Shown in pieces: positions 1-64,000 of a stretch of DNA of 64,000 bases. The notes below the pieces were generated by a model. The model searched no databases and was not told where the DNA came from. It saw only the letters and a program-made list of their open reading frames with translations. The first letter of the stretch is position 1, and each line of letters begins with the position of its first letter. The stretch is from Sneathiella sp. (GTDB taxonomy: Bacteria > Pseudomonadota > Alphaproteobacteria > Sneathiellales > Sneathiellaceae). Location: assembly GCA_034669685.1 (NCBI GenBank), contig JAXMOU010000002.1, forward strand, positions 943,230 to 1,007,229, given 5' to 3'. A program made the position numbers and the translations under genes.

Positions 1-600
1 AAATGTTTAATGGGGTTTTACCAACCAGATAAAGGGGAAGTGACGCAATCCAGTGATTTGCGAATTGGATATGTCCCGCAGCGACTTGTGGCAGATCAGT
101 CTATTCCGATAAGTGTGAAGCGGTTTTTGAACCTTCGCACAAAATCGCATGGGGACGTGCTGCAAAAAATTGTTCAGGAAACTGAGATTGGACGGATCCT
201 TGACCAACCGCTTGCAGTTCTGTCCGGAGGGGAGCTTCAACGGGTGCTGTTGGCCCGTGCTTTGCTGGATCAGCCAACTTTACTCGTCCTTGATGAACCC
301 GCGCAAAATCTGGATATAACAGGGCAATTATCATTCTATCGGCTGATTGAAAAAATATACCGCGAAAATAAAATCAGTATTTTGATGGTGTCCCATGATT
401 TACATCTTGTGATGTCTGCGACAAAAAATGTTCTGTGTCTCTCGGGCGAGGTTTGCTGTTACGGCGAGCCCAGCTCTGTGGCACAAGATCCGGCATTTGT
501 AACCTTGTTTGGTGAAGATATGGCAAAGATGATGGCAAGTTATCACCACCACGATCATCCACATGACCATTCGTCTCATCATGGAGAGCATCATGTTTGA
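1..600 (+). CDS. znuC: Zinc ABC transporter ATP-binding subunit (5' truncated by window edge)
   Basis: Frame is open from base 1 (KCLMGFYQPD...) and lacks Walker A, so the true start is upstream. ABC signature LSGGELQRVLLARAL, Walker B LLVLDEP, H-loop VSHDL, CCYGEP and His-rich tail; overlaps znuB start. Confidence 0.9.
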   Translation, partial: KCLMGFYQPDKGEVTQSSDLRIGYVPQRLVADQSIPISVKRFLNLRTKSHGDVLQKIVQETEIGRILDQPLAVLSGGELQRVLLARALLDQPTLLVLDEPAQNLDITGQLSFYRLIEKIYRENKISILMVSHDLHLVMSATKNVLCLSGEVCCYGEPSSVAQDPAFVTLFGEDMAKMMASYHHHDHPHDHSSHHGEHHV

Positions 601-1417
601 TGATTTTGTTCTCAGAGCGTTGATTGCTGGCGCGGGTATTGCATTGATTGCTGGACCCTTGGGGTGTTTCGTTGTTTGGCGGCGAATGGCCTATTTTGGC
701 GATAGCCTTGCCCACAGCGCGCTGCTGGGTATCGCACTTGGTTTGATCACAGGATTAAACAGTAACCTCGGTACCGTGATCGTTTGTAGTGTATTTGCTG
801 TGCTGCTTTTGTGGTTGCAGCATATCAGGGTCCTGGCAACTGACACATTGCTTGGCATCTTGGCGCACGCCGCATTGTCGATTGGGATGGTCGTGCTGAG
901 CTTCGTCGATAATCAACGTTTTGATCTTCACGCCTATTTGTTTGGCGATATTCTGACGGTAACTCTTCTTGATATCTATTGGATTTTTGGTGGCGGCTTC
1001 GTTGTCCTATTTCTTTTGATTAAGAACTGGTCCTCATTGACTTTGATGACATTGCATGAAGATCTTGCCCGCGCTGAGGGCGTCAAAACATTTTGGGTCA
1101 ATTTGATCCTTGTGCTTTTAATGACAATTGTGGTTGCCGTCTCCATTCGGATCGTCGGAATTTTATTGATTACGTCGCTTTTGACTATTCCTGCCGCAAC
1201 GGCGCGGCATTTTGTGCGTAGCCCTGAAGCCATGGCCGTTGGTGCCTCAATCTTGGGTCTGGTTGCTGTTTTTGGTGGAATATATGGATCTGCGTTTTTG
1301 GATACGCCGACCGGTCCGTCGATTGTAAGTGTCGCAACAATACTTTTTGTTGTGATTGTTCCGGTTGCTAGCCTCTTGAATTACAGGCGGTCGCGGCGTC
1401 AGGATTTATTTACTTAA
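593..1417 (+). CDS. znuB: Zinc ABC transporter permease
   Basis: MFDDFVLRALIAG...LGCFVVWRRMAYFGDSLAHSALLG motif; multi-TM; ATG at 593 overlaps the znuC stop. Confidence 0.92.
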   Translation: MFDDFVLRALIAGAGIALIAGPLGCFVVWRRMAYFGDSLAHSALLGIALGLITGLNSNLGTVIVCSVFAVLLLWLQHIRVLATDTLLGILAHAALSIGMVVLSFVDNQRFDLHAYLFGDILTVTLLDIYWIFGGGFVVLFLLIKNWSSLTLMTLHEDLARAEGVKTFWVNLILVLLMTIVVAVSIRIVGILLITSLLTIPAATARHFVRSPEAMAVGASILGLVAVFGGIYGSAFLDTPTGPSIVSVATILFVVIVPVASLLNYRRSRRQDLFT

Positions 1418-1460
1418 TCAGTGGTGTTCGGTAAGCTTACAAAAATTAGGGGAGCACCGA

Positions 1461-1859
1461 ATGATAAAAAACACACTTGAAAAATGGCATCACCTTCTGG
1501 AAACCAAGGACGCTCGCGGATTAGCGGAAATTTTGCATGATGATGCGGTCTTTCACTCGCCAGTAGTTCACACGCCGCAGCAAGGGAAGATGCTGACCCA
1601 AATGTATCTGGCGGCGGCATTCCAGGTGCTTGGTGGTGATAACTTTACCTACTTGCGTGAAGTTTGTGAGGGTAATAACGCCATATTGGAATTTCAAACC
1701 ACTGTTGATGGAATTCAGATCAACGGTGTGGATATGATTACAGTTGACGAGGATGGACTTATTACAGATTTTAAAGTGATGGTTCGCCCCTTGAAAGCAA
1801 TCAATTTACTCCACGAAAAAATGAAAGCGATGCTTGAGCAGTTCAAGGCTGCTTCCTAA
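1461..1859 (+). CDS. SnoaL-like / NTF2-family protein
   Basis: 132 aa; LHDDAVFHSPVVHTP, INGVDMI, DFKVMVRPLKA typical of this family; GGGGAG RBS upstream. Confidence 0.8.
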   Translation: MIKNTLEKWHHLLETKDARGLAEILHDDAVFHSPVVHTPQQGKMLTQMYLAAAFQVLGGDNFTYLREVCEGNNAILEFQTTVDGIQINGVDMITVDEDGLITDFKVMVRPLKAINLLHEKMKAMLEQFKAAS

Positions 1860-1885
1860 GTAATTCACTCTTGAGAGGGACTCTT

Positions 1886-3661
1886 ATGCCGTCAGATCAG
1901 GTAATCTTGTTTGGCTTATTCGCGCTTGTCTTCCTGTTTTTGCTTTGGGGGCGTTGGCGGTATGACCTAGTGGCGTTTATTGCGCTAATTCTGGCTTTGG
2001 TTCTGGGAGTGGTGCCAACCGAAGATGCTTTTTCAGGATTTGGCCATCCTGCAACAATCATTGTCGGCTTGGTGTTAATTGTATCTAGAGGGTTAATGAA
2101 CTCAGGTGCGATTGACATAATTACGCGAAAAGTGACAGCGATGGATTTGAAGCTTTCGCAGCATATTTCCGCCATGAGCGGGCTTGGCGCATTGCTTTCA
2201 GCCTTTATGAATAACGTGGCTGCCCTTGCCTTGTTGATGCCTGTGGATCTACAGGCTGCCAAGAAGAAATCCCGTAGCCCTCGGATCACCTTAATGCCGC
2301 TTGCGTTTGCAACAATACTTGGTGGGATGATTACATTGATCGGAACGCCGCCCAATATTATTATTGCGGCTTACCGGGAAAAAACTTTTGGCGAAAGTTT
2401 CGGTATGTTTGACTTTGCACCGGTTGGTTTGACCTGCGCTGTGGTCGGTATCGCATTCGTTGCTTTTTTTGGATGGCGATTGATTCCACGTCAGGATACA
2501 GATGATGATTCCGGTCGCGATTTGATGGATATGGATGACTATATCGCGGAAATTGTGGTTCCTGAAAATTCTCCTGCGGTTGGTAAGAAAGTGCGTGAAC
2601 TTGATCCCCAGGCTGAGGATGCAGATGTTTCAATCGTCGGTTTGATCCGTCAAAAAAGGCGCTTTTCAGGATACGCGCGTCACATCGAAATACAGCCCGG
2701 AGATGTCTTGATCGTTGAGGCGGGGCCACAGGAACTGGATCAATTTCGCGGTGCTTTGAAGCTTGAATTTGCGGGTGAACGCAAGCATGAAAAAGTGGCG
2801 TCTGGTGGTATGGCGCTCCTTGAAGTTGTGGTGCCACAAAATGCGTTGATCGAAGGTCGATCAGCCCTGTCTCTGAAGCTGCTGCTGCGCCATGGCGTAA
2901 CTTTGCTGGGCGTGTCTCGAGAAGGCAAGAAATTTAGAGAACGTGTTCGGCGGTTAAAAATTGAAGCTGGTGACGTGTTGCTGCTTCTTGGCCCAACTGA
3001 GCGCGTGGAAGAGGTGGCCAATTGGCTCGGTGTTTTGCCTTTGGCGGAGCGTGGACTTTCCGTTACTCAATATAAAAGGGCGGGACTAGCTGCCGGCATA
3101 TTCGCAGTTGCAATTGGTGTTGCCAGTTTTGGCGGGCTGTACCTCGCCGTTGCCTTGGCAATTGTCGTCGCGGCATATGTTCTGCTGGATATTGTTCCGC
3201 TGCAGGAGGTGTATCATCAGGTTGAGTGGCCCGTGATCGTCCTGCTTGGGTCAATGATTCCGCTGGGAACGGCGCTGGAAAATTCGGGCGGCACTGCGTT
3301 GATCGCCAGGGAAATCGTCAATTTAACATCGGGATTACCAACAATTGCGGTCCTTACCGTTTTGATGGTTGTCATTATGACCTTGTCAGATGTGCTGAAC
3401 AATACCGCGACAGCGGTGGTGGGCGCGCCAATTGCGGTGGAAGTTGCAACGCGTTTGAATTCCAATCCGGACCCGTTCCTGATGGCCGTTGCTGTGGCGG
3501 CTTCCTGCGCCTTTCTGACGCCTATTGGGCATAAGAATAATACGCTGATTATGGGTCCGGGTGGCTACCGATTTGGTGACTATTGGCGAATGGGGTTGCC
3601 ACTTGAAATTTTGATTGTCGCAATTTCGGTGCCCGCGATATTGTTTTTCTGGCCTTTGTAA
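1886..3661 (+). CDS. SLC13/CitMHS-like permease with two TrkA-C domains
   Basis: SAFMNNVAALAL, GGMITLIGTPPNII, FLTPIGHKNN motifs; central soluble TrkA-C-like repeats; ATG 1886 follows GAGGGA. Confidence 0.88.
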   Translation: MPSDQVILFGLFALVFLFLLWGRWRYDLVAFIALILALVLGVVPTEDAFSGFGHPATIIVGLVLIVSRGLMNSGAIDIITRKVTAMDLKLSQHISAMSGLGALLSAFMNNVAALALLMPVDLQAAKKKSRSPRITLMPLAFATILGGMITLIGTPPNIIIAAYREKTFGESFGMFDFAPVGLTCAVVGIAFVAFFGWRLIPRQDTDDDSGRDLMDMDDYIAEIVVPENSPAVGKKVRELDPQAEDADVSIVGLIRQKRRFSGYARHIEIQPGDVLIVEAGPQELDQFRGALKLEFAGERKHEKVASGGMALLEVVVPQNALIEGRSALSLKLLLRHGVTLLGVSREGKKFRERVRRLKIEAGDVLLLLGPTERVEEVANWLGVLPLAERGLSVTQYKRAGLAAGIFAVAIGVASFGGLYLAVALAIVVAAYVLLDIVPLQEVYHQVEWPVIVLLGSMIPLGTALENSGGTALIAREIVNLTSGLPTIAVLTVLMVVIMTLSDVLNNTATAVVGAPIAVEVATRLNSNPDPFLMAVAVAASCAFLTPIGHKNNTLIMGPGGYRFGDYWRMGLPLEILIVAISVPAILFFWPL

Positions 3662-3668
3662 TAGCGCG

Positions 3669-4130
3669 TCAGGTGTCAGGGACAAAGAAAGTTGTGTTGT
3701 CTGACACCGCTTCCATGACAATGAAGGTGCTTGTCTGCTGAACTTTTGGCAGTTGGGCAATTGTGGTTCCGAGGAATTGCCGATATTCTGAGACATCTTT
3801 GGTTCGAACTTTGAGCAGGTAATCAAAGTTTCCGGCAATCATATGGCATGACTGTATCTGTGGTGTTTGCTGAACGGCTATATTGAACTCTTGAAGTGCT
3901 TTTGTTGTTGTGTCGTTCAATGTGACCTGAACAAAGGCGATGTGACCCGCATCCAGCTTGTCTGGATTTAGCTGCGCCGCATACCCTTTGATGTATTTCC
4001 CTTTTTCTAACCGGCGCACTCTTTCAATGCAGGGGGTTTTGGTTAGCCCTACGTGCCCGGCCAGCTCAGTCATGGTCATCCGGCCATCTTTTTGAAGTTG
4101 TTTAAGTATGTTGCGATCTATCTTATCCAT
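3669..4130 (-). CDS. putR: Lrp/AsnC-family regulator, likely proline utilisation activator
   Basis: MDKIDRNILKQLQKDGRMTMTELA HTH, CHMIAGNFDYLLKV; divergent from putA. Confidence 0.82.
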   Translation of the reverse strand: MDKIDRNILKQLQKDGRMTMTELAGHVGLTKTPCIERVRRLEKGKYIKGYAAQLNPDKLDAGHIAFVQVTLNDTTTKALQEFNIAVQQTPQIQSCHMIAGNFDYLLKVRTKDVSEYRQFLGTTIAQLPKVQQTSTFIVMEAVSDNTTFFVPDT

Positions 4131-4287
4131 ATGTCTGCTTTTTGTAGATTTTGTAGTCTAATTGTATATTTAAATCCTATTTTGAAGGAATATTGTTTAA
4201 TTTTAAAGGATATTTTGGTCAAACTAGCTTTCTGAATTGCGGTACATTAAAACTCAATACGCTTTGTCGGTTTTGGTGGAGAAAAAA

Positions 4288-7200
4288 ATGCTTCAGACTC
4301 AGAAAATAAACTTAGCAAGTGCAAGAGCACTTGTTCGTAAACATCATATCGGCGATGAAGCGCAGCGATTGGACGATCTGATTTCTTATCTTGATATGCC
4401 TGAAGAGCTCCGCGAAAAAATTGTTGAGGATGCGACGGAATTTGTGCGCCTGCTACGCCGTCAGGCAAAGCCGGGCATGATGGAAACCTTCCTAACTGAA
4501 TATGGTTTAAGTACTGAGGAAGGGGTTGCGTTAATGTGCCTCGCCGAAGCGCTTTTACGGGTGCCTGATGACGAGACAATCGACGTTCTTATTCACGATA
4601 AAATTGCACCGGCAAACTGGAGCAAACATCTCGGCCATTCGACATCACCGCTTGTGAATGTTTCCACTTGGGCTTTGATGTTGACGGGTAAGGTTATCTC
4701 TCTGGAAGAGCGTGAAACATGGGATGTGGTCTCAAACGTACGCCAGCTTATCAAAAGAACCGGAGAGCCGGTCATTCGAAAAGCCGTTGCTCAGGCGATG
4801 AAAACCTTGGGGCATCAGTTTGTCCTTGGCCGCAGTATTGATGAGGCAATTACGCGGGCAAAAGATATGGAAAGCAAAGGATATCAATATTCATATGATA
4901 TGCTGGGCGAGGCCGCCAAAACCGCAAAAGATGCTTCCAAATATTTTCTGTCTTATTCCAAGGCAATATCTAAATTATCAGAAGCCGCGGTTCACGATAA
5001 GGTTCGCGATAATCCGGGAATTTCAATTAAACTTTCCGCGTTGCATCCCCGGTACGAATTTGGTCAACGAGATCGCGTTCTAGCCGAACTGGTGCCGCGG
5101 GTTACCAGTCTCGCCATGCAGGCAAAAAATGCGGGAATGGGCTTTAACATTGATGCTGAGGAAGCTGATCGACTGGACCTTTCCCTGGATGTCATTGAGG
5201 CGGTTTTATCCGTTCCAGATCTTGCCGGCTGGGACGGGTTTGGTGTGGTGGTTCAAGCATACGGCCCCCGTGCCTTTTTTGTCCTCGACTGGTGTTATGG
5301 CCTTGCAGCTCAGTTGGACCGCAAAATTATGATCCGTCTGGTAAAGGGTGCTTATTGGGATACAGAGATCAAGCTCGCACAAGTCGAAGGCTTGGAGGGG
5401 TATCCGGTGTTCACGCAGAAATCGGCAACAGACGTGAGCTATATGGCCTGCGCAAAAAAACTTTTGGGGATGACAGATCGAATATATCCACAATTTGCCA
5501 CCCATAATGCCCACACGGTCGTTGCTGTATTGGAAATGGCTGAAGATAAAGAAGCCTTCGAATTCCAGCGTCTTCATGGCATGGGGGAGTCTTTGCATGA
5601 CTTGGCAAAAGAGAAATTTGAAGGGCGCTGCAGAATTTATGCCCCAGTTGGTGTGCACGAAGACCTGCTTGCCTATCTTGTGCGCCGCCTATTGGAAAAT
5701 GGGGCGAATAGTTCTTTTGTAAATCAGGTTTTTGATGAAAAAGTGCCAGCGCGCCATGTGGTTCGGGATCCTGTCGGGATATTGTTATCCAGCCGGGAGA
5801 ATAAGGTTGCCCACCTTCCAATGCCGCATCAGATTTTTCCAAGCGGGCGACAAAATTCTGCAGGCATGAATTTCTCCAATCCGGATGTTCTTGCTAAATA
5901 TCACGCTGATGTTGGCGCATTTGCGAGTAAAACCTGGTTTGCCGGAAAAGATGCAACCCCAGAGAATGGGGTGGAGGTCCGCAATCCGGCCGATCATTCA
6001 GACGTAGTCGGCTATTTTACGGAGGTCGAGCCCCAGTCGGTGGTTGAAGCTTATAATATGGCCCGGGGCGCCATGGAAGGATGGCGTGGTGCCGGTGCGA
6101 AAGTGCGGGCAGACATTTTGCGGAAAATTGCAGATGCTTATGAGCTCAATTCTATTGAGTTGATGACTATTTTGACGCGTGAAGCGGGCAAATCCCCAAT
6201 GGATGCCCTCAATGAAGTCCGCGAAGCCGTTGATTTTTGCCGATATTATGCCGATGAGGCGGAGCAGTTGTCTGATAACGGCGAGGCATCTCGCGGCGTA
6301 TTTGTCTGTATTTCACCCTGGAACTTTCCCCTCGCGATTTTTACAGGACAAATCGTAGCGGCCCTAGTGTCAGGAAATGCTGTTTTGGCAAAACCGGCAC
6401 CGCAAACACCGCTTGTAGCAGCGTTCGCTGTAAAGTTAATGCATGAAGCTGGTATTCCGGCAGGTGCGCTGCAACTCATGATTGGTGGCGTTCAAACTGG
6501 CCAAGCTCTTACAGAGCTTGAAAGGCTGGATGGGGTTTGCTTTACCGGCAGTACCGGGACGGCTCAAAAAATTAATCAGGTGATGGCGGATAAAGCCGCG
6601 GTCGATGCGCCCTTGATTGCAGAGACCGGCGGCCTGAATGCCATGATCGTCGACAGCACTGCCCTTCCAGAACAGGCTGTACGGGATATTGTGACTTCGG
6701 CCTTTCAAAGCGCAGGGCAAAGATGTTCAGCGCTGCGCATCCTTTATGTTCAAGAGGACATTGCTGACAAATTAATTAATATGTTATGCGGTGCAATGGA
6801 TGAGCTGATAATTGGAGATCCTGCAAGTTTTGCAACAGATGTTGGGCCCGTAATCGATGCGCCTGCACGGGAAAATATCCTATCCTATGTTGAAAAATTT
6901 AGGAAAGAGGGAAAGATTATTCGAGAAAAATCTGTTCCTTCAGTGTTGCAAGATAAAGGGTATTTTGTCTCGCCCGTGCTTTTAAAAGTTTCAGGAATTG
7001 AAGCGATGGAGCGGGAGATTTTTGGACCGGTTCTTCATGTCGCGACATACAAGTCTGGCAAAGTGAAAGAAGTTGTTCAGAGCATTAATGATGCAGGATT
7101 TGGGTTGACGCTTGGGCTCCATACACGAGTAGATCACCGCGTTGAGGAAGTAGCTGATCAAGCACATGTTGGGAACCTCTATGTAAATCGAAACCAAATT

Positions 7201-7890
7201 GGAGCCGTGGTCGGCGTGCAACCATTTGGCGGGGAGGGGTTATCTGGAACGGGCCCCAAGGCGGGCGGCCCTTTGTATTTACATAAATTCAGAAAAGGTG
7301 GCTTTGATACGGATCTGAATAAAGGGTCTGAAAATCTGCAACTGAACGCGGAACTGGAAGATTTGTTGTCGTCCTTAGATCTTGAGGGGGGTGATCTGAT
7401 CAAACAGAGCAGTTCGCTGATGAAAGGATATAGCGCGGATGTTCAAATTTGTGCAGGTCCAACAGGGGAGCGGAATCAATTGAGTGTTCACCCAAGGGGC
7501 GGCATTTTGATCGCTGGGCCCAACTGGTTGCAAGATAGCATTCTTGCCCTTGCAACTGGCAACAGTGTGATATTGGATGAGCGAGCGAAGGAATTGCCGA
7601 CATTCAGAGAAGCCTTAAAAAAATTGCCGAACCTAAATGCTCGCGTGAGTTTTTATAACGGTGATCTTGAGTTCTTGGCAGAAGGTCGCTTTGACGCTGT
7701 GTGCTTGTCATTTGAAAAGACACCCGAGCTATACAAAGCACGAACTATTCTGGCAAAGCGGGCTGGAAAGATTATTCCCGTATTGTCGAGTTTGAGAAGT
7801 TGGCGTGAATTCGTTCATGAAAGATGTTTGAGTATTGATACGACGGCATCAGGTGGAAACGCAGCGCTTTTGGCTTCTGCGGCTGAATAA
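4288..7890 (+). CDS. putA: Bifunctional proline dehydrogenase / P5C dehydrogenase
   Basis: EGVALMCLAEALLRVPD, SIKLSALHPRYE, IRLVKGAYWDTEIK, QFATHNAH, ETGGLNAMIVDSTAL, FQSAGQRCSALR, QPFGGEGLSGTGPKAGG; ATG 4288 follows GGAG. Confidence 0.97.
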   Translation: MLQTQKINLASARALVRKHHIGDEAQRLDDLISYLDMPEELREKIVEDATEFVRLLRRQAKPGMMETFLTEYGLSTEEGVALMCLAEALLRVPDDETIDVLIHDKIAPANWSKHLGHSTSPLVNVSTWALMLTGKVISLEERETWDVVSNVRQLIKRTGEPVIRKAVAQAMKTLGHQFVLGRSIDEAITRAKDMESKGYQYSYDMLGEAAKTAKDASKYFLSYSKAISKLSEAAVHDKVRDNPGISIKLSALHPRYEFGQRDRVLAELVPRVTSLAMQAKNAGMGFNIDAEEADRLDLSLDVIEAVLSVPDLAGWDGFGVVVQAYGPRAFFVLDWCYGLAAQLDRKIMIRLVKGAYWDTEIKLAQVEGLEGYPVFTQKSATDVSYMACAKKLLGMTDRIYPQFATHNAHTVVAVLEMAEDKEAFEFQRLHGMGESLHDLAKEKFEGRCRIYAPVGVHEDLLAYLVRRLLENGANSSFVNQVFDEKVPARHVVRDPVGILLSSRENKVAHLPMPHQIFPSGRQNSAGMNFSNPDVLAKYHADVGAFASKTWFAGKDATPENGVEVRNPADHSDVVGYFTEVEPQSVVEAYNMARGAMEGWRGAGAKVRADILRKIADAYELNSIELMTILTREAGKSPMDALNEVREAVDFCRYYADEAEQLSDNGEASRGVFVCISPWNFPLAIFTGQIVAALVSGNAVLAKPAPQTPLVAAFAVKLMHEAGIPAGALQLMIGGVQTGQALTELERLDGVCFTGSTGTAQKINQVMADKAAVDAPLIAETGGLNAMIVDSTALPEQAVRDIVTSAFQSAGQRCSALRILYVQEDIADKLINMLCGAMDELIIGDPASFATDVGPVIDAPARENILSYVEKFRKEGKIIREKSVPSVLQDKGYFVSPVLLKVSGIEAMEREIFGPVLHVATYKSGKVKEVVQSINDAGFGLTLGLHTRVDHRVEEVADQAHVGNLYVNRNQIGAVVGVQPFGGEGLSGTGPKAGGPLYLHKFRKGGFDTDLNKGSENLQLNAELEDLLSSLDLEGGDLIKQSSSLMKGYSADVQICAGPTGERNQLSVHPRGGILIAGPNWLQDSILALATGNSVILDERAKELPTFREALKKLPNLNARVSFYNGDLEFLAEGRFDAVCLSFEKTPELYKARTILAKRAGKIIPVLSSLRSWREFVHERCLSIDTTASGGNAALLASAAE

Positions 7891-7920
7891 TTATTATAAA
7901 ATCATAACTTAATCTTTAGC

Positions 7921-7957
7921 GCCCGACCTTAATCTTAAAGGTCGGGCCTTTTATTTG
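7921..7957 (+). terminator. Intrinsic terminator after putA
   Basis: GCCCGACCTT (7921-7930) / AAGGTCGGGC (7938-7947) 10-bp stem followed by CTTTTATTT. Confidence 0.85.
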
Positions 7958-8015
7958 TATTTTTTCGAACTAAGTTGGGAAGATAGACTTTTCAAAACTG
8001 GCAAAGCAAAAATAT

Positions 8016-10052
8016 ATGAATAAACAACGGCTAACATCGATATTGATGTTGCTGCTAGCTGCAGTGGTCTTGTTTGCCTTTGAATGGCAGATTGAGAGGT
8101 CGGCTATTTTCAAGGCACGCGAAGCTCAAAAGGAGCAGGTTAGAGAGTTGGCGGTGGAGCTTAAATCGCGAATAGTTTCACAATTTTCTCAAGAACTACG
8201 GCTTCTGTACGGATTAAGAGCGTTTATTGAAGCTAATCCAAATTTTTCAGAATATGATTTCGCCAAATACGCTGCTTCTATCAAGAGGTATCATCCAGAA
8301 ATCCGAAATATTGCCGCGGCGCCAGATTTGATTGTTCGCTATATTTATCCCTATAAAGACAATGAAAAAGCACTGGGTTTGAATTACCGGATGGGCCCTG
8401 CCGAGCAGAAGTCCGCTATATACAAATCCATTCGGGAGGGGAAAGCGGTCATAGCTGGACCTGTTAATCTGGTGCAGGGTGGGGACGCGATCATTTTACG
8501 TCTGCCTGTGTATCTTTATCAAGAGAATGGCTCTCAAAGCTTATGGGGTATTATATCTGCGCCGATAGATGTTGAGGTAATTTATAAGCAAGTTGGTCTG
8601 ACCGAGGCATTTTTGAATTATGAGATTGCGCTTCGGGGGAAAGATGGGCTCGGTGAAAATGGGGCCGTGTTTTATGGTGATGCGTCTTTATTTTCATCTG
8701 AAGCAGATTCAGTTCAATATTCAGTTCCATTGGATAATGGGTCATGGGTAATGGCCATGCGACCACAGGCTGGTTGGGTAACGACTTTTCCAGAGAAAAT
8801 GGTGACGCGAGTAGCGTTTATATGTTTGTTTGTTGTACTGGTTATTCTCTGGCATTTTGCCGAAGCCTACCTGAACGAACGGCTCGAAATCCAAAAACAA
8901 AAAGAACAGGTCTTGAAAGAAAAGGCTGAGTTTTTGGAAATACTTAGCCATGAAATTAGAACGCCGTTGCAAGGCGTTTTAGCTGCCCAGCAATATCTTT
9001 TGGATAATGGCCTTAAGGAACCATTTCGCTCGATTGTTCGCACAGCGGAACAATCGGGGACTTATATTGTCGGGCTGATAAATGATTATCTGGACTTACA
9101 GCGTGCTGAAAGTGAAACCCTCACAGCAAATGTATCGCCTGTTGAGATCCGGCCGTTGCTGGCAAATGTGATTTCAATTGTCACAACTGGTAAAAAAGAA
9201 CAGGTTGCATCCATTAAACTGGTTGTTGATCAAAATATTTCCCAGTGGGCAATGCTGGATGAAAAAAAGACGCGCCAGATTCTCGTGAATTTGATTGGTA
9301 ATGCAGTGAAATATACCGTTAAAGGGTATATCAAGGTATCTGTGTTCAGTCAGGGAACTGACGAAAGTCCGCAACTTTGCGTCCAGGTTGAGGATACGGG
9401 TATTGGCATCGCGGAAAGTGAACTTGAATTTTTATTTGATCGTTTCACGCGAAGCGAAGGTGCGGAAAACAAGGCGGGCTCTGGCCTTGGTTTGGCAATC
9501 ACAAAAATGCTGGTAGATCTTCTGGGCGGTCAAATTGAAGTGCGGAGTGTCTTGGGCGAAGGTTCTGTTTTTACCGTTGTTCTACCCACGACATATGTTG
9601 ATGAGGGCGTTTACTCGCGGGAACTCGAGCCCTCTCATAAATTTAAATCTCACCATGATGTACGGAATTTGAAAAACTTAAATGTCATCGTTGCTGACGA
9701 TATTTCTGTTAATCGTATTCTGTTAAACGCAATGTTATCCCCAATTGTGAAATCTGTGCAAATGGCAGAAGACGGTGAAGCCGTACTTCAAGCATTGCAG
9801 GATGGGAAGTTTGATCTGGTTATCATGGATATCCACATGCCTGTTTTGAGTGGTTTGGAAGCTGCGGAAAAAATGCAGAAAGATGAAAGGTTTAAGCAAA
9901 TTCCGATCATCTTCTTGACGGGCGACGACAGCGATAAATATAGAAAATCTGTCCAGGTAAGTACCCCCCATAAAATCTTGGGTAAACCCGTTGATCTGGA
10001 TAGTTTGCTTGCTGAAATTGGTAACGTTATGGATAATTTGAAATTATCATAA
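8016..10052 (+). CDS. Hybrid sensor histidine kinase (CHASE - HisKA - HATPase - REC)
   Basis: Two TM segments flank a CHASE-like region (AGPVNLVQGG); H-box SHEIRTPLQG, N-box NLIGNAVKYT, G-boxes DTGIGI and GSGLGL; REC with ADD and MDIHMP. Confidence 0.9.
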   Translation: MNKQRLTSILMLLLAAVVLFAFEWQIERSAIFKAREAQKEQVRELAVELKSRIVSQFSQELRLLYGLRAFIEANPNFSEYDFAKYAASIKRYHPEIRNIAAAPDLIVRYIYPYKDNEKALGLNYRMGPAEQKSAIYKSIREGKAVIAGPVNLVQGGDAIILRLPVYLYQENGSQSLWGIISAPIDVEVIYKQVGLTEAFLNYEIALRGKDGLGENGAVFYGDASLFSSEADSVQYSVPLDNGSWVMAMRPQAGWVTTFPEKMVTRVAFICLFVVLVILWHFAEAYLNERLEIQKQKEQVLKEKAEFLEILSHEIRTPLQGVLAAQQYLLDNGLKEPFRSIVRTAEQSGTYIVGLINDYLDLQRAESETLTANVSPVEIRPLLANVISIVTTGKKEQVASIKLVVDQNISQWAMLDEKKTRQILVNLIGNAVKYTVKGYIKVSVFSQGTDESPQLCVQVEDTGIGIAESELEFLFDRFTRSEGAENKAGSGLGLAITKMLVDLLGGQIEVRSVLGEGSVFTVVLPTTYVDEGVYSRELEPSHKFKSHHDVRNLKNLNVIVADDISVNRILLNAMLSPIVKSVQMAEDGEAVLQALQDGKFDLVIMDIHMPVLSGLEAAEKMQKDERFKQIPIIFLTGDDSDKYRKSVQVSTPHKILGKPVDLDSLLAEIGNVMDNLKLS

Positions 10053-10071
10053 CGTGACTTTGCGTTGATCA

Positions 10072-10533
10072 TCAGTGGCCGAAAGCCATATGAATGTTGC
10101 TATAGCTACGATCTGTTGTTACTTCCTCACCGATCCATTCAGGGAAAATGATGTCTTGGTTTGCCGACTCTAATTCGATCTCGGCCAAAACCAATCCTTC
10201 ATTTGGAGATGAAAATACGTCGATTTCCCAAAGTTGGTTGTTGCTGTCCATGACTTCATAACGCGTCTTTTGAATTATATTTCCGCGGGCCTGATCTTTT
10301 TGGCTGTGAAAATCGTCCACAGGGATTTCGTATTCATATTCATCACGAACAAGTACATCAGCAGACTGTGTCGGATATTTAAGCGTTAAAAATGCGGAAT
10401 TGTCTTTTAGTCTCAACCGTATCGTTGGAGCATGATTGGCAGTTGTCAGATAGAACTGGAGGATGTCGTGCTTCTGGCGAGCAAGTGACATCCAGTCATT
10501 ATTTGTAACAAGGAATTTACGCTCTATCTCCAT
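10072..10533 (-). CDS. CYTH-domain protein (triphosphate tunnel metalloenzyme family)
   Basis: MEIERKFLV start (ExExK), RLR, EYEYEI, KTRY, WEIDVF, LAEIEL. Confidence 0.9.
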   Translation of the reverse strand: MEIERKFLVTNNDWMSLARQKHDILQFYLTTANHAPTIRLRLKDNSAFLTLKYPTQSADVLVRDEYEYEIPVDDFHSQKDQARGNIIQKTRYEVMDSNNQLWEIDVFSSPNEGLVLAEIELESANQDIIFPEWIGEEVTTDRSYSNIHMAFGH

Positions 10534-10649
10534 TGAGGACCTTTCTTCATGAGATTGTCATTCAACATATTTTGACTTTGTAGCCAAGGCAATCTATCTA
10601 TCAGCAGTTAAACTGGAACAGCTGTTCTAATTTGTATTAAGGAAACTCT

Positions 10650-11537
10650 ATGGCTTTACCCCATATCGGGCTTGCCCTGCTCGTGAACTTCATCTGGGGT
10701 TTTTCGTTTGTAGCCGCTAAAATAGCAATGGGCCATTATTCGCCGCTATTGTTTACGTCATTGCGTTTTATTCTGGTGGCACTGCTACTTGCACCTTATT
10801 TGAAGGTCGCTCCTGGCCGTATGAAGTTTGTCCTGTCAATTGCGATGCTTGTTGGCGTGACACACTTTACTTTCTTGTATTTAGGTCTGAATACGGCAGG
10901 CGGTGTTTCTGCTGTAGCGATTACAATTCAGCTTGTTGCGCCGTTTTCTCTGATTATGGCTGTTGTATTTTTGAAGGAGACGATCCGTTGGAAACGGATA
11001 GTGGGTCTGGTACTTGCGTTTATCGGCGTGATGGTGCTGGGATTAGATCCTATTGTCTTTGATCATTTGTCAAGTGCGATGCTGATTGCGACTGCCGCCC
11101 TTTGTATGGCTGGCGGTATTGTGCTTATGCGACAAGCCATTGGAATTGGTGCCATGCAGATGCAGGCCTGGATCGCGTTATTTTCCTTTCCCATTCTACT
11201 TGGATTTTCGTTTGTGTTCGAAGAAGGTCAGGTGGCGCAAGTCATGAATGTGAGCTGGGAGGCGATCCTTTCATTGCTCTTTACGGTCGTAGCAACAACA
11301 ATTATTGCACATGGGACATGGTATTATTTACTCCAAAAATATCCAATTTCGGTACTGACACCCTATGGGTTGCTGGCGCCGGTGTTTGGTGTTGGCTTTG
11401 GCGTGATTTTGTATGACGAGCCGTTGACTTGGAAATTTATGCTGGGCGGCGCTATTACATTGGCGGGTGTTCTGATCATTAATCTTAGAAATGCTGAAAA
11501 GCAGCCCAAGCCTCTTCAAACTTCTAGCGGTTTGTGA
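10650..11537 (+). CDS. EamA/DMT-family transporter
   Basis: About 10 TM segments in two EamA repeats (IWGFSFVAAK...SPLLFTSLRF). Confidence 0.88.
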   Translation: MALPHIGLALLVNFIWGFSFVAAKIAMGHYSPLLFTSLRFILVALLLAPYLKVAPGRMKFVLSIAMLVGVTHFTFLYLGLNTAGGVSAVAITIQLVAPFSLIMAVVFLKETIRWKRIVGLVLAFIGVMVLGLDPIVFDHLSSAMLIATAALCMAGGIVLMRQAIGIGAMQMQAWIALFSFPILLGFSFVFEEGQVAQVMNVSWEAILSLLFTVVATTIIAHGTWYYLLQKYPISVLTPYGLLAPVFGVGFGVILYDEPLTWKFMLGGAITLAGVLIINLRNAEKQPKPLQTSSGL

Positions 11538-12550
11538 ACCCCAAAGATACGGGGATCAAAGGGGGCCAGATTATTTTGAAACTGATCCACGCTTTTATCC
11601 CATGTATACTGCAGCGCAAACTCCCGGCAGCTTTTTGAATCGATTTCAAGGGCCTGCAACGCCGCTGTTTGAAGGTCTTCATGCAGGACCCCAACAGGGG
11701 CATCTGCGATGACATCAAGCGGACCTGTTACCGGGTAAGCCGCGACGGGGACGCCCGATGCCAACGCTTCCAAAAGAACAAGGCCAAATGTATCGGTTCG
11801 GCTTGGGAAAACAAAAACATCTGCAGCCGCAAAATATTGCGCCAGTTCTTCCCCGCGTTTCAGTCCCACAAATACAGCGTCTTTGTATTTCGCTTCCAAT
11901 TGATTTCGTTGAGGGCCGTCTCCGACAACCACTTTAGTGCCTGGAAGATCAAGTTTTAGAAAAGCTTCTATGTTTTTCTCGACGGCTACTCTGCCAACGC
12001 ACATGAATATTGGCTGCTTTATGCCCCTTAGTCCTTTTGCACGGGGATAGAAAAGTTCCGTGTCAATGCCTCTGGACCAACGGGAAATGTTCTTAAAGCC
12101 GCGGTTGGTCAGATAATCTTCCAGGCTTTGTGTGGCAACCATGATTGAACTGGATGGATCATGGAACCACCGAAGGAATGCATAACCAACAGAGAGTGGA
12201 AGGCGGGTTCGAGCCTGAACATATTCTGCAAACCGGGTGTGAAAAGCTGTGGTAAAGGGGATGCCTTTTTTGATGCAGTATCTACGGGCTGCAAGTCCAA
12301 GAGGGCCTTCGGTGGCAATGTGAATGGCGCTTGGTTGCGTGCTTTCGATTATTTGCCGTACTTTTCGGGCCGGAAACAGCGATAACCGAATTTCCGGATA
12401 GGTCGGACAGGGTAGGGTTCGAAAAAGATTGGGCGTGATCATCGTGATATCATGCCCTCGGCTTTCCAATCGAATTTTGAGCTGAGTTAGAGTTTGAACG
12501 ACACCATTGATTTGAGGCGTCCAAGCGTCTGAGACGATGACGTATCGCAT
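11516..12550 (-). CDS. GT4 glycosyltransferase, Agt-like monoglycosyl-diacylglycerol synthase
   Basis: DAWTPQINGVVQTL, HIATEGPLG, FTTAFHTRFAEY, VGRVAVEKN, FPSRTDTFGLVLLEALASG; AGGA RBS; directly downstream of the PlcP-like gene. Confidence 0.8.
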   Translation of the reverse strand: MRYVIVSDAWTPQINGVVQTLTQLKIRLESRGHDITMITPNLFRTLPCPTYPEIRLSLFPARKVRQIIESTQPSAIHIATEGPLGLAARRYCIKKGIPFTTAFHTRFAEYVQARTRLPLSVGYAFLRWFHDPSSSIMVATQSLEDYLTNRGFKNISRWSRGIDTELFYPRAKGLRGIKQPIFMCVGRVAVEKNIEAFLKLDLPGTKVVVGDGPQRNQLEAKYKDAVFVGLKRGEELAQYFAAADVFVFPSRTDTFGLVLLEALASGVPVAAYPVTGPLDVIADAPVGVLHEDLQTAALQALEIDSKSCREFALQYTWDKSVDQFQNNLAPFDPRIFGVHKPLEV

Positions 12551-13335
12551 TCTTTAGATCCTTTGGTCGGAATGAGTTCAGAGTCAGGGGTGAACCATTG
12601 GATAATTTCCAAGCGACCATCAAAATGCTCAACAAGGGCGGAGCAGCTCTCCACCCAGTCGCCATCATTGCAATAGGTTACGCCGTCAATTTCCCGGATT
12701 TCCGGATGGTGAATATGGCCGCAAATAACGCCGTCGACCCCTTTTTTTCGAGCTACATCAGCCAGTGCATTTTCAAAATCCGCGATAAATTGCACCGCGT
12801 TTTTCACTTTTAATTTGAGATAGGCAGAGAGCGACCAATAGGGGTATCCAAGCCATTGGCGGGCACTGTTGACGATATCATTGAGTTTGAGGCAGAGGCC
12901 ATATGCCCAGTCGCCAAGCAGGGCGAGCCATTTGGCATATTTCACAACCACATCAAATTCATCTCCATGGAGGACGAGGAACTGCCGACCGTCGGCTGTT
13001 TCGTGAATCATTTCCCTCGCCACGGTTATGTCGCCAAAGTTATGATCAACGTAACTCCGGGCAAATGCATCATGGTTTCCCGGAATGAAAAGAACTTGCG
13101 TACCTTTTCGCGCTTTGCGGAGAATTTTTTGAACGACGTCATTATGCTCCTGGGGCCAGTACCAATTGCGCTGTAATGCCCAACCATCAACAATGTCGCC
13201 GACAAGGTATAGTTGTTCAGAATGGGTATGCTTTAAAAAGTCTAAAAGAAATTGCGCTTTGCAGCCTGGGGTGCCGAGGTGAATGTCAGATATCCAGATC
13301 GATCTGTATTTTATCTTTGTCGCTTGGGCATTCAT
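12487..13335 (-). CDS. plcP: LpxH2/PlcP-like metallophosphoesterase (phospholipase C candidate)
   Basis: SDIHLG, LVGDIVDGW, PGNHD, LHGDEFD, CGHIH, NDGDWVES motifs; pairing with an Agt-like GT4 is the known plcP-agt arrangement. Symbol assigned from context. Confidence 0.7.
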   Translation of the reverse strand: MNAQATKIKYRSIWISDIHLGTPGCKAQFLLDFLKHTHSEQLYLVGDIVDGWALQRNWYWPQEHNDVVQKILRKARKGTQVLFIPGNHDAFARSYVDHNFGDITVAREMIHETADGRQFLVLHGDEFDVVVKYAKWLALLGDWAYGLCLKLNDIVNSARQWLGYPYWSLSAYLKLKVKNAVQFIADFENALADVARKKGVDGVICGHIHHPEIREIDGVTYCNDGDWVESCSALVEHFDGRLEIIQWFTPDSELIPTKGSKECDTSSSQTLGRLKSMVSFKL

Positions 13336-13475
13336 GTATTGCACTCTTGTCCCGTTTAATGGAACTTTCACCAATATGAACAAAATCAGTCATCAAACTC
13401 TGTGACGATTCTTGCAAAGGCATTGGACAATCGAATGTCCGCAAAATTAAATTTTTGTTGCGAACGAAAGACAAT

Positions 13476-14369
13476 ATGGTGACGCAGTCCAAACGACTCT
13501 TGATTATTTACAATCCGACAGCAGGTCAAAGTCACGAACGACGGTTTTGGAAAATCCTAAAATTGCTGGAGGCACGCAACTGTCTTCTGACGCTTTCGCA
13601 AACGGAAGGTCCTGACCATGCGACGGAGCTGGCGAGGGATGCTCTGAAGGATCCAGAAATAGCCTCTGTTATTGCAGCAGGTGGGGACGGAACGCTGGGA
13701 GAGGTGGCGCAAGGTCTGCGGGGAAGTGATATGCCACTTGGGCTTATTCCTTTGGGAACGGCGAATGTTTTTGCCCGCGAAATTGGGATTGGAACGAATG
13801 CCCGCAAAATCGTTGATGCTATTACTGTGGGAAGCCAGGTGCAGATTTGGCCAGGCTTGGTTAAGGGAAGGCGATTTTTACTGATGGTCGGCTGTGGATA
13901 CGATTCTGTTGCCGTTGCCGGACTTAACCCAGAGCAAAAAAGAAAATGGGGGGCTCTTGCATATCTGTTATCGGCCATTCGTGTTCGACATCAATTTTCA
14001 AAATTAGAAGTGAATGTTTCGTGCGGTGATAAGAAATACTCAGCCGCTAGTGTCGTTGTGTCTCGGGCGCAAAAATATGGAGGTCCTTTTACCGTGTTTC
14101 CGCGTGCGAGTTTGGAACGTCGTGATTTACAGGTTCTGTTGCTGAAAAATAAAGGGTTAGGCAATGCCGTCATATACGGCATTGCGATGGCCTTAAATAT
14201 TTTGCCCAAACTGGCATCCGTTAAAAGCTTTAGTACGGGAGAGGTTGTCGAGCTTTCTTCTTCCGAAGGCCTTGCCTGCCAGCGGGATGGAGACTTGGAA
14301 GATACAACACCGGTTGAAATTTCGGTGGATACTTTTCCCCTTAATTTCCTGATGCCCTACAGACAATAG
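13476..14369 (+). CDS. Diacylglycerol/lipid kinase family protein (YegS/BmrU-like)
   Basis: YNPTAG, AAGGDGTLGEV, IPLGTANVFA, CQRDGD motifs. Confidence 0.88.
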   Translation: MVTQSKRLLIIYNPTAGQSHERRFWKILKLLEARNCLLTLSQTEGPDHATELARDALKDPEIASVIAAGGDGTLGEVAQGLRGSDMPLGLIPLGTANVFAREIGIGTNARKIVDAITVGSQVQIWPGLVKGRRFLLMVGCGYDSVAVAGLNPEQKRKWGALAYLLSAIRVRHQFSKLEVNVSCGDKKYSAASVVVSRAQKYGGPFTVFPRASLERRDLQVLLLKNKGLGNAVIYGIAMALNILPKLASVKSFSTGEVVELSSSEGLACQRDGDLEDTTPVEISVDTFPLNFLMPYRQ

Positions 14370-14378
14370 GCTTATGTG

Positions 14379-14837
14379 TCATCTGTTGTTGTCGAGATAA
14401 ATTTTCAGTCTGTCTAAGGATTGATACAGATTGTGCTTTTCCGTTTCACTCCATCCCTCAAATGTATCTTTTAAACCATATGACAGACGGCTTTTTGCGT
14501 CAAGATGGGCATTTATACCGGCCTCCGTTAGGTAAAGAATTTTGGAGCGACCATCTTTCGGGTTGTTTTCTTCTCGAAGAAATCCCTTAGTGACCATCTT
14601 GGCGATTGTTTTTGTGATGCCGGGTTGGGGTTGCTGCATCGCTTGTGCGATCAGGGTTATTGTTTTTCCTTCAGCCGGTCGATGGCTAAAATGATTGAGC
14701 AGAGTGAATTGCGGCGGCGGAACATCGGTTCCATCAAGTAATTGCCGCATTTTTGCAGTGGTCAGTTGCTCGATGATGCCGATCCAGTTGATGATACGAA
14801 AATCTAACGGGGGCTCTGATGGGTTATTTAAAGTCAT
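14379..14837 (-). CDS. MarR-family transcriptional regulator
   Basis: QFTLLNH, QPGITKTIAKMVTKGFL, NPKDGRSKILYLTEAG; ATGA overlap with the upstream gene. Confidence 0.88.
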   Translation of the reverse strand: MTLNNPSEPPLDFRIINWIGIIEQLTTAKMRQLLDGTDVPPPQFTLLNHFSHRPAEGKTITLIAQAMQQPQPGITKTIAKMVTKGFLREENNPKDGRSKILYLTEAGINAHLDAKSRLSYGLKDTFEGWSETEKHNLYQSLDRLKIYLDNNR

Positions 14838-15988
14838 GCCTTCAGTATATCGCCAAGTGATCGTCTTGGGGAAGGGGATGGTTGATCCTGATATCCAATT
14901 CTATAAAACATTTGAACTCGCTCTTGCTCCTTTAAACCAAGAAGGCGATTAAATTCCGTCTGATAATCAGACATTTCAGGATATTCTTGAAGCACTTGGC
15001 TAACCGGATGCATCGCCACGCCCAATTGGGTGGCTAACAAATTTAACCGAACGTAGTTTCGCCCGGCGATCACCTGACTTTCCCGGCTATTATCGGGGCT
15101 TATCAAAACCCCCATGCTATATGTGTTTTCGGCCCACCCAAGCGCGTAATCGATACCCCCTTGATAGGCCAAAGTTCCCGGTGTCATTGCCTTTTCAACG
15201 GACATGGCATCAAAAAGATTGAGGGCCCAAAACAAAGGACCATGCAAGTCGATACCATCGCGATGTTTTAGGATTTGATCAGCGCCAACGCGTGTTCTGA
15301 TGACACTTTCCCCCAGCGTTCGTGGCGTTTGCATTTCAAGCAGCATTGCCTGACCGGCCAGTTTTCGAAGCGGTTCAACCTGGGCCTCTTCTGTGAATAA
15401 CCGGCATTGATGGTTATCAAATAGATTGAGCTGCAAAATTTCCTGCTTGTGATTGGCTTCAAGTGGGACCGGTTCATATTTTTCTTTGTTTGAGCGTCTT
15501 CTTAAAATTTGTGAAAACAGCGGATCTTTTTTTGTATTTGGCGCTGGTTTCAACTGAATAACGGCAATTGGAAGCCCAGATATGTCCAACTTATTATGAG
15601 AGGGGGCGCCGTTTGGGAAAAGGTTAATCTTTGGATCATAGCCTTTCTCTAATGCCGCGATGCGAAGTAACTCCAAAAATGTACCCTGACCAATCATTAC
15701 CTGCCGCGAAAATGGATCCGTTTCTGGAAGGAGCCGGGCTTTGTCCGCAAAAAGCGTAATTTGATTTGGGGTCGTTAAATCAGCAATCCACGCCTGCATA
15801 TTGTGTGGGTTTGGAGCGAGCAAAGCATATGACAGTATCCATTCTCTGAACTCCATATCAGCGGATGGACCTCTCCAGGGAGAGATGGCGTCATCCGGCA
15901 TTTGATCAAGTTGCGATGCGGCTCCAAGGCCTGCCGCGACCACAATGCCGGTCCCGCCAATTGTTTTTAAAAAAGCGCGTCTATTCAT
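14834..15988 (-). CDS. Acg-type FMN-binding nitroreductase-fold protein with twin-arginine signal
   Basis: N-terminus MNRRAFLKTIGG (Tat consensus); LAPNPHNMQAW, RRRSNK, AMHPVSQVLQEY; AAGGAGA RBS 7 nt upstream of ATG 15988. Confidence 0.75.
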   Translation of the reverse strand: MNRRAFLKTIGGTGIVVAAGLGAASQLDQMPDDAISPWRGPSADMEFREWILSYALLAPNPHNMQAWIADLTTPNQITLFADKARLLPETDPFSRQVMIGQGTFLELLRIAALEKGYDPKINLFPNGAPSHNKLDISGLPIAVIQLKPAPNTKKDPLFSQILRRRSNKEKYEPVPLEANHKQEILQLNLFDNHQCRLFTEEAQVEPLRKLAGQAMLLEMQTPRTLGESVIRTRVGADQILKHRDGIDLHGPLFWALNLFDAMSVEKAMTPGTLAYQGGIDYALGWAENTYSMGVLISPDNSRESQVIAGRNYVRLNLLATQLGVAMHPVSQVLQEYPEMSDYQTEFNRLLGLKEQERVQMFYRIGYQDQPSPSPRRSLGDILKA

Positions 15989-16004
15989 GAGCAATCTCCT
16001 TATT

Positions 16005-16038
16005 CATTCCTCGGAATATATTTATATTCTTAGGAATG
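16005..16038. promoter_or_regulatory. Tandem palindromic operator, probably for the MarR regulator
   Basis: CATTCCTcgGAATATAttTATATTCttAGGAATG matches its reverse complement at 28/34 positions; contains ATTCC-tc-GGAAT (16006-16017) and ATTCT-ta-GGAAT (16026-16037), 20 bp apart. Confidence 0.7.
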
Positions 16039-16123
16039 TAAATGGATAATTTAAAGTCATGGGAATTTTCTGGATGAAATTTTTGTTTCGAAGTAGGTTG
16101 AGGCACCTGCCATTGGAAACTGT

Positions 16124-17296
16124 ATGACCCAACCAATTTATACGCGAAAACAAGCAGCAACCCGTTTAACGGCATATTACACCTCGTTTTTTGCCGTTTA
16201 TGGAATTGCAATTCCGCTATGGCCGCGTTGGCTGGAAGCGCAAATCTCACTGGAATATGTGGGCATAGTTCTTGGGGCTTCTTATTGGCTCAAACTGCTT
16301 GTTGTGCCTGTGGCGTCTTCGATTGCTGATATTGTCGGAGATCGTCGACGGGTTATGATTTTCCTCTCTTTGATGGTTTTCAGTGGTTTGTTGGTGTTGC
16401 CATTTTTGGACGGTTGGGTGCCATATGCGATTGTTTGGGGGTTGGCAGGCGCGGCGCTATCCACAGGGATTCCCTTAAGTGATGGTCTGACAATGCGTCT
16501 TGGCCAACTTATCGGCGTTGAATTTGGCAAGGTGCGGCGTTGGGGCTCCGTAAGCTTTATTGTCGTTTCTTTGGGAGTTGGTGCGCTTGCCGATTATTTT
16601 GGCTTAGATGCGATTTATTTTTCATTGCTGTTTACGGCTTTGCTGTTGATTGGGGCCGCTTTTATTGTCCCGAAAATTCACACGCCCTCGGATTCCAAGA
16701 AGGTGCCTATTTTTCGTCCCTTGTCGTTGCCCAATTTTCCGCTGTTCCTGATCACGGTCGCGTTACTTCTCTCCACGCATGCGGCACTTTATGGGTTTAG
16801 TGCGATTTATTGGAAAAGTGTGGGGTATAGTAACACGACGATTACTTTACTGTGGATTGTTGGCGTTGTTGCTGAAATTGGGATGTTTAGTATCTCCGGC
16901 CGATTAATCGACAGATTTGGCGCAATGCCGATGATCATCTGTGCGGCGTCGGGTGGTATGGTGCGTTGGACGTTACTGGCCGCTTCAACACAATTGCCGG
17001 TTTTGGTTGTCGCGCAGGCGCTGCATGCATTAACATTTGCACTACTTTACATGGCGCTGATTGCTTATATGACGAAACGAATTCCGGCTTCAATTTCGGC
17101 ATCTGCACAGGGCTTGTATGACAGTTTATCAATGGGTGTTTTCTTTGGAATTCTGACCATGATGGCTGGAGTACTTTATAAAATTGACCCGTCATACAGT
17201 TTTTCGCTCATGGCGGCGTGTTCTACCGTTGGGCTTGGATTGGCAGTGCTTCTCCTAATTAAAGTTAGAAGGTTTGAAAAAAAACAATCGGCCTGA
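16124..17296 (+). CDS. MFS transporter (HcaT/MFS_1-like)
   Basis: About 12 TM segments; FGKVRRWGSVSF, GVVAEIGMF, QALHALTFAL, SAQGLY. Confidence 0.85.
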   Translation: MTQPIYTRKQAATRLTAYYTSFFAVYGIAIPLWPRWLEAQISLEYVGIVLGASYWLKLLVVPVASSIADIVGDRRRVMIFLSLMVFSGLLVLPFLDGWVPYAIVWGLAGAALSTGIPLSDGLTMRLGQLIGVEFGKVRRWGSVSFIVVSLGVGALADYFGLDAIYFSLLFTALLLIGAAFIVPKIHTPSDSKKVPIFRPLSLPNFPLFLITVALLLSTHAALYGFSAIYWKSVGYSNTTITLLWIVGVVAEIGMFSISGRLIDRFGAMPMIICAASGGMVRWTLLAASTQLPVLVVAQALHALTFALLYMALIAYMTKRIPASISASAQGLYDSLSMGVFFGILTMMAGVLYKIDPSYSFSLMAACSTVGLGLAVLLLIKVRRFEKKQSA

Positions 17297-17297
17297 T

Positions 17298-18113
17298 TTA
17301 AGAGAATTTGTTTTTGGTAAAGTCTTTTTTTGTGCCGCTGCTGATAAAGCGGACAGTATTTTTCTCGAAAATTGCGGCGGAAATCTTTCCTTTTAGGCGA
17401 TAACTTCCTGTATCAATGGCAATACGATGTTTATGGACCTCGGGCTTAAAGCTCGGTGTGATGCTATGGCCATGAATAACAAGAAAATCTTTCCGCTCTC
17501 CTTCCCAATGTAGGAAAGGGTCGCGTATCCAACGCATATCCTGATATTTTTGCTCGTTAAGAGGCGTGTCCATCCGTATGCCAGCATGGACAAATACGAG
17601 GGGGCCAACCTGATGCATGTCTTTAAGCTTATGCATGAATTTTAAATGTCGTTTGGGAAAATGTTCCCGAAACAAATTGAATTTCTCTTCAGTGTTAAGG
17701 TTTTCCTGGTATTCGACTTTCTGAAATTTCAAATAACTCTCAACTGTTTGCATGCCACCATTTCGCCACCACAAATCATGACGCGTGCCGGCATGATCCA
17801 GAGCTTCCAATAAAAGTTCTTCGTGATTTCCGTGTAAAAAAAATTCTGAATGTTTGGCATTTTTGGCTTTTTTCGCCCGCTTACTCAGATACTCTATAAT
17901 TTGGGCGGAGTGGGGTCCTCGATCAACAAAATCGCCAAGAAAAACAATATGCTCTTCTTTCGCAGGTTTCTGCTTGCGGTAGTCATCGATACTCGACATT
18001 AGCTCAGAGAGGCGGGTTCGTTGCCCATGGATATCGCCAATGGCAATGACGCGCTGACCTTCGGCCAACTTAACTCTGATTTTCTTTTTTGGATACAGAC
18101 CAAACATCAACAT
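17298..18113 (-). CDS. Calcineurin-like metallophosphoesterase (PrpA/PphA-like)
   Basis: GDIHG, GDFVDRGP, GNHE, VHAG, IHGH, IDTG motifs. Confidence 0.9.
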   Translation of the reverse strand: MLMFGLYPKKKIRVKLAEGQRVIAIGDIHGQRTRLSELMSSIDDYRKQKPAKEEHIVFLGDFVDRGPHSAQIIEYLSKRAKKAKNAKHSEFFLHGNHEELLLEALDHAGTRHDLWWRNGGMQTVESYLKFQKVEYQENLNTEEKFNLFREHFPKRHLKFMHKLKDMHQVGPLVFVHAGIRMDTPLNEQKYQDMRWIRDPFLHWEGERKDFLVIHGHSITPSFKPEVHKHRIAIDTGSYRLKGKISAAIFEKNTVRFISSGTKKDFTKNKFS

Positions 18114-18283
18114 CTTGTCTCGTTTTTTTGGATGGCTGTCAACGAATTACAGATGCTTTACTGTTGCGAAAGGACATCATTGTAATCTGAGGCTATGCAC
18201 GCTAGATGTTTATTCTGTTTAGAACGTGGGCTGCATGATAGAGCTGGCAGGATCAAGCCAGTCATTAGAGACGGCTCCGGAGA

Positions 18284-20113
18284 TTGTCAGTGAACCAGAA
18301 ATTGCCTGAAGTCGACATTAAAGCTGAAAAATTAAAGGGCAATTCTGTTGCGCTTTATAGCAGACTGCTGCGCGACTATGTTCTGAAATATAAATTGAAA
18401 TTATTGGCCGCGATCTTTTTCATGATCATTGGGGCGATGACGACTGCGGCAACGGCTTTCTTAATGAAGCCGATAGTTGATGAGGTCTTTTTCGAGAAAA
18501 ATCCTGAAGTTGTTCTATATACGACAATCGCCGTCGTATTTATTTTTACCCTTCGAGGGCTCGCGACATTTGGCCAGGCCTATTTTATGCAATGGGTTGG
18601 TAATAAGGTGATTGCGGATATTCAACGCTCCCTTTTCCGAAAACTCATTGGTGCGGATCTTGCCTGGTTTCACGAGAATTCAACAGGACAGCTGATCTCG
18701 CGTTTTGTCTATGATACGGAACTTCTCAGAAGAGGTTCTAATCAAGCGCTTGTGGCATTCACCAAAGATACTTTAACAGCAATTTTTTTGGTCGGGTCCT
18801 TATTTTATTACGACTGGAAGATGGCCTCGATTATTTTTATTGCATTGCCGCCAGGTGCAATTGCTATTCGTCAGGTTGGCAAGCTAGCCCGAAAAGCCAG
18901 TCGCCGGGTTTTGGAGCAAACCGGCTCGTTTAGTACCTTTTTGGAGGAAGCTTTTCAGGGTATTCGGGTTATCAAGGCATATGGCCGTGAAAAGCAGACG
19001 ACAATTAAAGGTGACGAAGAAATTCAATATCGCTTTAAATCACAGTTTAAGGCTATGCGTATTCAGGCAACCAGCAATCCAATTGTTGAAACCATTTCAG
19101 GTGTAATGATCGCGGCTGTTATTTACTACGGTGCAAGCCGCGTGACTGAGGGCGCCACTACACCCGGTACATTTTTTGCGTTTATCACGGCTGTCATGTT
19201 GGCCTATCAGCCGATTAAAAGTATTGCTAAAATTGCCCCGCAAATACAGAATTCTTTGGCTGCAGCACAACGCGTTTTTGATTTGCTTGATATCGTTGAT
19301 AAGGTTACCGAAAAGGTGGGAGCGACCCCGCTCGAACTCCACAAAGGGGAGATTTCATTCAACAACGTTGCCTTTGCTTATGCAGAAAATTCACCGGTAT
19401 TGAAGCAAATTTCACTGAAAGTCGGGGCAGGTCAGAGAGTTGCGTTAGTTGGTCCATCCGGGGGTGGTAAATCGACAATCCTAAACTTGATGCCACGATT
19501 TTATGATGTCAGCCAGGGGTCGATTTGTGTCGACGGGCAAGATGTACGGGACGTAACGCTGAAGTCGCTGAGGGAAAAATTCGCGCTGGTTAGTCAGGAT
19601 ATTTTTCTGTTTGATGACACTATTCATGCAAATATTTCCTATGGCCGTGAAACCGCAACTGAAGAAGACGTTATTGCTGCGGCCAAATCAGCAGCAATTC
19701 ATGACTTTATTGTGAGCCTGCCCGAGGGTTACCAGACACGAGTGGGAAGTGATGGGGTCCGTCTTTCGGGGGGGCAGAAGCAACGAATTGCAATTGCGCG
19801 GGCGATGCTTAAAGATGCCCCAATTTTGCTATTGGACGAGGCAACTTCTGCACTAGACGCAGAAGCAGAACGAAAAGTTCAAATCGCTTTGGGTCATTTG
19901 ATGACGGGTCGAACTTCTGTTGTGATTGCGCATCGTTTGACGACAATCTTGGACGCCGACCTGATCTATGTTGTCGTTGCGGGCGAAATCGCCGAGTTTG
20001 GAACGCATTCTGAGCTGCTTGCAAAAAATGGCGTATATGCAGATCTCTATAACAATCAGTTTAGCAATGATACCAATGTGACGCCGATAAAAGGTGCGAA
20101 ACATAAAGGGTAG
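18284..20113 (+). CDS. MsbA-like ABC exporter (fused TMD-NBD)
   Basis: N-terminal TM domain; GPSGGGKST, LSGGQKQRIAIARA, LLLDEATSALD, IAHRL. Exact start uncertain (TTG 18284 or GTG 18290). Confidence 0.88.
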   Translation: MSVNQKLPEVDIKAEKLKGNSVALYSRLLRDYVLKYKLKLLAAIFFMIIGAMTTAATAFLMKPIVDEVFFEKNPEVVLYTTIAVVFIFTLRGLATFGQAYFMQWVGNKVIADIQRSLFRKLIGADLAWFHENSTGQLISRFVYDTELLRRGSNQALVAFTKDTLTAIFLVGSLFYYDWKMASIIFIALPPGAIAIRQVGKLARKASRRVLEQTGSFSTFLEEAFQGIRVIKAYGREKQTTIKGDEEIQYRFKSQFKAMRIQATSNPIVETISGVMIAAVIYYGASRVTEGATTPGTFFAFITAVMLAYQPIKSIAKIAPQIQNSLAAAQRVFDLLDIVDKVTEKVGATPLELHKGEISFNNVAFAYAENSPVLKQISLKVGAGQRVALVGPSGGGKSTILNLMPRFYDVSQGSICVDGQDVRDVTLKSLREKFALVSQDIFLFDDTIHANISYGRETATEEDVIAAAKSAAIHDFIVSLPEGYQTRVGSDGVRLSGGQKQRIAIARAMLKDAPILLLDEATSALDAEAERKVQIALGHLMTGRTSVVIAHRLTTILDADLIYVVVAGEIAEFGTHSELLAKNGVYADLYNNQFSNDTNVTPIKGAKHKG

Positions 20114-20133
20114 TTCTCGGATTTGAGGAATGT

Positions 20134-20739
20134 ATGCAGGTAACGAGAATTTGGATGGTACGGCATGCGCCCGTTGACGTTCAATATTTATATGGGCAAA
20201 TGGATGTTGACGCCGACGTTTCTGATACAACTTCTTTTCAATGGTTATCCAATCAACTTCCCGCTCGTTTTAGTGCATTTTCAAGCGACTTAGTACGTTG
20301 CCGCCAGACCTTGGGCACGTTGCTTCCTTATGGTCATGAGCTTGAAATGCATACAAGTTCAAGCCTGTTGCGAGAGCAGAGCTTTGGTGATTGGGAAGGT
20401 TTAAGCTACCGTCAGATTGAAGAGAAATATAGCGATCTTTACATTAGGTTTTGGGAAAACCCTGTTGAAAATGCACCTCCAGGAGGAGAGAGTTTCTCCG
20501 AGGTTGTCGATCGGTCCAGTCAGTATTTTAACTCAGTTTTGGAAGACACGAAATCTGACGACGTTGTTTTTTTCGTGCACGCCGGAACAATTCGGTCATT
20601 ACTCGCACATGTTTTAGAAATTGAGCCTGCGAAGTCCCAGTTATTTGATATAGAGCCCTTATCGTTGTCGCGGGTAACCCTTTACCGGCAAGACAGTACC
20701 CTGAGCTGGAAACTGGATTGGGTTAATCGGGTGAGCTGA
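20134..20739 (+). CDS. Histidine phosphatase family, CobC-like alpha-ribazole phosphatase
   Basis: VRHAPV, SSDLVRCRQT, EQSFGDWEG, PPGGESF, HAGTIR; adjacent to cobT. Confidence 0.75.
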   Translation: MQVTRIWMVRHAPVDVQYLYGQMDVDADVSDTTSFQWLSNQLPARFSAFSSDLVRCRQTLGTLLPYGHELEMHTSSSLLREQSFGDWEGLSYRQIEEKYSDLYIRFWENPVENAPPGGESFSEVVDRSSQYFNSVLEDTKSDDVVFFVHAGTIRSLLAHVLEIEPAKSQLFDIEPLSLSRVTLYRQDSTLSWKLDWVNRVS

Positions 20740-20741
20740 GA

Positions 20742-21755
20742 TTAGTCTTTGCCGCTAACACCGGCTTCGGCAAAACTTGCCATTCCGGCGTGGCAAGCAA
20801 TTGCACCTTTTAATATTCCAAGCGCTAGAGCGGCACCTGAGCCTTCACCCAGTCGCATGTTCAACTCCAGTAGAGGTTCTTTGGTAATATGTTTCAGAAG
20901 TCTTTGGTGGCCAGGCTCCGCGGAGCAGTGTCCTGCAATACAGTGCGCAAGTGCGTCTTTTGAAAGGCAATGAAGTATTGCAGCGGAAGCGGTGGCAACA
21001 AACCCGTCCAAAATAACAGGAATTCTGTGCAGTCTTGCGGCGGCGATTGCACCCGTCATAGCAGCAAGCTCTCGTCCTCCAAGACATCTAAGGATTTGGA
21101 GGGGATCCTCTAGTATTTTTTGGTGTCGCTGTAATCCTTCATCGATCACCTTCGCTTTTAAGGTCACGCCTTCTTCAGAAACGCCAGTCCCCGGTCCGGC
21201 CCAGTCTTTTCCATTTCCCTGGAACAGAGCCGCAGACAGGGCCGAAGCAACTGTTGTATTGCCGATCCCCATTTCTCCAACGACAAGGCAGTCTGCATCG
21301 GGATTCACGGAAGACCAGCCGATATTAATAGCTTCAATGCATTCCTCTTCAGACATTGCAGCTGTTTCTGTAAAATCAGCGGTCGGATGATCAAGCGCCA
21401 GAGGGTGTACTGAAAATTGCGCGCTAAATACGGCAGCAAGCTGGTTGATCGCAGCCCCACCGTTTTTAAAATTCTCCACCATCTGAATCGTCACTTCTGG
21501 AGGGAATGCTGAAACACCACGTTGGCAGACGCCATGATTACCGGCGAAAATAGTGATTTGAGGGGCCTCAAGGGTTGGCGGATTTTTCCCTTGCCACGCT
21601 GCGGCCCAAATGGCGAGCTCTTCCAATCGGCCTAACGATCCTGCTGGTTTTGTAAGTGACGCGTTTCGAGAGGCGGCAGCTTCCTCGCAGGATTTGTTGG
21701 GAGCCGGAAAGGTTTCGACTGTGCTGCGGAAACTGGAAAGATCGCTGAAGCGCAT
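20742..21755 (-). CDS. cobT: Nicotinate-nucleotide--dimethylbenzimidazole phosphoribosyltransferase
   Basis: LTKPAGSLGRLEELA, FAGNHGV, GEMGIGNTT, VILDGFVATA, LNMRLGEGSGAALA. Confidence 0.95.
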   Translation of the reverse strand: MRFSDLSSFRSTVETFPAPNKSCEEAAASRNASLTKPAGSLGRLEELAIWAAAWQGKNPPTLEAPQITIFAGNHGVCQRGVSAFPPEVTIQMVENFKNGGAAINQLAAVFSAQFSVHPLALDHPTADFTETAAMSEEECIEAINIGWSSVNPDADCLVVGEMGIGNTTVASALSAALFQGNGKDWAGPGTGVSEEGVTLKAKVIDEGLQRHQKILEDPLQILRCLGGRELAAMTGAIAAARLHRIPVILDGFVATASAAILHCLSKDALAHCIAGHCSAEPGHQRLLKHITKEPLLELNMRLGEGSGAALALGILKGAIACHAGMASFAEAGVSGKD

Positions 21756-21923
21756 AAGGGGCCTGACATTTCATGAAAATACGAGGGCATTCTAGTCTTC
21801 ATGAAAGTAAACGCAACCCATCTGGTTAAAGAACTTTCGGCCTAAAATAAAACCCACATCTTGTTTTTCAGTTGAGATTGATATTTAAGTGGAATGATCG
21901 TTCAAATAAAAGGATTAATCAAA

Positions 21924-22451
21924 ATGACAGGTGTAAAATTAGCTGCTGCGAGCAAATTTCCGGAAATAAATGTTCAGCTGATTGGCGGCGAAAGCCATGA
22001 GTTGGGGCAATCTTCAGGTACAGATAGATGGAAGTTAATCGTTGTCTATCGTGGCTTGCATTGTCCGTTATGCGCAAAATATCTAGCGCAACTCGAAGAG
22101 ATGGCGAGTGAATTTCACGAAGCCGGGGCCGATATTATTGCGGTATCTGGAGATGGTCAGGCCAAAGCCAAGGAGCAGGTGGAAAGAGGAAAATTGTCGA
22201 TTCCGCTTGCCTACGGTCTGACGACGAAACAAATGACAGATATGGGATTGTATATTTCAAATCCAAGATCTCCTGAGGAGACAGATCAACCATTTCCTGA
22301 GCCGGGTTTGTTCGTGTTGACGCCCGAGCGAGAAATTCAAATTGTTGATATTTCTAACGCGCCTTTTTCTCGCCCAGATTTGCCTGCAATTTTAAGAGGA
22401 TTGAATTTTGTCCGGACGAATGGATATCCGATTCGAGGTACATTTAAATAA
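21924..22451 (+). CDS. AhpC/TSA-like redoxin
   Basis: YRGLHCPLC (CxxC), FPEPGLFV, SNAPFSRPDL; AGGA RBS before ATG 21924. Confidence 0.85.
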   Translation: MTGVKLAAASKFPEINVQLIGGESHELGQSSGTDRWKLIVVYRGLHCPLCAKYLAQLEEMASEFHEAGADIIAVSGDGQAKAKEQVERGKLSIPLAYGLTTKQMTDMGLYISNPRSPEETDQPFPEPGLFVLTPEREIQIVDISNAPFSRPDLPAILRGLNFVRTNGYPIRGTFK

Positions 22452-22890
22452 GTGGGGGTTTCTAATCTGTATATTTGTGATATAATTGTTACGTTATGTT
22501 ACCTTTGGGGGATTCCAGCGGATTTTGATTAGATAATCAATCAGGTGTTGTGTAGGGTGCCCATTTGGGATGAAGTAAGGTTTATAGTCGAATAAAAGAA
22601 ATTTATTGCTGAAAGTTGAGAGTTACTGGGGCGCACCAAAATATTTCAACTTTATGCCAGATAAGGTGACTTATTTGAAAAAAGTTTGTGTAATTAATGA
22701 AAAGGCGTCTAAGGGCTTTGAAAAAGTCTATGACTGATATTTGGTTTTTTATCCGACATATAAACAATTCAAGGTTTATGAGGACGTGGATCATTCATAA
22801 GAATGATTGTATTTTCTAAAGAATTGTTACAAGAAATGAAAAGTTATCCTGATTGGATGTGTGTGGATTGGTAGTTGGAGACTGGACATA

Positions 22891-23382
22891 ATGCAAGATG
22901 AAAATACTGTGCAGTCGAGTGTAGAAATACGTGACAGTATTGCATGTAAAGTTAAATGGTTTAATACGGCAAAGGGATTCGGTTTCGTTGAGCCTCTTGA
23001 TGGAACTGGAGATGCTTTTGTCCATATTTCAGTGCTTCAGAATATTGGCCTGCAGGGCCTTCCAGAAGGGGCACCGATTGTTTGTGACTTGACGGCGGGC
23101 GTTCGCGGCCAGCAGGTGCATAAAATACATAATCTTGGGCCAGCGCCGGTGCTTGATCAACGCGAAGGTGATACAGAGCTTATTGAAGGAACAGTGAAGT
23201 TTTTTAATACAGAAAAAGGCTTCGGTTTCGTAACACCTGATGATGCAAGTCGAGATATATTTGTACATATGAAGGCTTTGGAAAAATCAGGACTTGGTGT
23301 ACTCGAGGCTGCCCAAAGGGTTCGCTTAAACGTGAAAGACGGTGAAAAAGGGCCCCTTGCCGAAGGCGTGGAGCTTATTTAA
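22891..23382 (+). CDS. Cold-shock protein with two CSD domains
   Basis: VKWFNTAKGFGFV...DAFVHIS and VKFFNTEKGFGFV...DIFVHMK; GGAG RBS. Confidence 0.92.
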   Translation: MQDENTVQSSVEIRDSIACKVKWFNTAKGFGFVEPLDGTGDAFVHISVLQNIGLQGLPEGAPIVCDLTAGVRGQQVHKIHNLGPAPVLDQREGDTELIEGTVKFFNTEKGFGFVTPDDASRDIFVHMKALEKSGLGVLEAAQRVRLNVKDGEKGPLAEGVELI

Positions 23383-23405
23383 ACCGTTAAAAACACTGAA
23401 TATGC

Positions 23406-23440
23406 AAGCCTCGCCACGATGAGTGACGGGGTTTTTATTT
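23406..23440 (+). terminator. Probable intrinsic terminator after the csp gene
   Basis: Imperfect hairpin AAGCCTCGCCAC / GTGACGGGGTTT followed by TTATTT. Confidence 0.6.
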
Positions 23441-23540
23441 GTGCCGCCTCGGTGTTTATGGCTTGATATCTTTGGATAATAAGGGCACCCTTTCGCGGTG
23501 AAAACCTGAAAGAATAATCAAAAAGATCAGGAGAGAGATT

Positions 23541-24728
23541 ATGCCGGGAATACTTGAAGGTGTTCGTGTACTTGACTTCGGACGTTATATTGCGGGGCCT
23601 TACTGCACGACGATATTGGCTCAGCTTGGTGCCGAAGTTATTCGTATTGAAAAGTTGGATGGAAGCGAAGACAGGTTTACGACACCTGTTAGTGAGAGTG
23701 GTGAAGGCGCCATGTTGCTGCAAATCGCCAACAGTAAGAAAAGCCTGACTCTAAATCCGATGAAACCGGAAGCAAAAGAAGTTATGCAGCGCCTGATAAA
23801 ATCGTCAGATGTTGTCGTAGCAAATCTGCCTTTGGAAACATTGGACGCAATGGGGCTTGATTATGAAAGTTTGAAGTTAATCAAAGAGGATATCATTCTC
23901 ACCCATCAATCTGCGTTTGGCGATACAGGACCCTACAAAAATCGGGTTGGTTTCGACGGTATTGGACAGGCGATGTCTGGTTCAATGTATATGTCGGGGG
24001 ATGAAGAAACGGGCCCTCGTAAATTGAGCAGCCCCTGGGTTGATTTTACGACGGCACTAGTCGGCTGTATCGGCACGCTATCTGCCATCATGCATCACCG
24101 GGCAACCGGCGAAGGGCAGATGGTTGTGGGGTCGCTTTTTGGCTCATCCATTATGGTTTCAATCGCCGCGTTAATTGAGCAGGATTTGCTGCAATTAAAC
24201 CGGACTGGAATTGGAAATCGCGGTTACAACGGCGGCCCATCCGACACATTCAAAACGAAGGATGGGTGGGTTTTGGTTCAATCAATTGGACGGCCATTGT
24301 TTAAACGCTGGTGCGACTTAATCGGCGAGGATCATTGGTTAAGCGATCCACGCTTCGATAGTGATCAAGATCGCGGAGATAACGGGCATCTGATTTCAGA
24401 GAGAATGGCCACGTGGTGCGCCGAAAGAACAACAGACGAAGCCATTAAAGCAATGGAGCAGGTAAGGTTGCCATGCGGTCCTGTTTTATCGCCACAAGAA
24501 GTTTTGGATGACCCACATTTAGCGGCGATGGGATTGTTGCAAAGATTAGAATATCCGGGTTTATCCAAACCTGCGCCGATCGCAAACTTCCCACTTAAAA
24601 TGTCTAAAACCGAGGTATCCATCAAGCATAGAGCTCCTTTACTTGGTGAACACACAGAGGATCTTTTGACTGAGTTGGGTTTCTCAGCTGATGACATTGC
24701 AAGCCTGAGGGAAAAACGCGTCGTTTAA
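23541..24728 (+). CDS. CaiB/BaiF family III CoA-transferase
   Basis: LEGVRVLDFGRYIAGPY, LGAEVIRIE, SDVVVAN, GFDGIGQAMSG, APLLGEHT. Confidence 0.92.
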   Translation: MPGILEGVRVLDFGRYIAGPYCTTILAQLGAEVIRIEKLDGSEDRFTTPVSESGEGAMLLQIANSKKSLTLNPMKPEAKEVMQRLIKSSDVVVANLPLETLDAMGLDYESLKLIKEDIILTHQSAFGDTGPYKNRVGFDGIGQAMSGSMYMSGDEETGPRKLSSPWVDFTTALVGCIGTLSAIMHHRATGEGQMVVGSLFGSSIMVSIAALIEQDLLQLNRTGIGNRGYNGGPSDTFKTKDGWVLVQSIGRPLFKRWCDLIGEDHWLSDPRFDSDQDRGDNGHLISERMATWCAERTTDEAIKAMEQVRLPCGPVLSPQEVLDDPHLAAMGLLQRLEYPGLSKPAPIANFPLKMSKTEVSIKHRAPLLGEHTEDLLTELGFSADDIASLREKRVV

Positions 24729-25432
24729 TCCTGTTTCGAAAAGAGATTTGTCCAGTGCGTTAAAAAGCGCCAGGACCAGTTATTCATTTCAATGTCGTGG
24801 TGCGCCCGGTCGGCTAGCTGTTCCTTAGCTGACTGAGCGCCCGGCTCCACTAGCATATGGGAGGCTTTTCGAAGCCATTTTCGGTTCATTGCTTCAGTGA
24901 CTTCCGGGTGAAACTGAATTCCATAAGCATATTTACCGTAGCGAAATGCCTGATTGGGGAAAAACTCTCCGCGTGCCAGTAATTCGCAGCTTTGTGGGAG
25001 TTCGAAGCCTTCTTTATGCCATTGATAGGCATGTAGATGCTTGTCAAAGTAAGCTGTGCCGGCGTTTGTCGGTTCAACCCGATAATAGCCAATTTCCATT
25101 AGGCCTTCTGGGTGCCTGGTTACATCGGCCCCAAGGGTGCGTGCCATGATTTGAGCGCCTAGGCATATTCCCAAATAAGGCGTGTTCGTTTGAATAACCC
25201 GCTCAACATATCCAGTCTCTTCGCGAATAAATTCCTCATGATCATCATTCGCGCTCATGGGGCCGCCAAAAATGACGGCTCCATGATGATCTGTTGGATC
25301 TTTTGGTAACTCATGGCCAATTGCAGGAATCCGAATATCCAAATCATAGCCTAGGGTTCGAAGCATTTCGCCAACCCGGCCCGGATCTGATTTGGCCTGA
25401 TGCATGACTAGGAGTATTTTCTTCTGTGACAT
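24725..25432 (-). CDS. Class I glutamine amidotransferase-like protein
   Basis: GGPMSAND, LGICLGAQ nucleophile elbow, QFHPE triad. Confidence 0.9.
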   Translation of the reverse strand: MSQKKILLVMHQAKSDPGRVGEMLRTLGYDLDIRIPAIGHELPKDPTDHHGAVIFGGPMSANDDHEEFIREETGYVERVIQTNTPYLGICLGAQIMARTLGADVTRHPEGLMEIGYYRVEPTNAGTAYFDKHLHAYQWHKEGFELPQSCELLARGEFFPNQAFRYGKYAYGIQFHPEVTEAMNRKWLRKASHMLVEPGAQSAKEQLADRAHHDIEMNNWSWRFLTHWTNLFSKQD

Positions 25433-25483
25433 TACAACTTTCTACACTTAAAACGACTTTAGAATGCAATTGGATTGGCGCCG

Positions 25484-26245
25484 CTACATCGCGCTAATGC
25501 CGCCATCCAGCACAAGTTCAGCGCCAGTCATGAATTTGGATTCGTCCGATGCCAAATATAATACACCATATGCAATGTCATCTGGTTCGCCAATATGGCC
25601 AATTGGAATTTGCCGGGCGAGTTTTTCCTGCCCCTGACTTGTGCCAAGACGTTCAAACATTTTGTCAAGGATTGGCGTTTTTACAAATGTGGGGTGTACA
25701 GAATTACATCTGATGCCATTCTTTTTACGCGCGCAGTGCAAAGCAACAGATTTACTGAGATGGCGCACGGCTGCTTTTGCAGAATTGTAAGCAGCTATAT
25801 TATGGCCCGCGATAATCCCAGCAATCGACGAGATGTTTATGATAGAGCCAAGACCGTCTGTCTTTTCCATATAGGCTATTGCATATTTGCAACCAAGAAA
25901 GACAGAGTCCAAATCTATTGAGTGAACCTTCTTCCAAGTCGCAAAATCGGTGTTTTCTACATCTGAACCATCGCCAATGCCGGCATTGTTGACAAGTATA
26001 TTTAGCCCCCCAAAATGCTTTTCAGTTTCGGCGAGGACTTCTTGCCACCGATTTTCAGATGTAACATCCTGTTCTAATGCAAGCGCATTCTCACCAATCA
26101 TTTCGACTGTTTCGTTTGCGGATTGCATATTGATGTCTGTTACAACGACTTTTGCCCCTTCTTTTGCCAGCATAATTGCCATTGCACGTCCCAGACCGCT
26201 GCCTGCTCCGGTAACCAATGCTATTTTTCCGTCTACACGTCCCAT
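25484..26245 (-). CDS. Short-chain dehydrogenase/reductase (3beta/17beta-HSD / cyclopentanol dehydrogenase-like)
   Basis: TGAGSGLG, NNAG, YNSAK, NSVHP, DGG. Confidence 0.92.
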   Translation of the reverse strand: MGRVDGKIALVTGAGSGLGRAMAIMLAKEGAKVVVTDINMQSANETVEMIGENALALEQDVTSENRWQEVLAETEKHFGGLNILVNNAGIGDGSDVENTDFATWKKVHSIDLDSVFLGCKYAIAYMEKTDGLGSIINISSIAGIIAGHNIAAYNSAKAAVRHLSKSVALHCARKKNGIRCNSVHPTFVKTPILDKMFERLGTSQGQEKLARQIPIGHIGEPDDIAYGVLYLASDESKFMTGAELVLDGGISAM

Positions 26246-26331
26246 TTTTGTGACCTCTTTAATTTTTTTTTACGCTATTGCATGTTATTTGAGTTTTTGA
26301 AAAAGAGTTTCGTTGAACCAGTGTTGCGATT

Positions 26332-27114
26332 GTGAGAAGCATGTCAACAATCCTGTATTGGTTTTGCCCACATTTAATTTTTCTTGGAAAGTCCGTTTTG
26401 TATAACTCAGTTTCTAATAAGCACGAACTCGCTAGTTGGTTTTGGTTGTGGCTGATGCCTTCAATTCTGGTCGTTCAGTTGATTGTACGCGCAATATCCC
26501 AGGACTTCGCTACTGAGTATTTCAGTGGTGAAGGTGGCATAATTGAAAATTTTACGGTCATCGTTTTGATACCGGCAATTTTGATTGCAATTTACATTGT
26601 CGCTAACCGTTCACAATTACCAGATAGAAGACTGGCTATCTGGTATGGTCTTTTGGGACTGGCTTGTTTGTATTTTGCTGGTGAAGAAGCCAGTTGGGGG
26701 CAGCATTGGTTCGGCTGGCAGACACCTGCGATGCTGGGGGAACTGAATGACCAAGGTGAAACTAATTTGCATAACATGTCATCCTGGTTGGATCAGAAGC
26801 CGCGTTTGATTGTAGAGCTGTCGGCATTGATTGGTGGGGTCATTTTGCCATTACGCCGGCGTTGGAAAGGCATAGTTTATCAGCCCGGTACTTGGCAATA
26901 TTACTTCTGGCCAACATGGGTTTGTCTTCCTGTCGGTGTGATAGTAGGGCTCATAAAAATACCTGATCGTGTCATTGGTGCTGCGAATATCCCCTATCCT
27001 TTCAATTTAAATGTAAGCGAAACTCAGGAACTCTACGTCGCTTTGGCGTTTCTTGTGTATTTAATGTCAGTTGCGGTGCGCTTGCGTTCTGGCAACGCCC
27101 AAATAAATACGTGA
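26332..27114 (+). CDS. Uncharacterised integral membrane protein
   Basis: About 6 hydrophobic segments; polar loop AGEEASWGQH...NDQGETNLHN. Start uncertain (26341 or TTG 26398). Confidence 0.7.
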   Translation: MRSMSTILYWFCPHLIFLGKSVLYNSVSNKHELASWFWLWLMPSILVVQLIVRAISQDFATEYFSGEGGIIENFTVIVLIPAILIAIYIVANRSQLPDRRLAIWYGLLGLACLYFAGEEASWGQHWFGWQTPAMLGELNDQGETNLHNMSSWLDQKPRLIVELSALIGGVILPLRRRWKGIVYQPGTWQYYFWPTWVCLPVGVIVGLIKIPDRVIGAANIPYPFNLNVSETQELYVALAFLVYLMSVAVRLRSGNAQINT

Positions 27115-27255
27115 GACTGGGTTTACAGTCCTGAAGCGACGTGTTTATTTATGGACTCTTGCGCAGCAGATAAGTTATATGATGAACCGCGATTTTAATC
27201 TGGGGCGCAACAGGGTAAACTCCTGTTGAGACCTTGAGGGTATGAAAGGCTGACG

Positions 27256-27582
27256 ATGAGTTGGACAGACGAGCGAATTGAAAAACTAAAAAGCCTCTGG
27301 GGATCTGGTAAAACAGCTGCTGAAATTGCTGAAGAGCTCGGTGGTGTTACCCGAAACGCTGTCATTGGTAAAGCAAATCGCTTGGGGTTGTCAGCGAAAG
27401 CGACAACAGCTGCTGCGCCGAAAGCAAAGAAGAAAGTTATTCCGGCGCACCGTGCCTGCCAGTGGCCGATTGGGCATCCCGGAGAAGCGGGATTTCATTT
27501 TTGTGAAGAAGAGTCTGTTCCAAGTAAACCATACTGTTTGAAGCATTGTAATATGGCTTACCAGTCGCGTGACAATAACTAA
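27256..27582 (+). CDS. gcrA: GcrA-family cell-cycle regulator (compact, 108 aa)
   Basis: MSWTDERIEKLKSLW...AEIAEELGGVTRNAVIGKANRLGLS N-domain; CQWPIGHP...FHFC...PYCLKH C-domain. Confidence 0.9.
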   Translation: MSWTDERIEKLKSLWGSGKTAAEIAEELGGVTRNAVIGKANRLGLSAKATTAAAPKAKKKVIPAHRACQWPIGHPGEAGFHFCEEESVPSKPYCLKHCNMAYQSRDNN

Positions 27583-27597
27583 GCTATAATTACTGAA

Positions 27598-29637
27598 TTA
27601 CTGCTTTGTTATAATGCCACGCATATCTTCATTGTTTAGATATTCAATCGAAAGATAGGAGTTGATCGGTTTTTCCGTAGCTTCTAAGTGGCCCGTGGGT
27701 CCCCGATCATAAATATATCCAACTCTTTGGGCCTTTGTTGCGCGGCCAGAAGCATCTGTTTCTACAACTTGGGCACCATGATATGTAAAGTCAGTTGTTT
27801 TTGTGCCCTGACTTCGGGTCCAGCCGATTAAACGACCTTGATTGTCATAGTGATAATCGTCGCGCCAGTTTCGCTTTGCAAAAATCTGCGGGTCTACATA
27901 GATGCGTTCGTTGCCCGTGTGATCAATGCTCTGGATTTTACCTTGTGCAGAATACACTCTTGTTTGGTTTTCAGGATAAAGCAGAGTTACGAAAGACGGT
28001 GCAGATACGGATTTATCGGTTACTGCAAACACAGCAATCTCGACACGGTTTGAAGTTGCGCCTTTTCGGCTTTTGGGTTCAAACGGTGTGTGCCATTTGG
28101 ACGTTATACGAACTGTACCGCCATCAGCAGTTGATTTCTCAATTGATATTTTTCCAGGATCACCCTGCAAAAGGACCCATTTGTATTCAATTTTCTCATT
28201 AAAGTTTTTATTTACAGATTTAACCTGAATTTTCATTGTTTTTTGAAATGCGCTGCTGCGAATGACGCGCGCGATAGCCGCGGGCGTATTAAAAAGAGTT
28301 TCAGGCAAGCTAAGCGTGAAGTCATCAATTCCAGGAATGGGCTGGTTCTCTTCTAGAACACGCATTTGGACTATTGAGGGAAATTCAGAAGCGTCCAGAT
28401 CGTTGGCAAGGCGGATCATTTTTACGAGATCTATGTCGTCACCAGTAAACACGGCTGGGTGAGACTTGTAAGTGAAGTAATCTTCAGGGCTGACTGCGCT
28501 TTTCTGTCCCTTTCTAAAAACCATTTGGATTGCGGGGATTAATTTTGCGCTCTCGACCAATTCTTGTTTTTCTGCAGGCTTGAAGGCCGCAAGAATGGAG
28601 CTTACTGCCCTCAAGAAAGGTTGGTCTGAACCGGATTTCCCTTCTGATATCAATAGGTATGGTGTGTTCGTCGGCAACAGATCCTTTTGTTTGGTATAGT
28701 CTCTGACAGCTGGGAATATATAAAGTTGGCTGTTTAGGTACTGCAGTGCAAGTTGCCGTGGACCATTTGGCAACGTATAGGCAAGGCGAGCCTGGCTTCG
28801 CCAGAACGGGCCTGAAGATACGGCCGTTGATGTATTTCCAAAAGTTGGCGTGTTGTACAGAATTTTGGTGTTCAGGCCATAGTCTATGTCGTTTTCAACG
28901 GCGATCTTGCTATATTGAGTAAATGCCAGCTGTGGGTATTGTTTTGGGTTTAAAGATGAATGTTTGCGATCCCGATTATCATATAGATCACCGGTATTGC
29001 CAGCAGCCAATCCTCGCTGGAAAAGAGAGTTTAGCTCTTTCGCGGCAAGGTCATCATATTGTTGGACTTTTGCTGGAGCCACTTTTCGGCTGTTAAATTT
29101 AAAATAGGCTTTTAACGCCGCAACGCGGGGATCCCAAATCGTATTCGCGCTGGTAATTGGCGCGAGCTGCTTTTGTATGGTTGAGGGTTGAGGTTTCTGC
29201 TCATTGGTGATTGGCGCCTTCTGGGCTTTCTTCTGGATGAGCTTTTCCACTCGTAGATTAAAGCCTTTGTCTTCTCTTAGCGGTGCCAGGTTTTGATCTT
29301 TAAACAAAAGAGTCTGGTTATCAAATCCAGCGGCTATTGCCTGATCAAGTGCATCAAAGGCTTTTTGTGTTTTCCCTTGAGAGGCGTAAAGAGTTGTCAG
29401 TAAATACGGTGCTTCGATGTACCAAGGATAGCTCTTGGTAATCTCAGTCAGGATTTTTTCTGCCCGCTCGATTTGCTTTGCTTTTAAGGAAATAACGGCA
29501 ACTTGCATTTTCTCGCTGACTTGGGGGAGTGAAAACAGCTGGGTTTCTTCACGATAGGCCGAAGCAGCCCCTTTTTGAGCAGGCAATAGTATAAAAAGTG
29601 AAGCAATTATGATGCTGAATTTATGCAATGGGATCAT
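27598..29637 (-). CDS. Secreted protein with N-terminal TPR-like helices and a large unknown domain
   Basis: Signal-peptide-like N-terminus (IIIASLFILLPAQKGAASA); TPR-like APYLLTTLYASQGKTQKAFDALDQAI; GDLYDNRDRKHS; YD-like C-terminal DDYHYDNQGRLIGW. Confidence 0.75.
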   Translation of the reverse strand: MIPLHKFSIIIASLFILLPAQKGAASAYREETQLFSLPQVSEKMQVAVISLKAKQIERAEKILTEITKSYPWYIEAPYLLTTLYASQGKTQKAFDALDQAIAAGFDNQTLLFKDQNLAPLREDKGFNLRVEKLIQKKAQKAPITNEQKPQPSTIQKQLAPITSANTIWDPRVAALKAYFKFNSRKVAPAKVQQYDDLAAKELNSLFQRGLAAGNTGDLYDNRDRKHSSLNPKQYPQLAFTQYSKIAVENDIDYGLNTKILYNTPTFGNTSTAVSSGPFWRSQARLAYTLPNGPRQLALQYLNSQLYIFPAVRDYTKQKDLLPTNTPYLLISEGKSGSDQPFLRAVSSILAAFKPAEKQELVESAKLIPAIQMVFRKGQKSAVSPEDYFTYKSHPAVFTGDDIDLVKMIRLANDLDASEFPSIVQMRVLEENQPIPGIDDFTLSLPETLFNTPAAIARVIRSSAFQKTMKIQVKSVNKNFNEKIEYKWVLLQGDPGKISIEKSTADGGTVRITSKWHTPFEPKSRKGATSNRVEIAVFAVTDKSVSAPSFVTLLYPENQTRVYSAQGKIQSIDHTGNERIYVDPQIFAKRNWRDDYHYDNQGRLIGWTRSQGTKTTDFTYHGAQVVETDASGRATKAQRVGYIYDRGPTGHLEATEKPINSYLSIEYLNNEDMRGIITKQ

Positions 29638-29675
29638 TTGACTGGGATGCTCAAAAAACGGTTTGAAGTCATGGG

Positions 29676-30026
29676 TTATTCATTTTCTTTGAAGACATGG
29701 AGTTTGAGATCCAGCTTATTGCCAAGCCAAAGTGCATTCTTGGTATGATCTTCCAAATCATTTCCGGTTTCAGGGTGAACCAGAACGTCGAGGCCCTGTC
29801 TATTGAGCATGAGCCAAGGGACAAGCTTGTTAAACTCAGAGGTTAAAAAGGCAACTTGATACATACTGTCGCTATGAGGGCCGACTTCATTGTCATGCCA
29901 GCGGCCTAATTTGACAGAAAATTTCTGTGCGATTTCCTGACGTAGCTCAGCAGCTATTTCCTTGGTTGAGGCGTTATAATACACATGTGCATGATAGCCT
30001 GAAATTATTGAAATTGGTTTGCTCAC
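29676..30026 (-). CDS. DOPA 4,5-dioxygenase family protein
   Basis: YHAHVYY, GPHSDSMYQVAF, WLMLNRQGLDVLVHPETG, DHTKNALWLG; GTG 30026 has an AGGA RBS (ORF track extends to 30077). Confidence 0.88.
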   Translation of the reverse strand: MSKPISIISGYHAHVYYNASTKEIAAELRQEIAQKFSVKLGRWHDNEVGPHSDSMYQVAFLTSEFNKLVPWLMLNRQGLDVLVHPETGNDLEDHTKNALWLGNKLDLKLHVFKENE

Positions 30027-30428
30027 ATTAAAAATCCTATTCCTAAGCCCAAGGCGATGCACTGGTTTCTCAAACATATTGTCTATTGAAAAGCAATCAA
30101 GCCTATTCTGACTTCGAAAAACCTGCTGATGAAGAATGCTTAAGTGATTCTGTTAGGTGAAATATACTGTCGCCACTCTTCTGAAAAGTTTGCTTTTATC
30201 ACCGAAAAATCGCCGAAATACTCATAAATGTGCGTATTAAGTATTATTATATTATATTTTTTCAAATTTACTGCGATGCCTGCAAATTTGAGTTGACATG
30301 TAGCTGCTATATTCAAGAAACTGAATTTAATAAAATTTTAATAAAAAGATTTGGTGGAGCAATCTAGCAAACGAATAGAGAGGCGGAGTTCGCCTCTTTC
30401 CATATATCAATGGCAAGGGAATGTTAAA

Positions 30429-31130
30429 ATGAAAACAATTTTGAAAAAAGGGATGGCTGTCGCATCAAGTGCCGCAATTGTGGCGCTGATGTCTGGGGCT
30501 ATGGCGCAAGCGGCTATTACGGGTGTTTCCGGTGGCAGTTTATCTATCGGTGGGGCTGCGAGTTCTTCCACAACGGGTGCAATAATTTCCAATCCACCAT
30601 TTGTGGTTGATGACAATGTTGAAAACAGCTTGCAGCAAGGCTTCAACGAAGCGCAAGGAGTTGTGCTGGGGGCTGATTTGGATGTTGACGCGGCCACTGA
30701 TATTGCGGCTGGCACTAGAGTCGATAGTCATATGATCTTTTTGAATAGTGACCGTAACCTTGATATTAAACATTACAACGTGATGTGGACATTCAGTGGC
30801 ACTATTTTAGGGGTGATGTCAGATATTAACGGTAATTTGGAAGCAGCTTCTTCGGGTTTTCTTGGAGCCGCCGGTACAACTTATGACAATGGCAATGCTT
30901 CGCAGTCGGCGCCTTTCAACAACAGAGGCTTGGAAGGTGGTGGTGATGGTTATTCGATAGCTGGAAATATTCTGACACTAAGTATGCATGTTACAGAGCC
31001 TGGCGATTGGATCCGGGTTGTTACGGTAAGTGCTGTGCCGCTTCCAGCCGCTCTACCTCTATACGGCGCCGGAGTTGCTGTGCTTGGCTTCTTCGGATGG
31101 CGCAGGAAGAAAAAAGCGGCTTCAATATGA
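30429..31130 (+). CDS. VPLPA-CTERM sorting-domain protein
   Basis: Sec signal peptide (MKTILKK...AMAQA); C-terminus AVPLPAALPLYGAGVAVLGFFGWRRKKKAA = VPLPA + TM + basic cluster. Confidence 0.92.
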   Translation: MKTILKKGMAVASSAAIVALMSGAMAQAAITGVSGGSLSIGGAASSSTTGAIISNPPFVVDDNVENSLQQGFNEAQGVVLGADLDVDAATDIAAGTRVDSHMIFLNSDRNLDIKHYNVMWTFSGTILGVMSDINGNLEAASSGFLGAAGTTYDNGNASQSAPFNNRGLEGGGDGYSIAGNILTLSMHVTEPGDWIRVVTVSAVPLPAALPLYGAGVAVLGFFGWRRKKKAASI

Positions 31131-31152
31131 TAGGGGTTTAAACTGAACCTAG

Positions 31153-31183
31153 AAAATGGCGGCTTAAACAGCCGCCATTTTTG
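31153..31183 (+). terminator. Intrinsic terminator
   Basis: AAAATGGCGGCT-taaac-AGCCGCCATTTT, perfect 12-bp stem ending in a T tract. Confidence 0.85.
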
Positions 31184-31248
31184 TGTCCTTGCCAATTTTT
31201 AAATCAAAGGGCAATCTATCGTTTGCTTTTAAGAACAAGGAAAAAATA

Positions 31249-32109
31249 ATGGCATACGAACAAATCCTGTATGAAGTTGACGAAAACATTCTGACAATTA
31301 CGCTAAATCGTCCAGACCGCTTGAACGCTTTTACGCAAGTTATGCGCGACGAGTTGATTGATGCGTTTGATCAGGCGGACGAAGATGATAACGTTCGGGC
31401 AATCATTGTGACGGGAGCAGGGCGTGCTTTTTGTGCGGGCGCGGATCTTGGTGAAGGGAAAAACACCTTTAATTACGAAGCGCGTGGTCTTGCTAAAAAA
31501 GATGTGGTGCACAGGGACGGCGGAGGACGGGTCACACTTCGCATGTTCCAGTCTAAAAAGCCGATCATTGGTGCCATAAATGGCCCGGCCGTAGGAATTG
31601 GGATCACCATGACCTTGCCGATGGATGTGCGTCTTGCGGCAGATAATGCAAAAATGGGGTTTGTGTTCTCCAAACGGGGAATTGTGCCGGAAGCTTGTAG
31701 CAGCTGGTTCTTACCGCGTTTGGTTGGCATATCGCAGGCGACTGAATGGGTTTATTCTGGACGTGTTTTTCCAGCGAGTGAGGCATTAAGTGGCGGGTTG
31801 GTGAAATCCGTTCATGCGCCTGATGAGCTAATGGCCGCGGCACGAGCGCTGGCAAAAGAATTCTGTGATCAAACTTCGGCCGTGTCAATTGCCCTGAGCC
31901 GCCAAATGATGTGGCGCATGCTGGGGGCCTCTCATCCAATGGAAGCACATAAGGTGGATAGCCGGGGCATTTTTCATATGGGGCAAAGCGCCGATGTTGC
32001 AGAGGGTGTGAGTTCCTTTTTGGAAAAGCGGCCCGCAAATTTCACAATGAGTGCATCCAAGGAAATGCCACCTTATTACCCTTGGTGGGAAGAGCCTGAA
32101 TTTAAGTGA
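31249..32109 (+). CDS. Enoyl-CoA hydratase/isomerase (crotonase) family
   Basis: ITLNRPDRLNAF, GRAFCAGADL, AINGPAVGIG, GIVPEACSSWFLPRLVG, EGVSSFLEKR. Confidence 0.92.
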   Translation: MAYEQILYEVDENILTITLNRPDRLNAFTQVMRDELIDAFDQADEDDNVRAIIVTGAGRAFCAGADLGEGKNTFNYEARGLAKKDVVHRDGGGRVTLRMFQSKKPIIGAINGPAVGIGITMTLPMDVRLAADNAKMGFVFSKRGIVPEACSSWFLPRLVGISQATEWVYSGRVFPASEALSGGLVKSVHAPDELMAAARALAKEFCDQTSAVSIALSRQMMWRMLGASHPMEAHKVDSRGIFHMGQSADVAEGVSSFLEKRPANFTMSASKEMPPYYPWWEEPEFK

Positions 32110-32139
32110 AAAAAAGGGGAGCTGATGCTCCCCTTTTTT
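32109..32139. terminator. Bidirectional intrinsic terminator
   Basis: AAAAAAGGGGAGC-tgat-GCTCCCCTTTTTT between convergent stops at 32109 and 32142. Confidence 0.88.
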
Positions 32140-32141
32140 GT

Positions 32142-32777
32142 TTAGGTTTTTTTGCGTTGTTTGCTGATCCAGCCAAGACCAAACAATGCGCCGCCGAAAA
32201 GGAGGAGTGCAGGTGGCAAGGGAACCACAGAAATTCGAATGGCCATGTCATCAAAGTCATGATCGCCCGCGCCGTCTCCGAAAAGGGCGATTACTGAATT
32301 ATTTGTAATAGAGGAGAACGCCATTGCAAGCGGGTTGGTGATGTTTCCATTTTCTGCATCCGCAGGAGTTCCCCCGCCAGAGGTAGAGAATTTGAATGGT
32401 AGCAAACCATTTGCATCCGGGGAGAGTGTAACGGTTACGCTGGTTCCAACTGGTGTCACGCTTGTGTCAAACAGGATGCCAAAACCCTGAAGTTCAATGG
32501 CCCTATTTGTATAGCCGGCTTCTTTTCCGAGATATTCAAAACGAACCTGCGTTGTTCCGGATAAGGCTAATCCTTCATTGTTTGAATTACTGCTATTAAA
32601 AACTGTCACAGAATCGCCTGTCGAGAGTCCTGTAAGTGCCAAGGGTGCTTCGCTGAAGTTTGCTGGAAGTAAAACACCGTTTGTACCACCTACAAGTGAG
32701 AGTGAAGCTGCCATGGACGAGGCTGCCGTAAAAATGACGAAAACAGCTGAAAGAATCGATAAGGTTAGTTTGTTCAT
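32142..32777 (-). CDS. VPLPA-CTERM (VPLPP variant) sorting-domain protein with a DUF4114-like acidic motif
   Basis: Signal peptide (MNKLTLSILS...SSMA); GDGAGDHDFDDMAIRISV then VPLPPALLLFGGALFGLGWISKQRKKT. Confidence 0.88.
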   Translation of the reverse strand: MNKLTLSILSAVFVIFTAASSMAASLSLVGGTNGVLLPANFSEAPLALTGLSTGDSVTVFNSSNSNNEGLALSGTTQVRFEYLGKEAGYTNRAIELQGFGILFDTSVTPVGTSVTVTLSPDANGLLPFKFSTSGGGTPADAENGNITNPLAMAFSSITNNSVIALFGDGAGDHDFDDMAIRISVVPLPPALLLFGGALFGLGWISKQRKKT

Positions 32778-33410
32778 TTTATCCTCATTTTGCGTAAAGC
32801 AGTTAACTTTTTGGGATTGCCTAGCATCTCAAATGGTGATCGTTTCCTTTTTTAGTAAAAGTTTATGTAAAAAGCATCGTTCGTTTGGGGTATGGAATGT
32901 TCGAATTTGAAATTAATTATGGTTAATTTGTAATGAAAATATTGGTGAGGGTAATGTAATGCTATTCATTGTGCCGGTTTGAGACGTTCTTTTGAAGCCG
33001 TATTGCTGAAATCAAAAATTCGATGGAAAATCCAAATTTCAGTAAAACAGTTGGTATGTCGTTGGTAATCAGTTAATTGAAAATTATTTAAATAATAATA
33101 AAATAAAAATACTTATTTTATATTTTAATTATAGTAATTATTTTAAAAAAAATGTCTTTTTATACTAATTTATACTTGTGTATTGATGTATTTATTTAAT
33201 TTTTATTTAAATAAATTTCCAAAAAATTCAATATTCCTGTAAGCGTAAAATTTTATTCATATTTTTTGCTCTTAATTGATCAAAATTATCCTTCTTTATT
33301 GGGTGTGGTAACTTTTTAAAAAGGTTTTTTCGGTAAATTTCTAACCAGATTGATCGAGTGTCTTGCGCCGCGATCGCTATCTTTACCGAGTATTCAGGAG
33401 AGACCCTAGA

Positions 33411-36400
33411 ATGAGCACTGTTACTTCTCAGGCAGAACTAGACTTACTATCCCAAGCCGCATCAGAGTTTGGAGATGGTGTTGTTAATTTGGGTCGGGAT
33501 CCTTCCATGTTTGGCATGGAGAGTTTTACGCTAAGCGCGACTTTTGAGCTGAATAGTTTGGATGGAGGACGACAGCGGGTACTCTGGAATCATACTCAAT
33601 ATGGTATAGAAGTATACGGTGATGATTTGCGGATCGCTTTGAGAGCTTCTGATGGATCACTCGATTATTACAAAGTGCCAAATATAATTAATAATACTGG
33701 CTGGCACGATGTGCAAGTTACTTATGATGCCAGTAGTGGCGGTCTAGCGATATGGTTGGATGGCGAGAATATTTTCTCCAAAGATGAAATTGATGTGGAT
33801 CTAGGAGAGCCGCGCTATTGGGATGTGACTGCAGGGGGAACTGCTTGGGGGGATCAGCTTGATGGTCAAGTTGCGGATGTTTCATTCCACGATGAAGTCT
33901 TGGATATTGACGGGTCTCAGTCAACATATGATCGTATGTACTCACTCGATGATGGATCTCTGCCAGAGAAGATAAGCGATCAAATTGAAGACGACGAACT
34001 TGATGTTGAAATCCCTCGAGAACAGACTGAGACAGAGTTGCTGGAGTCAGCCGCATCAGAGTTTGGAGATGGTGTTGTTAATTTGGGTCGGGATCCTTCC
34101 ATGTTTGGCATGGAGAGTTTTACGCTAAGCGCGACTTTTGAGCTGAATAGTTTGGATGGAGGACGACAGCGGGTACTCTGGAATCATACTCAATATGGTA
34201 TAGAAGTATACGGTGATGATTTGCGGATCGCTTTGAGAGCTTCTGATGGATCACTCGATTATTACAAAGTGCCAAATATAATTAATAATACTGGCTGGCA
34301 CGATGTGCAAGTTACTTATGATGCCAGTAGTGGCGGTCTAGCGATATGGTTGGATGGCGAGAATATTTTCTCCAAAGATGAAATTGATGTGGATCTAGGA
34401 GAGCCGCGCTATTGGGATGTGACTGCAGGGGGAACTGCTTGGGGGGATCAGCTTGATGGTCAAGTTGCGGATGTTTCATTCCACGATGAAGTCTTGGATA
34501 TTGACGGGTCTCAGTCAACATATGATCGTATGTACTCACTCGATGATGGATCTCTGCCATCCAAACCAAATGAGGAGGATGGCCCTCTAGAAAATACGGA
34601 AGCTACTATTAGCGGCGTTGATACAGGCGCGGTTGAAGAAGACGGTGTTCTGACGGCAAAGGGTAAGTTGACAGCCGATGATGTGGATGCGGGCGAGAGT
34701 GGCTTTGTCGCCGGAACAGTTGCTGGAACATACGGGTCCTTGTCCATTGATGCTGCCGGGAATTGGGCTTATACGGCCGCCGATAGCGCGGCGCTTCAGG
34801 CGCTGGGCGCTGGGGACACTGTCGTTGATAAAATGACGGTCACGACACCTGATGGGACTACGCATACAATCGCAGTGACCCTTGAAGGATCTAATGACGC
34901 GCCGGTTATTAGTGGTGTCGATACGGGTTCAGTTGCTGAAGATGGCCCGTTGCAAACCGTTGGTAAATTGACAGCTGATGATGCTGATGCCGGTGAAAGT
35001 GGTTTTGTTGCGGGTATTGTGCAAGGTAAATATGGCGTCCTAACAATCGATGCTGCCGGGAATTGGGCGTATAATGCGTCTGGAAATGATGCGCTTCAGG
35101 CTCTTGGTGAAGGTGATGTTGTTACAGAAAAATTAACAGTGACGACAGTTGATGGGACGCCCCAGGTTATCACGGTTTCTGTATCGGGCACAGATGACAC
35201 TGTTGTTATTAGCGGCGTTGATACAGGCACAGTTGAAGAAGATGGTGTTCTGACAGCAAAGGGTAAGCTGACAGCTGATGACGTGGATGCGGGTGAGAGT
35301 GGCTTTGTCGCTGGAAAAGTTGCCGGAACATACGGATCTTTGTCCATTGATGCTGCCGGGAATTGGGCGTACACAGCGGCCGATAGCGCTGCGCTTCAGG
35401 CACTGGGCGCTGGGGATACTGTCGTTGATAAGATGACGGTGACGACGCCAGATGGCACAACGCATACCATTGCGGTGACGCTTGAAGGATCAAATGATGC
35501 ACCCGTTATTAGCGGCGTTGATACGGGCACGGTTGAAGAAGACGGTGTTCTGACGGCAAAGGGTAAGTTGACAGCCGATGATGTGGATGCGGGCGAGAGT
35601 GGCTTTGTCGCCGGAACAGTTGCTGGAACATACGGGTCCTTGTCCATTGATGCTGCCGGGAATTGGGCTTATACGGCCGCCGATAGCGCGGCGCTTCAGG
35701 CGCTGGGCGCTGGGGACACTGTCGTTGATAAAATGACGGTCACGACACCTGATGGGACTACGCATACAATCGCAGTGACCCTTGAAGGATCTAATGACGC
35801 GCCGGTTATTAGTGGTGTCGATACGGGTTCAGTTGCTGAAGATGGCCCGTTGCAAACCGTTGGTAAATTGACAGCTGATGATGCTGATGCCGGTGAAAGT
35901 GGTTTTGTTGCGGGTATTGTGCAAGGTAAATATGGCGTCCTAACAATCGATGCTGCCGGGAATTGGGCGTATAATGCGTCTGGAAATGATGCGCTTCAGG
36001 CTCTTGGTGAAGGTGATGTTGTTACAGAAAAATTAACAGTGACGACAGTTGATGGGACGCCCCAGGTTATCACGGTTTCTGTATCGGGCACAGATGACAC
36101 TGTTGTTATTAGCGGCGTTGATACAGGCACAGTTGAAGAAGATGGTGTTCTGACAGCAAAGGGTAAGCTGACAGCTGATGACGTGGATGCGGGTGAGAGT
36201 GGCTTTGTCGCTGGAAAAGTTGCCGGAACATACGGATCTTTGTCCATTGATGCTGCCGGGAATTGGGCGTACACAGCGGCCGATAGCGCTGCGCTTCAGG
36301 CACTGGGCGCTGGGGATACTGTCGTTGATAAGATGACGGTGACGACGCCAGATGGCACAACGCATACCATTGCGGTGACGCTTGAAGGATCAAATGACGC

Positions 36401-39400
36401 GCCCGTTATTAGCGGTGTTGATACAGGCACGGTTGAAGAAGATGGTGTTCTGACAGCAACGGGTAAGCTGACAGCTGATGACGTGGATGCGAGCGAAAGT
36501 GGCTTTGTCGCTGGAAAAGTTGCCGGAACATACGGATCTTTGTCCATTGATGCTGCCGGGAATTGGGCGTACACGGCGGCCGATAGCGCAGCGCTTCAGG
36601 CGCTGGGCGAGGGTGATACTATCGTTGATAAGATGATTGTTACTACATTGGATGGTACAACGCATTCTGTGGATATTGCCGTAAATGGAAAAGCGGATCC
36701 AGAGGTTGATTTGCCTAAGCAATCAGAACTTTTGTCTGCTATAGCTAGTGATTTTGGGGACGGAGTTGTAAATCTCGGGCGTGACGATGCTTTGTTTGAT
36801 ATGGATGAGTTTACAATTAGTACTACTTTTGAACTGAACTCTTTGGATGGGGGGCGGCAAAGAGTGCTCTGGAACCATACTCAGTATGGTATCGAAGTAA
36901 ATGATGACGACTTGATTGTCGGACTGAGGACAAGTGACGGACAGATGGAATATGTTCGAATTCCGGACGCATTTAGTGCGGCAGGATGGCACGATGTACA
37001 AGTCGTGTATGACGAAAACTCGACCTTAAATTTATATGTTGATGGCGCGCAGGTTTATTCTGATATGAATGTCGACGTTAGTCTTTCAGGGTCATCCTAT
37101 TGGGATGTCATCGCAGGCGGGTCTCCTTGGGGAGACGAATTAGATGGCCGCGTTGCTGATGTCTCGATTGTTGGTAATAGTAGCGAAATTTCTCAATCAG
37201 ATTCTATTTACGAAAGAATGTATGAGCTTGATAGTGAAGACTTGCTTCATATTACTCAAGCAAAAGTTGAAGAGAGTTTTGATGATGTAACTAATTATAA
37301 TCTTGAAAGTTCTTATGTCCCACCGGCTGCGGATGTTGGAGATGTTGTAACGGTTTCAAATGCGGAAGAACTTAGTGCGGTACTCTCAAGCGGTGTTTCT
37401 GGAATTACAATAAAATTAGAGGCCGGAGACTATGTGGGAATTGATATTTCAAATATTAATCCCGATCTAGAAATAGTCATCACCTCCGCTGATTTGAACA
37501 ATCAAGCTAGATTGAGCGATTTACATATTGATGGAAGTTCAAATCTAACTTTTGACGCAATCGATTTTGTTGCAAACAGTGCATCAGAGGTGGGGTATTT
37601 TATTGTTGATGTTGATGACAGTTCAAATATAAGTTTTAAAAATAGCTTGTTTGGGATGGGCACGGAGGATTTAAGGGATAGCGGCAAAATAGGTATTTCT
37701 GTCGCAGACTCAAATAACATTAGTATCTCAGAAAATGAGTTTACGTGGCTGACCCGTGGAGCTGGTTTCGATAATGTTGATGGACTTGAAGTTAATAAGA
37801 ATTACATTCATAATCTTCGAAGTGATGGGTTCAATTTTGTTGCCGTAAAAAATACCAATATTATAAACAATGAATTCTATGACATGCACCCATCTGAAGG
37901 TGATCATCCGGATTATATACAGTTTTGGACAACCGGAGCCCCAACCGGGTCATCTAACGTGTTGATTTCGGGAAATTTTATGGCTCAAAGTGGGGGGGGG
38001 GACTCTCAAGGGATTTTTATTAAAGATGAAGATAATGTTGGTCATAGCAATTTCATAATTGAAAACAACATCATTTATCAGTCTGCATACAATGGGATCG
38101 CTGTTAGTGGCATTGATGGATTGGTTCTTAGAGAGAATACAGTTGTTTCCACTGCGGAACTTGAAGAGAAATTGTGGATTATTGTATATGATGCAGAAAA
38201 CGCCGTAGTTGAGAGGAATCTTACTAATAAATTGTTGCTAGATGAAAATATTCCGTCGTTGAATAATATAATAGTGAGTATGGATGAGGAGAACTATAGC
38301 GTATGGTTCAGGGCACCGCTCAATGCAGCAACAAATGAAATTTCAGATTTTCAAATTTTACAAGAGTTCGAAGCGGGTGCAAATGTTGATAGATTGTTGT
38401 CTCAAGGAGATAGTTACGTTGGCGACAGTGCTGATAACGAACTCAAAGGCGACGAATATAACAACTTGATCAAAGGGTATTCGGGCGCGGATAGCCTCTT
38501 CGGTGGGGATGGTGACGACATTCTTTATGGTGGCTGGGGCCAAGATGTACTCGAAGGCGGCTCTGGAGATGACGTGTTTGTCTTTTTCAATGCTTTCGAT
38601 AGCGCAGGCGGTATTGGGCAGCGTGATAAGATATTGGATTTTGAGTTGGGAGATAAGATCTCATTGCAGGGCTTGGTCGATGGAGATTTATCATTTATCG
38701 GAAACGCGGATTTCTTTCTGCCATCAATGACTACAACTGATGAAGAAGAATTTTTAGCTAGAGCGGCTATAGAATTTGGGGAAGGTGTAACTAGTCTGGG
38801 GAAAGATGGTGCACTTTTTGAATTGGCAGATTTTACAATTAGCGTGACATTTGACTTGAATTCGTTAAGTGGTGGGAAACAAGCGCTTCTTTATAGTCAT
38901 ACTCAGTACGCAATTTACGTTGTGGATGATAGCTTATCGTTTGAATTTAACGGGATTAACGGAGACGTCGTTAAGGCGCAAGTTCCTGGGGTGTTTAATG
39001 AAACTGGGTGGCAGGATATTCAACTGATCCATGATACAAACAGTAATGAGATGTCTTTGTATTCGGGTGGAAAGTTAGTTTATTCACAAACAACACCCGA
39101 AGGTTTTGAAACGGCACCAAAAGCTTACTGGGATGTAACGGCTGGAGGCACACCTTGGGGGTATGCATTGGATGGTCGAGTGGCGGATGTTAGCTTTTTA
39201 GATCAAGTGTTGGAAATAGATGTAAATGAAAGTATTGTTCAAAGATCTATGTCTATTGATTATTTGGATGATTTGTTTGATTTAGGTTTAGAGACAGGTA
39301 ACGCTCAAGTAAGTTTTAATGAAGAGACTAATTTATTGTCAATTGATTTGGATGGTGATTTGTCAACTGATATGGAAATAGAATTGGTTGGTGTAAACTT

Positions 39401-39434
39401 AGAAGATTTAGGGGCTGCTGATTTCTTGATCTAG
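33411..39434 (+). CDS. Giant type I-secreted RTX protein: LamG x2 - VCBS x7 - LamG - right-handed beta-helix - RTX - LamG/secretion domain (~2007 aa)
   Basis: AGGAGA RBS before ATG 33411; no N-terminal signal peptide; repeated FTLSATFELNS...WHDVQVTYD...LDG modules; 100-aa GTYGSLSIDAAGNWAYT...GSNDAP repeats; HPDYIQFW beta-helix; GGDGDDILYGGWGQDVLEGGSGDD nonapeptides; C-terminal DLDGDLSTDMEIEL...ADFLI. Confidence 0.9.
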   Translation: MSTVTSQAELDLLSQAASEFGDGVVNLGRDPSMFGMESFTLSATFELNSLDGGRQRVLWNHTQYGIEVYGDDLRIALRASDGSLDYYKVPNIINNTGWHDVQVTYDASSGGLAIWLDGENIFSKDEIDVDLGEPRYWDVTAGGTAWGDQLDGQVADVSFHDEVLDIDGSQSTYDRMYSLDDGSLPEKISDQIEDDELDVEIPREQTETELLESAASEFGDGVVNLGRDPSMFGMESFTLSATFELNSLDGGRQRVLWNHTQYGIEVYGDDLRIALRASDGSLDYYKVPNIINNTGWHDVQVTYDASSGGLAIWLDGENIFSKDEIDVDLGEPRYWDVTAGGTAWGDQLDGQVADVSFHDEVLDIDGSQSTYDRMYSLDDGSLPSKPNEEDGPLENTEATISGVDTGAVEEDGVLTAKGKLTADDVDAGESGFVAGTVAGTYGSLSIDAAGNWAYTAADSAALQALGAGDTVVDKMTVTTPDGTTHTIAVTLEGSNDAPVISGVDTGSVAEDGPLQTVGKLTADDADAGESGFVAGIVQGKYGVLTIDAAGNWAYNASGNDALQALGEGDVVTEKLTVTTVDGTPQVITVSVSGTDDTVVISGVDTGTVEEDGVLTAKGKLTADDVDAGESGFVAGKVAGTYGSLSIDAAGNWAYTAADSAALQALGAGDTVVDKMTVTTPDGTTHTIAVTLEGSNDAPVISGVDTGTVEEDGVLTAKGKLTADDVDAGESGFVAGTVAGTYGSLSIDAAGNWAYTAADSAALQALGAGDTVVDKMTVTTPDGTTHTIAVTLEGSNDAPVISGVDTGSVAEDGPLQTVGKLTADDADAGESGFVAGIVQGKYGVLTIDAAGNWAYNASGNDALQALGEGDVVTEKLTVTTVDGTPQVITVSVSGTDDTVVISGVDTGTVEEDGVLTAKGKLTADDVDAGESGFVAGKVAGTYGSLSIDAAGNWAYTAADSAALQALGAGDTVVDKMTVTTPDGTTHTIAVTLEGSNDAPVISGVDTGTVEEDGVLTATGKLTADDVDASESGFVAGKVAGTYGSLSIDAAGNWAYTAADSAALQALGEGDTIVDKMIVTTLDGTTHSVDIAVNGKADPEVDLPKQSELLSAIASDFGDGVVNLGRDDALFDMDEFTISTTFELNSLDGGRQRVLWNHTQYGIEVNDDDLIVGLRTSDGQMEYVRIPDAFSAAGWHDVQVVYDENSTLNLYVDGAQVYSDMNVDVSLSGSSYWDVIAGGSPWGDELDGRVADVSIVGNSSEISQSDSIYERMYELDSEDLLHITQAKVEESFDDVTNYNLESSYVPPAADVGDVVTVSNAEELSAVLSSGVSGITIKLEAGDYVGIDISNINPDLEIVITSADLNNQARLSDLHIDGSSNLTFDAIDFVANSASEVGYFIVDVDDSSNISFKNSLFGMGTEDLRDSGKIGISVADSNNISISENEFTWLTRGAGFDNVDGLEVNKNYIHNLRSDGFNFVAVKNTNIINNEFYDMHPSEGDHPDYIQFWTTGAPTGSSNVLISGNFMAQSGGGDSQGIFIKDEDNVGHSNFIIENNIIYQSAYNGIAVSGIDGLVLRENTVVSTAELEEKLWIIVYDAENAVVERNLTNKLLLDENIPSLNNIIVSMDEENYSVWFRAPLNAATNEISDFQILQEFEAGANVDRLLSQGDSYVGDSADNELKGDEYNNLIKGYSGADSLFGGDGDDILYGGWGQDVLEGGSGDDVFVFFNAFDSAGGIGQRDKILDFELGDKISLQGLVDGDLSFIGNADFFLPSMTTTDEEEFLARAAIEFGEGVTSLGKDGALFELADFTISVTFDLNSLSGGKQALLYSHTQYAIYVVDDSLSFEFNGINGDVVKAQVPGVFNETGWQDIQLIHDTNSNEMSLYSGGKLVYSQTTPEGFETAPKAYWDVTAGGTPWGYALDGRVADVSFLDQVLEIDVNESIVQRSMSIDYLDDLFDLGLETGNAQVSFNEETNLLSIDLDGDLSTDMEIELVGVNLEDLGAADFLI
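33455..34559 (+). repeat. Direct repeat of 511 bp, two copies (33455-33965 and 34049-34559, offset 594)
   Basis: By-eye comparison shows identical DNA; the translated LamG modules and the antisense shadow ORFs are also identical. Confidence 0.9.
34608..36700 (+). repeat. Tandem array of seven 300-bp VCBS/cadherin-like units (A-B-A'-A-B-A'-A''), including an identical ~868-bp duplication
   Basis: ISGVDTG codons recur at 34608, 34908, 35208, 35508, 35808, 36108 and 36408; 34630-35497 is identical to 35530-36397 line by line (offset 900). Confidence 0.92.
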
Positions 39435-39558
39435 TAGATTTAGGGATGATAAATAATTTACAGATTTCAATATAAAAGTTGAAAGATTAATTGCACTAGT
39501 TTTTGTTTAAAGCATGTTTCGGTCTCTAAAATTTTCAATTGGATATAAATAAAAATAA

Positions 39559-40803
39559 ATGGTAATGGGTAAAAGTAGGCGCAACGCAATTATATTTGTG
39601 TTTTTTCTAATCCTCACCTTACCCATTATCCTCTATGTGGGTGATATTAGGTTTTCAGTTTATCGGCTTTTTTTTCTGATAACGATTGGCCCTCTGTTTT
39701 TTCTTTGGGCCTCACAATCTGTCCGAAAAATAAATATTGTTGATATTCTTCTGATATTCTTCTGTATTTGGTCAAGTGCGGCCATAATAGTTAATCACTC
39801 TATTTCTGGAATGTGGCAAGCTGTTGGGGTTCAATTTATTGAGACGCTTGGACCATATTTGTTGGGTAGCTTATTAATACGAAATAAAGAAGATTTTAGA
39901 AAATTCATTAAGTATTATTTTTTAATAATATTGATATTCATTCCAATTGGGGTGATTGAATCATTAACAGCCAAGCAGGTGATAAATGATTTTTTTGGAA
40001 TGATTTTTCAGACATTCGAATGGTCTAACTATCCTCCAAGATTGGGTTTTTACAGAGTTCAAACTGTATTTGAACATCCTATACTCTTTGGTGTCTTTTG
40101 TTCTTCTGGCTTTTCTTTAGTTTACTTTTTGGGATTCAAAGGAAAAAGAGTTCGTAAAAGTAAATTTAAAGCCTTCCTAGTGATGTTTTGTACGTTTCTA
40201 TCTTTATCGATGGGGGCTTACGTTGCGGTCATTATACAAATAGGTATGATGGTTTGGGGGCATTTAACAAGGCGAATAAAAAATTCTTGGCTATGGCTGA
40301 TACTAGGCTTTGCGCTTATTTATATAGTTATTGATATCTTGTCCAATCGCTCGCCTGTTGCAGTGTTTGTGACTAAGTTTACATTTGACTCTCACACTTC
40401 TTATTTTCGAATTTTGATATGGGATCATGCAACTAGGAATGTTGCTGAAAACCCACTTTTCGGCCTTGCCTTTCACGAATGGAAAAGACCTTATTGGATG
40501 CCGCCAAGTATTGACAATTATTGGCTTGTCATTGCAGTTCGGTTTGGACTTCCTGCACTAATTTTTATGGTCGGTGGGTTCTTGTATTTGTTTTTAAAGA
40601 TTGCCTATACTAAATTTTCTGATCCAGTAGTTGCAGAAGCGAAAAAGGCTTATCTATATACATTGACAGGCCTTTTCGTAGCAATGTGTACAGTACACTT
40701 ATGGAACGCAACTTATGTCTTCTTCATGTTTTTAATAGGCGCAGGGGTTTGGTTCTTGAATCCTAAAACCTCTAAATCATTGGAGGAGGAGATAAAGAAA
40801 TAA
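39559..40803 (+). CDS. wzy: Wzy polymerase / O-antigen ligase-family membrane protein
   Basis: About 10-12 TM segments; RVQTVFEHPILFG, SLSMGA, FRILIW, SIDNYWL; located in an EPS cluster. Confidence 0.75.
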   Translation: MVMGKSRRNAIIFVFFLILTLPIILYVGDIRFSVYRLFFLITIGPLFFLWASQSVRKINIVDILLIFFCIWSSAAIIVNHSISGMWQAVGVQFIETLGPYLLGSLLIRNKEDFRKFIKYYFLIILIFIPIGVIESLTAKQVINDFFGMIFQTFEWSNYPPRLGFYRVQTVFEHPILFGVFCSSGFSLVYFLGFKGKRVRKSKFKAFLVMFCTFLSLSMGAYVAVIIQIGMMVWGHLTRRIKNSWLWLILGFALIYIVIDILSNRSPVAVFVTKFTFDSHTSYFRILIWDHATRNVAENPLFGLAFHEWKRPYWMPPSIDNYWLVIAVRFGLPALIFMVGGFLYLFLKIAYTKFSDPVVAEAKKAYLYTLTGLFVAMCTVHLWNATYVFFMFLIGAGVWFLNPKTSKSLEEEIKK

Positions 40804-40833
40804 TGCCTTTATTGAATGTAAAGATTAATACTT

Positions 40834-41637
40834 ATGACAAATAAAATAAAACAGTCTTTTGTCGTAATTGCTCTTGTAAATAACGATAAAACCTTAATGG
40901 AAAATTTAATGCGCTCTCCAATGATTGCTTCTGGGGAGGTAAAGGTACATGTGATCCGCGATGCAATTTCTGCGTCAAAGGCGTATAACGAAGCCATTGA
41001 AGAATTTCCAGGAGAAATAAAGATATTTGCACATCAAGATATCTATTTTCCCGGAAATTGGTTAGATAATTTAAAGCTCTCAATTCGAGAATTAAATTTG
41101 ATGGATGCTGCTTGGGTTTGGCTGGCTCCTTTCGGAGTTTCAAATCAAAATATTCACGTTGGTGAAGTATGGTCTTCAAGTCTGGGAGGCATAATAGGTG
41201 CTAAGCCTAATGGGTTCGTTGAAGCTCAGAGTTTTGATGAAATGACGTTAATTTTAAATGCTGATTCCGATAGTAGGTTTGATGAGCGGCTGCCTGGTTT
41301 CCACTTGTTTGGTACAGATATAGTGTGCACAGCAAAAGCCAATGGCAAGAAATGTTATATTTCTGATTTACCCCTTGTCCACAACGATTCATTCCATAAG
41401 CAGTTAGGTGCAGACTTTGTCGAGTGTTATCTGTTTATGTTGAGAAAGTGGTTTAGGGAATTGCCTATTAGAACCCCTGTTTTGTGGATTGACTGGGTAG
41501 GCTGGAGCTTATGCATACAGCGTTTGAAAATGTGGAAATCTATAGAAAAACGTAGATCTATTGCTTTAAATACAGATTTAGACCCTCAGGAAATTGCCCA
41601 AAAGTGTAATTGGGAAAAGCCGAGTGAGTCTAATTGA
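40834..41637 (+). CDS. GT-A fold glycosyltransferase (GT2-like)
   Basis: SASKAYNEAI, FAHQDIYFP, SFDE, FDERLPGFHLFGTDIV. Confidence 0.8.
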   Translation: MTNKIKQSFVVIALVNNDKTLMENLMRSPMIASGEVKVHVIRDAISASKAYNEAIEEFPGEIKIFAHQDIYFPGNWLDNLKLSIRELNLMDAAWVWLAPFGVSNQNIHVGEVWSSSLGGIIGAKPNGFVEAQSFDEMTLILNADSDSRFDERLPGFHLFGTDIVCTAKANGKKCYISDLPLVHNDSFHKQLGADFVECYLFMLRKWFRELPIRTPVLWIDWVGWSLCIQRLKMWKSIEKRRSIALNTDLDPQEIAQKCNWEKPSESN

Positions 41638-42948
41638 ATGAATGTTCTTATAAAATTTAGGTCTAAGCTTGCGAATGCTGAAAGTCGGTCAATTGTCAGG
41701 TTTTTTTGCGTCGTATTTCCGCTTAATTTTGGTGGTTTCGGGTTGCAATTTTTGACAGCCATTATTTTGGCTAGACTGATGGAAGTTAGTGAATATGGCT
41801 CGTATGTATATGCATTTACCTTAGCAACAGTGCTCGCACTTTTTGTTGGATCTGGGCTAGATCAACTTGCATTGAGGGAAATTCCAAAATTATTAATTGG
41901 TGATAACAAGCGGGAGTTGTTTGGGTTCTGCGGGAATTTACTTATAAACTTACTTTCGCAGTCACTTGGCGTTTTTTTTGTATTCTATTTGTTGATTTAT
42001 ACAGAGTTTCTCTCTTTTAACGTTAGTTTTGTTTTGGTTTTGCTTGTCGCTTTGTTTTTGGGCTTAAGCAATGTGGTTGTTGGTGCCTTGCAATCTGTTG
42101 GTTTCGTTGTGTTTCCTCAAGTATGTATTCGCTTGCTACAACCTCTAATTCTCTTTATTTCTATAATAATTTACAATAGCTTCTTTGCTAATATTACGCC
42201 AAGCATTGTTTTGAAATTTTATGTTTGTATCAGCGGGCTGACTGTCGCGCTTTTATCCAGTAAACTGGTTTTACATCTCACACCAAGGCTTAACGGAAGC
42301 AAAATTATTATTAGGAATTCTATTCCTATGTTCTGGACTGGCATTTCAGTCGCCTTCGTCGGTGTATCGTATGTCTTAAATACTAATATTGATACACTAA
42401 TGATCAATTGGTATCTAGGCGACGAAGAGGTTGGTTTGTATAGAATTGCAAATCGGGGTGCGTTGGTAGTGGGTGTGTGTCTAATCGTAATGAATCAGGT
42501 GTTGTATCCTGTTCTTTCAAAGCAATTAGCTTCATCAGATACACGCAATGTGCAACAGCTAATCAATATTGCAACAATGCTATTGTTTGTGTTTGGTAGT
42601 ATTAGTTTCGCTATAATGTATTTAGGTGTTGATTATTTTATTGCTTTATTTGGTGATCAATATGAGGGGAGCCGGCTTTCCTTAAGGATTTTATTACTAG
42701 GAGCTTGGTTTGACGTATTCCTGGGAGTGGTCGGCCCAATTTTATTTCTACATAATAAAGAGCGACTACTAATAACTGCAAATGTAGTTGGAATAGGTAT
42801 AAATATTACATTGAATTCAATTTTGTTGCCAGTGATTGGAGTTGAAGGAGCCGCCGTCGCTACCGTTGTCGCCTTGTTAATTGCTAGGATTTTGTTAGTT
42901 TTTTTCGTGCATAGAAATACAAAATTTAAAATTCTTTCATATAGTTAG
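41638..42948 (+). CDS. wzx: Wzx flippase / oligosaccharide repeat exporter
   Basis: About 12 TM segments; ILARLMEVSEYGSY, NIDTLMINWYLGDEEVGLYRIA, LLPVIGVEGAAVATV. Confidence 0.88.
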   Translation: MNVLIKFRSKLANAESRSIVRFFCVVFPLNFGGFGLQFLTAIILARLMEVSEYGSYVYAFTLATVLALFVGSGLDQLALREIPKLLIGDNKRELFGFCGNLLINLLSQSLGVFFVFYLLIYTEFLSFNVSFVLVLLVALFLGLSNVVVGALQSVGFVVFPQVCIRLLQPLILFISIIIYNSFFANITPSIVLKFYVCISGLTVALLSSKLVLHLTPRLNGSKIIIRNSIPMFWTGISVAFVGVSYVLNTNIDTLMINWYLGDEEVGLYRIANRGALVVGVCLIVMNQVLYPVLSKQLASSDTRNVQQLINIATMLLFVFGSISFAIMYLGVDYFIALFGDQYEGSRLSLRILLLGAWFDVFLGVVGPILFLHNKERLLITANVVGIGINITLNSILLPVIGVEGAAVATVVALLIARILLVFFVHRNTKFKILSYS

Positions 42949-42982
42949 TTTCGACTCCCTACTTAGAAAAAGGTGAATTGAG

Positions 42983-43852
42983 TTAGCGTTCAGATTGGTT
43001 GTATTTTTTTATTAGAGAAACCGTTTGTTTGATATTTTGACGGCTAGATGCACCAAATACAATAGATTCTATTTTGGGTTGCGTCCCTACGTACTCGATG
43101 GCTTCGGCCGGTGGAATGGCACCTGAAGCGAAAATTGACATTGCTACGGGACGAAACTCTTTGGTTGCGATGAGCTTTTCGTAATCCTGAACTCCACCGC
43201 TCATGCGGAAACCTATCTTATTAATATTAGAGCAAATGATTGGGTTTTTTATCCCAATTTCATCCAGCGTTTCTAATAATAAAGGAAGGTTCATTGTTAT
43301 GAAGCCAGGCTCTGCATCATAATTTTCTACTATATGGTCGTAATAGCTTTTTAGCGCTTGTTTAGCCCCTAAGCCTAGCATTAAATCAGTTACAACATTT
43401 TGTAGAAAAATTACGGGTGTGGAGAGCCCTTTGAACATTTTCATTTCAGCGTCAATAAGTAACCCTATTGCTGCGTCTATGTCTTTTCTCGCTAATGACA
43501 TTCCGCCTTTAACTAAAGTGTTGAGTAATTTTCCCTCCGGGATTGCCATCTTCATCGTTCCCAAGTAACCCAATTCAGTGACGGCGTTGGCATATTTATG
43601 CGCGTAGGGCATACAAGGATAAAATGAGAAATTCTTATAATTATCCGGATGAGATCTCACATGATCGCAAATTTTGGAAATTGAATCATGAGTGGTGCAC
43701 ATGAAGACATTTATGCCTTCAGAAATTGCAATATCAAGGACCTTTATGACCTCATTTATGTCTTGAAATCTAATCGCTTGCGCCCTTGCTTTTTCCTCAG
43801 ACATGTGGTTTACACCAAAAAATTGGTTATCGCCGAATAGTATTTTTTCCAT
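42983..43852 (-). CDS. Conserved hypothetical protein, possibly aldo/keto-reductase-like TIM barrel
   Basis: MEKILFGDNQFFGVNH N-terminus reminiscent of AKR-like proteins; VAMSIFASGAI, SIVFGASS; co-oriented with the Gfo/Idh/MocA gene. Confidence 0.6.
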   Translation of the reverse strand: MEKILFGDNQFFGVNHMSEEKARAQAIRFQDINEVIKVLDIAISEGINVFMCTTHDSISKICDHVRSHPDNYKNFSFYPCMPYAHKYANAVTELGYLGTMKMAIPEGKLLNTLVKGGMSLARKDIDAAIGLLIDAEMKMFKGLSTPVIFLQNVVTDLMLGLGAKQALKSYYDHIVENYDAEPGFITMNLPLLLETLDEIGIKNPIICSNINKIGFRMSGGVQDYEKLIATKEFRPVAMSIFASGAIPPAEAIEYVGTQPKIESIVFGASSRQNIKQTVSLIKKYNQSER

Positions 43853-43891
43853 AGAATTCTCGTTACTTAAATTTATTTTTTGATGTCAAGC

Positions 43892-44986
43892 TTATGAAAG
43901 TTTTTTCCAAAACGAAGCTTTTTTCGAAGAGCCAGTTTCAGTGTTGCTTTGAACTTCTATTGGTATTGATGGAATACTATTTGCGTCCAGAATGGATTTG
44001 GCTATCTGGTCTGTATCGACAGCAGATCTAAAAGTATTTTCACCATCTATTCGATTTGTCAAAATACTCTCCACAAAATAGTCAATTTGTCGTGAGTACT
44101 CTTCACCTCTTAAATAGTATTCGACTGGAGCAGTGAGTTCAGTTGTGTATTTGACATTCCATCCATTATGATAGTCCGCTAGGTTCGCAGTATTTTGACG
44201 CAAGTACATTTGTACCTCTTGTCTATCGGCCGTGATTCTTCCGTTTGTACCCCAGACGTGAACCTTCGTAGACATTTTACGAAAACTTTCATCACTCCAG
44301 TTCGAGAGCAATTGTCCAGTGGTGCCGTCCTCGTATTCAAATAACGCGTAGACTTCGTCATCGACATCGTTTGAGAAAACAGAGTTCAGACTTGAAGCCC
44401 TAATACCTTCGGGCTTGCCGACACAAAAATTCATTAAATCAATAGCATGGCACGCGTAATCATATAAACATCCGCCGCCTTCGTTTTTATTGGACCGCCA
44501 TGATTTCCCTTTGGGTCTTAGTACAACAGGCCCATATGCTTCTGCTCTTATGTTGTGCACAGTTCCGATTGCGCCCTGCTCGATAAGTCTCTTAGCTTCA
44601 AGAAAAGCTCCGACAAATCTGTAATGATAACCAACTTGGTTTACCAGGCGTTCTTTTATCGCAATTTCTGCTAATGAGCGGCCAACTGCAGGGTCCAAAC
44701 AAAATGGTTTTTCGCAGAAAATATGTAGCTTTAAATCAAGACATTCCTTGACAATTTTTGCATGTGAGCTAGACGGAGTTGCAACAACGACTGCATCAAG
44801 CGTTTCTTTTTGAAGCAATTTTTTATAGTCACTGTAAGTTTTAACGCCAGTAGCTTCGTTGGCATAATCTAACACAAATTTAGAGCTGTCACATACAGCT
44901 ACTAAATTTACGCCTTTGTGGGCATTAAGGATCGCAAAGTGAGAAATACCCATTTTGCCTAAGCCTATTAGCGCTACATTTATCAT
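43892..44986 (-). CDS. Gfo/Idh/MocA-family NAD(P)-dependent oxidoreductase
   Basis: IGLGKMG, VVVATP, HIFCEKP, QVGYHYRF, GGGCLYDYACHAID. Confidence 0.92.
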   Translation of the reverse strand: MINVALIGLGKMGISHFAILNAHKGVNLVAVCDSSKFVLDYANEATGVKTYSDYKKLLQKETLDAVVVATPSSSHAKIVKECLDLKLHIFCEKPFCLDPAVGRSLAEIAIKERLVNQVGYHYRFVGAFLEAKRLIEQGAIGTVHNIRAEAYGPVVLRPKGKSWRSNKNEGGGCLYDYACHAIDLMNFCVGKPEGIRASSLNSVFSNDVDDEVYALFEYEDGTTGQLLSNWSDESFRKMSTKVHVWGTNGRITADRQEVQMYLRQNTANLADYHNGWNVKYTTELTAPVEYYLRGEEYSRQIDYFVESILTNRIDGENTFRSAVDTDQIAKSILDANSIPSIPIEVQSNTETGSSKKASFWKKLS

Positions 44987-45040
44987 TCCATTAAATTCCA
45001 GCTTATAAAAAGTTTGTAAAACACTTAATTTTGTTTTTGT

Positions 45041-45520
45041 CTATGAGATTATAGTTTCTCTGACGAAAGAGATAAAATTTTCAGGCGCGGACAGTGAAAA
45101 AATTTGTTTGTCACGTTCTTGGTTTTTTGCCTCTGAAATTTTCGCAGAAATATCATCATCTCTATATGAGATAATTAGTTCCTTGTTCTTGCGTAACCAA
45201 TCAGCGGTATGAATTTGATGGTCAGTTGTATGTTCGCCAGTATCTGCATATCGAGGCACTAACAAAACGGGTTTATTGTACTCAATAGCGGAAAATACAC
45301 TTCCCATCCCCGCATGAGCAACCAAGAGGTCGCATTGAGAGACCAGATCCATGAACTTAGAGCTTGTGAGCATCCGGTGCCATTCCATATTTTCTGGAAT
45401 GTAATTTCCGCCACCAATTTGGCATACTACCTTTTCATCGCGATTGCTTTTAGACCAATTGTCCATACTTTGAACTAGACGATCAAAAGGCAACATTGAA
45501 CCAACAGTAACAAAAATCAT
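45041..45520 (-). CDS. pssE: PssE/CpsG-type glycosyltransferase subunit (GT28-C-like)
   Basis: MIFVTVGSMLPFDRLV, QIG, VAHAGMGS, PVLLVPR, EHTTDHQ. Confidence 0.82.
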   Translation of the reverse strand: MIFVTVGSMLPFDRLVQSMDNWSKSNRDEKVVCQIGGGNYIPENMEWHRMLTSSKFMDLVSQCDLLVAHAGMGSVFSAIEYNKPVLLVPRYADTGEHTTDHQIHTADWLRKNKELIISYRDDDISAKISEAKNQERDKQIFSLSAPENFISFVRETIIS

Positions 45521-45972
45521 ATGACACTACCTTTCCATTTCGGTCCATCGTCACTTGAAAGATGTTCCCATTGGGTTAGCCAAACGTCTGCAACATGCCG
45601 CGCCATCTTTCCGGATGTCGATAGCGTTTCAATATTTGCAACACTATCTATCCATATGGTTTTTGAGCGAAGAAATATTTTTGCGAATGCGAGAGCAAAA
45701 AGTGCTGGTGCAGACCCTGTAGTTATCACGACATTAGGACGAATTTTCAATATTAATAAACTTATTTCAAATGCCGATTTTAACGACTTTAATTTATTAA
45801 ACCGAGAGAAGTCAGTGAAAGTCAAATAATCTGAACCGGCCACCATCGATGAATAGTCTTTGTATACGGAGGCATATGTGACATCTAAGCCTTCGAAAGC
45901 AGGTTTTAGGCGGCAAAGCTGCCACCAATGTCCTCCTCCGGAGGAAATTGCGAGAATTTTGTTATTATGCAT
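45517..45972 (-). CDS. pssD: PssD/CpsF-type glycosyltransferase subunit (Alg14-like)
   Basis: LAISSGGGHWWQL, RPNVVITTGSAPA, IWIDSVAN, STSGK, LTQWEH; ATGA overlap with pssE. Confidence 0.82.
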   Translation of the reverse strand: MHNNKILAISSGGGHWWQLCRLKPAFEGLDVTYASVYKDYSSMVAGSDYLTFTDFSRFNKLKSLKSAFEISLLILKIRPNVVITTGSAPALFALAFAKIFLRSKTIWIDSVANIETLSTSGKMARHVADVWLTQWEHLSSDDGPKWKGSVI

Positions 45973-46013
45973 CAGAGAAAATATTGTCCTGTTTGCGATT
46001 TAAGAATTTGTGC

Positions 46014-46943
46014 CTATTTCCAATACTGAATTGGATCTAATTTCTCTTGGTTTTTTAAGTAAAATAGTAGCATGGCCTTGGCCCGATAAAATCTACACCA
46101 AAATAGAATAGGAATTGCTTTTAGTTTATAGGTTATCTTGGGTAGTTTAGGGTCGAGTAATGCCTTGAAAATATGTGCAAAGGGTGACAACGCTGTCATG
46201 ATTGATAGAAACGGCCAGCGAATAAAGAAGCCTTTTCCTGTTTTTTCTGAATTGTACTTCATCGCTATCTGACGATTCCATTTTGATCTTAACTCATTTA
46301 GAGTCTGTCGAGCAGGGTGGAAAACTTTACAGTTTTTTGCGTAATAGAATTTAGCTCCCTTTTTTGTAGCGCGATGACACCAATCTGTATCCTCTGCAAC
46401 TCCGTCTCTAAATTCCCCAACGTGGTGGAAAAATTTTTTGTAGACCCATAAGTTACCAGTTGCTGCTTCTGATTTTTTTGCATAGTGCTCTTGATTGGTT
46501 AGGAAAATTATCTCGAAAGCTTCAACGCTATTTGGGACCAATTTTGAAGAAGCTAAAGTTATTTCACCGGCGACGACAGAATCCTGATTCAATGAAGTAA
46601 TAAAATCAAATCCATTTTTTATGAAATCAGTGTCAAGAGTACAATCGCAATCTGTAAATGCTAGAATCCTGCCTTTTGCAACTTTGATACCTGCATTTCG
46701 AGCCGCGGCGGCACCTCTTTTTGTTTCAATCACAGTAGTCAAAAGAAATTGGTATGAAGAACAGTCAATCTTGAATTCAGCAGAACCGTTGTCGCATACA
46801 ATGACTTCGAAGAGGTTTAAATTAAAATCTTGTTGTGCTATTGAGGACAAACAGTTCTCAAGGCGTTTTTGGTCATTGAAGTGGGGTATGATGATACTAA
46901 CCTCAATTGAACTTTCACTTAATTTATTTTTTTGAGCTTGCAT
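46014..46943 (-). CDS. GT2 glycosyltransferase (SpsL/PssC-like)
   Basis: VSIIIPHFND, VCDNGS, GAAAARNAG, AFTDCDC (DxD), AEDTDWC, FHPAR. Confidence 0.85.
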   Translation of the reverse strand: MQAQKNKLSESSIEVSIIIPHFNDQKRLENCLSSIAQQDFNLNLFEVIVCDNGSAEFKIDCSSYQFLLTTVIETKRGAAAARNAGIKVAKGRILAFTDCDCTLDTDFIKNGFDFITSLNQDSVVAGEITLASSKLVPNSVEAFEIIFLTNQEHYAKKSEAATGNLWVYKKFFHHVGEFRDGVAEDTDWCHRATKKGAKFYYAKNCKVFHPARQTLNELRSKWNRQIAMKYNSEKTGKGFFIRWPFLSIMTALSPFAHIFKALLDPKLPKITYKLKAIPILFWCRFYRAKAMLLFYLKNQEKLDPIQYWK

Positions 46944-47290
46944 TTCAGAAGATAGATCTCCAGTTGATTTTGTAAAATAAGTTGGAGGAAATTATTTTAA
47001 ATATTATTAACGCCACAGTTGATTTTATTTGTTCAAATTTGGTTAGCAAAATACTTTATAGCAATGAGGAACCTCATCTAACAGTTTTCTTTTTTGTGAA
47101 GATAGGCAGATAAATGTTATTTTGAGCAGGGGTATTGATTTTTACAATTTAACTCTGTGTTTAGAATTTTAAGTGTAAATGTTTCTATGATTTCAAGCTG
47201 ATATTTTCTTTGAACAAAGAGTATTGGTCGCAATAAACGTAATAATAATTATGTAGTTTAGATCAACTACAGCTGGACTTGGACTTAATT

Positions 47291-49693
47291 ATGAAAATCT
47301 CTCTCCTAATCAAAAAACTTATGCTTTTGATTTCTGCTTGTGCTTTGCTGGCTTTAGCTGCTTGCGACTCTCCTGAAGAGAAGGCGCAGGCCTATTACCA
47401 AAATGGCCTTCAACTTTTTGAAGAAGAAAATTTTGAAAAAGCGGATCTAGAATTGCGAAATGCGCTTCAGTTGGACCCCAATATAGCAGATGCTTGGTAT
47501 CATTTGGCGCTGGTTGAAGAGAAGAACGGTAAGATTCGCCAATATGCCGGTGATTTGATGAAAACGGTTGAATTGGATGTAAACCATGTCGGTGCCCAAG
47601 TTCGACTGGCAAAGATCATGTTGTTTTCGGGACGTTCAGATGAAGCGCGGGAAAAAACAAATTTGGTCTTGAGGTTGGCACCAGAAAATCCAGATGTATG
47701 GTCGCTGCAAGCCGCTGTTTTACTGCGCGATGGTAAAACTGAAGAGGCCCGTAAATCAGCAGAGAAAGCAATTGAACTGGAGGCGGGGCATGTGGAGGCA
47801 AGTCTTGTGCTTGCCGTTGGCGCCCTAGGTGAACAAGATTTTGATAAAGCCTTATCATTTATTGCTGTCAGCCGTGAAAAGCACCCAGAGAACGTACCAC
47901 TGCTTCTAACTAAAATGCGTGTGTTAGAGATTAAAAAAGACAAGGCGGGTATTGAGCAGACATTTCGGGATTTGATCAAAATTGATCCCGACAATCGGCA
48001 GTTTCGAACGAATTTGACACGCTTTTATTTATCCGAAGGGAAAAAAGACAAAGCCGAAGCTGAAATCAGGTCCATCGCAGATCAGAATCCCGAAGATACA
48101 AATGCCAAGCTTGATATTATCCGGTATTTGCAATCCGTTTCGGGAACTGATGTCGCAAAGGCTGAGCTCGAAAAAGTTATTAAAGAACAGCCCGAAGAGT
48201 ATATTTATCAACTGGCACTTGCGGAGATGTTCTTACTTGAACGGGATGTCGAAAGCGCGAAGACAACCCTCAAGAAGGTTATCGAGAGTGCTGGTACCGA
48301 AGAAGATGGCTTAAGCGCCCGTGTTAAGTTGGCTGAACTCTTGCTTCGTGAAGGAAAGAGAGATGAAGTCAATGCGTTACTTGAGCAAACTCTGTCAGTA
48401 GATGCGCTTAACTTGCAAGCTCTTACAATGCGAGCTGCGCTTTCGCTAGATGCAGGCCGCATAGAGGATGGCATTACGGATCTGCGATCTGCGCTTAAGA
48501 ATCAGCCTGATAATGTTCGGGCTACCATGCTGCTTGCGAGAGCTCATGAGATGAACGGAGCTGTGGAGCTGGCAGATGACCGATTTGCCGCCGGTGTTAA
48601 AATGTCAAACGCAAGTCCAGACGCTTCCCTTCAGTATTCGCAGTTTTTGACCCGGAGAGGCAATCAGGAGCGCGCCATCAAGGTGTTGAAGGATTCCTTG
48701 AAAACCAATCCTCAGAATAGATCTTTGCTGACGGCCTTGGCGCAAGTCTATTTGATTGAAAAGGACTGGAAGGGCGCGGAAGAAATTGCGACTTACTTGA
48801 AGAAGCTAGATCAGGACAATCCAGTCTCCGATCAAATATTGGGGCGGGCCTACGCGGGTCAGAATAATTTTGAAAAGAGTATTGAAGCTTTTCAGCAGGC
48901 GCATGAAAATGTTCCAAATGGCGTCAATACAATGGTGGCGATGACGCGGCTTTATATGGCTCAAGGAAAGATCGAAGAAGCGGTTAAATTCCTGAGCGAT
49001 ATTATTGAGGCATCTCCAGAAAATTATCCCGCGCGTCTCTTGCGTGCCCAGCTTTTTGCGGCAAACGGTCGCGATAAAGAAGCTTTGGAGAGTTTTGAAA
49101 AGATCATTAGTGAAAAGCCAGATTATGAATCTGTTTATTATGCGCTCTTTACCTATCATGTTCGCCAAAAAGACTTTGATGCGGCCCGCTCATCACTTGA
49201 TCGGGGCTTAAAAGCTCTTCCAAAGAACTATACGCTTCTAATGTCTCAAGCAGGTTTGTTTGAGCTTCAGGAGAAATATCCGGATGCCATCGAAATTTAT
49301 AAAGAGATCCTTGAACTTCGTCCCAATAACGATGTGGTTGCCAATAATTTGGCGAGCTTAATGTCTGTTGTACATGATGATGAGGAAAACCTTCGTCTTG
49401 CCTATACGTATGCAAAGCGGTTCAGAAGCTCTAATGTGCCCCATTTTCTAGATACCCTGGGATGGATACATTACAAATTAGGTGAGTATGAGCTGGCAAC
49501 CGAGCTTCTGGAAAAAGCGGTAGAGAAAATGCCGGATTTCGGGACATTACGTTACCATTTGGGTATGTCTTATTTGGCGGAGTTGAACACAGATAAAGGG
49601 AAAGCGGAGCTTGCAAAAGCGATTGAAGTTGGTGAAAGCAAACCGTTCCCGGAACTTGAAGAGGCTAAAAAAGAGTTTGGCTTGATAAAATAG
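47291..49693 (+). CDS. TPR-repeat lipoprotein (PrsT-like, exosortase/EPS-associated)
   Basis: Lipobox LALAAC-D; continuous TPR repeats; C-terminal ANNLA...LDTLGWIHY...YHLG pattern. Confidence 0.82.
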   Translation: MKISLLIKKLMLLISACALLALAACDSPEEKAQAYYQNGLQLFEEENFEKADLELRNALQLDPNIADAWYHLALVEEKNGKIRQYAGDLMKTVELDVNHVGAQVRLAKIMLFSGRSDEAREKTNLVLRLAPENPDVWSLQAAVLLRDGKTEEARKSAEKAIELEAGHVEASLVLAVGALGEQDFDKALSFIAVSREKHPENVPLLLTKMRVLEIKKDKAGIEQTFRDLIKIDPDNRQFRTNLTRFYLSEGKKDKAEAEIRSIADQNPEDTNAKLDIIRYLQSVSGTDVAKAELEKVIKEQPEEYIYQLALAEMFLLERDVESAKTTLKKVIESAGTEEDGLSARVKLAELLLREGKRDEVNALLEQTLSVDALNLQALTMRAALSLDAGRIEDGITDLRSALKNQPDNVRATMLLARAHEMNGAVELADDRFAAGVKMSNASPDASLQYSQFLTRRGNQERAIKVLKDSLKTNPQNRSLLTALAQVYLIEKDWKGAEEIATYLKKLDQDNPVSDQILGRAYAGQNNFEKSIEAFQQAHENVPNGVNTMVAMTRLYMAQGKIEEAVKFLSDIIEASPENYPARLLRAQLFAANGRDKEALESFEKIISEKPDYESVYYALFTYHVRQKDFDAARSSLDRGLKALPKNYTLLMSQAGLFELQEKYPDAIEIYKEILELRPNNDVVANNLASLMSVVHDDEENLRLAYTYAKRFRSSNVPHFLDTLGWIHYKLGEYELATELLEKAVEKMPDFGTLRYHLGMSYLAELNTDKGKAELAKAIEVGESKPFPELEEAKKEFGLIK

Positions 49694-49791
49694 CCACAAT
49701 TCTTAGGTAAAAGTCGTTATTTGTTAAGGGGTCCCCTATAATATAGGGTGATCCTTTAATGCCACCCGCATTTACCAGATGGTATGCCTTT

Positions 49792-50730
49792 ATGTATGAA
49801 GAGTTTTATGGGCTGCACAATAAGCCCTTTTCAATTCAGCCCGACCCTGAGTTTATTTACTGGGGAAGAACCCATTCATTAGCCTATGCTATGTTGGAAT
49901 ATGGCGTGATGAACCATGCCGGCTTCACCGTGATTACAGGGGATATTGGCTGCGGTAAAACGACGCTCATAAGGCATCTGCTCAACAGATTAGAGGGGCA
50001 GTATACTGTCGGACTGGTTTCCAACATACAAGGTGGAAACCTTCTAGAGTGGGTTCTTTCTGCCTTTGGTCAACCTTATGATAACCCGTCACAGGTCGCA
50101 CTGCATGATCAGTTACAAGCTTTTTTAATTGAACAGTATGCGGCGGGACGCAGGACAATTTTAATTGTCGATGAAGCGCAGAATTTGGGCCCTAAACTGC
50201 TTGAGCAACTTCGCCTGTTATCTAACATTAATTCTGATAATGATCAGTTGTTGCAATTGATCCTGGTCGGGCAGCCACAGTTAAAGACATTGCTTCAATC
50301 CCCGGGTTTGACGCAATTTGCACAGCGGGTCGCGTCTGATTTTCATCTTGTTCCTTTAAGCCAGTCTGATGTTCGAGAGTATATAAACCACCGATTAGAA
50401 ATTTCGGGGCGCCATGAAGAACTGTTCACAGATCTAGCATGTGAGCGAATTTATGAAGCCAGCCGCGGCATTCCCAGAATTATCAATATCTTGTGCGACA
50501 CATGTATGGTTTATGGGTTTGCGCAAATGGCAGAGCGAATTGACAGCGCCGTTGTTGATGAGGTTATCGAGGATAAACGTGAACACGGCGTATTTAAGCT
50601 CGGTGAAGAGGGCGCGGTTGCAAAGACCGAGAAGCCATCCATGTCAACAAGTGAAGAAGATGATGAACCGGCACTTGTTATTCGCGATAAAGAGCTGGTG
50701 AAGTTGCTGCTTGAGAAACTACAAGGATAA
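49792..50730 (+). CDS. ExeA-like AAA ATPase (PEP-CTERM/EPS-associated)
   Basis: MYEEFYGL..KPFSIQPDP, TGDIGCGKTT, IVDEAQNL, LVGQPQL, GIPRIINILCD. Confidence 0.9.
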   Translation: MYEEFYGLHNKPFSIQPDPEFIYWGRTHSLAYAMLEYGVMNHAGFTVITGDIGCGKTTLIRHLLNRLEGQYTVGLVSNIQGGNLLEWVLSAFGQPYDNPSQVALHDQLQAFLIEQYAAGRRTILIVDEAQNLGPKLLEQLRLLSNINSDNDQLLQLILVGQPQLKTLLQSPGLTQFAQRVASDFHLVPLSQSDVREYINHRLEISGRHEELFTDLACERIYEASRGIPRIINILCDTCMVYGFAQMAERIDSAVVDEVIEDKREHGVFKLGEEGAVAKTEKPSMSTSEEDDEPALVIRDKELVKLLLEKLQG

Positions 50731-50746
50731 AGAGATTATATTTTTG

Positions 50747-52051
50747 GTGAATTTTTCAAAGTTAGTGAAGGCGTGTTTACTTATCAGTTGCATTTATTGG
50801 GCTGTTCTCCCTCGTCATGTTGAGGCAGGCGATCATTATGTAGACCCTCTATCTAATTCTCAAATTAAGCCAGATGGATCAAAATCGATGCCGTGGCGAA
50901 ATTTACAGTCACTAATTGAAGGTGGATTAGTAAAATCAGGTGATACGATTTACTTGTTTCCTGGATACTATAATCTACTAACAATTTATAAAAATAATAA
51001 ATTGTCCGAAACAAAAATTGTTTCCATTTCCAAGCATAAAGCAGTTTTTTCTAAGATTATGATTAGGGAATCTGAAAATTGGACACTGGACGGAGTTAAA
51101 GTACTTAAAGATTTAAATACACCTTCAAACGCTCGGAACTTGGTCGATATCGAGACAGGCTCTAAGAATATTACCGTTAAGAATTCAATTGTCCTTTCAG
51201 CAGAAGATAGTTTGGGGTGGGGCGTTAAAGAATGGAATGACAGAGTGAAGTCTGGAATTTTTTCTCGAGGAACGAATGTAACTATATTAAATAACGCGGT
51301 TTATAATGTTGATTTTGGTATCTCAATGGTTGGTAAAAAATCAACGGTTTTAGGTAATCGCGTGACGGATTTCTCTGGGGATGGTTTGCGTGGACTCGGA
51401 GATGAGTCAGTTTTTGAGGAAAATGTTGTTACAAATTGTCATTCAGTAAATCAGAATCATGATGACGGATTTCAGTCTTGGAGTATGGATGATAAATGGA
51501 ATGTTGGCGTTAGCGTAGTTAAAAATGTTTCTCTTAAGCGCAATGTTTTTATTGCAAATGAAACAAAGAATAATTTTCCAAATTGTGAGATGCAAGGTAT
51601 CGGGCTCTTCGATGGTATGTTTGAAAACTGGGTTATTGAAAATAATATAGTGGTTGTTGATCACTGGCACGGCATTACCGTTATGGGTGCGAAAAACATC
51701 AAAATATTGAATAATACTGTATTTGATCCAACAGATAAAAAACCTGGGCCAGCTTGGATTAGAATAACAAATCACAAAAAGGGTAATATTTCTTCCGGAA
51801 ACTTAGTCGCCAATAACTTGACTCATTCATATAGTTTTCCAGATGGGGGAGTGATGCAACTTCAAAACCAAATCATACGAAACCCTTATGATCTATTTGT
51901 TGATCCTGATAACCATGACTACCGCCTGAAAAAACGAAGCCGGGCTGTCAATGCTGGCATGGATGGACTGGGCGTAGATGAAGATTTTTTTGGGAACCCA
52001 CGTCCTTCAGGAAGCAAAACAGATGTTGGGGCCGTCGAGTTTCAGCAATAA
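50747..52051 (+). CDS. Sec-exported right-handed beta-helix protein (putative polysaccharide lyase/modifier) with choice-of-anchor-Q-like C-terminus
   Basis: Signal-peptide-like N-terminus; YVDP...GSKSMPW; PbH1-type repeats; NHDDGFQSW, MQGIGLFDG; C-terminal DYRLK...AVNAG...DFFGNPRP...DVGAVE. Start uncertain (ORF from 50711). Confidence 0.8.
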   Translation: MNFSKLVKACLLISCIYWAVLPRHVEAGDHYVDPLSNSQIKPDGSKSMPWRNLQSLIEGGLVKSGDTIYLFPGYYNLLTIYKNNKLSETKIVSISKHKAVFSKIMIRESENWTLDGVKVLKDLNTPSNARNLVDIETGSKNITVKNSIVLSAEDSLGWGVKEWNDRVKSGIFSRGTNVTILNNAVYNVDFGISMVGKKSTVLGNRVTDFSGDGLRGLGDESVFEENVVTNCHSVNQNHDDGFQSWSMDDKWNVGVSVVKNVSLKRNVFIANETKNNFPNCEMQGIGLFDGMFENWVIENNIVVVDHWHGITVMGAKNIKILNNTVFDPTDKKPGPAWIRITNHKKGNISSGNLVANNLTHSYSFPDGGVMQLQNQIIRNPYDLFVDPDNHDYRLKKRSRAVNAGMDGLGVDEDFFGNPRPSGSKTDVGAVEFQQ

Positions 52052-52055
52052 TTGC

Positions 52056-53525
52056 TTAAAAAGTTTTCCGGATTGAGACAGAAATAGAGTTTTCAATGAT
52101 ATCGCCGGTGCTATCATTATCTCTCGTCAGATTGTTGTAGCTTGCCGTGCCCCGCAATCCATTTCCAAATTTGTAAGAATAAGTTGTCCCGAAATTATAT
52201 ACTGTCTCTTCTTCTGCTGAGCTGGAACCATCAATTATATCGGAAACTCCCGCATTAAGACTTAGATCAGCACGTGGTGTAAGTTGGCGTATATAGTTTC
52301 CGTTTAAGGCTGCGATACGTTCACTTGAACTTTCGGAGAGAATATCGCGTTCGATATAACTTCCTGAAACACTATAGGTGTTTCTGCCGCGAGAGCCGTT
52401 CCATCGTAGATCTAGGACTTTAGATTTTGTTACGTCATCGACGTATCGAGCCGCAGAAAAGTTTGGCCGGATTAGCTCACCTTGGTCATCTAAAACATCT
52501 GTATTCGCGAGGCTGTAGTCTGCGGAATTAATGGAAACCTTGTAAGTTGCCGTGATGCTATCTTGGCTGGTCGGCTTATATGATGCATTCATATCATAAA
52601 CGATATCATCAAAACGGTGACCAATCTGAAAACTTATATCTGTACGCGTATTGGGGTGAAAGCGCACACCGCCACCGGCAAAAAAGCCGCCAAGGTCATC
52701 GTCATTATCTACATTGTTAATGTCAAAATCATCATATCCAACTGTACCGAGAAGAGAGAACATCCGACTGATGGGTAGCTCTCCTGTTACTGTCGTAGAG
52801 GCATGTGTAAATTCATCGCCAACATCTGATTCAGACATCAAGAGCTTATTGTCAACGGACCATTTGTAGGCATCAAACCTCAGTCCACTATCAAATTTCA
52901 GTTGATACTCATGTGATTTTTGATTGGAAGGGTCTGTTGAGTTTTCGCCAACATTTGGGTCGAAAAAACGGGTCTCTGAGTAGCCATAGCGTGCGGTTGC
53001 AAGCATCCAGTCATCAAAGTCTTGAATATAGTAGGGGCTAAAACTGCCATTTAGAACCTGAGTTCGGCCATTGGACTGTGTTCTGTCAGAGGCAGCTGTC
53101 GCGCCTGTGCTATCCAGACTTTCCTCAGTGAATGTGAGGCGACCATCAATGAAAAGATGGTCTTCGATCAGTTCAATATTTCCGTTGCCAACAAAATTTT
53201 GTCGATAACCATCGAGCTCATGATATTTTGCATAATAATCTTGAGAGATAGTGTATGAGACATCAAGATTTGTCCGCCTAGTCTCACCGGATAGATTAAA
53301 CCCCAAATCTACGCTGGTAATGAAATCACTTTTTTCATTATTTGTTGTGCTAAAGACATTGTCTGAAAATTGCTCATCCGCAGAGACAAAGGGTGCAAAA
53401 TCCCATTCATTTGCAGAAGCAGTAAAAGAGTTTAGACAGGTTCCCACAAGCAAAAAAGTCGCGAATGAGGTTCGCGATTTTTTTGTGCGATTTTGTTGGC
53501 TGCGCCAAATCGTGGGGTTCAACAC
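52056..53525 (-). CDS. Outer-membrane beta-barrel protein associated with EPS/PEP-CTERM loci
   Basis: Alternating amphipathic beta pattern; FSDNV motif near the N-terminus; terminal Phe (SVSIRKTF); GTG 53525 has an AGGA RBS. Confidence 0.8.
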   Translation of the reverse strand: MLNPTIWRSQQNRTKKSRTSFATFLLVGTCLNSFTASANEWDFAPFVSADEQFSDNVFSTTNNEKSDFITSVDLGFNLSGETRRTNLDVSYTISQDYYAKYHELDGYRQNFVGNGNIELIEDHLFIDGRLTFTEESLDSTGATAASDRTQSNGRTQVLNGSFSPYYIQDFDDWMLATARYGYSETRFFDPNVGENSTDPSNQKSHEYQLKFDSGLRFDAYKWSVDNKLLMSESDVGDEFTHASTTVTGELPISRMFSLLGTVGYDDFDINNVDNDDDLGGFFAGGGVRFHPNTRTDISFQIGHRFDDIVYDMNASYKPTSQDSITATYKVSINSADYSLANTDVLDDQGELIRPNFSAARYVDDVTKSKVLDLRWNGSRGRNTYSVSGSYIERDILSESSSERIAALNGNYIRQLTPRADLSLNAGVSDIIDGSSSAEEETVYNFGTTYSYKFGNGLRGTASYNNLTRDNDSTGDIIENSISVSIRKTF

Positions 53526-53571
53526 GTCTATCCTAAGTAATACTGATGTAAACAAAAGTAGATCTTAACGC

Positions 53572-54201
53572 CTAAAACCAGCTTTCAGGAATAATGATTA
53601 TGTCACCAGGTAACAGGGGAACGTTGGCCGAGACATCCCCATCTAACAGGAGGTCGTTTAATCGAACCCGGTATGTTTTTTTCTCGCCGTTTTCGTAGCG
53701 GATAATGATCGACCGGTTACCTGCTGCAAATTCAGTCATGCCGCCAACCGCGATCATTGCATCAAGAACCGTCATTTTATCATTAAATGAAATTGCCATG
53801 GGGCGAGCGGCTTGGCCGACGATCCGAACCTGCTGGTTGTAGGGGCCTGCAAATTTTTTCACTGAGACTGTTACTACGGGGTCAACGATAAATTTTGTGA
53901 GTTTTGAAGCGATGTCTTTGGCCAGCTGATCGGCCGTTTTTTCTGCAGCCTGAATGTCACCGATCAAAGGTGTGGAAACTTTTCCGTCGGGGCGAACCGG
54001 CACCGTTACTGAAAGATCTGGGTTTTGCCAGACAAACACATCCAGTTCATCATGGGCACCGATAATATATTCCGGTGCATCAGTCAAAGTTGTTGGAGCG
54101 TCACCGGAAAGCTCTGGGTGTGAGGCACAAGCCGTAAGAATTGCGACCAACCCAATCGCAAGCAAACGCGTTACGAGTGCACTTAAAGATTTCTTTTTCA
54201 A
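53572..54201 (-). CDS. wza: Short Wza/OPX polysaccharide export lipoprotein
   Basis: TTG 54201 with GGGAGG RBS; lipobox LTAC; YIIGAHDELDV, VRPDGKVSTPLIGDI (PES motif), one SLBB domain, ends PGDIIIIPESWF. Confidence 0.88.
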   Translation of the reverse strand: MKKKSLSALVTRLLAIGLVAILTACASHPELSGDAPTTLTDAPEYIIGAHDELDVFVWQNPDLSVTVPVRPDGKVSTPLIGDIQAAEKTADQLAKDIASKLTKFIVDPVVTVSVKKFAGPYNQQVRIVGQAARPMAISFNDKMTVLDAMIAVGGMTEFAAGNRSIIIRYENGEKKTYRVRLNDLLLDGDVSANVPLLPGDIIIIPESWF

Positions 54202-54443
54202 CGAAGCCTCCCGCCGGCAAAATATTAACATTATTTGGCCATATTAAAGCAATATTCACTAACGTGGGAATATAACTATATTTTGAACAGCTGTAAAAGC
54301 TAAGCTTTGAGTTTTTGTCAGTTTCTTTGGTGTCGTTGTTATTGAGCAACGCATGGTTTCTTGGTTATGGGTTGCTTAATTCTAGATCGAAAACCGTAAA
54401 TCACGAGGCGTTTTGACGCGAACTGGAACTATTGGGAAGTGCC

Positions 54444-56540
54444 GTGAAGCAAAAAGGAAGTGCGTTCCTTAAAGAAACGCTCGATAAATGTAAAAAAGCA
54501 TTTGTAATTGTTGCAGTCTTTGGTCTGTGCATAAACTTGCTTATGCTAACGGCCCCGCTTTTTATGATGCAGGTTTTTGATCGTGTGATTACCGGCCGAA
54601 ATACAGATACTCTGATAATGTTGATGATAGTTGCGGTAATTGCATTGACGACAATGGCCGCACTCGAATCTATTCGAACCTTTGTTATGGTGCGATTAAG
54701 TGGCTGGCTTGATCGCAGGCTTGGGGCAATTTCGCTAACCGCCAGTATCTATGCCACTCTTAAAAAAGGAGAAGATGCTAATGTTCAGGGGCTTAGGGAC
54801 CTGAGCACCTTTCGTTCTTTTCTTACTGGCGCAGGCATTTTCCCAATTTTAGATATGCCTTTTGCGCCAATCTTTCTGGGGTTTATGTTTTTACTTCATC
54901 CATTGCTTGGGGGAATAGCATTGATGGGGGCGGGGATATTGTTTTCGTTTGCTCTTTTTAATGAAATGGTCACACGAAAATCTCTGGCTCAAGCTAGTCA
55001 GCAATCGATTGCTGCAATGACCTATGCGGAAGCTGCTTCGCGGAATGCGGATGTCATTGAAGCGATGGGAATGTTGCCAAATTTATTGGCTAAATGGAAT
55101 AAATCCAATGAACAGGCACTCGTCCTGCAGGCACAGGCAAGTGACCGGGGCGGGTTGGTATCATCTTTCTCTAAGTTCTTCAGAATGGTGTTGCAAATAG
55201 GTGTTTCTAGTGCGGGCGCCTGGCTTGTCATAAAAGGTGAAATGTCAGCAGGCTCTATGATCGCTGGATCCATGATTATGGGGCGTGCTTTGGGACCGGT
55301 TGAGCAGGCCATTGGCACATGGAAGGGGTTCATTGGTGCCCGTGCAGCATACGGGCGATTGAAAGCAAAACTTGCTGATACAGAGGTCGAGGGCAAAACA
55401 ATGCCCTTACCTCGTCCCAAGGGAAATATTGACATTGAAAATGTTAGCTATGTTCATTCGGGGCATACGGAACCTGTGCTTCGAAACGTTAGTTTTCGAA
55501 TTAGTGCCGGCGAAATTGTTGGGCTGATTGGCCCGACGGCCGCAGGCAAATCAACGTTAGCTCGAATAATGGTCGGTAATTTGAACCCTCGTGGAGGTCA
55601 TGCCCGACTTGATAATATGGATGTTTCCGAATGGCCAGCGGCAGATCGCGGGCAATATATAGGGTACTTGCCACAGGATGTAGAGCTGTTTGCAGGAACC
55701 ATTCGAGAGAACATATCACGTATGGCTGAAGGAGATGCCGATTTGGTGGTGGAGGCCGCCAACAAAGCGGGCGTCCATGAAATGATTTTACGGATGGAGA
55801 AGGGGTACGAAACACAAATTGGTGATGGCGGTGCCGCACTTTCTGGTGGACAGAGGCAGCGCATTGCCTTGGCAAGAGCGATTTATGGAAATCCTTGTTT
55901 ATTGGTTTTAGATGAGCCAAATGCTAATCTGGACAGCGATGGTGAAAATGCCTTGATGCAGGCAATTGATGTGTTGGCTGGTGAAGGAATGACTGTAGTT
56001 GTTGTTGCACATCGCCCAAATGTACTTCGTTTTGCTGATAAAATTGTGGTTTTGCGGAATGGCATGGTCGATGACTTTGGATATCGCGACGAAATTCTCG
56101 AGAAACTCCAAGGACCGCAAAAACCAGCCTTGGCCTCGCCGACAGCTTTTACGACTAAAGCTGCCGAACCCTCCCTGCAACTGGGGCAGGCTGCTACATC
56201 CCCTCAGGATACAAGGGGGAGAAAGAACAGTCGAAAGAACACAGATAGTGGGAATGATGCTGCCGCTCGGATGAGCAGAATGCAGGCCATTAAACAGCGA
56301 AATATTGACCGTGCAAAAGAGAGAGCAGAGCAGAAGAAAAATTTACGCTCTGCAGCTCCAAATGTCCGTAAAAGTAATCACGAATCCGATGCGATCCAAC
56401 CGATCAGTAGAGAGGTTAAAGCTGAAATCCTCTCGCTTGCAGGCAGGAGTTTGAGCGAAGAAGAAGTTTCTGAAATTTATAAATTATATTCTTCCGGTGA
56501 TAAGGAAAATATGCTGCGAAAACTCAAGGGTGTCGGCTGA
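54444..56540 (+). CDS. prtD: Type I secretion ABC permease/ATPase (PrtD-type) with a C-terminal extension
   Basis: NLLMLTAPLFMMQVFDRV, GPTAAGKST, GYLPQDVELFAGTIRENI, LSGGQRQRIALARA, VLDEPNANLD; about 140 extra residues after the NBD. Confidence 0.9.
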   Translation: MKQKGSAFLKETLDKCKKAFVIVAVFGLCINLLMLTAPLFMMQVFDRVITGRNTDTLIMLMIVAVIALTTMAALESIRTFVMVRLSGWLDRRLGAISLTASIYATLKKGEDANVQGLRDLSTFRSFLTGAGIFPILDMPFAPIFLGFMFLLHPLLGGIALMGAGILFSFALFNEMVTRKSLAQASQQSIAAMTYAEAASRNADVIEAMGMLPNLLAKWNKSNEQALVLQAQASDRGGLVSSFSKFFRMVLQIGVSSAGAWLVIKGEMSAGSMIAGSMIMGRALGPVEQAIGTWKGFIGARAAYGRLKAKLADTEVEGKTMPLPRPKGNIDIENVSYVHSGHTEPVLRNVSFRISAGEIVGLIGPTAAGKSTLARIMVGNLNPRGGHARLDNMDVSEWPAADRGQYIGYLPQDVELFAGTIRENISRMAEGDADLVVEAANKAGVHEMILRMEKGYETQIGDGGAALSGGQRQRIALARAIYGNPCLLVLDEPNANLDSDGENALMQAIDVLAGEGMTVVVVAHRPNVLRFADKIVVLRNGMVDDFGYRDEILEKLQGPQKPALASPTAFTTKAAEPSLQLGQAATSPQDTRGRKNSRKNTDSGNDAAARMSRMQAIKQRNIDRAKERAEQKKNLRSAAPNVRKSNHESDAIQPISREVKAEILSLAGRSLSEEEVSEIYKLYSSGDKENMLRKLKGVG

Positions 56541-56567
56541 TGAAATCTTTAGGGAAAGAAATAGGTT

Positions 56568-57881
56568 ATGGATACAACAAAAACCGCTAACCTTGACGCG
56601 CTTGGTATCGCAAAGCCTGCTTGGGTTGGGTTGTTCGTAATTGCCTTGTTTTTTGGCGGTTTTGGAAGTTGGGCGGCGCTGGCCCCACTGGGAAGTGCTG
56701 CAATCGCGACAGGTGTTATTAGCGTCGAGGGAAGCCGAAAAACAATTCAGCATTTTGAAGGTGGGATCATCTCGCAAATCCTGGTGAAAGATGGAGATGT
56801 TGTTAAAAAAGGGGATGCATTAATTGTTCTCGATAATACGCAGGCAGAAGCGTCTTTGCAGCTTGTCTATGGCCGCAAAATGGTTGCGCTTGCTGAATTA
56901 GCTCGACTGGAAGCTGAAAGGGACAATGCTGCTTCAATAGATTTCGACGAATGGCTGCTGTCGCGAAGTGAAGATCCAAATGTTTTAAAGGCCATGGAAA
57001 GCCAGAGAAACATTTTTGAGGCCCGGTTGCTGGCAAGGCAGGGGCAAATTACGATTTTGAACCAAAAAATCTCCCAGCTAGATGAGGAAATCAAAGGCCT
57101 TCAAAATCAGATCCTCTCAACCAATGAACAGACTAAGCTGATTAATTTAGAGCTCAAAGATGTTGCAACACTGGTAAAGAAGAAACTCGCGAAGACTACC
57201 AGGCTTAGAGCGTTGCAACGAAATGCTGCCGAGCTTTCCGGCGCTAAAAGTCAAAGTGTTGCCCGTATTGCGCAATCAAGACAGGCGATCGGCGAAATAC
57301 AACTGCAAATCACTGAACTTCAAAACGCGGTATTGAATGAAGCCGTTGCAGATCTCAAAAATGTTCAGGCCCAGTTATTTGATTTAGAAGAGCAAGAGCG
57401 ATCTTCCCGTGATGTGTTGAACCGGACCGAAATCGTAGCGCCAACGTCCGGTGTCGTTGTTAGTATGGCCGTCCATACAGCCGGCGGCGTGATTAGAAGT
57501 GGTGAGCCGCTCATGGAACTTGTGCCGATGGATCAAGCTTTATTGGTACAGGCTAAAGTTAATCCGTCTGATATTGACGTTGTGCATATTGGCGCATCAG
57601 CGCGCATTACCTTTCCAGCCTTCAGTCAACGAGACGTATCCCCCGCCGATGGTTCAGTTATCAATGTTTCGGCAGATAGCTTGACAGATGAGCGAACCGG
57701 AGAGTCCTACTACCAAGCGCTTGTCAAAATTGACAATCTGGAAGTTGCCAATATCAATATTGAACAACTCCGCCCTGGTATGCAGGCTGATATCATGATC
57801 GCGACAGGTGAGCAAACGGCTCTTCAATACTTTTTGAAACCAATACTGACCAGTTTCAATCGCGCGATGAAAGAGCAATAA
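56568..57881 (+). CDS. prtE: Type I secretion membrane fusion protein (HlyD/PrtE)
   Basis: FGSWAALAPLGSAAIATG, IQHFEGGII, long coiled coil, APTSGVV, LRPGMQADIMIATGE. Confidence 0.92.
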   Translation: MDTTKTANLDALGIAKPAWVGLFVIALFFGGFGSWAALAPLGSAAIATGVISVEGSRKTIQHFEGGIISQILVKDGDVVKKGDALIVLDNTQAEASLQLVYGRKMVALAELARLEAERDNAASIDFDEWLLSRSEDPNVLKAMESQRNIFEARLLARQGQITILNQKISQLDEEIKGLQNQILSTNEQTKLINLELKDVATLVKKKLAKTTRLRALQRNAAELSGAKSQSVARIAQSRQAIGEIQLQITELQNAVLNEAVADLKNVQAQLFDLEEQERSSRDVLNRTEIVAPTSGVVVSMAVHTAGGVIRSGEPLMELVPMDQALLVQAKVNPSDIDVVHIGASARITFPAFSQRDVSPADGSVINVSADSLTDERTGESYYQALVKIDNLEVANINIEQLRPGMQADIMIATGEQTALQYFLKPILTSFNRAMKEQ

Positions 57882-57889
57882 GTCTCCAC

Positions 57890-59443
57890 TTACTCGTTCG
57901 GAACGTATCTGGGAAGAACCTCAAACAATTCGGTTGCAAAATCAGATAGGCGCTTGTCAGCGATGATTTCTGACATCTCGGTTGTAACGGGCATTGTTAA
58001 TCTGACCAATGCCCCGTCTGTACGATTAGACATTAAGCCACCAGCGAGTAAATTGAACTTGGCGAGATATTCGTTTGCAATGTATTTCCCACGTTGCTGG
58101 AACCAGTAATAAACAAGCAAACGTTGTTCGCCTTTTCCAATCATCACTCGATTGACAGGCACATTTGTGCCATTGTTGTTAAGTTCAATGGTTGTTAAAT
58201 CTGTAATTTTCCAACCACCTGAAGGAATACAGACGCGCGGTGAGTGAGGTGTTCGTCCCGCCGACTGCTGCTCATAATAGCCAATGAACAAAGAAACTGT
58301 CGGCAGATCCTTCTCTCGGTAATGTCCAAGGAAATAGTCACTCATCTGCAAGATTTCTTGTTCTATTCCAGGTAACTGATCCTCTTCGGCAATCATGTTG
58401 TTAATTTTCAGAGGAAAACTTGCAAAGGTTGCTCTTTCTGGAATAACGGGATCAATGGACCGTAAGAAATAGGACAGAGGCCCAAGGAGCAAGCATAGAA
58501 CAATAACAGCATACACCGGCGTCATTGTTTTTGGGGATTGCTTCTTTGAAGTCTCAGCTTCTATTTTTAGGACGCCATTTCCGATAGTTGCTTTTTCTTT
58601 TTTGGTTAGCGTTAGCCAGCAAACAGCAAGTGTTAAGGCGAATGAAATAAGGAAGAAAACCCAGCCTTCAAATAAGTGGAAAAAGCCTTCGGATACGCCC
58701 ATATCAGTGAATTCAACAAAGGCACCCGTAAGGAAGATGCGAACACTGTTCATTACAATTGAAACTGCAGCGGCCAATACCAAAAATAGGCATCTTTTCC
58801 ATAGCTTGATGTCGAAGAGCATTCCCGAGAGAGCGCCGAGGCCGATCATTGGATATAGATAACGCAGACCACTACAGGCTTCTGCGACTTCCAATTTCAT
58901 TTTTCCCAGATCAATGATGTTACCATCCTGAAAAACAGTAATGCCAACCGCGCGTAGCCAGAAAACGCTTACGTCTGAAGAAAAGAGTTGCAGCCCATAG
59001 GAAAGGTTGGAGTTTAGAAAGCTAGGTGGAGGGACAACAAAAGGCAGTAGTATTAGAGACGGAAAGACATATCTTGCATAAGTATATCCGCCGAAAGTAA
59101 GGAAAAGTCCGAAAATGAGAGCGAACGTACTCAAATGGCGGACATTTTGAATGCCTGCCTTAATGGCGAGGGAGTATAAGGCAATTGAACCAATCACGAC
59201 AAGAACCCCAAGGTATCTACCGCGGGGATCAGGACGTGCCAATAAATCTTTGCGTTTCCATAAAAGGTATAGTGATACACCAAGCATCAGAGGGCCATGG
59301 CTAAACTCCTCCGAGTTCATCCAAGAGTCCCAAAGTAAGTGAGCATCCGGGGCGTAAAAGACTAAAACAAGCAATATGCTTAAAGGCAATAAAAACTTTG
59401 ACCAGTCTGTCTTGTGACCTGAAGAGTTTATCATTTGCGTCAC
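57890..59443 (-). CDS. xrtD: VPLPA-CTERM-specific exosortase fused to an EpsI domain
   Basis: FSHGPL, VAEACSGLRY (Cys), NSVRI (Arg), EGFFHLFEGW (His); EpsI-type HSPRVCIPSGGW and VYYWFQQRG; VPLPA-CTERM substrates in the same window. Start uncertain (59434-59494). Confidence 0.85.
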   Translation of the reverse strand: MTQMINSSGHKTDWSKFLLPLSILLVLVFYAPDAHLLWDSWMNSEEFSHGPLMLGVSLYLLWKRKDLLARPDPRGRYLGVLVVIGSIALYSLAIKAGIQNVRHLSTFALIFGLFLTFGGYTYARYVFPSLILLPFVVPPPSFLNSNLSYGLQLFSSDVSVFWLRAVGITVFQDGNIIDLGKMKLEVAEACSGLRYLYPMIGLGALSGMLFDIKLWKRCLFLVLAAAVSIVMNSVRIFLTGAFVEFTDMGVSEGFFHLFEGWVFFLISFALTLAVCWLTLTKKEKATIGNGVLKIEAETSKKQSPKTMTPVYAVIVLCLLLGPLSYFLRSIDPVIPERATFASFPLKINNMIAEEDQLPGIEQEILQMSDYFLGHYREKDLPTVSLFIGYYEQQSAGRTPHSPRVCIPSGGWKITDLTTIELNNNGTNVPVNRVMIGKGEQRLLVYYWFQQRGKYIANEYLAKFNLLAGGLMSNRTDGALVRLTMPVTTEMSEIIADKRLSDFATELFEVLPRYVPNE

Positions 59444-59530
59444 TGTATTGTGTCCCCCGATTTCGCATTGTGATTTCAAATAGAAATCGCCCAATTTTTG
59501 TAGGTAGTGTCTAGAATGAATTTTTAAAGT

Positions 59531-60346
59531 CTAATAATAATGTGTTTGTCTTTCAGAAGCTTTGTTTAAAACAACACCCACTAAGTTAGTCGATTGGATT
59601 TGACGGCGAGCTTCTTTAACTTCAACCGGTTTTGTCTCATCGCTTGCAACTACCAATAATACGCAGTCAACTTGCGGAAGAAATGCAATAGCATCATCTC
59701 CGGCCATAAGGGGCGGCAAGTCAAAAATAATAATTCGGCTTTCATAACGAGACCGAAGGTCCTGAACCAGAGATTTTACACGCTTGGAGGTTAGTGTCTC
59801 GGCCGAGTTTTTGATCGGAATGGTATTTGGTAAGACGACAAAACGTGGGATACCAGGATTTATGAGGATATCCTTGATTTCCGTTTGATTCTCAAGGTAG
59901 TCAAATAAACTTTTCTCGCATTTTAATCCTAAGTACTGAGAAATCCGCGGACGCCTCAAGTCAAAGTCAACAATCAAGGCGGTTTTATCAGTCTGCTTGG
60001 CTATGCTGAGGGCTAAATTTAGAGCGACAACCGTTTTCCCGCATTCGGGAGAAGGGCTCGTAATTGCAAGCGTTTTCCATCCATTCTCCTCCATTTTACT
60101 AAGCACTTGAGTTCTAAGAACATCGAAGGAGACTGAGTCAGGATCCTCACTATCAAAGGTAATGATCCGATTTGCGGCTAGATGTTTGGTGTCAAGTTTG
60201 ACAACCTGCGTCTCGTTATACAAAATTTCTTCATTTTCAACCTCAGGAGTTCTGCGGTTTGAAGAAATGATGCCTGAATGTTTATGAGCGGGCGTCGTTT
60301 GTTGTGATGATTTCGCTCTGGAGATTGCGTCTTTGATACGTTCCAA
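59531..60346 (-). CDS. Stand-alone CpsD/CapB-type tyrosine kinase
   Basis: ITSPSPECGKT (Walker A), LIVDFDLRRP (A'), IIFDLPP (B), GVVLNK, C-terminal HYY; TTG start with GGAGG RBS. Confidence 0.88.
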   Translation of the reverse strand: MERIKDAISRAKSSQQTTPAHKHSGIISSNRRTPEVENEEILYNETQVVKLDTKHLAANRIITFDSEDPDSVSFDVLRTQVLSKMEENGWKTLAITSPSPECGKTVVALNLALSIAKQTDKTALIVDFDLRRPRISQYLGLKCEKSLFDYLENQTEIKDILINPGIPRFVVLPNTIPIKNSAETLTSKRVKSLVQDLRSRYESRIIIFDLPPLMAGDDAIAFLPQVDCVLLVVASDETKPVEVKEARRQIQSTNLVGVVLNKASERQTHYY

Positions 60347-60355
60347 CTCAGCCTC

Positions 60356-62017
60356 CTAAAAAGGTAAAATATTCATGCGTTCCGCAGCAGCCCAGGCCCT
60401 GTAGAACAGAATATCCAACGGTTTATAAAATATATGAATAAGAGAAAGGCTGACGGCAAGTACGATTGCGGGTGCCAGAAGTAAGGCGCCTAGCTTGTAG
60501 CGCTTTTTTTGAATATCTCTTTGTGTTTTGATAAAGGGAATCGCGACCAGCGGGGGGTGTTTTAAAAGCGCTTCGAGCTCTTTGGAGGTGCGAACCCGGC
60601 GATCTACGAGCTCGATTAGAACTGCAGTTCCGAAACCGGTTGCAAATGCCAGAAATACACCAATCCCTATAAATTTTGGTCGATTAGGCCAAACAGGTTC
60701 TGTTGGTACGATCGGAGGTTCCAGAAGGAGAAACCTCTCTGCTTTTTTCTCTTCTTCAAGGTTTTGAGCTAATCGCGCTTTACCCTGTTTGGCTTCAATT
60801 TCTTCGTACTTAGCTAATATTTCTCGCTGTGTTCGATTTAAAACAAGCAGGCCTCTCTCTACTTCTGGGGTTTTGAGAATTAATTTTTCGGTTTCAGCCG
60901 CTTTTGCCCGAAGTTGTTTAAGCTGCTCAACTGTATTCTCTGTAGCCTGCTTATTTGAGGAGAGGCGTATATTTATACGTTGGATCAATTGTTCTTGTGC
61001 TGGGTTTGTCGTTTTTCCGCTTTTTGTCTCAATTCCATCACTGGCCTCGGCTGCAAGTTCGTCAGCAATTTGAGTTTCTAACGCTGCTACTTTTCTTTGA
61101 AGTGACTTTACTGTTGGATGTCGCTCTGTTAGCTGTGTCAAGGCCTGCGTTAATTGATCTTTAGTTCGCTGCAACTCTAGTTCAGTGGTGTTGTCGGGCG
61201 TTTCAATAGTCCCAGATCTATTTACTAGACCAGATTTCGCGGAACTTAATTCTAGCTCAAGATATTTACGCTCATCCCGGAGCGCATCTAGTTGCCGCTC
61301 AGCTACTTTAATTTCTGATTGAATGCGTTCTAGTCCGCCTAGCCTTAGTTCCAGATGCTCAGGCAGGCTTTCGCTGTGTTTGCTTTTATATTCTGAGATC
61401 GCATTTTCAGTTGTGGTAAGGGCATCTCGAAGTTTCTTGGCTTCTTGCTGAAGAAATTGTGTTGTTTCCGATGCTCTTTCTGTTCTTGTTTTGACGTTCT
61501 CACTCAAGAATAAAGTAACGAGCTCATTTGCGACTTTAGCTGAAATCTGGGGGTCTTCGTGTTGGAAGCCGACTTTAAATGCAATTGTTGTTGCGCCGCG
61601 CCTATTGGAGCCAACTTCTGAAGTTATTACATCAAGCGTAATCAATTCTTGCATTTGCTCAATGAGTTCAGAGACAGAAAGTCTTTTGCGGTCTTCATTA
61701 AAAACAGAGTATTTATCAATAATCTTCAAAAGATTACTGCGCGTCATGACTCTTTGTTGAATGATTGTAATTCGCTGGTTGGGGTCGGAAGTGACAGTTG
61801 ATTGAACAAGCTCAACAGGAATTTGCTGAGATTCAACAAGTACTGTGCCCACTGATTCATATCGTTGAGGAATCAAATAAACGACGACCACTGCGAGAAT
61901 TGCCCCAATTATCGCCGGCACTAAGAAAAAGAAAAACCGTCGCTTGGCGATGGCAAGGATCATTGAAAGATCAAATGATCCTTCCTCTTCTTCCTGTTGA
62001 TAGTAATCTGTAGCCAT
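60356..62017 (-). CDS. Polysaccharide co-polymerase / chain-length determinant (Wzc N-terminal / GumC type)
   Basis: Two TM segments flanking a coiled coil; YESVGTVLVESQQIP, LTERHPTV, LLEPPIVPTEPVWPNR. Confidence 0.88.
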   Translation of the reverse strand: MATDYYQQEEEEGSFDLSMILAIAKRRFFFFLVPAIIGAILAVVVVYLIPQRYESVGTVLVESQQIPVELVQSTVTSDPNQRITIIQQRVMTRSNLLKIIDKYSVFNEDRKRLSVSELIEQMQELITLDVITSEVGSNRRGATTIAFKVGFQHEDPQISAKVANELVTLFLSENVKTRTERASETTQFLQQEAKKLRDALTTTENAISEYKSKHSESLPEHLELRLGGLERIQSEIKVAERQLDALRDERKYLELELSSAKSGLVNRSGTIETPDNTTELELQRTKDQLTQALTQLTERHPTVKSLQRKVAALETQIADELAAEASDGIETKSGKTTNPAQEQLIQRINIRLSSNKQATENTVEQLKQLRAKAAETEKLILKTPEVERGLLVLNRTQREILAKYEEIEAKQGKARLAQNLEEEKKAERFLLLEPPIVPTEPVWPNRPKFIGIGVFLAFATGFGTAVLIELVDRRVRTSKELEALLKHPPLVAIPFIKTQRDIQKKRYKLGALLLAPAIVLAVSLSLIHIFYKPLDILFYRAWAAAERMNILPF

Positions 62018-62216
62018 TTATCATTCACAAAATGTTGTTAAAAAAAATACTAAACTCAGTCTTTGTCAAAGGTTAGGCAATAACTCTTCAATTTGTATTG
62101 CTGACCTCGTCTACGCCAAGGCAACCTATAGTTAGTCATATGTTCTAGCCTGAAAAGTGTAAATAAATTATGCACCTATTGCGCTAGTTGATTGATTATC
62201 TTTCTGGCGAAAATAC

Positions 62217-63737
62217 CTAATACGCATTTTTATTAATAAATCCGACAAATGCGGTCATGATCAAGATTTGGATATCAAATAATAACGACCAGTTTTCGCA
62301 ATAATACATGTCATGCTGAACGCGGGCTTCCATTTTATCAAGGGTATCAGTTTCGCCTCTTAGCCCTTTAACCTGTGCCCAGCCCGTAATACCTGGCTTA
62401 ACGCGGTGGCGTCCAAAATACCCTTCGATAAGCTCGGAATATTCTTCATTATGATCAACTGCATGGGGGCGTGGGCCAACTAGCGACATGCTGCCAAGAA
62501 ACACATTCAAAAGCTGAGGGAGTTCATCCAGACTTGTTTTTCGAATGAAACGCCCGACTTTTGTGATGCGAGGATCATTTTTGGTTGCCTGCTTAGTCGT
62601 TTTTACTGGGGCATCGCCGTGATACATGGATCGGAATTTATAGATTTCAAACTCTTGATTGTTATATCCGAACCGCTTCTGTTTAAAAAGCACGGGCCCT
62701 TTGCTTTCCAGTCTGATCGCGAGTGCAAGGCATAAAAAAACAGGTGAAAATAAAAGGAGAAGAATTGCACTGAAAATTTTGTCTTCCAGCCATTTAACCA
62801 TGACACCCCAGCCAGATAGAGGAGAGTCGATTACCTCAATCATAGGAATGCTACCAAAATGCTTGGGGGAAGGTTTGTTGGGAAAACGAAACCCGACCAG
62901 GTCCGAGACTAAATGGACATGGGCTGGCAATTCCCTAAGTTGGCTGACAATTTCCACCTGCCGGTCATCCGCATTCCAAGGCAGAGCGACAATAATATCA
63001 TCCACATGGTTTTTTCGGCAATATTGCTTAAGTTCTTCGATATTTCCTTTGATGGGAAATTCTAGCAACTTTTTATCGATCCGTGAGGCACGATCATCAA
63101 AAATGCCAATCACAAAATTCATTGGGTATTTTTGACTTTCAGTCAGAGTCTTTATGAGATGGCTTGCCTGAGGTCCGGCGCCAACAATTGCAATATTTCG
63201 CCGGATGAGGCCATTTCGCGCAAAAAAACGAAGGCCGCTATATCCAATAAACCTCGCAAGGGAAAGATAAAGTATGCCCAGACCAAAAAAGCTATAAATC
63301 CAGACACGGGAAAATTCACCCGAAATATTCAAGGAAAATGCCAGAGCCAGAAGTAGCAAGATGGTGATCAGAAAGGCTGCAGCTATTCGCGACGTTGTCT
63401 GCAGAGGAGCCATGATGGCAGAAAAATCATAAATACCAGCATAGCGGCCAACGAAAAAATAAGAGCTGAAAACAAAGAAGATGGCGAATAAATAAATTTC
63501 GCGAATATATGTAGGGTTACCGATAACAATTGCATAAGCTGTGAATCCAGCGGCAGCTATCAGTAAGGTGTCAATTAGACTAAATAACCCAGACAAAACC
63601 GTTGACGAAAGCGGATAGCTCTTGTCTTTGGTGGGGAGATGCTTTTGATCCTGAATAACACTCAACCTATTCATCCAAGTTAATTTTTCCAATAGTTGCT
63701 CAACTTCTTGGTGATCATCTAGGGCTGTTATATACAT
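62217..63737 (-). CDS. Undecaprenyl-phosphate glucose phosphotransferase (priming GT; WcaJ/PssA/SpsB-like)
   Basis: Four N-terminal TM segments and a CoA-binding-like domain; KFRSM, DPRITKVGRFIRKTSLDELPQL, SLVGPRPHA, VKPGITGWAQV. Start may be ATG 63674. Confidence 0.9.
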   Translation of the reverse strand: MYITALDDHQEVEQLLEKLTWMNRLSVIQDQKHLPTKDKSYPLSSTVLSGLFSLIDTLLIAAAGFTAYAIVIGNPTYIREIYLFAIFFVFSSYFFVGRYAGIYDFSAIMAPLQTTSRIAAAFLITILLLLALAFSLNISGEFSRVWIYSFFGLGILYLSLARFIGYSGLRFFARNGLIRRNIAIVGAGPQASHLIKTLTESQKYPMNFVIGIFDDRASRIDKKLLEFPIKGNIEELKQYCRKNHVDDIIVALPWNADDRQVEIVSQLRELPAHVHLVSDLVGFRFPNKPSPKHFGSIPMIEVIDSPLSGWGVMVKWLEDKIFSAILLLLFSPVFLCLALAIRLESKGPVLFKQKRFGYNNQEFEIYKFRSMYHGDAPVKTTKQATKNDPRITKVGRFIRKTSLDELPQLLNVFLGSMSLVGPRPHAVDHNEEYSELIEGYFGRHRVKPGITGWAQVKGLRGETDTLDKMEARVQHDMYYCENWSLLFDIQILIMTAFVGFINKNAY

Positions 63738-63876
63738 CCTTTGATGAACTAAAGCTTACCAAGCCCGACATATATACCGTGTTATCATCTAAATTGATTA
63801 AAATAGTAGAAATTAAGTTCAGAATATATAAAGCGTTGCAAAAACTACGCTTTTAGATCGTAAAAAAGGAAGTTCT

Positions 63877-64000
63877 GTGAAGTCTTTTCATCGCTTGTAT
63901 ATCTTGATTTGGGGGTTGGCACTAATGGCAATCGCCGTGGGGTCATTGCTGCCGGTTGAAGAGCTTCCAAAAGTTTCCTCACTTGTTAGCGATAAAATTC
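63877..64000 (+). CDS. VanZ-like membrane protein (3' truncated by window edge; absent from the ORF track)
   Basis: GTG 63877 after AAGGA reads VKSFHRLYILIWGLALMAIAVGSLLPVEELPKVSSLVSDKI, matching the VanZ pattern TM-SLxP...DKxxH. Confidence 0.6.
   Translation, partial: MKSFHRLYILIWGLALMAIAVGSLLPVEELPKVSSLVSDKI

Follow-up and report, generated by a model that had tools for sequence, protein, structure and literature searches.

The closest described relatives of the locus reported here are the XrtD/VPLPA-CTERM systems, a kind defined computationally (TIGR04152) and represented in Methylobacter, Thiodiazotropha, Povalibacter, Thalassospiraceae and Rhodobacterales; the literature that we searched reported no experiments on any XrtD system. 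By gene description the locus also resembles the Pss-I region of Rhizobium leguminosarum, which has a split PssD/PssE-type glycosyltransferase, a Wzx/Wzy pathway and an adjacent type I secretion system (T1SS), PrsD/PrsE, that secretes the exopolysaccharide (EPS)-cleaving glycanases PlyA and PlyB along with cadherin-like adhesins; that region is not known to have an exosortase or sorted proteins. XrtA/PEP-CTERM systems are associated with EPS and floc formation (Haft 2006, PMC1569441), as in the zooglan locus of Zoogloea (bioRxiv 10.64898/2025.12.21.693542), and such EPS and floc-matrix loci are typified by a polysaccharide co-polymerase (PCP) with a separate kinase, a Wza-type OPX protein, PrsT and an exosortase. 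In the sphingan (gellan/welan) pathway WelI resembles PPIases, WelJ is one of the AAA ATPases, WelN is an EpsI-family protein and AtrB/D form a T1SS (PMC9197254, PMC7899989), whilst WelR, which combines a beta-helix with Laminin_G_3 and has no signal peptide, is a proven welan lyase (PMC7899989).

Here we describe a ~30-kb cluster (33411-63737) for the synthesis and export of a slime polysaccharide in a marine Sneathiella species, an alphaproteobacterium of about 44% G+C and not a sphingomonad, within a 64,000-nucleotide stretch of DNA (the window). Judged by its sequence, the locus is of the catalogued exosortase-D (XrtD/VPLPA-CTERM) kind and the sphingan pathway is a distant cousin only. It is an ordinary member of that kind, its standout feature being an embedded T1SS and predicted lyase. 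The explanation that fits best, and that we consider very probable, is that this is the genome's sole exosortase-associated Wzx/Wzy-dependent EPS locus, of XrtD/VPLPA-CTERM type and with an XrtA-like export core.

Gene content of the locus

Profile and domain matches recovered every gene of the original parts list in the window, each where it had been placed. The features are:

30429-31130, plus strand: VPLPA-CTERM protein 1, candidate XrtD substrate (Sec signal, Gly/Ser-rich body, VPLPA followed by a TM segment and basic tail)
32142-32777, minus strand: VPLPP-CTERM protein 2, candidate XrtD substrate (C-terminal motif)
33411-39434, plus strand: giant T1SS substrate, 2007 aa (LamG, VCBS, beta-helix and RTX domains)
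39559-40803, plus strand: Wzy-type polymerase, about 8 predicted TM segments (PF04932)
40834-41637, plus strand: GT2-like glycosyltransferase (PF13712, below cut-off)
41638-42948, plus strand: Wzx flippase (PF01943/MatE)
42983-43852, minus strand: 289-aa TIM-barrel protein of aldo-keto-reductase (AKR)-like fold (fold likeness)
43892-44986, minus strand: Gfo/Idh/MocA NAD(P)-dependent sugar oxidoreductase (family match)
45041-45520, minus strand: PssE/Alg13-like glycosyltransferase catalytic half (NF041548, 108.7 bits, cut-off 120)
45517-45972, minus strand: PssD/Alg14-like glycosyltransferase membrane half (NF041549, 76 bits, cut-off 110)
46014-46943, minus strand: GT2 glycosyltransferase (family match)
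47291-49693, plus strand: PrsT TPR lipoprotein, lipobox LAAC (TIGR02917, 325 bits, cut-off 312)
49759-50730, plus strand: XrtA-system-type AAA ATPase (TIGR03015, 294.8 bits, cut-off 324.5)
50747-52051, plus strand: Sec-exported right-handed beta-helix protein of lyase/glycanase-like fold, distant paralogue of the giant's beta-helix domain
52056-53555, minus strand: PEP-CTERM-system outer-membrane beta-barrel protein (OMP; TIGR03016, 163.9 bits, cut-off 90.85)
53572-54231, minus strand: short Wza-like OPX lipoprotein, 219 aa, lipobox LTAC (TIGR03027, 231.7 bits, cut-off 180)
54432-56540, plus strand: PrtD-type T1SS ABC permease/ATPase (TIGR01842, 696 bits, cut-off 510)
56568-57881, plus strand: HlyD-type T1SS periplasmic adaptor (TIGR01843, 380 bits, cut-off 209)
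57890-59494, minus strand: XrtD exosortase fused to EpsI (TIGR04152, 463.1 bits, cut-off 400)
59531-60346, minus strand: tyrosine autokinase, a separate BY-kinase polypeptide (TIGR03018, 169 bits, cut-off 231)
60356-62017, minus strand: PCP, chain-length determinant (TIGR03007, 242.5 bits, cut-off 279)
62217-63737, minus strand: undecaprenyl-phosphate glucose-1-phosphate transferase, WcaJ-type priming enzyme (TIGR03023, 496 bits, cut-off 411)

The priming transferase gene is the right-hand end of the locus, with housekeeping genes beyond. For the ATPase, PCP and kinase the XrtA-system models are the best matches, yet all three fall below the XrtA-specific cut-offs. The XrtD-EpsI fusion is the only exosortase in the genome, it scored 276 bits on the XrtW model, 189.9 on XrtA (cut-off 208) and 99.6 on XrtV (cut-off 313), and the EpsI domain forms its C-terminal part (residues 376-530; TIGR02914, 123 bits; PF11984, E = 4e-51). 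With TIGR04152 above its cut-off the locus falls in a catalogued kind, and is not the undescribed system for which it had been named the best candidate. A motif scan found about 18 VPLP[AP]-TM-basic C-terminal tails genome-wide, two of them beside the locus. Dedicated sorted proteins had been foreseen within 33411-63737; the two proteins exist, but both lie just outside that range. The tail of protein 1 gave a weak Pfam PEP-CTERM match, whilst none of the VPLPA tails matched an NCBIfam model at E <= 0.001, the tails being recognised by motif alone.

The giant protein lacks a signal peptide and is built, in order, of two LamG domains, seven VCBS/cadherin-like repeats, a further LamG domain, a right-handed beta-helix, RTX repeats, a last LamG domain and a C-terminal secretion tail. 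Its beta-helix/RTX part shares 26-35% identity with beta-helix/RTX proteins of WelK-bearing Sphingomonadaceae loci, and the motifs H-x-D-x-[IF]-Q-x-W and Q-G of the giant's beta-helix recur both in the second beta-helix protein and in those of the sphingomonad loci. The second protein has a predicted structure of pLDDT 94; in fold it is best matched by lyases (PL9, PL6 and RbmB) and by AlgE/AlgG epimerases, at modest TM-scores (0.4-0.6) that do not separate lyase, hydrolase and epimerase. The "second lyase" announced for the locus is present as a protein, with lyase as its presumed function. TolC-type genes are found elsewhere in the genome.

Other additions to a sphingan-type gene set had been listed, of which the TPR lipoprotein was found (PrsT). 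Both members of the supposed redox pair are also present, the Gfo/Idh/MocA oxidoreductase and its AKR-fold neighbour, whilst their redox role is a predicted one; the AKR-fold protein has no Tyr, Lys or His in the conserved columns of its family. The acidic product once proposed does not follow from the genes, as the PssD/PssE halves score below their cut-offs and the family does not fix the sugar that they transfer. The cluster holds no dTDP-rhamnose genes (rmlACBD) and rmlC is absent from the window, as had been noted; copies of rmlC lie on contig C3 and, about 19 kb to the right and past folD, argG and rlmN, at C2:1026401. A separate sugar-nucleotide cluster, with rmlC and an NDP-sugar dehydrogenase gene, is about 18 kb distant.

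Proposed route of assembly, export and sorting

The analyses establish which genes are present, their families, their conservation within the genus and the homology of the beta-helix modules; from these we infer the enzymatic and sorting steps and what can be said of the product. The WcaJ-type enzyme would prime synthesis by placing Glc-1-P onto undecaprenyl phosphate, PssD/E, the GT2 and the GT2-like enzyme would finish a short repeat unit, possibly modified by the Gfo/Idh/MocA enzyme and the AKR-fold protein, and Wzx would flip the unit for polymerisation by Wzy. The PCP and the separate tyrosine kinase are predicted to set chain length and pass the polymer on for export, in which PrsT and the AAA ATPase would act together with the short Wza-like lipoprotein and the TIGR03016 beta-barrel. 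XrtD-EpsI would cleave about 18 secreted proteins at their VPLPA-TM-basic tails, and these proteins are then presumably located in or on the matrix. The PrtD/HlyD pair, together with a TolC encoded elsewhere, may secrete the giant RTX protein, whose WelR-like beta-helix and LamG module probably binds and cuts polymer outside the cell, and the Sec-exported beta-helix paralogue probably does so in the periplasm. That the giant acts on the polymer of its own locus is likewise probable, by gene position and homology.

Conservation in Sneathiella and other taxa

Core gene order is kept across about 24 Sneathiella loci, whilst the glycosyltransferase/Wzx/Wzy part varies. Of 24 Sneathiella-type loci, four are on fragments too short to include these genes; each of the other 20 has the order priming transferase, PCP, kinase, XrtD, and four also have HlyD, PrtD, Wza, OMP, ATPase and PrsT beside it. 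At least four other Sneathiella loci have T1SS genes flanked by XrtD and Wza; many species have a T1SS that does not adjoin XrtD, and homologues of the giant and of the beta-helix protein are still found near XrtD in loci of this sort. XrtD homologues in Gammaproteobacteria and Zixibacteria score 540-590 bits on the XrtD model, mostly with PrsT adjacent, and no matches to the T1SS pair or the beta-helix/RTX module were found within 10 kb of XrtD genes of other classes.

Alternative explanations

The locus could instead be a specific relative of the sphingan (gel/sps/wel/dps) clusters, transferred to another host and coupled there to VPLPA-CTERM sorting, that makes a sphingan-like acidic heteropolysaccharide. 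Nearly all sphingan genes do have a functional counterpart here, WelI/J/M/N, AtrB/D and WelR included, and the list of counterparts originally drawn up against the gellan cluster agrees with published work (PMC9197254, PMC7899989). For six sphingomonad-locus proteins (XrtV, kinase, PCP, WelK, priming transferase and a lyase-like protein) the best match in the Sneathiella genome lies inside this locus, and the T1SS pair and beta-helix/RTX module, lacking near XrtD genes of other classes, are matched in WelK loci, where beta-helix/RTX proteins sit beside the priming transferase. Identities point the other way. For XrtD, the PCP, the kinase, Wza, PrsT, the ATPase and PssD/E, the clearly nearer relatives are in XrtD loci of other taxa, at 34-61% identity over near full length, whereas XrtD, PCP, kinase and Wza share 21-31%, often over partial length, with WelK-bearing Sphingomonadaceae loci, and PrsT, ATPase and OMP have no match in those loci. 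PssD and PssE share 47% and 40% with gammaproteobacterial XrtD-locus genes against 28% and 29% with WelK, and the T1SS identities to sphingomonad WelK loci (38% and 33%) are at a generic level. The fused GelK/WelK beta-1,4-glucuronosyltransferase equivalog was not found in the locus, the split halves scoring 79.6 and 56.3 bits on its model (NF046028, cut-off 400) where true Sphingomonadaceae WelK genes reach 416-537; the GelM/GelN-type XrtV/EpsI_V pair that goes with EpsE/F/G/L-like GelD/C/E/F is absent as well (EpsI_V 46.9 bits against 228, XrtV as above). Searches of the Sneathiella genome with the sphingomonad-locus EpsI_V, OMP and PPIase gave no match, with neither an EpsD/GelI-type PPIase nor a GelF-type OMP match found, and the missing rml genes also weigh against this origin, which we regard as highly improbable. 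The original prediction turned on the proteins being closer to Gel/Sps than to generic PEP-CTERM EPS loci; the core proteins are closer to XrtD loci, and close kinship therefore falls. A true but distant cousinship stands, because the WelK-bearing loci of Sphingomonadaceae are of the exosortase type too, carrying XrtV and EpsI_V where gelM and gelN would stand.

The cluster might also be two independent neighbours, an XrtD EPS locus and, beside it, a T1SS adhesin system of LapA/Bap-like type, with a giant protein that serves attachment and processes no polymer. The giant's seven VCBS/cadherin-like repeats and its weak match to BapA/LapF-family adhesins would suit this, as would the separation of T1SS and XrtD in many Sneathiella species and the lack of a T1SS close to XrtD in other classes. 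We nevertheless consider this unlikely, given the T1SS between XrtD and Wza in other Sneathiella loci, the giant and beta-helix homologues that stay near XrtD even where no T1SS adjoins, and the homology of the giant's beta-helix to the exported beta-helix protein and to sphingomonad EPS-locus proteins; its combination of beta-helix and LamG without a signal peptide is moreover that of the proven welan lyase WelR, as known from the published domain description (PMC7899989). Whether the product is a cell-bound capsule or LPS O-antigen, and not a released EPS or matrix, bears on the same genes. The polymerase matches the Wzy_C/O-antigen-ligase family, but the PCP with separate tyrosine kinase, Wza-type OPX, PrsT and exosortase are EPS and floc-matrix hallmarks (PMC1569441; bioRxiv 10.64898/2025.12.21.693542), and the separate rmlC/NDP-sugar dehydrogenase cluster is the better O-antigen candidate, making a capsule or O-antigen quite improbable. 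An XrtD-type EPS locus remains the preferred reading.

Significance and comparison with known systems

Sneathiella includes culturable marine isolates, and this genome has one exosortase only, about 18 candidate substrates and a locus that is both compact and complete; it is therefore a handy place to test exosortase D on its cargo and the relation of cargo to polysaccharide. The polymer may have useful properties, as for any uncharacterised EPS locus. The poorly understood gelM/gelN, gelF, gelI and atrB/D genes can be placed within an exosortase (XrtV) system, which suggests that gellan and welan producers sort proteins alongside polymer export. More tentatively, and with the balance clearly against it, a single design may underlie both the Sneathiella XrtD locus and the XrtV sphingan loci, whether by descent or by convergence: an exosortase EPS machine that has its own T1SS and trims in two tiers, with one beta-helix enzyme in the periplasm and a lyase of WelR type that is secreted. 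The Sneathiella lyase, on a long VCBS/LamG stalk, would then be a tethered depolymerase sculpting a matrix decorated with XrtD-sorted VPLPA proteins.

The Sneathiella locus and the sphingan/WelK-XrtV loci are alike in being exosortase-type Wzx/Wzy EPS loci. In both, the priming enzyme is a Glc-1-P transferase and the second transferase is of Alg14/Alg13 type; both encode OMP and OPX proteins, a PCP split from its kinase, EpsI along with the exosortase, in many cases PrtD and HlyD, and a beta-helix lyase(-like) protein without signal peptide. The export set of sphingan loci is however of the XrtB/XrtV lineage (EpsD/E/F/G/L-like), that of Sneathiella of the XrtA/XrtD lineage; WelK is a single fusion protein where PssD and PssE are split, and sphingan clusters have rml genes and a PPIase but no PrsT, the reverse of the Sneathiella locus. 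XrtA/PEP-CTERM systems share PrsT, the TIGR03016 OMP and the TIGR03027 exporter (all above cut-offs here), the Wzx/Wzy pathway and the WcaJ-type priming enzyme, but in Sneathiella XrtD replaces XrtA, the sorting motif is VPLPA or VPLPP and not PEP, and a genome search for the PrsK/PrsR two-component regulators found none above cut-offs (best 359 bits against 503, and 102 against 300). Other XrtD systems have the same EpsI-fused exosortase above the XrtD cut-off, proteins with VPLPA-TM-basic tails, and PrsT, AAA ATPase, PCP, separate kinase and short Wza in one neighbourhood. Amongst these the Sneathiella XrtD is divergent (463 bits against 540-590 in other taxa, ~37% identity to gammaproteobacterial XrtD), and its locus differs from theirs in the T1SS pair embedded between XrtD and Wza, the giant RTX protein with its lyase-like module, and the second exported beta-helix protein.

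Gene content and limits of the locus

Scans of the window combining an ORF listing with Pfam and NCBIfam models recovered every component named in the original prediction, each where it had been placed:

33411-39434, plus strand: giant LamG/VCBS/beta-helix/RTX protein
39559-42948, plus strand: Wzy, GT2-like gene, Wzx
42983-46943, minus strand: AKR-fold protein, Gfo/Idh/MocA oxidoreductase, PssE, PssD, GT2
47291-52051, plus strand: PrsT, AAA ATPase, beta-helix protein
52056-54231, minus strand: TIGR03016 beta-barrel protein, short Wza
54432-57881, plus strand: PrtD, HlyD (the type I secretion pair, T1SS)
57890-63737, minus strand: XrtD-EpsI, tyrosine kinase, polysaccharide co-polymerase (PCP), WcaJ-type priming transferase
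30429-31130 and 32142-32777, just left of these genes: two VPLPA/VPLPP-TM-basic tailed proteins

The housekeeping genes folD, argG and rlmN directly follow position 63737, the locus therefore ends there and a rightward extension was rejected. To the left of the VPLPA genes, 27598-29637 encodes a secreted protein of 679 aa that starts with a TPR region and shows a weak match to RHS repeats. An NDP-sugar dehydrogenase and an adjacent rmlC lie ca. 18 kb to the right of the window (G000:C2:1025042-1026913), with housekeeping genes between the pair and the exopolysaccharide (EPS) locus; both are probably part of a distinct O-antigen or sugar-nucleotide cluster.

The window has a G+C content of ~44%. 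Its exosortase shares 84% identity with that of Sneathiella glossodoripedis and 62-74% with those of ca. 20 other Sneathiella genomes, which assigns the host to Sneathiella (Alphaproteobacteria, Sneathiellales) and not to the sphingomonads.

Exosortase class and conservation of the export core

The exosortase, to which an EpsI domain (NCBIfam) is fused, scored 463 bits on the NCBIfam XrtD model (cut-off 400), against 190 bits for XrtA and 100 bits for XrtV. It is the sole exosortase in the genome, in which a motif scan of the four contigs detected ~18 VPLP[AP]-TM-basic tails. The XrtA-system regulators PrsK and PrsR were not found in the genome, and no rhomboid protease occurs near the locus, the single rhomboid in the genome being ~88 kb distant. 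For the ATPase, co-polymerase and kinase the best models were those of the XrtA system, yet all three scored below the cut-offs.

NCBIfam scores of proteins in the locus (protein; model; bits; cut-off)
PrsT; TIGR02917; 325; 312
Outer-membrane protein (OMP); TIGR03016; 164; 91
Short exporter; TIGR03027; 232; 180
ATPase; TIGR03015; 295; 325
Co-polymerase; TIGR03007; 243; 279
Kinase; TIGR03018; 169; 231

Homologues of the window XrtD with 35-39% identity, scoring 540-590 bits on the XrtD model, were present in Methylobacter, Thiodiazotropha, Povalibacter, Steroidobacteraceae and a Zixibacteria MAG, in most cases with PrsT adjoining XrtD. This distribution indicates that XrtD-plus-PrsT loci are a widespread kind that has already been modelled. 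Split PssD/PssE pairs were also observed beside XrtD and PrsT in two loci, from uncultured Gammaproteobacteria and Methylococcales (L069 and L077; 47% and 36-40% identical to those of the window), so XrtD loci of different classes repeatedly contain this glycosyltransferase pair.

Within Sneathiella, the order priming transferase-PCP-kinase-XrtD was kept in all 20 Sneathiella-type loci long enough to show it, and HlyD-PrtD-Wza-OMP-ATPase-PrsT was also kept alongside in four of the 20 (the culturable S. glossodoripedis and S. chinensis, plus two MAGs), among which only S. glossodoripedis had the beta-helix gene between the OMP and ATPase genes. In other species, giant-protein and beta-helix homologues or differing glycosyltransferases adjoin XrtD. 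EPS loci usually combine a constant export core and a variable repeat-unit part in this way.

WelK-bearing loci in Sphingomonadaceae

The NCBIfam WelK equivalog model served as our marker for sphingan-type loci. It had no match in 401 genomes sampled evenly across the class, because at most three genomes were sampled per family. We then chose a family by a 16S signature pattern, and presume this family to be Sphingomonadaceae; 25 of its 401 genomes exceeded the WelK cut-off, which vindicated the choice only afterwards. The first two WelK loci were unlike the textbook gellan cluster, one (G660) having WelK and a PPIase only, the other (G654) lacking a nearby T1SS. In the best-scoring genome, WelK was accompanied by EpsD-like PPIase, EpsL-like OMP, EpsE-like Wza, EpsF-like PCP and EpsG-like kinase genes, a priming transferase and a 746-aa beta-helix/RTX protein, with an exosortase V (326 bits, cut-off 313) and a type V EpsI (230 bits, cut-off 228).

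The full OMP-Wza-PCP-kinase-XrtV-EpsI_V block, which we take to be the published gene order gelF-D-C-E-M-N, was present in half of the 12 WelK loci. PrtD and HlyD matches both occurred within 40 kb in two, a PrtD/ABC match alone in three more, and a lyase-like protein in four. WelK equivalogs lay mostly within exosortase-V loci (L095:2246-7990 and L096:2170-4410, both from G654, and ten further Sphingomonadaceae loci), which implies that sphingan-type clusters are exosortase systems; no sorted cargo of such clusters was described in the literature examined. A beta-helix/RTX protein adjoins the priming transferase in some of these loci.

Kinship of the Sneathiella and sphingan loci

In published descriptions, GelN/WelN belong to the EpsI family, WelI resembles a PPIase, WelJ is an AAA ATPase and AtrB/D form a T1SS; WelR (KTF67430.1, as named in PMC7899989) is a proven welan lyase that carries parallel beta-helix repeats and a Laminin_G_3 domain but lacks a signal peptide (PMC9197254, PMC7899989). 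The list of gellan functional counterparts drawn up in the original prediction agrees with these descriptions and so stands, and the Sneathiella and sphingan loci are true relatives. The core is much closer, as judged by protein identity, to non-Sneathiella XrtD loci than to sphingomonad loci, despite the shorter flanks compared for the former (10 kb vs. 20-30 kb). The core thus shows no greater affinity to Gel/Sps than to generic PEP-CTERM loci, one of the outcomes that the original prediction had named as refuting it.

Best identity of window proteins (protein; non-Sneathiella XrtD loci; sphingomonad WelK loci)
XrtD; 54% (91% cover); 25% (49% cover)
Kinase; 54%; 31%
PCP; 40%; 21%
Wza; 34%; 30%
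ATPase; 61%; none
PrsT; 38%; none
PssD; 47%; 28%
PssE; 40%; 29%

The priming transferase was about equidistant from both (39-40%). The T1SS pair (38% and 33%) and the beta-helix/RTX part of the giant protein (26-35%) had matches in sphingomonad loci only, and this T1SS-plus-lyase module is genuinely shared. In the reverse search, sphingomonad XrtV, kinase, PCP, WelK, priming transferase and lyase-like protein each found their best genome match inside the locus (22-43% identity), whilst sphingomonad EpsI_V, OMP and PPIase had no match anywhere in the Sneathiella genome.

Beta-helix proteins and the putative redox pair

The beta-helix domain of the giant protein and the second beta-helix protein (434 aa) are distant homologues, 23% identical across an alignment of 290 residues (E = 1e-5), and the invariant motifs H-x-D-x-[IF]-Q-x-W and Q-G are common to both and to the sphingomonad locus proteins. 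Where relatives of the giant's domain stand alone, most are beta-helix/RTX proteins of 530-670 aa, those named being from Sphingomonas, Sphingosinicellaceae and Caulobacteraceae. The family of the 434-aa protein spans many phyla. Sequence searches of both against solved structures returned RTX repeats only. The predicted structure of the 434-aa protein (pLDDT 94) matched PL9 and PL6 lyases, rhamnogalacturonan lyase, AlgE/AlgG epimerases and the Vibrio RbmB lyase (TM-scores 0.4-0.6), a modelled fold that would mark it as a polysaccharide-active beta-helix and fits a lyase, hydrolase or epimerase alike.

The public call for this gene (50711-52051) starts at ATG 50888, giving 387 aa, and omits the signal peptide with which its homologues begin, followed by F-Y-V-D-P. 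Translation from a GTG at 50747 yields 434 aa and restores a plausible Sec signal with V-E-A at its end; the start codon in the public record is therefore probably placed downstream of the true one. In the giant gene (33455-36706), seven exact-register 300-nt tandem repeats occupy 34607-36706, copies 1-3 being nearly identical to copies 4-6, and a 300-nt LamG stretch is duplicated with 100% identity 594 nt apart; the repeat copy number could be mis-assembled.

An added redox pair had also been proposed, of which the Gfo/Idh/MocA assignment is clear. No Pfam or NCBIfam model matches its 289-aa neighbour (42983-43852), which belongs to a large family (947 cluster representatives at E <= 0.001) and is modelled as an aldo-keto-reductase-like TIM barrel (pLDDT 92, TM-scores 0.55-0.65). 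The invariant columns of the family alignment include no Tyr, Lys or His, which makes a canonical AKR catalytic tetrad doubtful. The family is a candidate for new sugar-modifying enzymes in polysaccharide loci.

Proposed working and comparison with known systems

Beyond gene identity, we infer each step of the mechanism. The repeat unit would most likely be assembled by the standard Wzx/Wzy pathway, with the polymer exported via a PCP/kinase-OPX route aided by PrsT, the TIGR03016 barrel and the ATPase. XrtD would process the VPLPA-tailed proteins, and the giant protein would be secreted by the T1SS together with a TolC encoded elsewhere in the genome.

In the literature searched on VPLPA-CTERM proteins, XrtD, XrtV and the EPS of Sneathiella, neither an XrtD system nor a Sneathiella EPS was the subject of any study found. 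All families in the locus are already catalogued and named in public annotation, and the locus is an ordinary example of the known XrtD kind, the features worth noting being its embedded T1SS and a stalk-mounted putative lyase, WelR-like by the published domain description.
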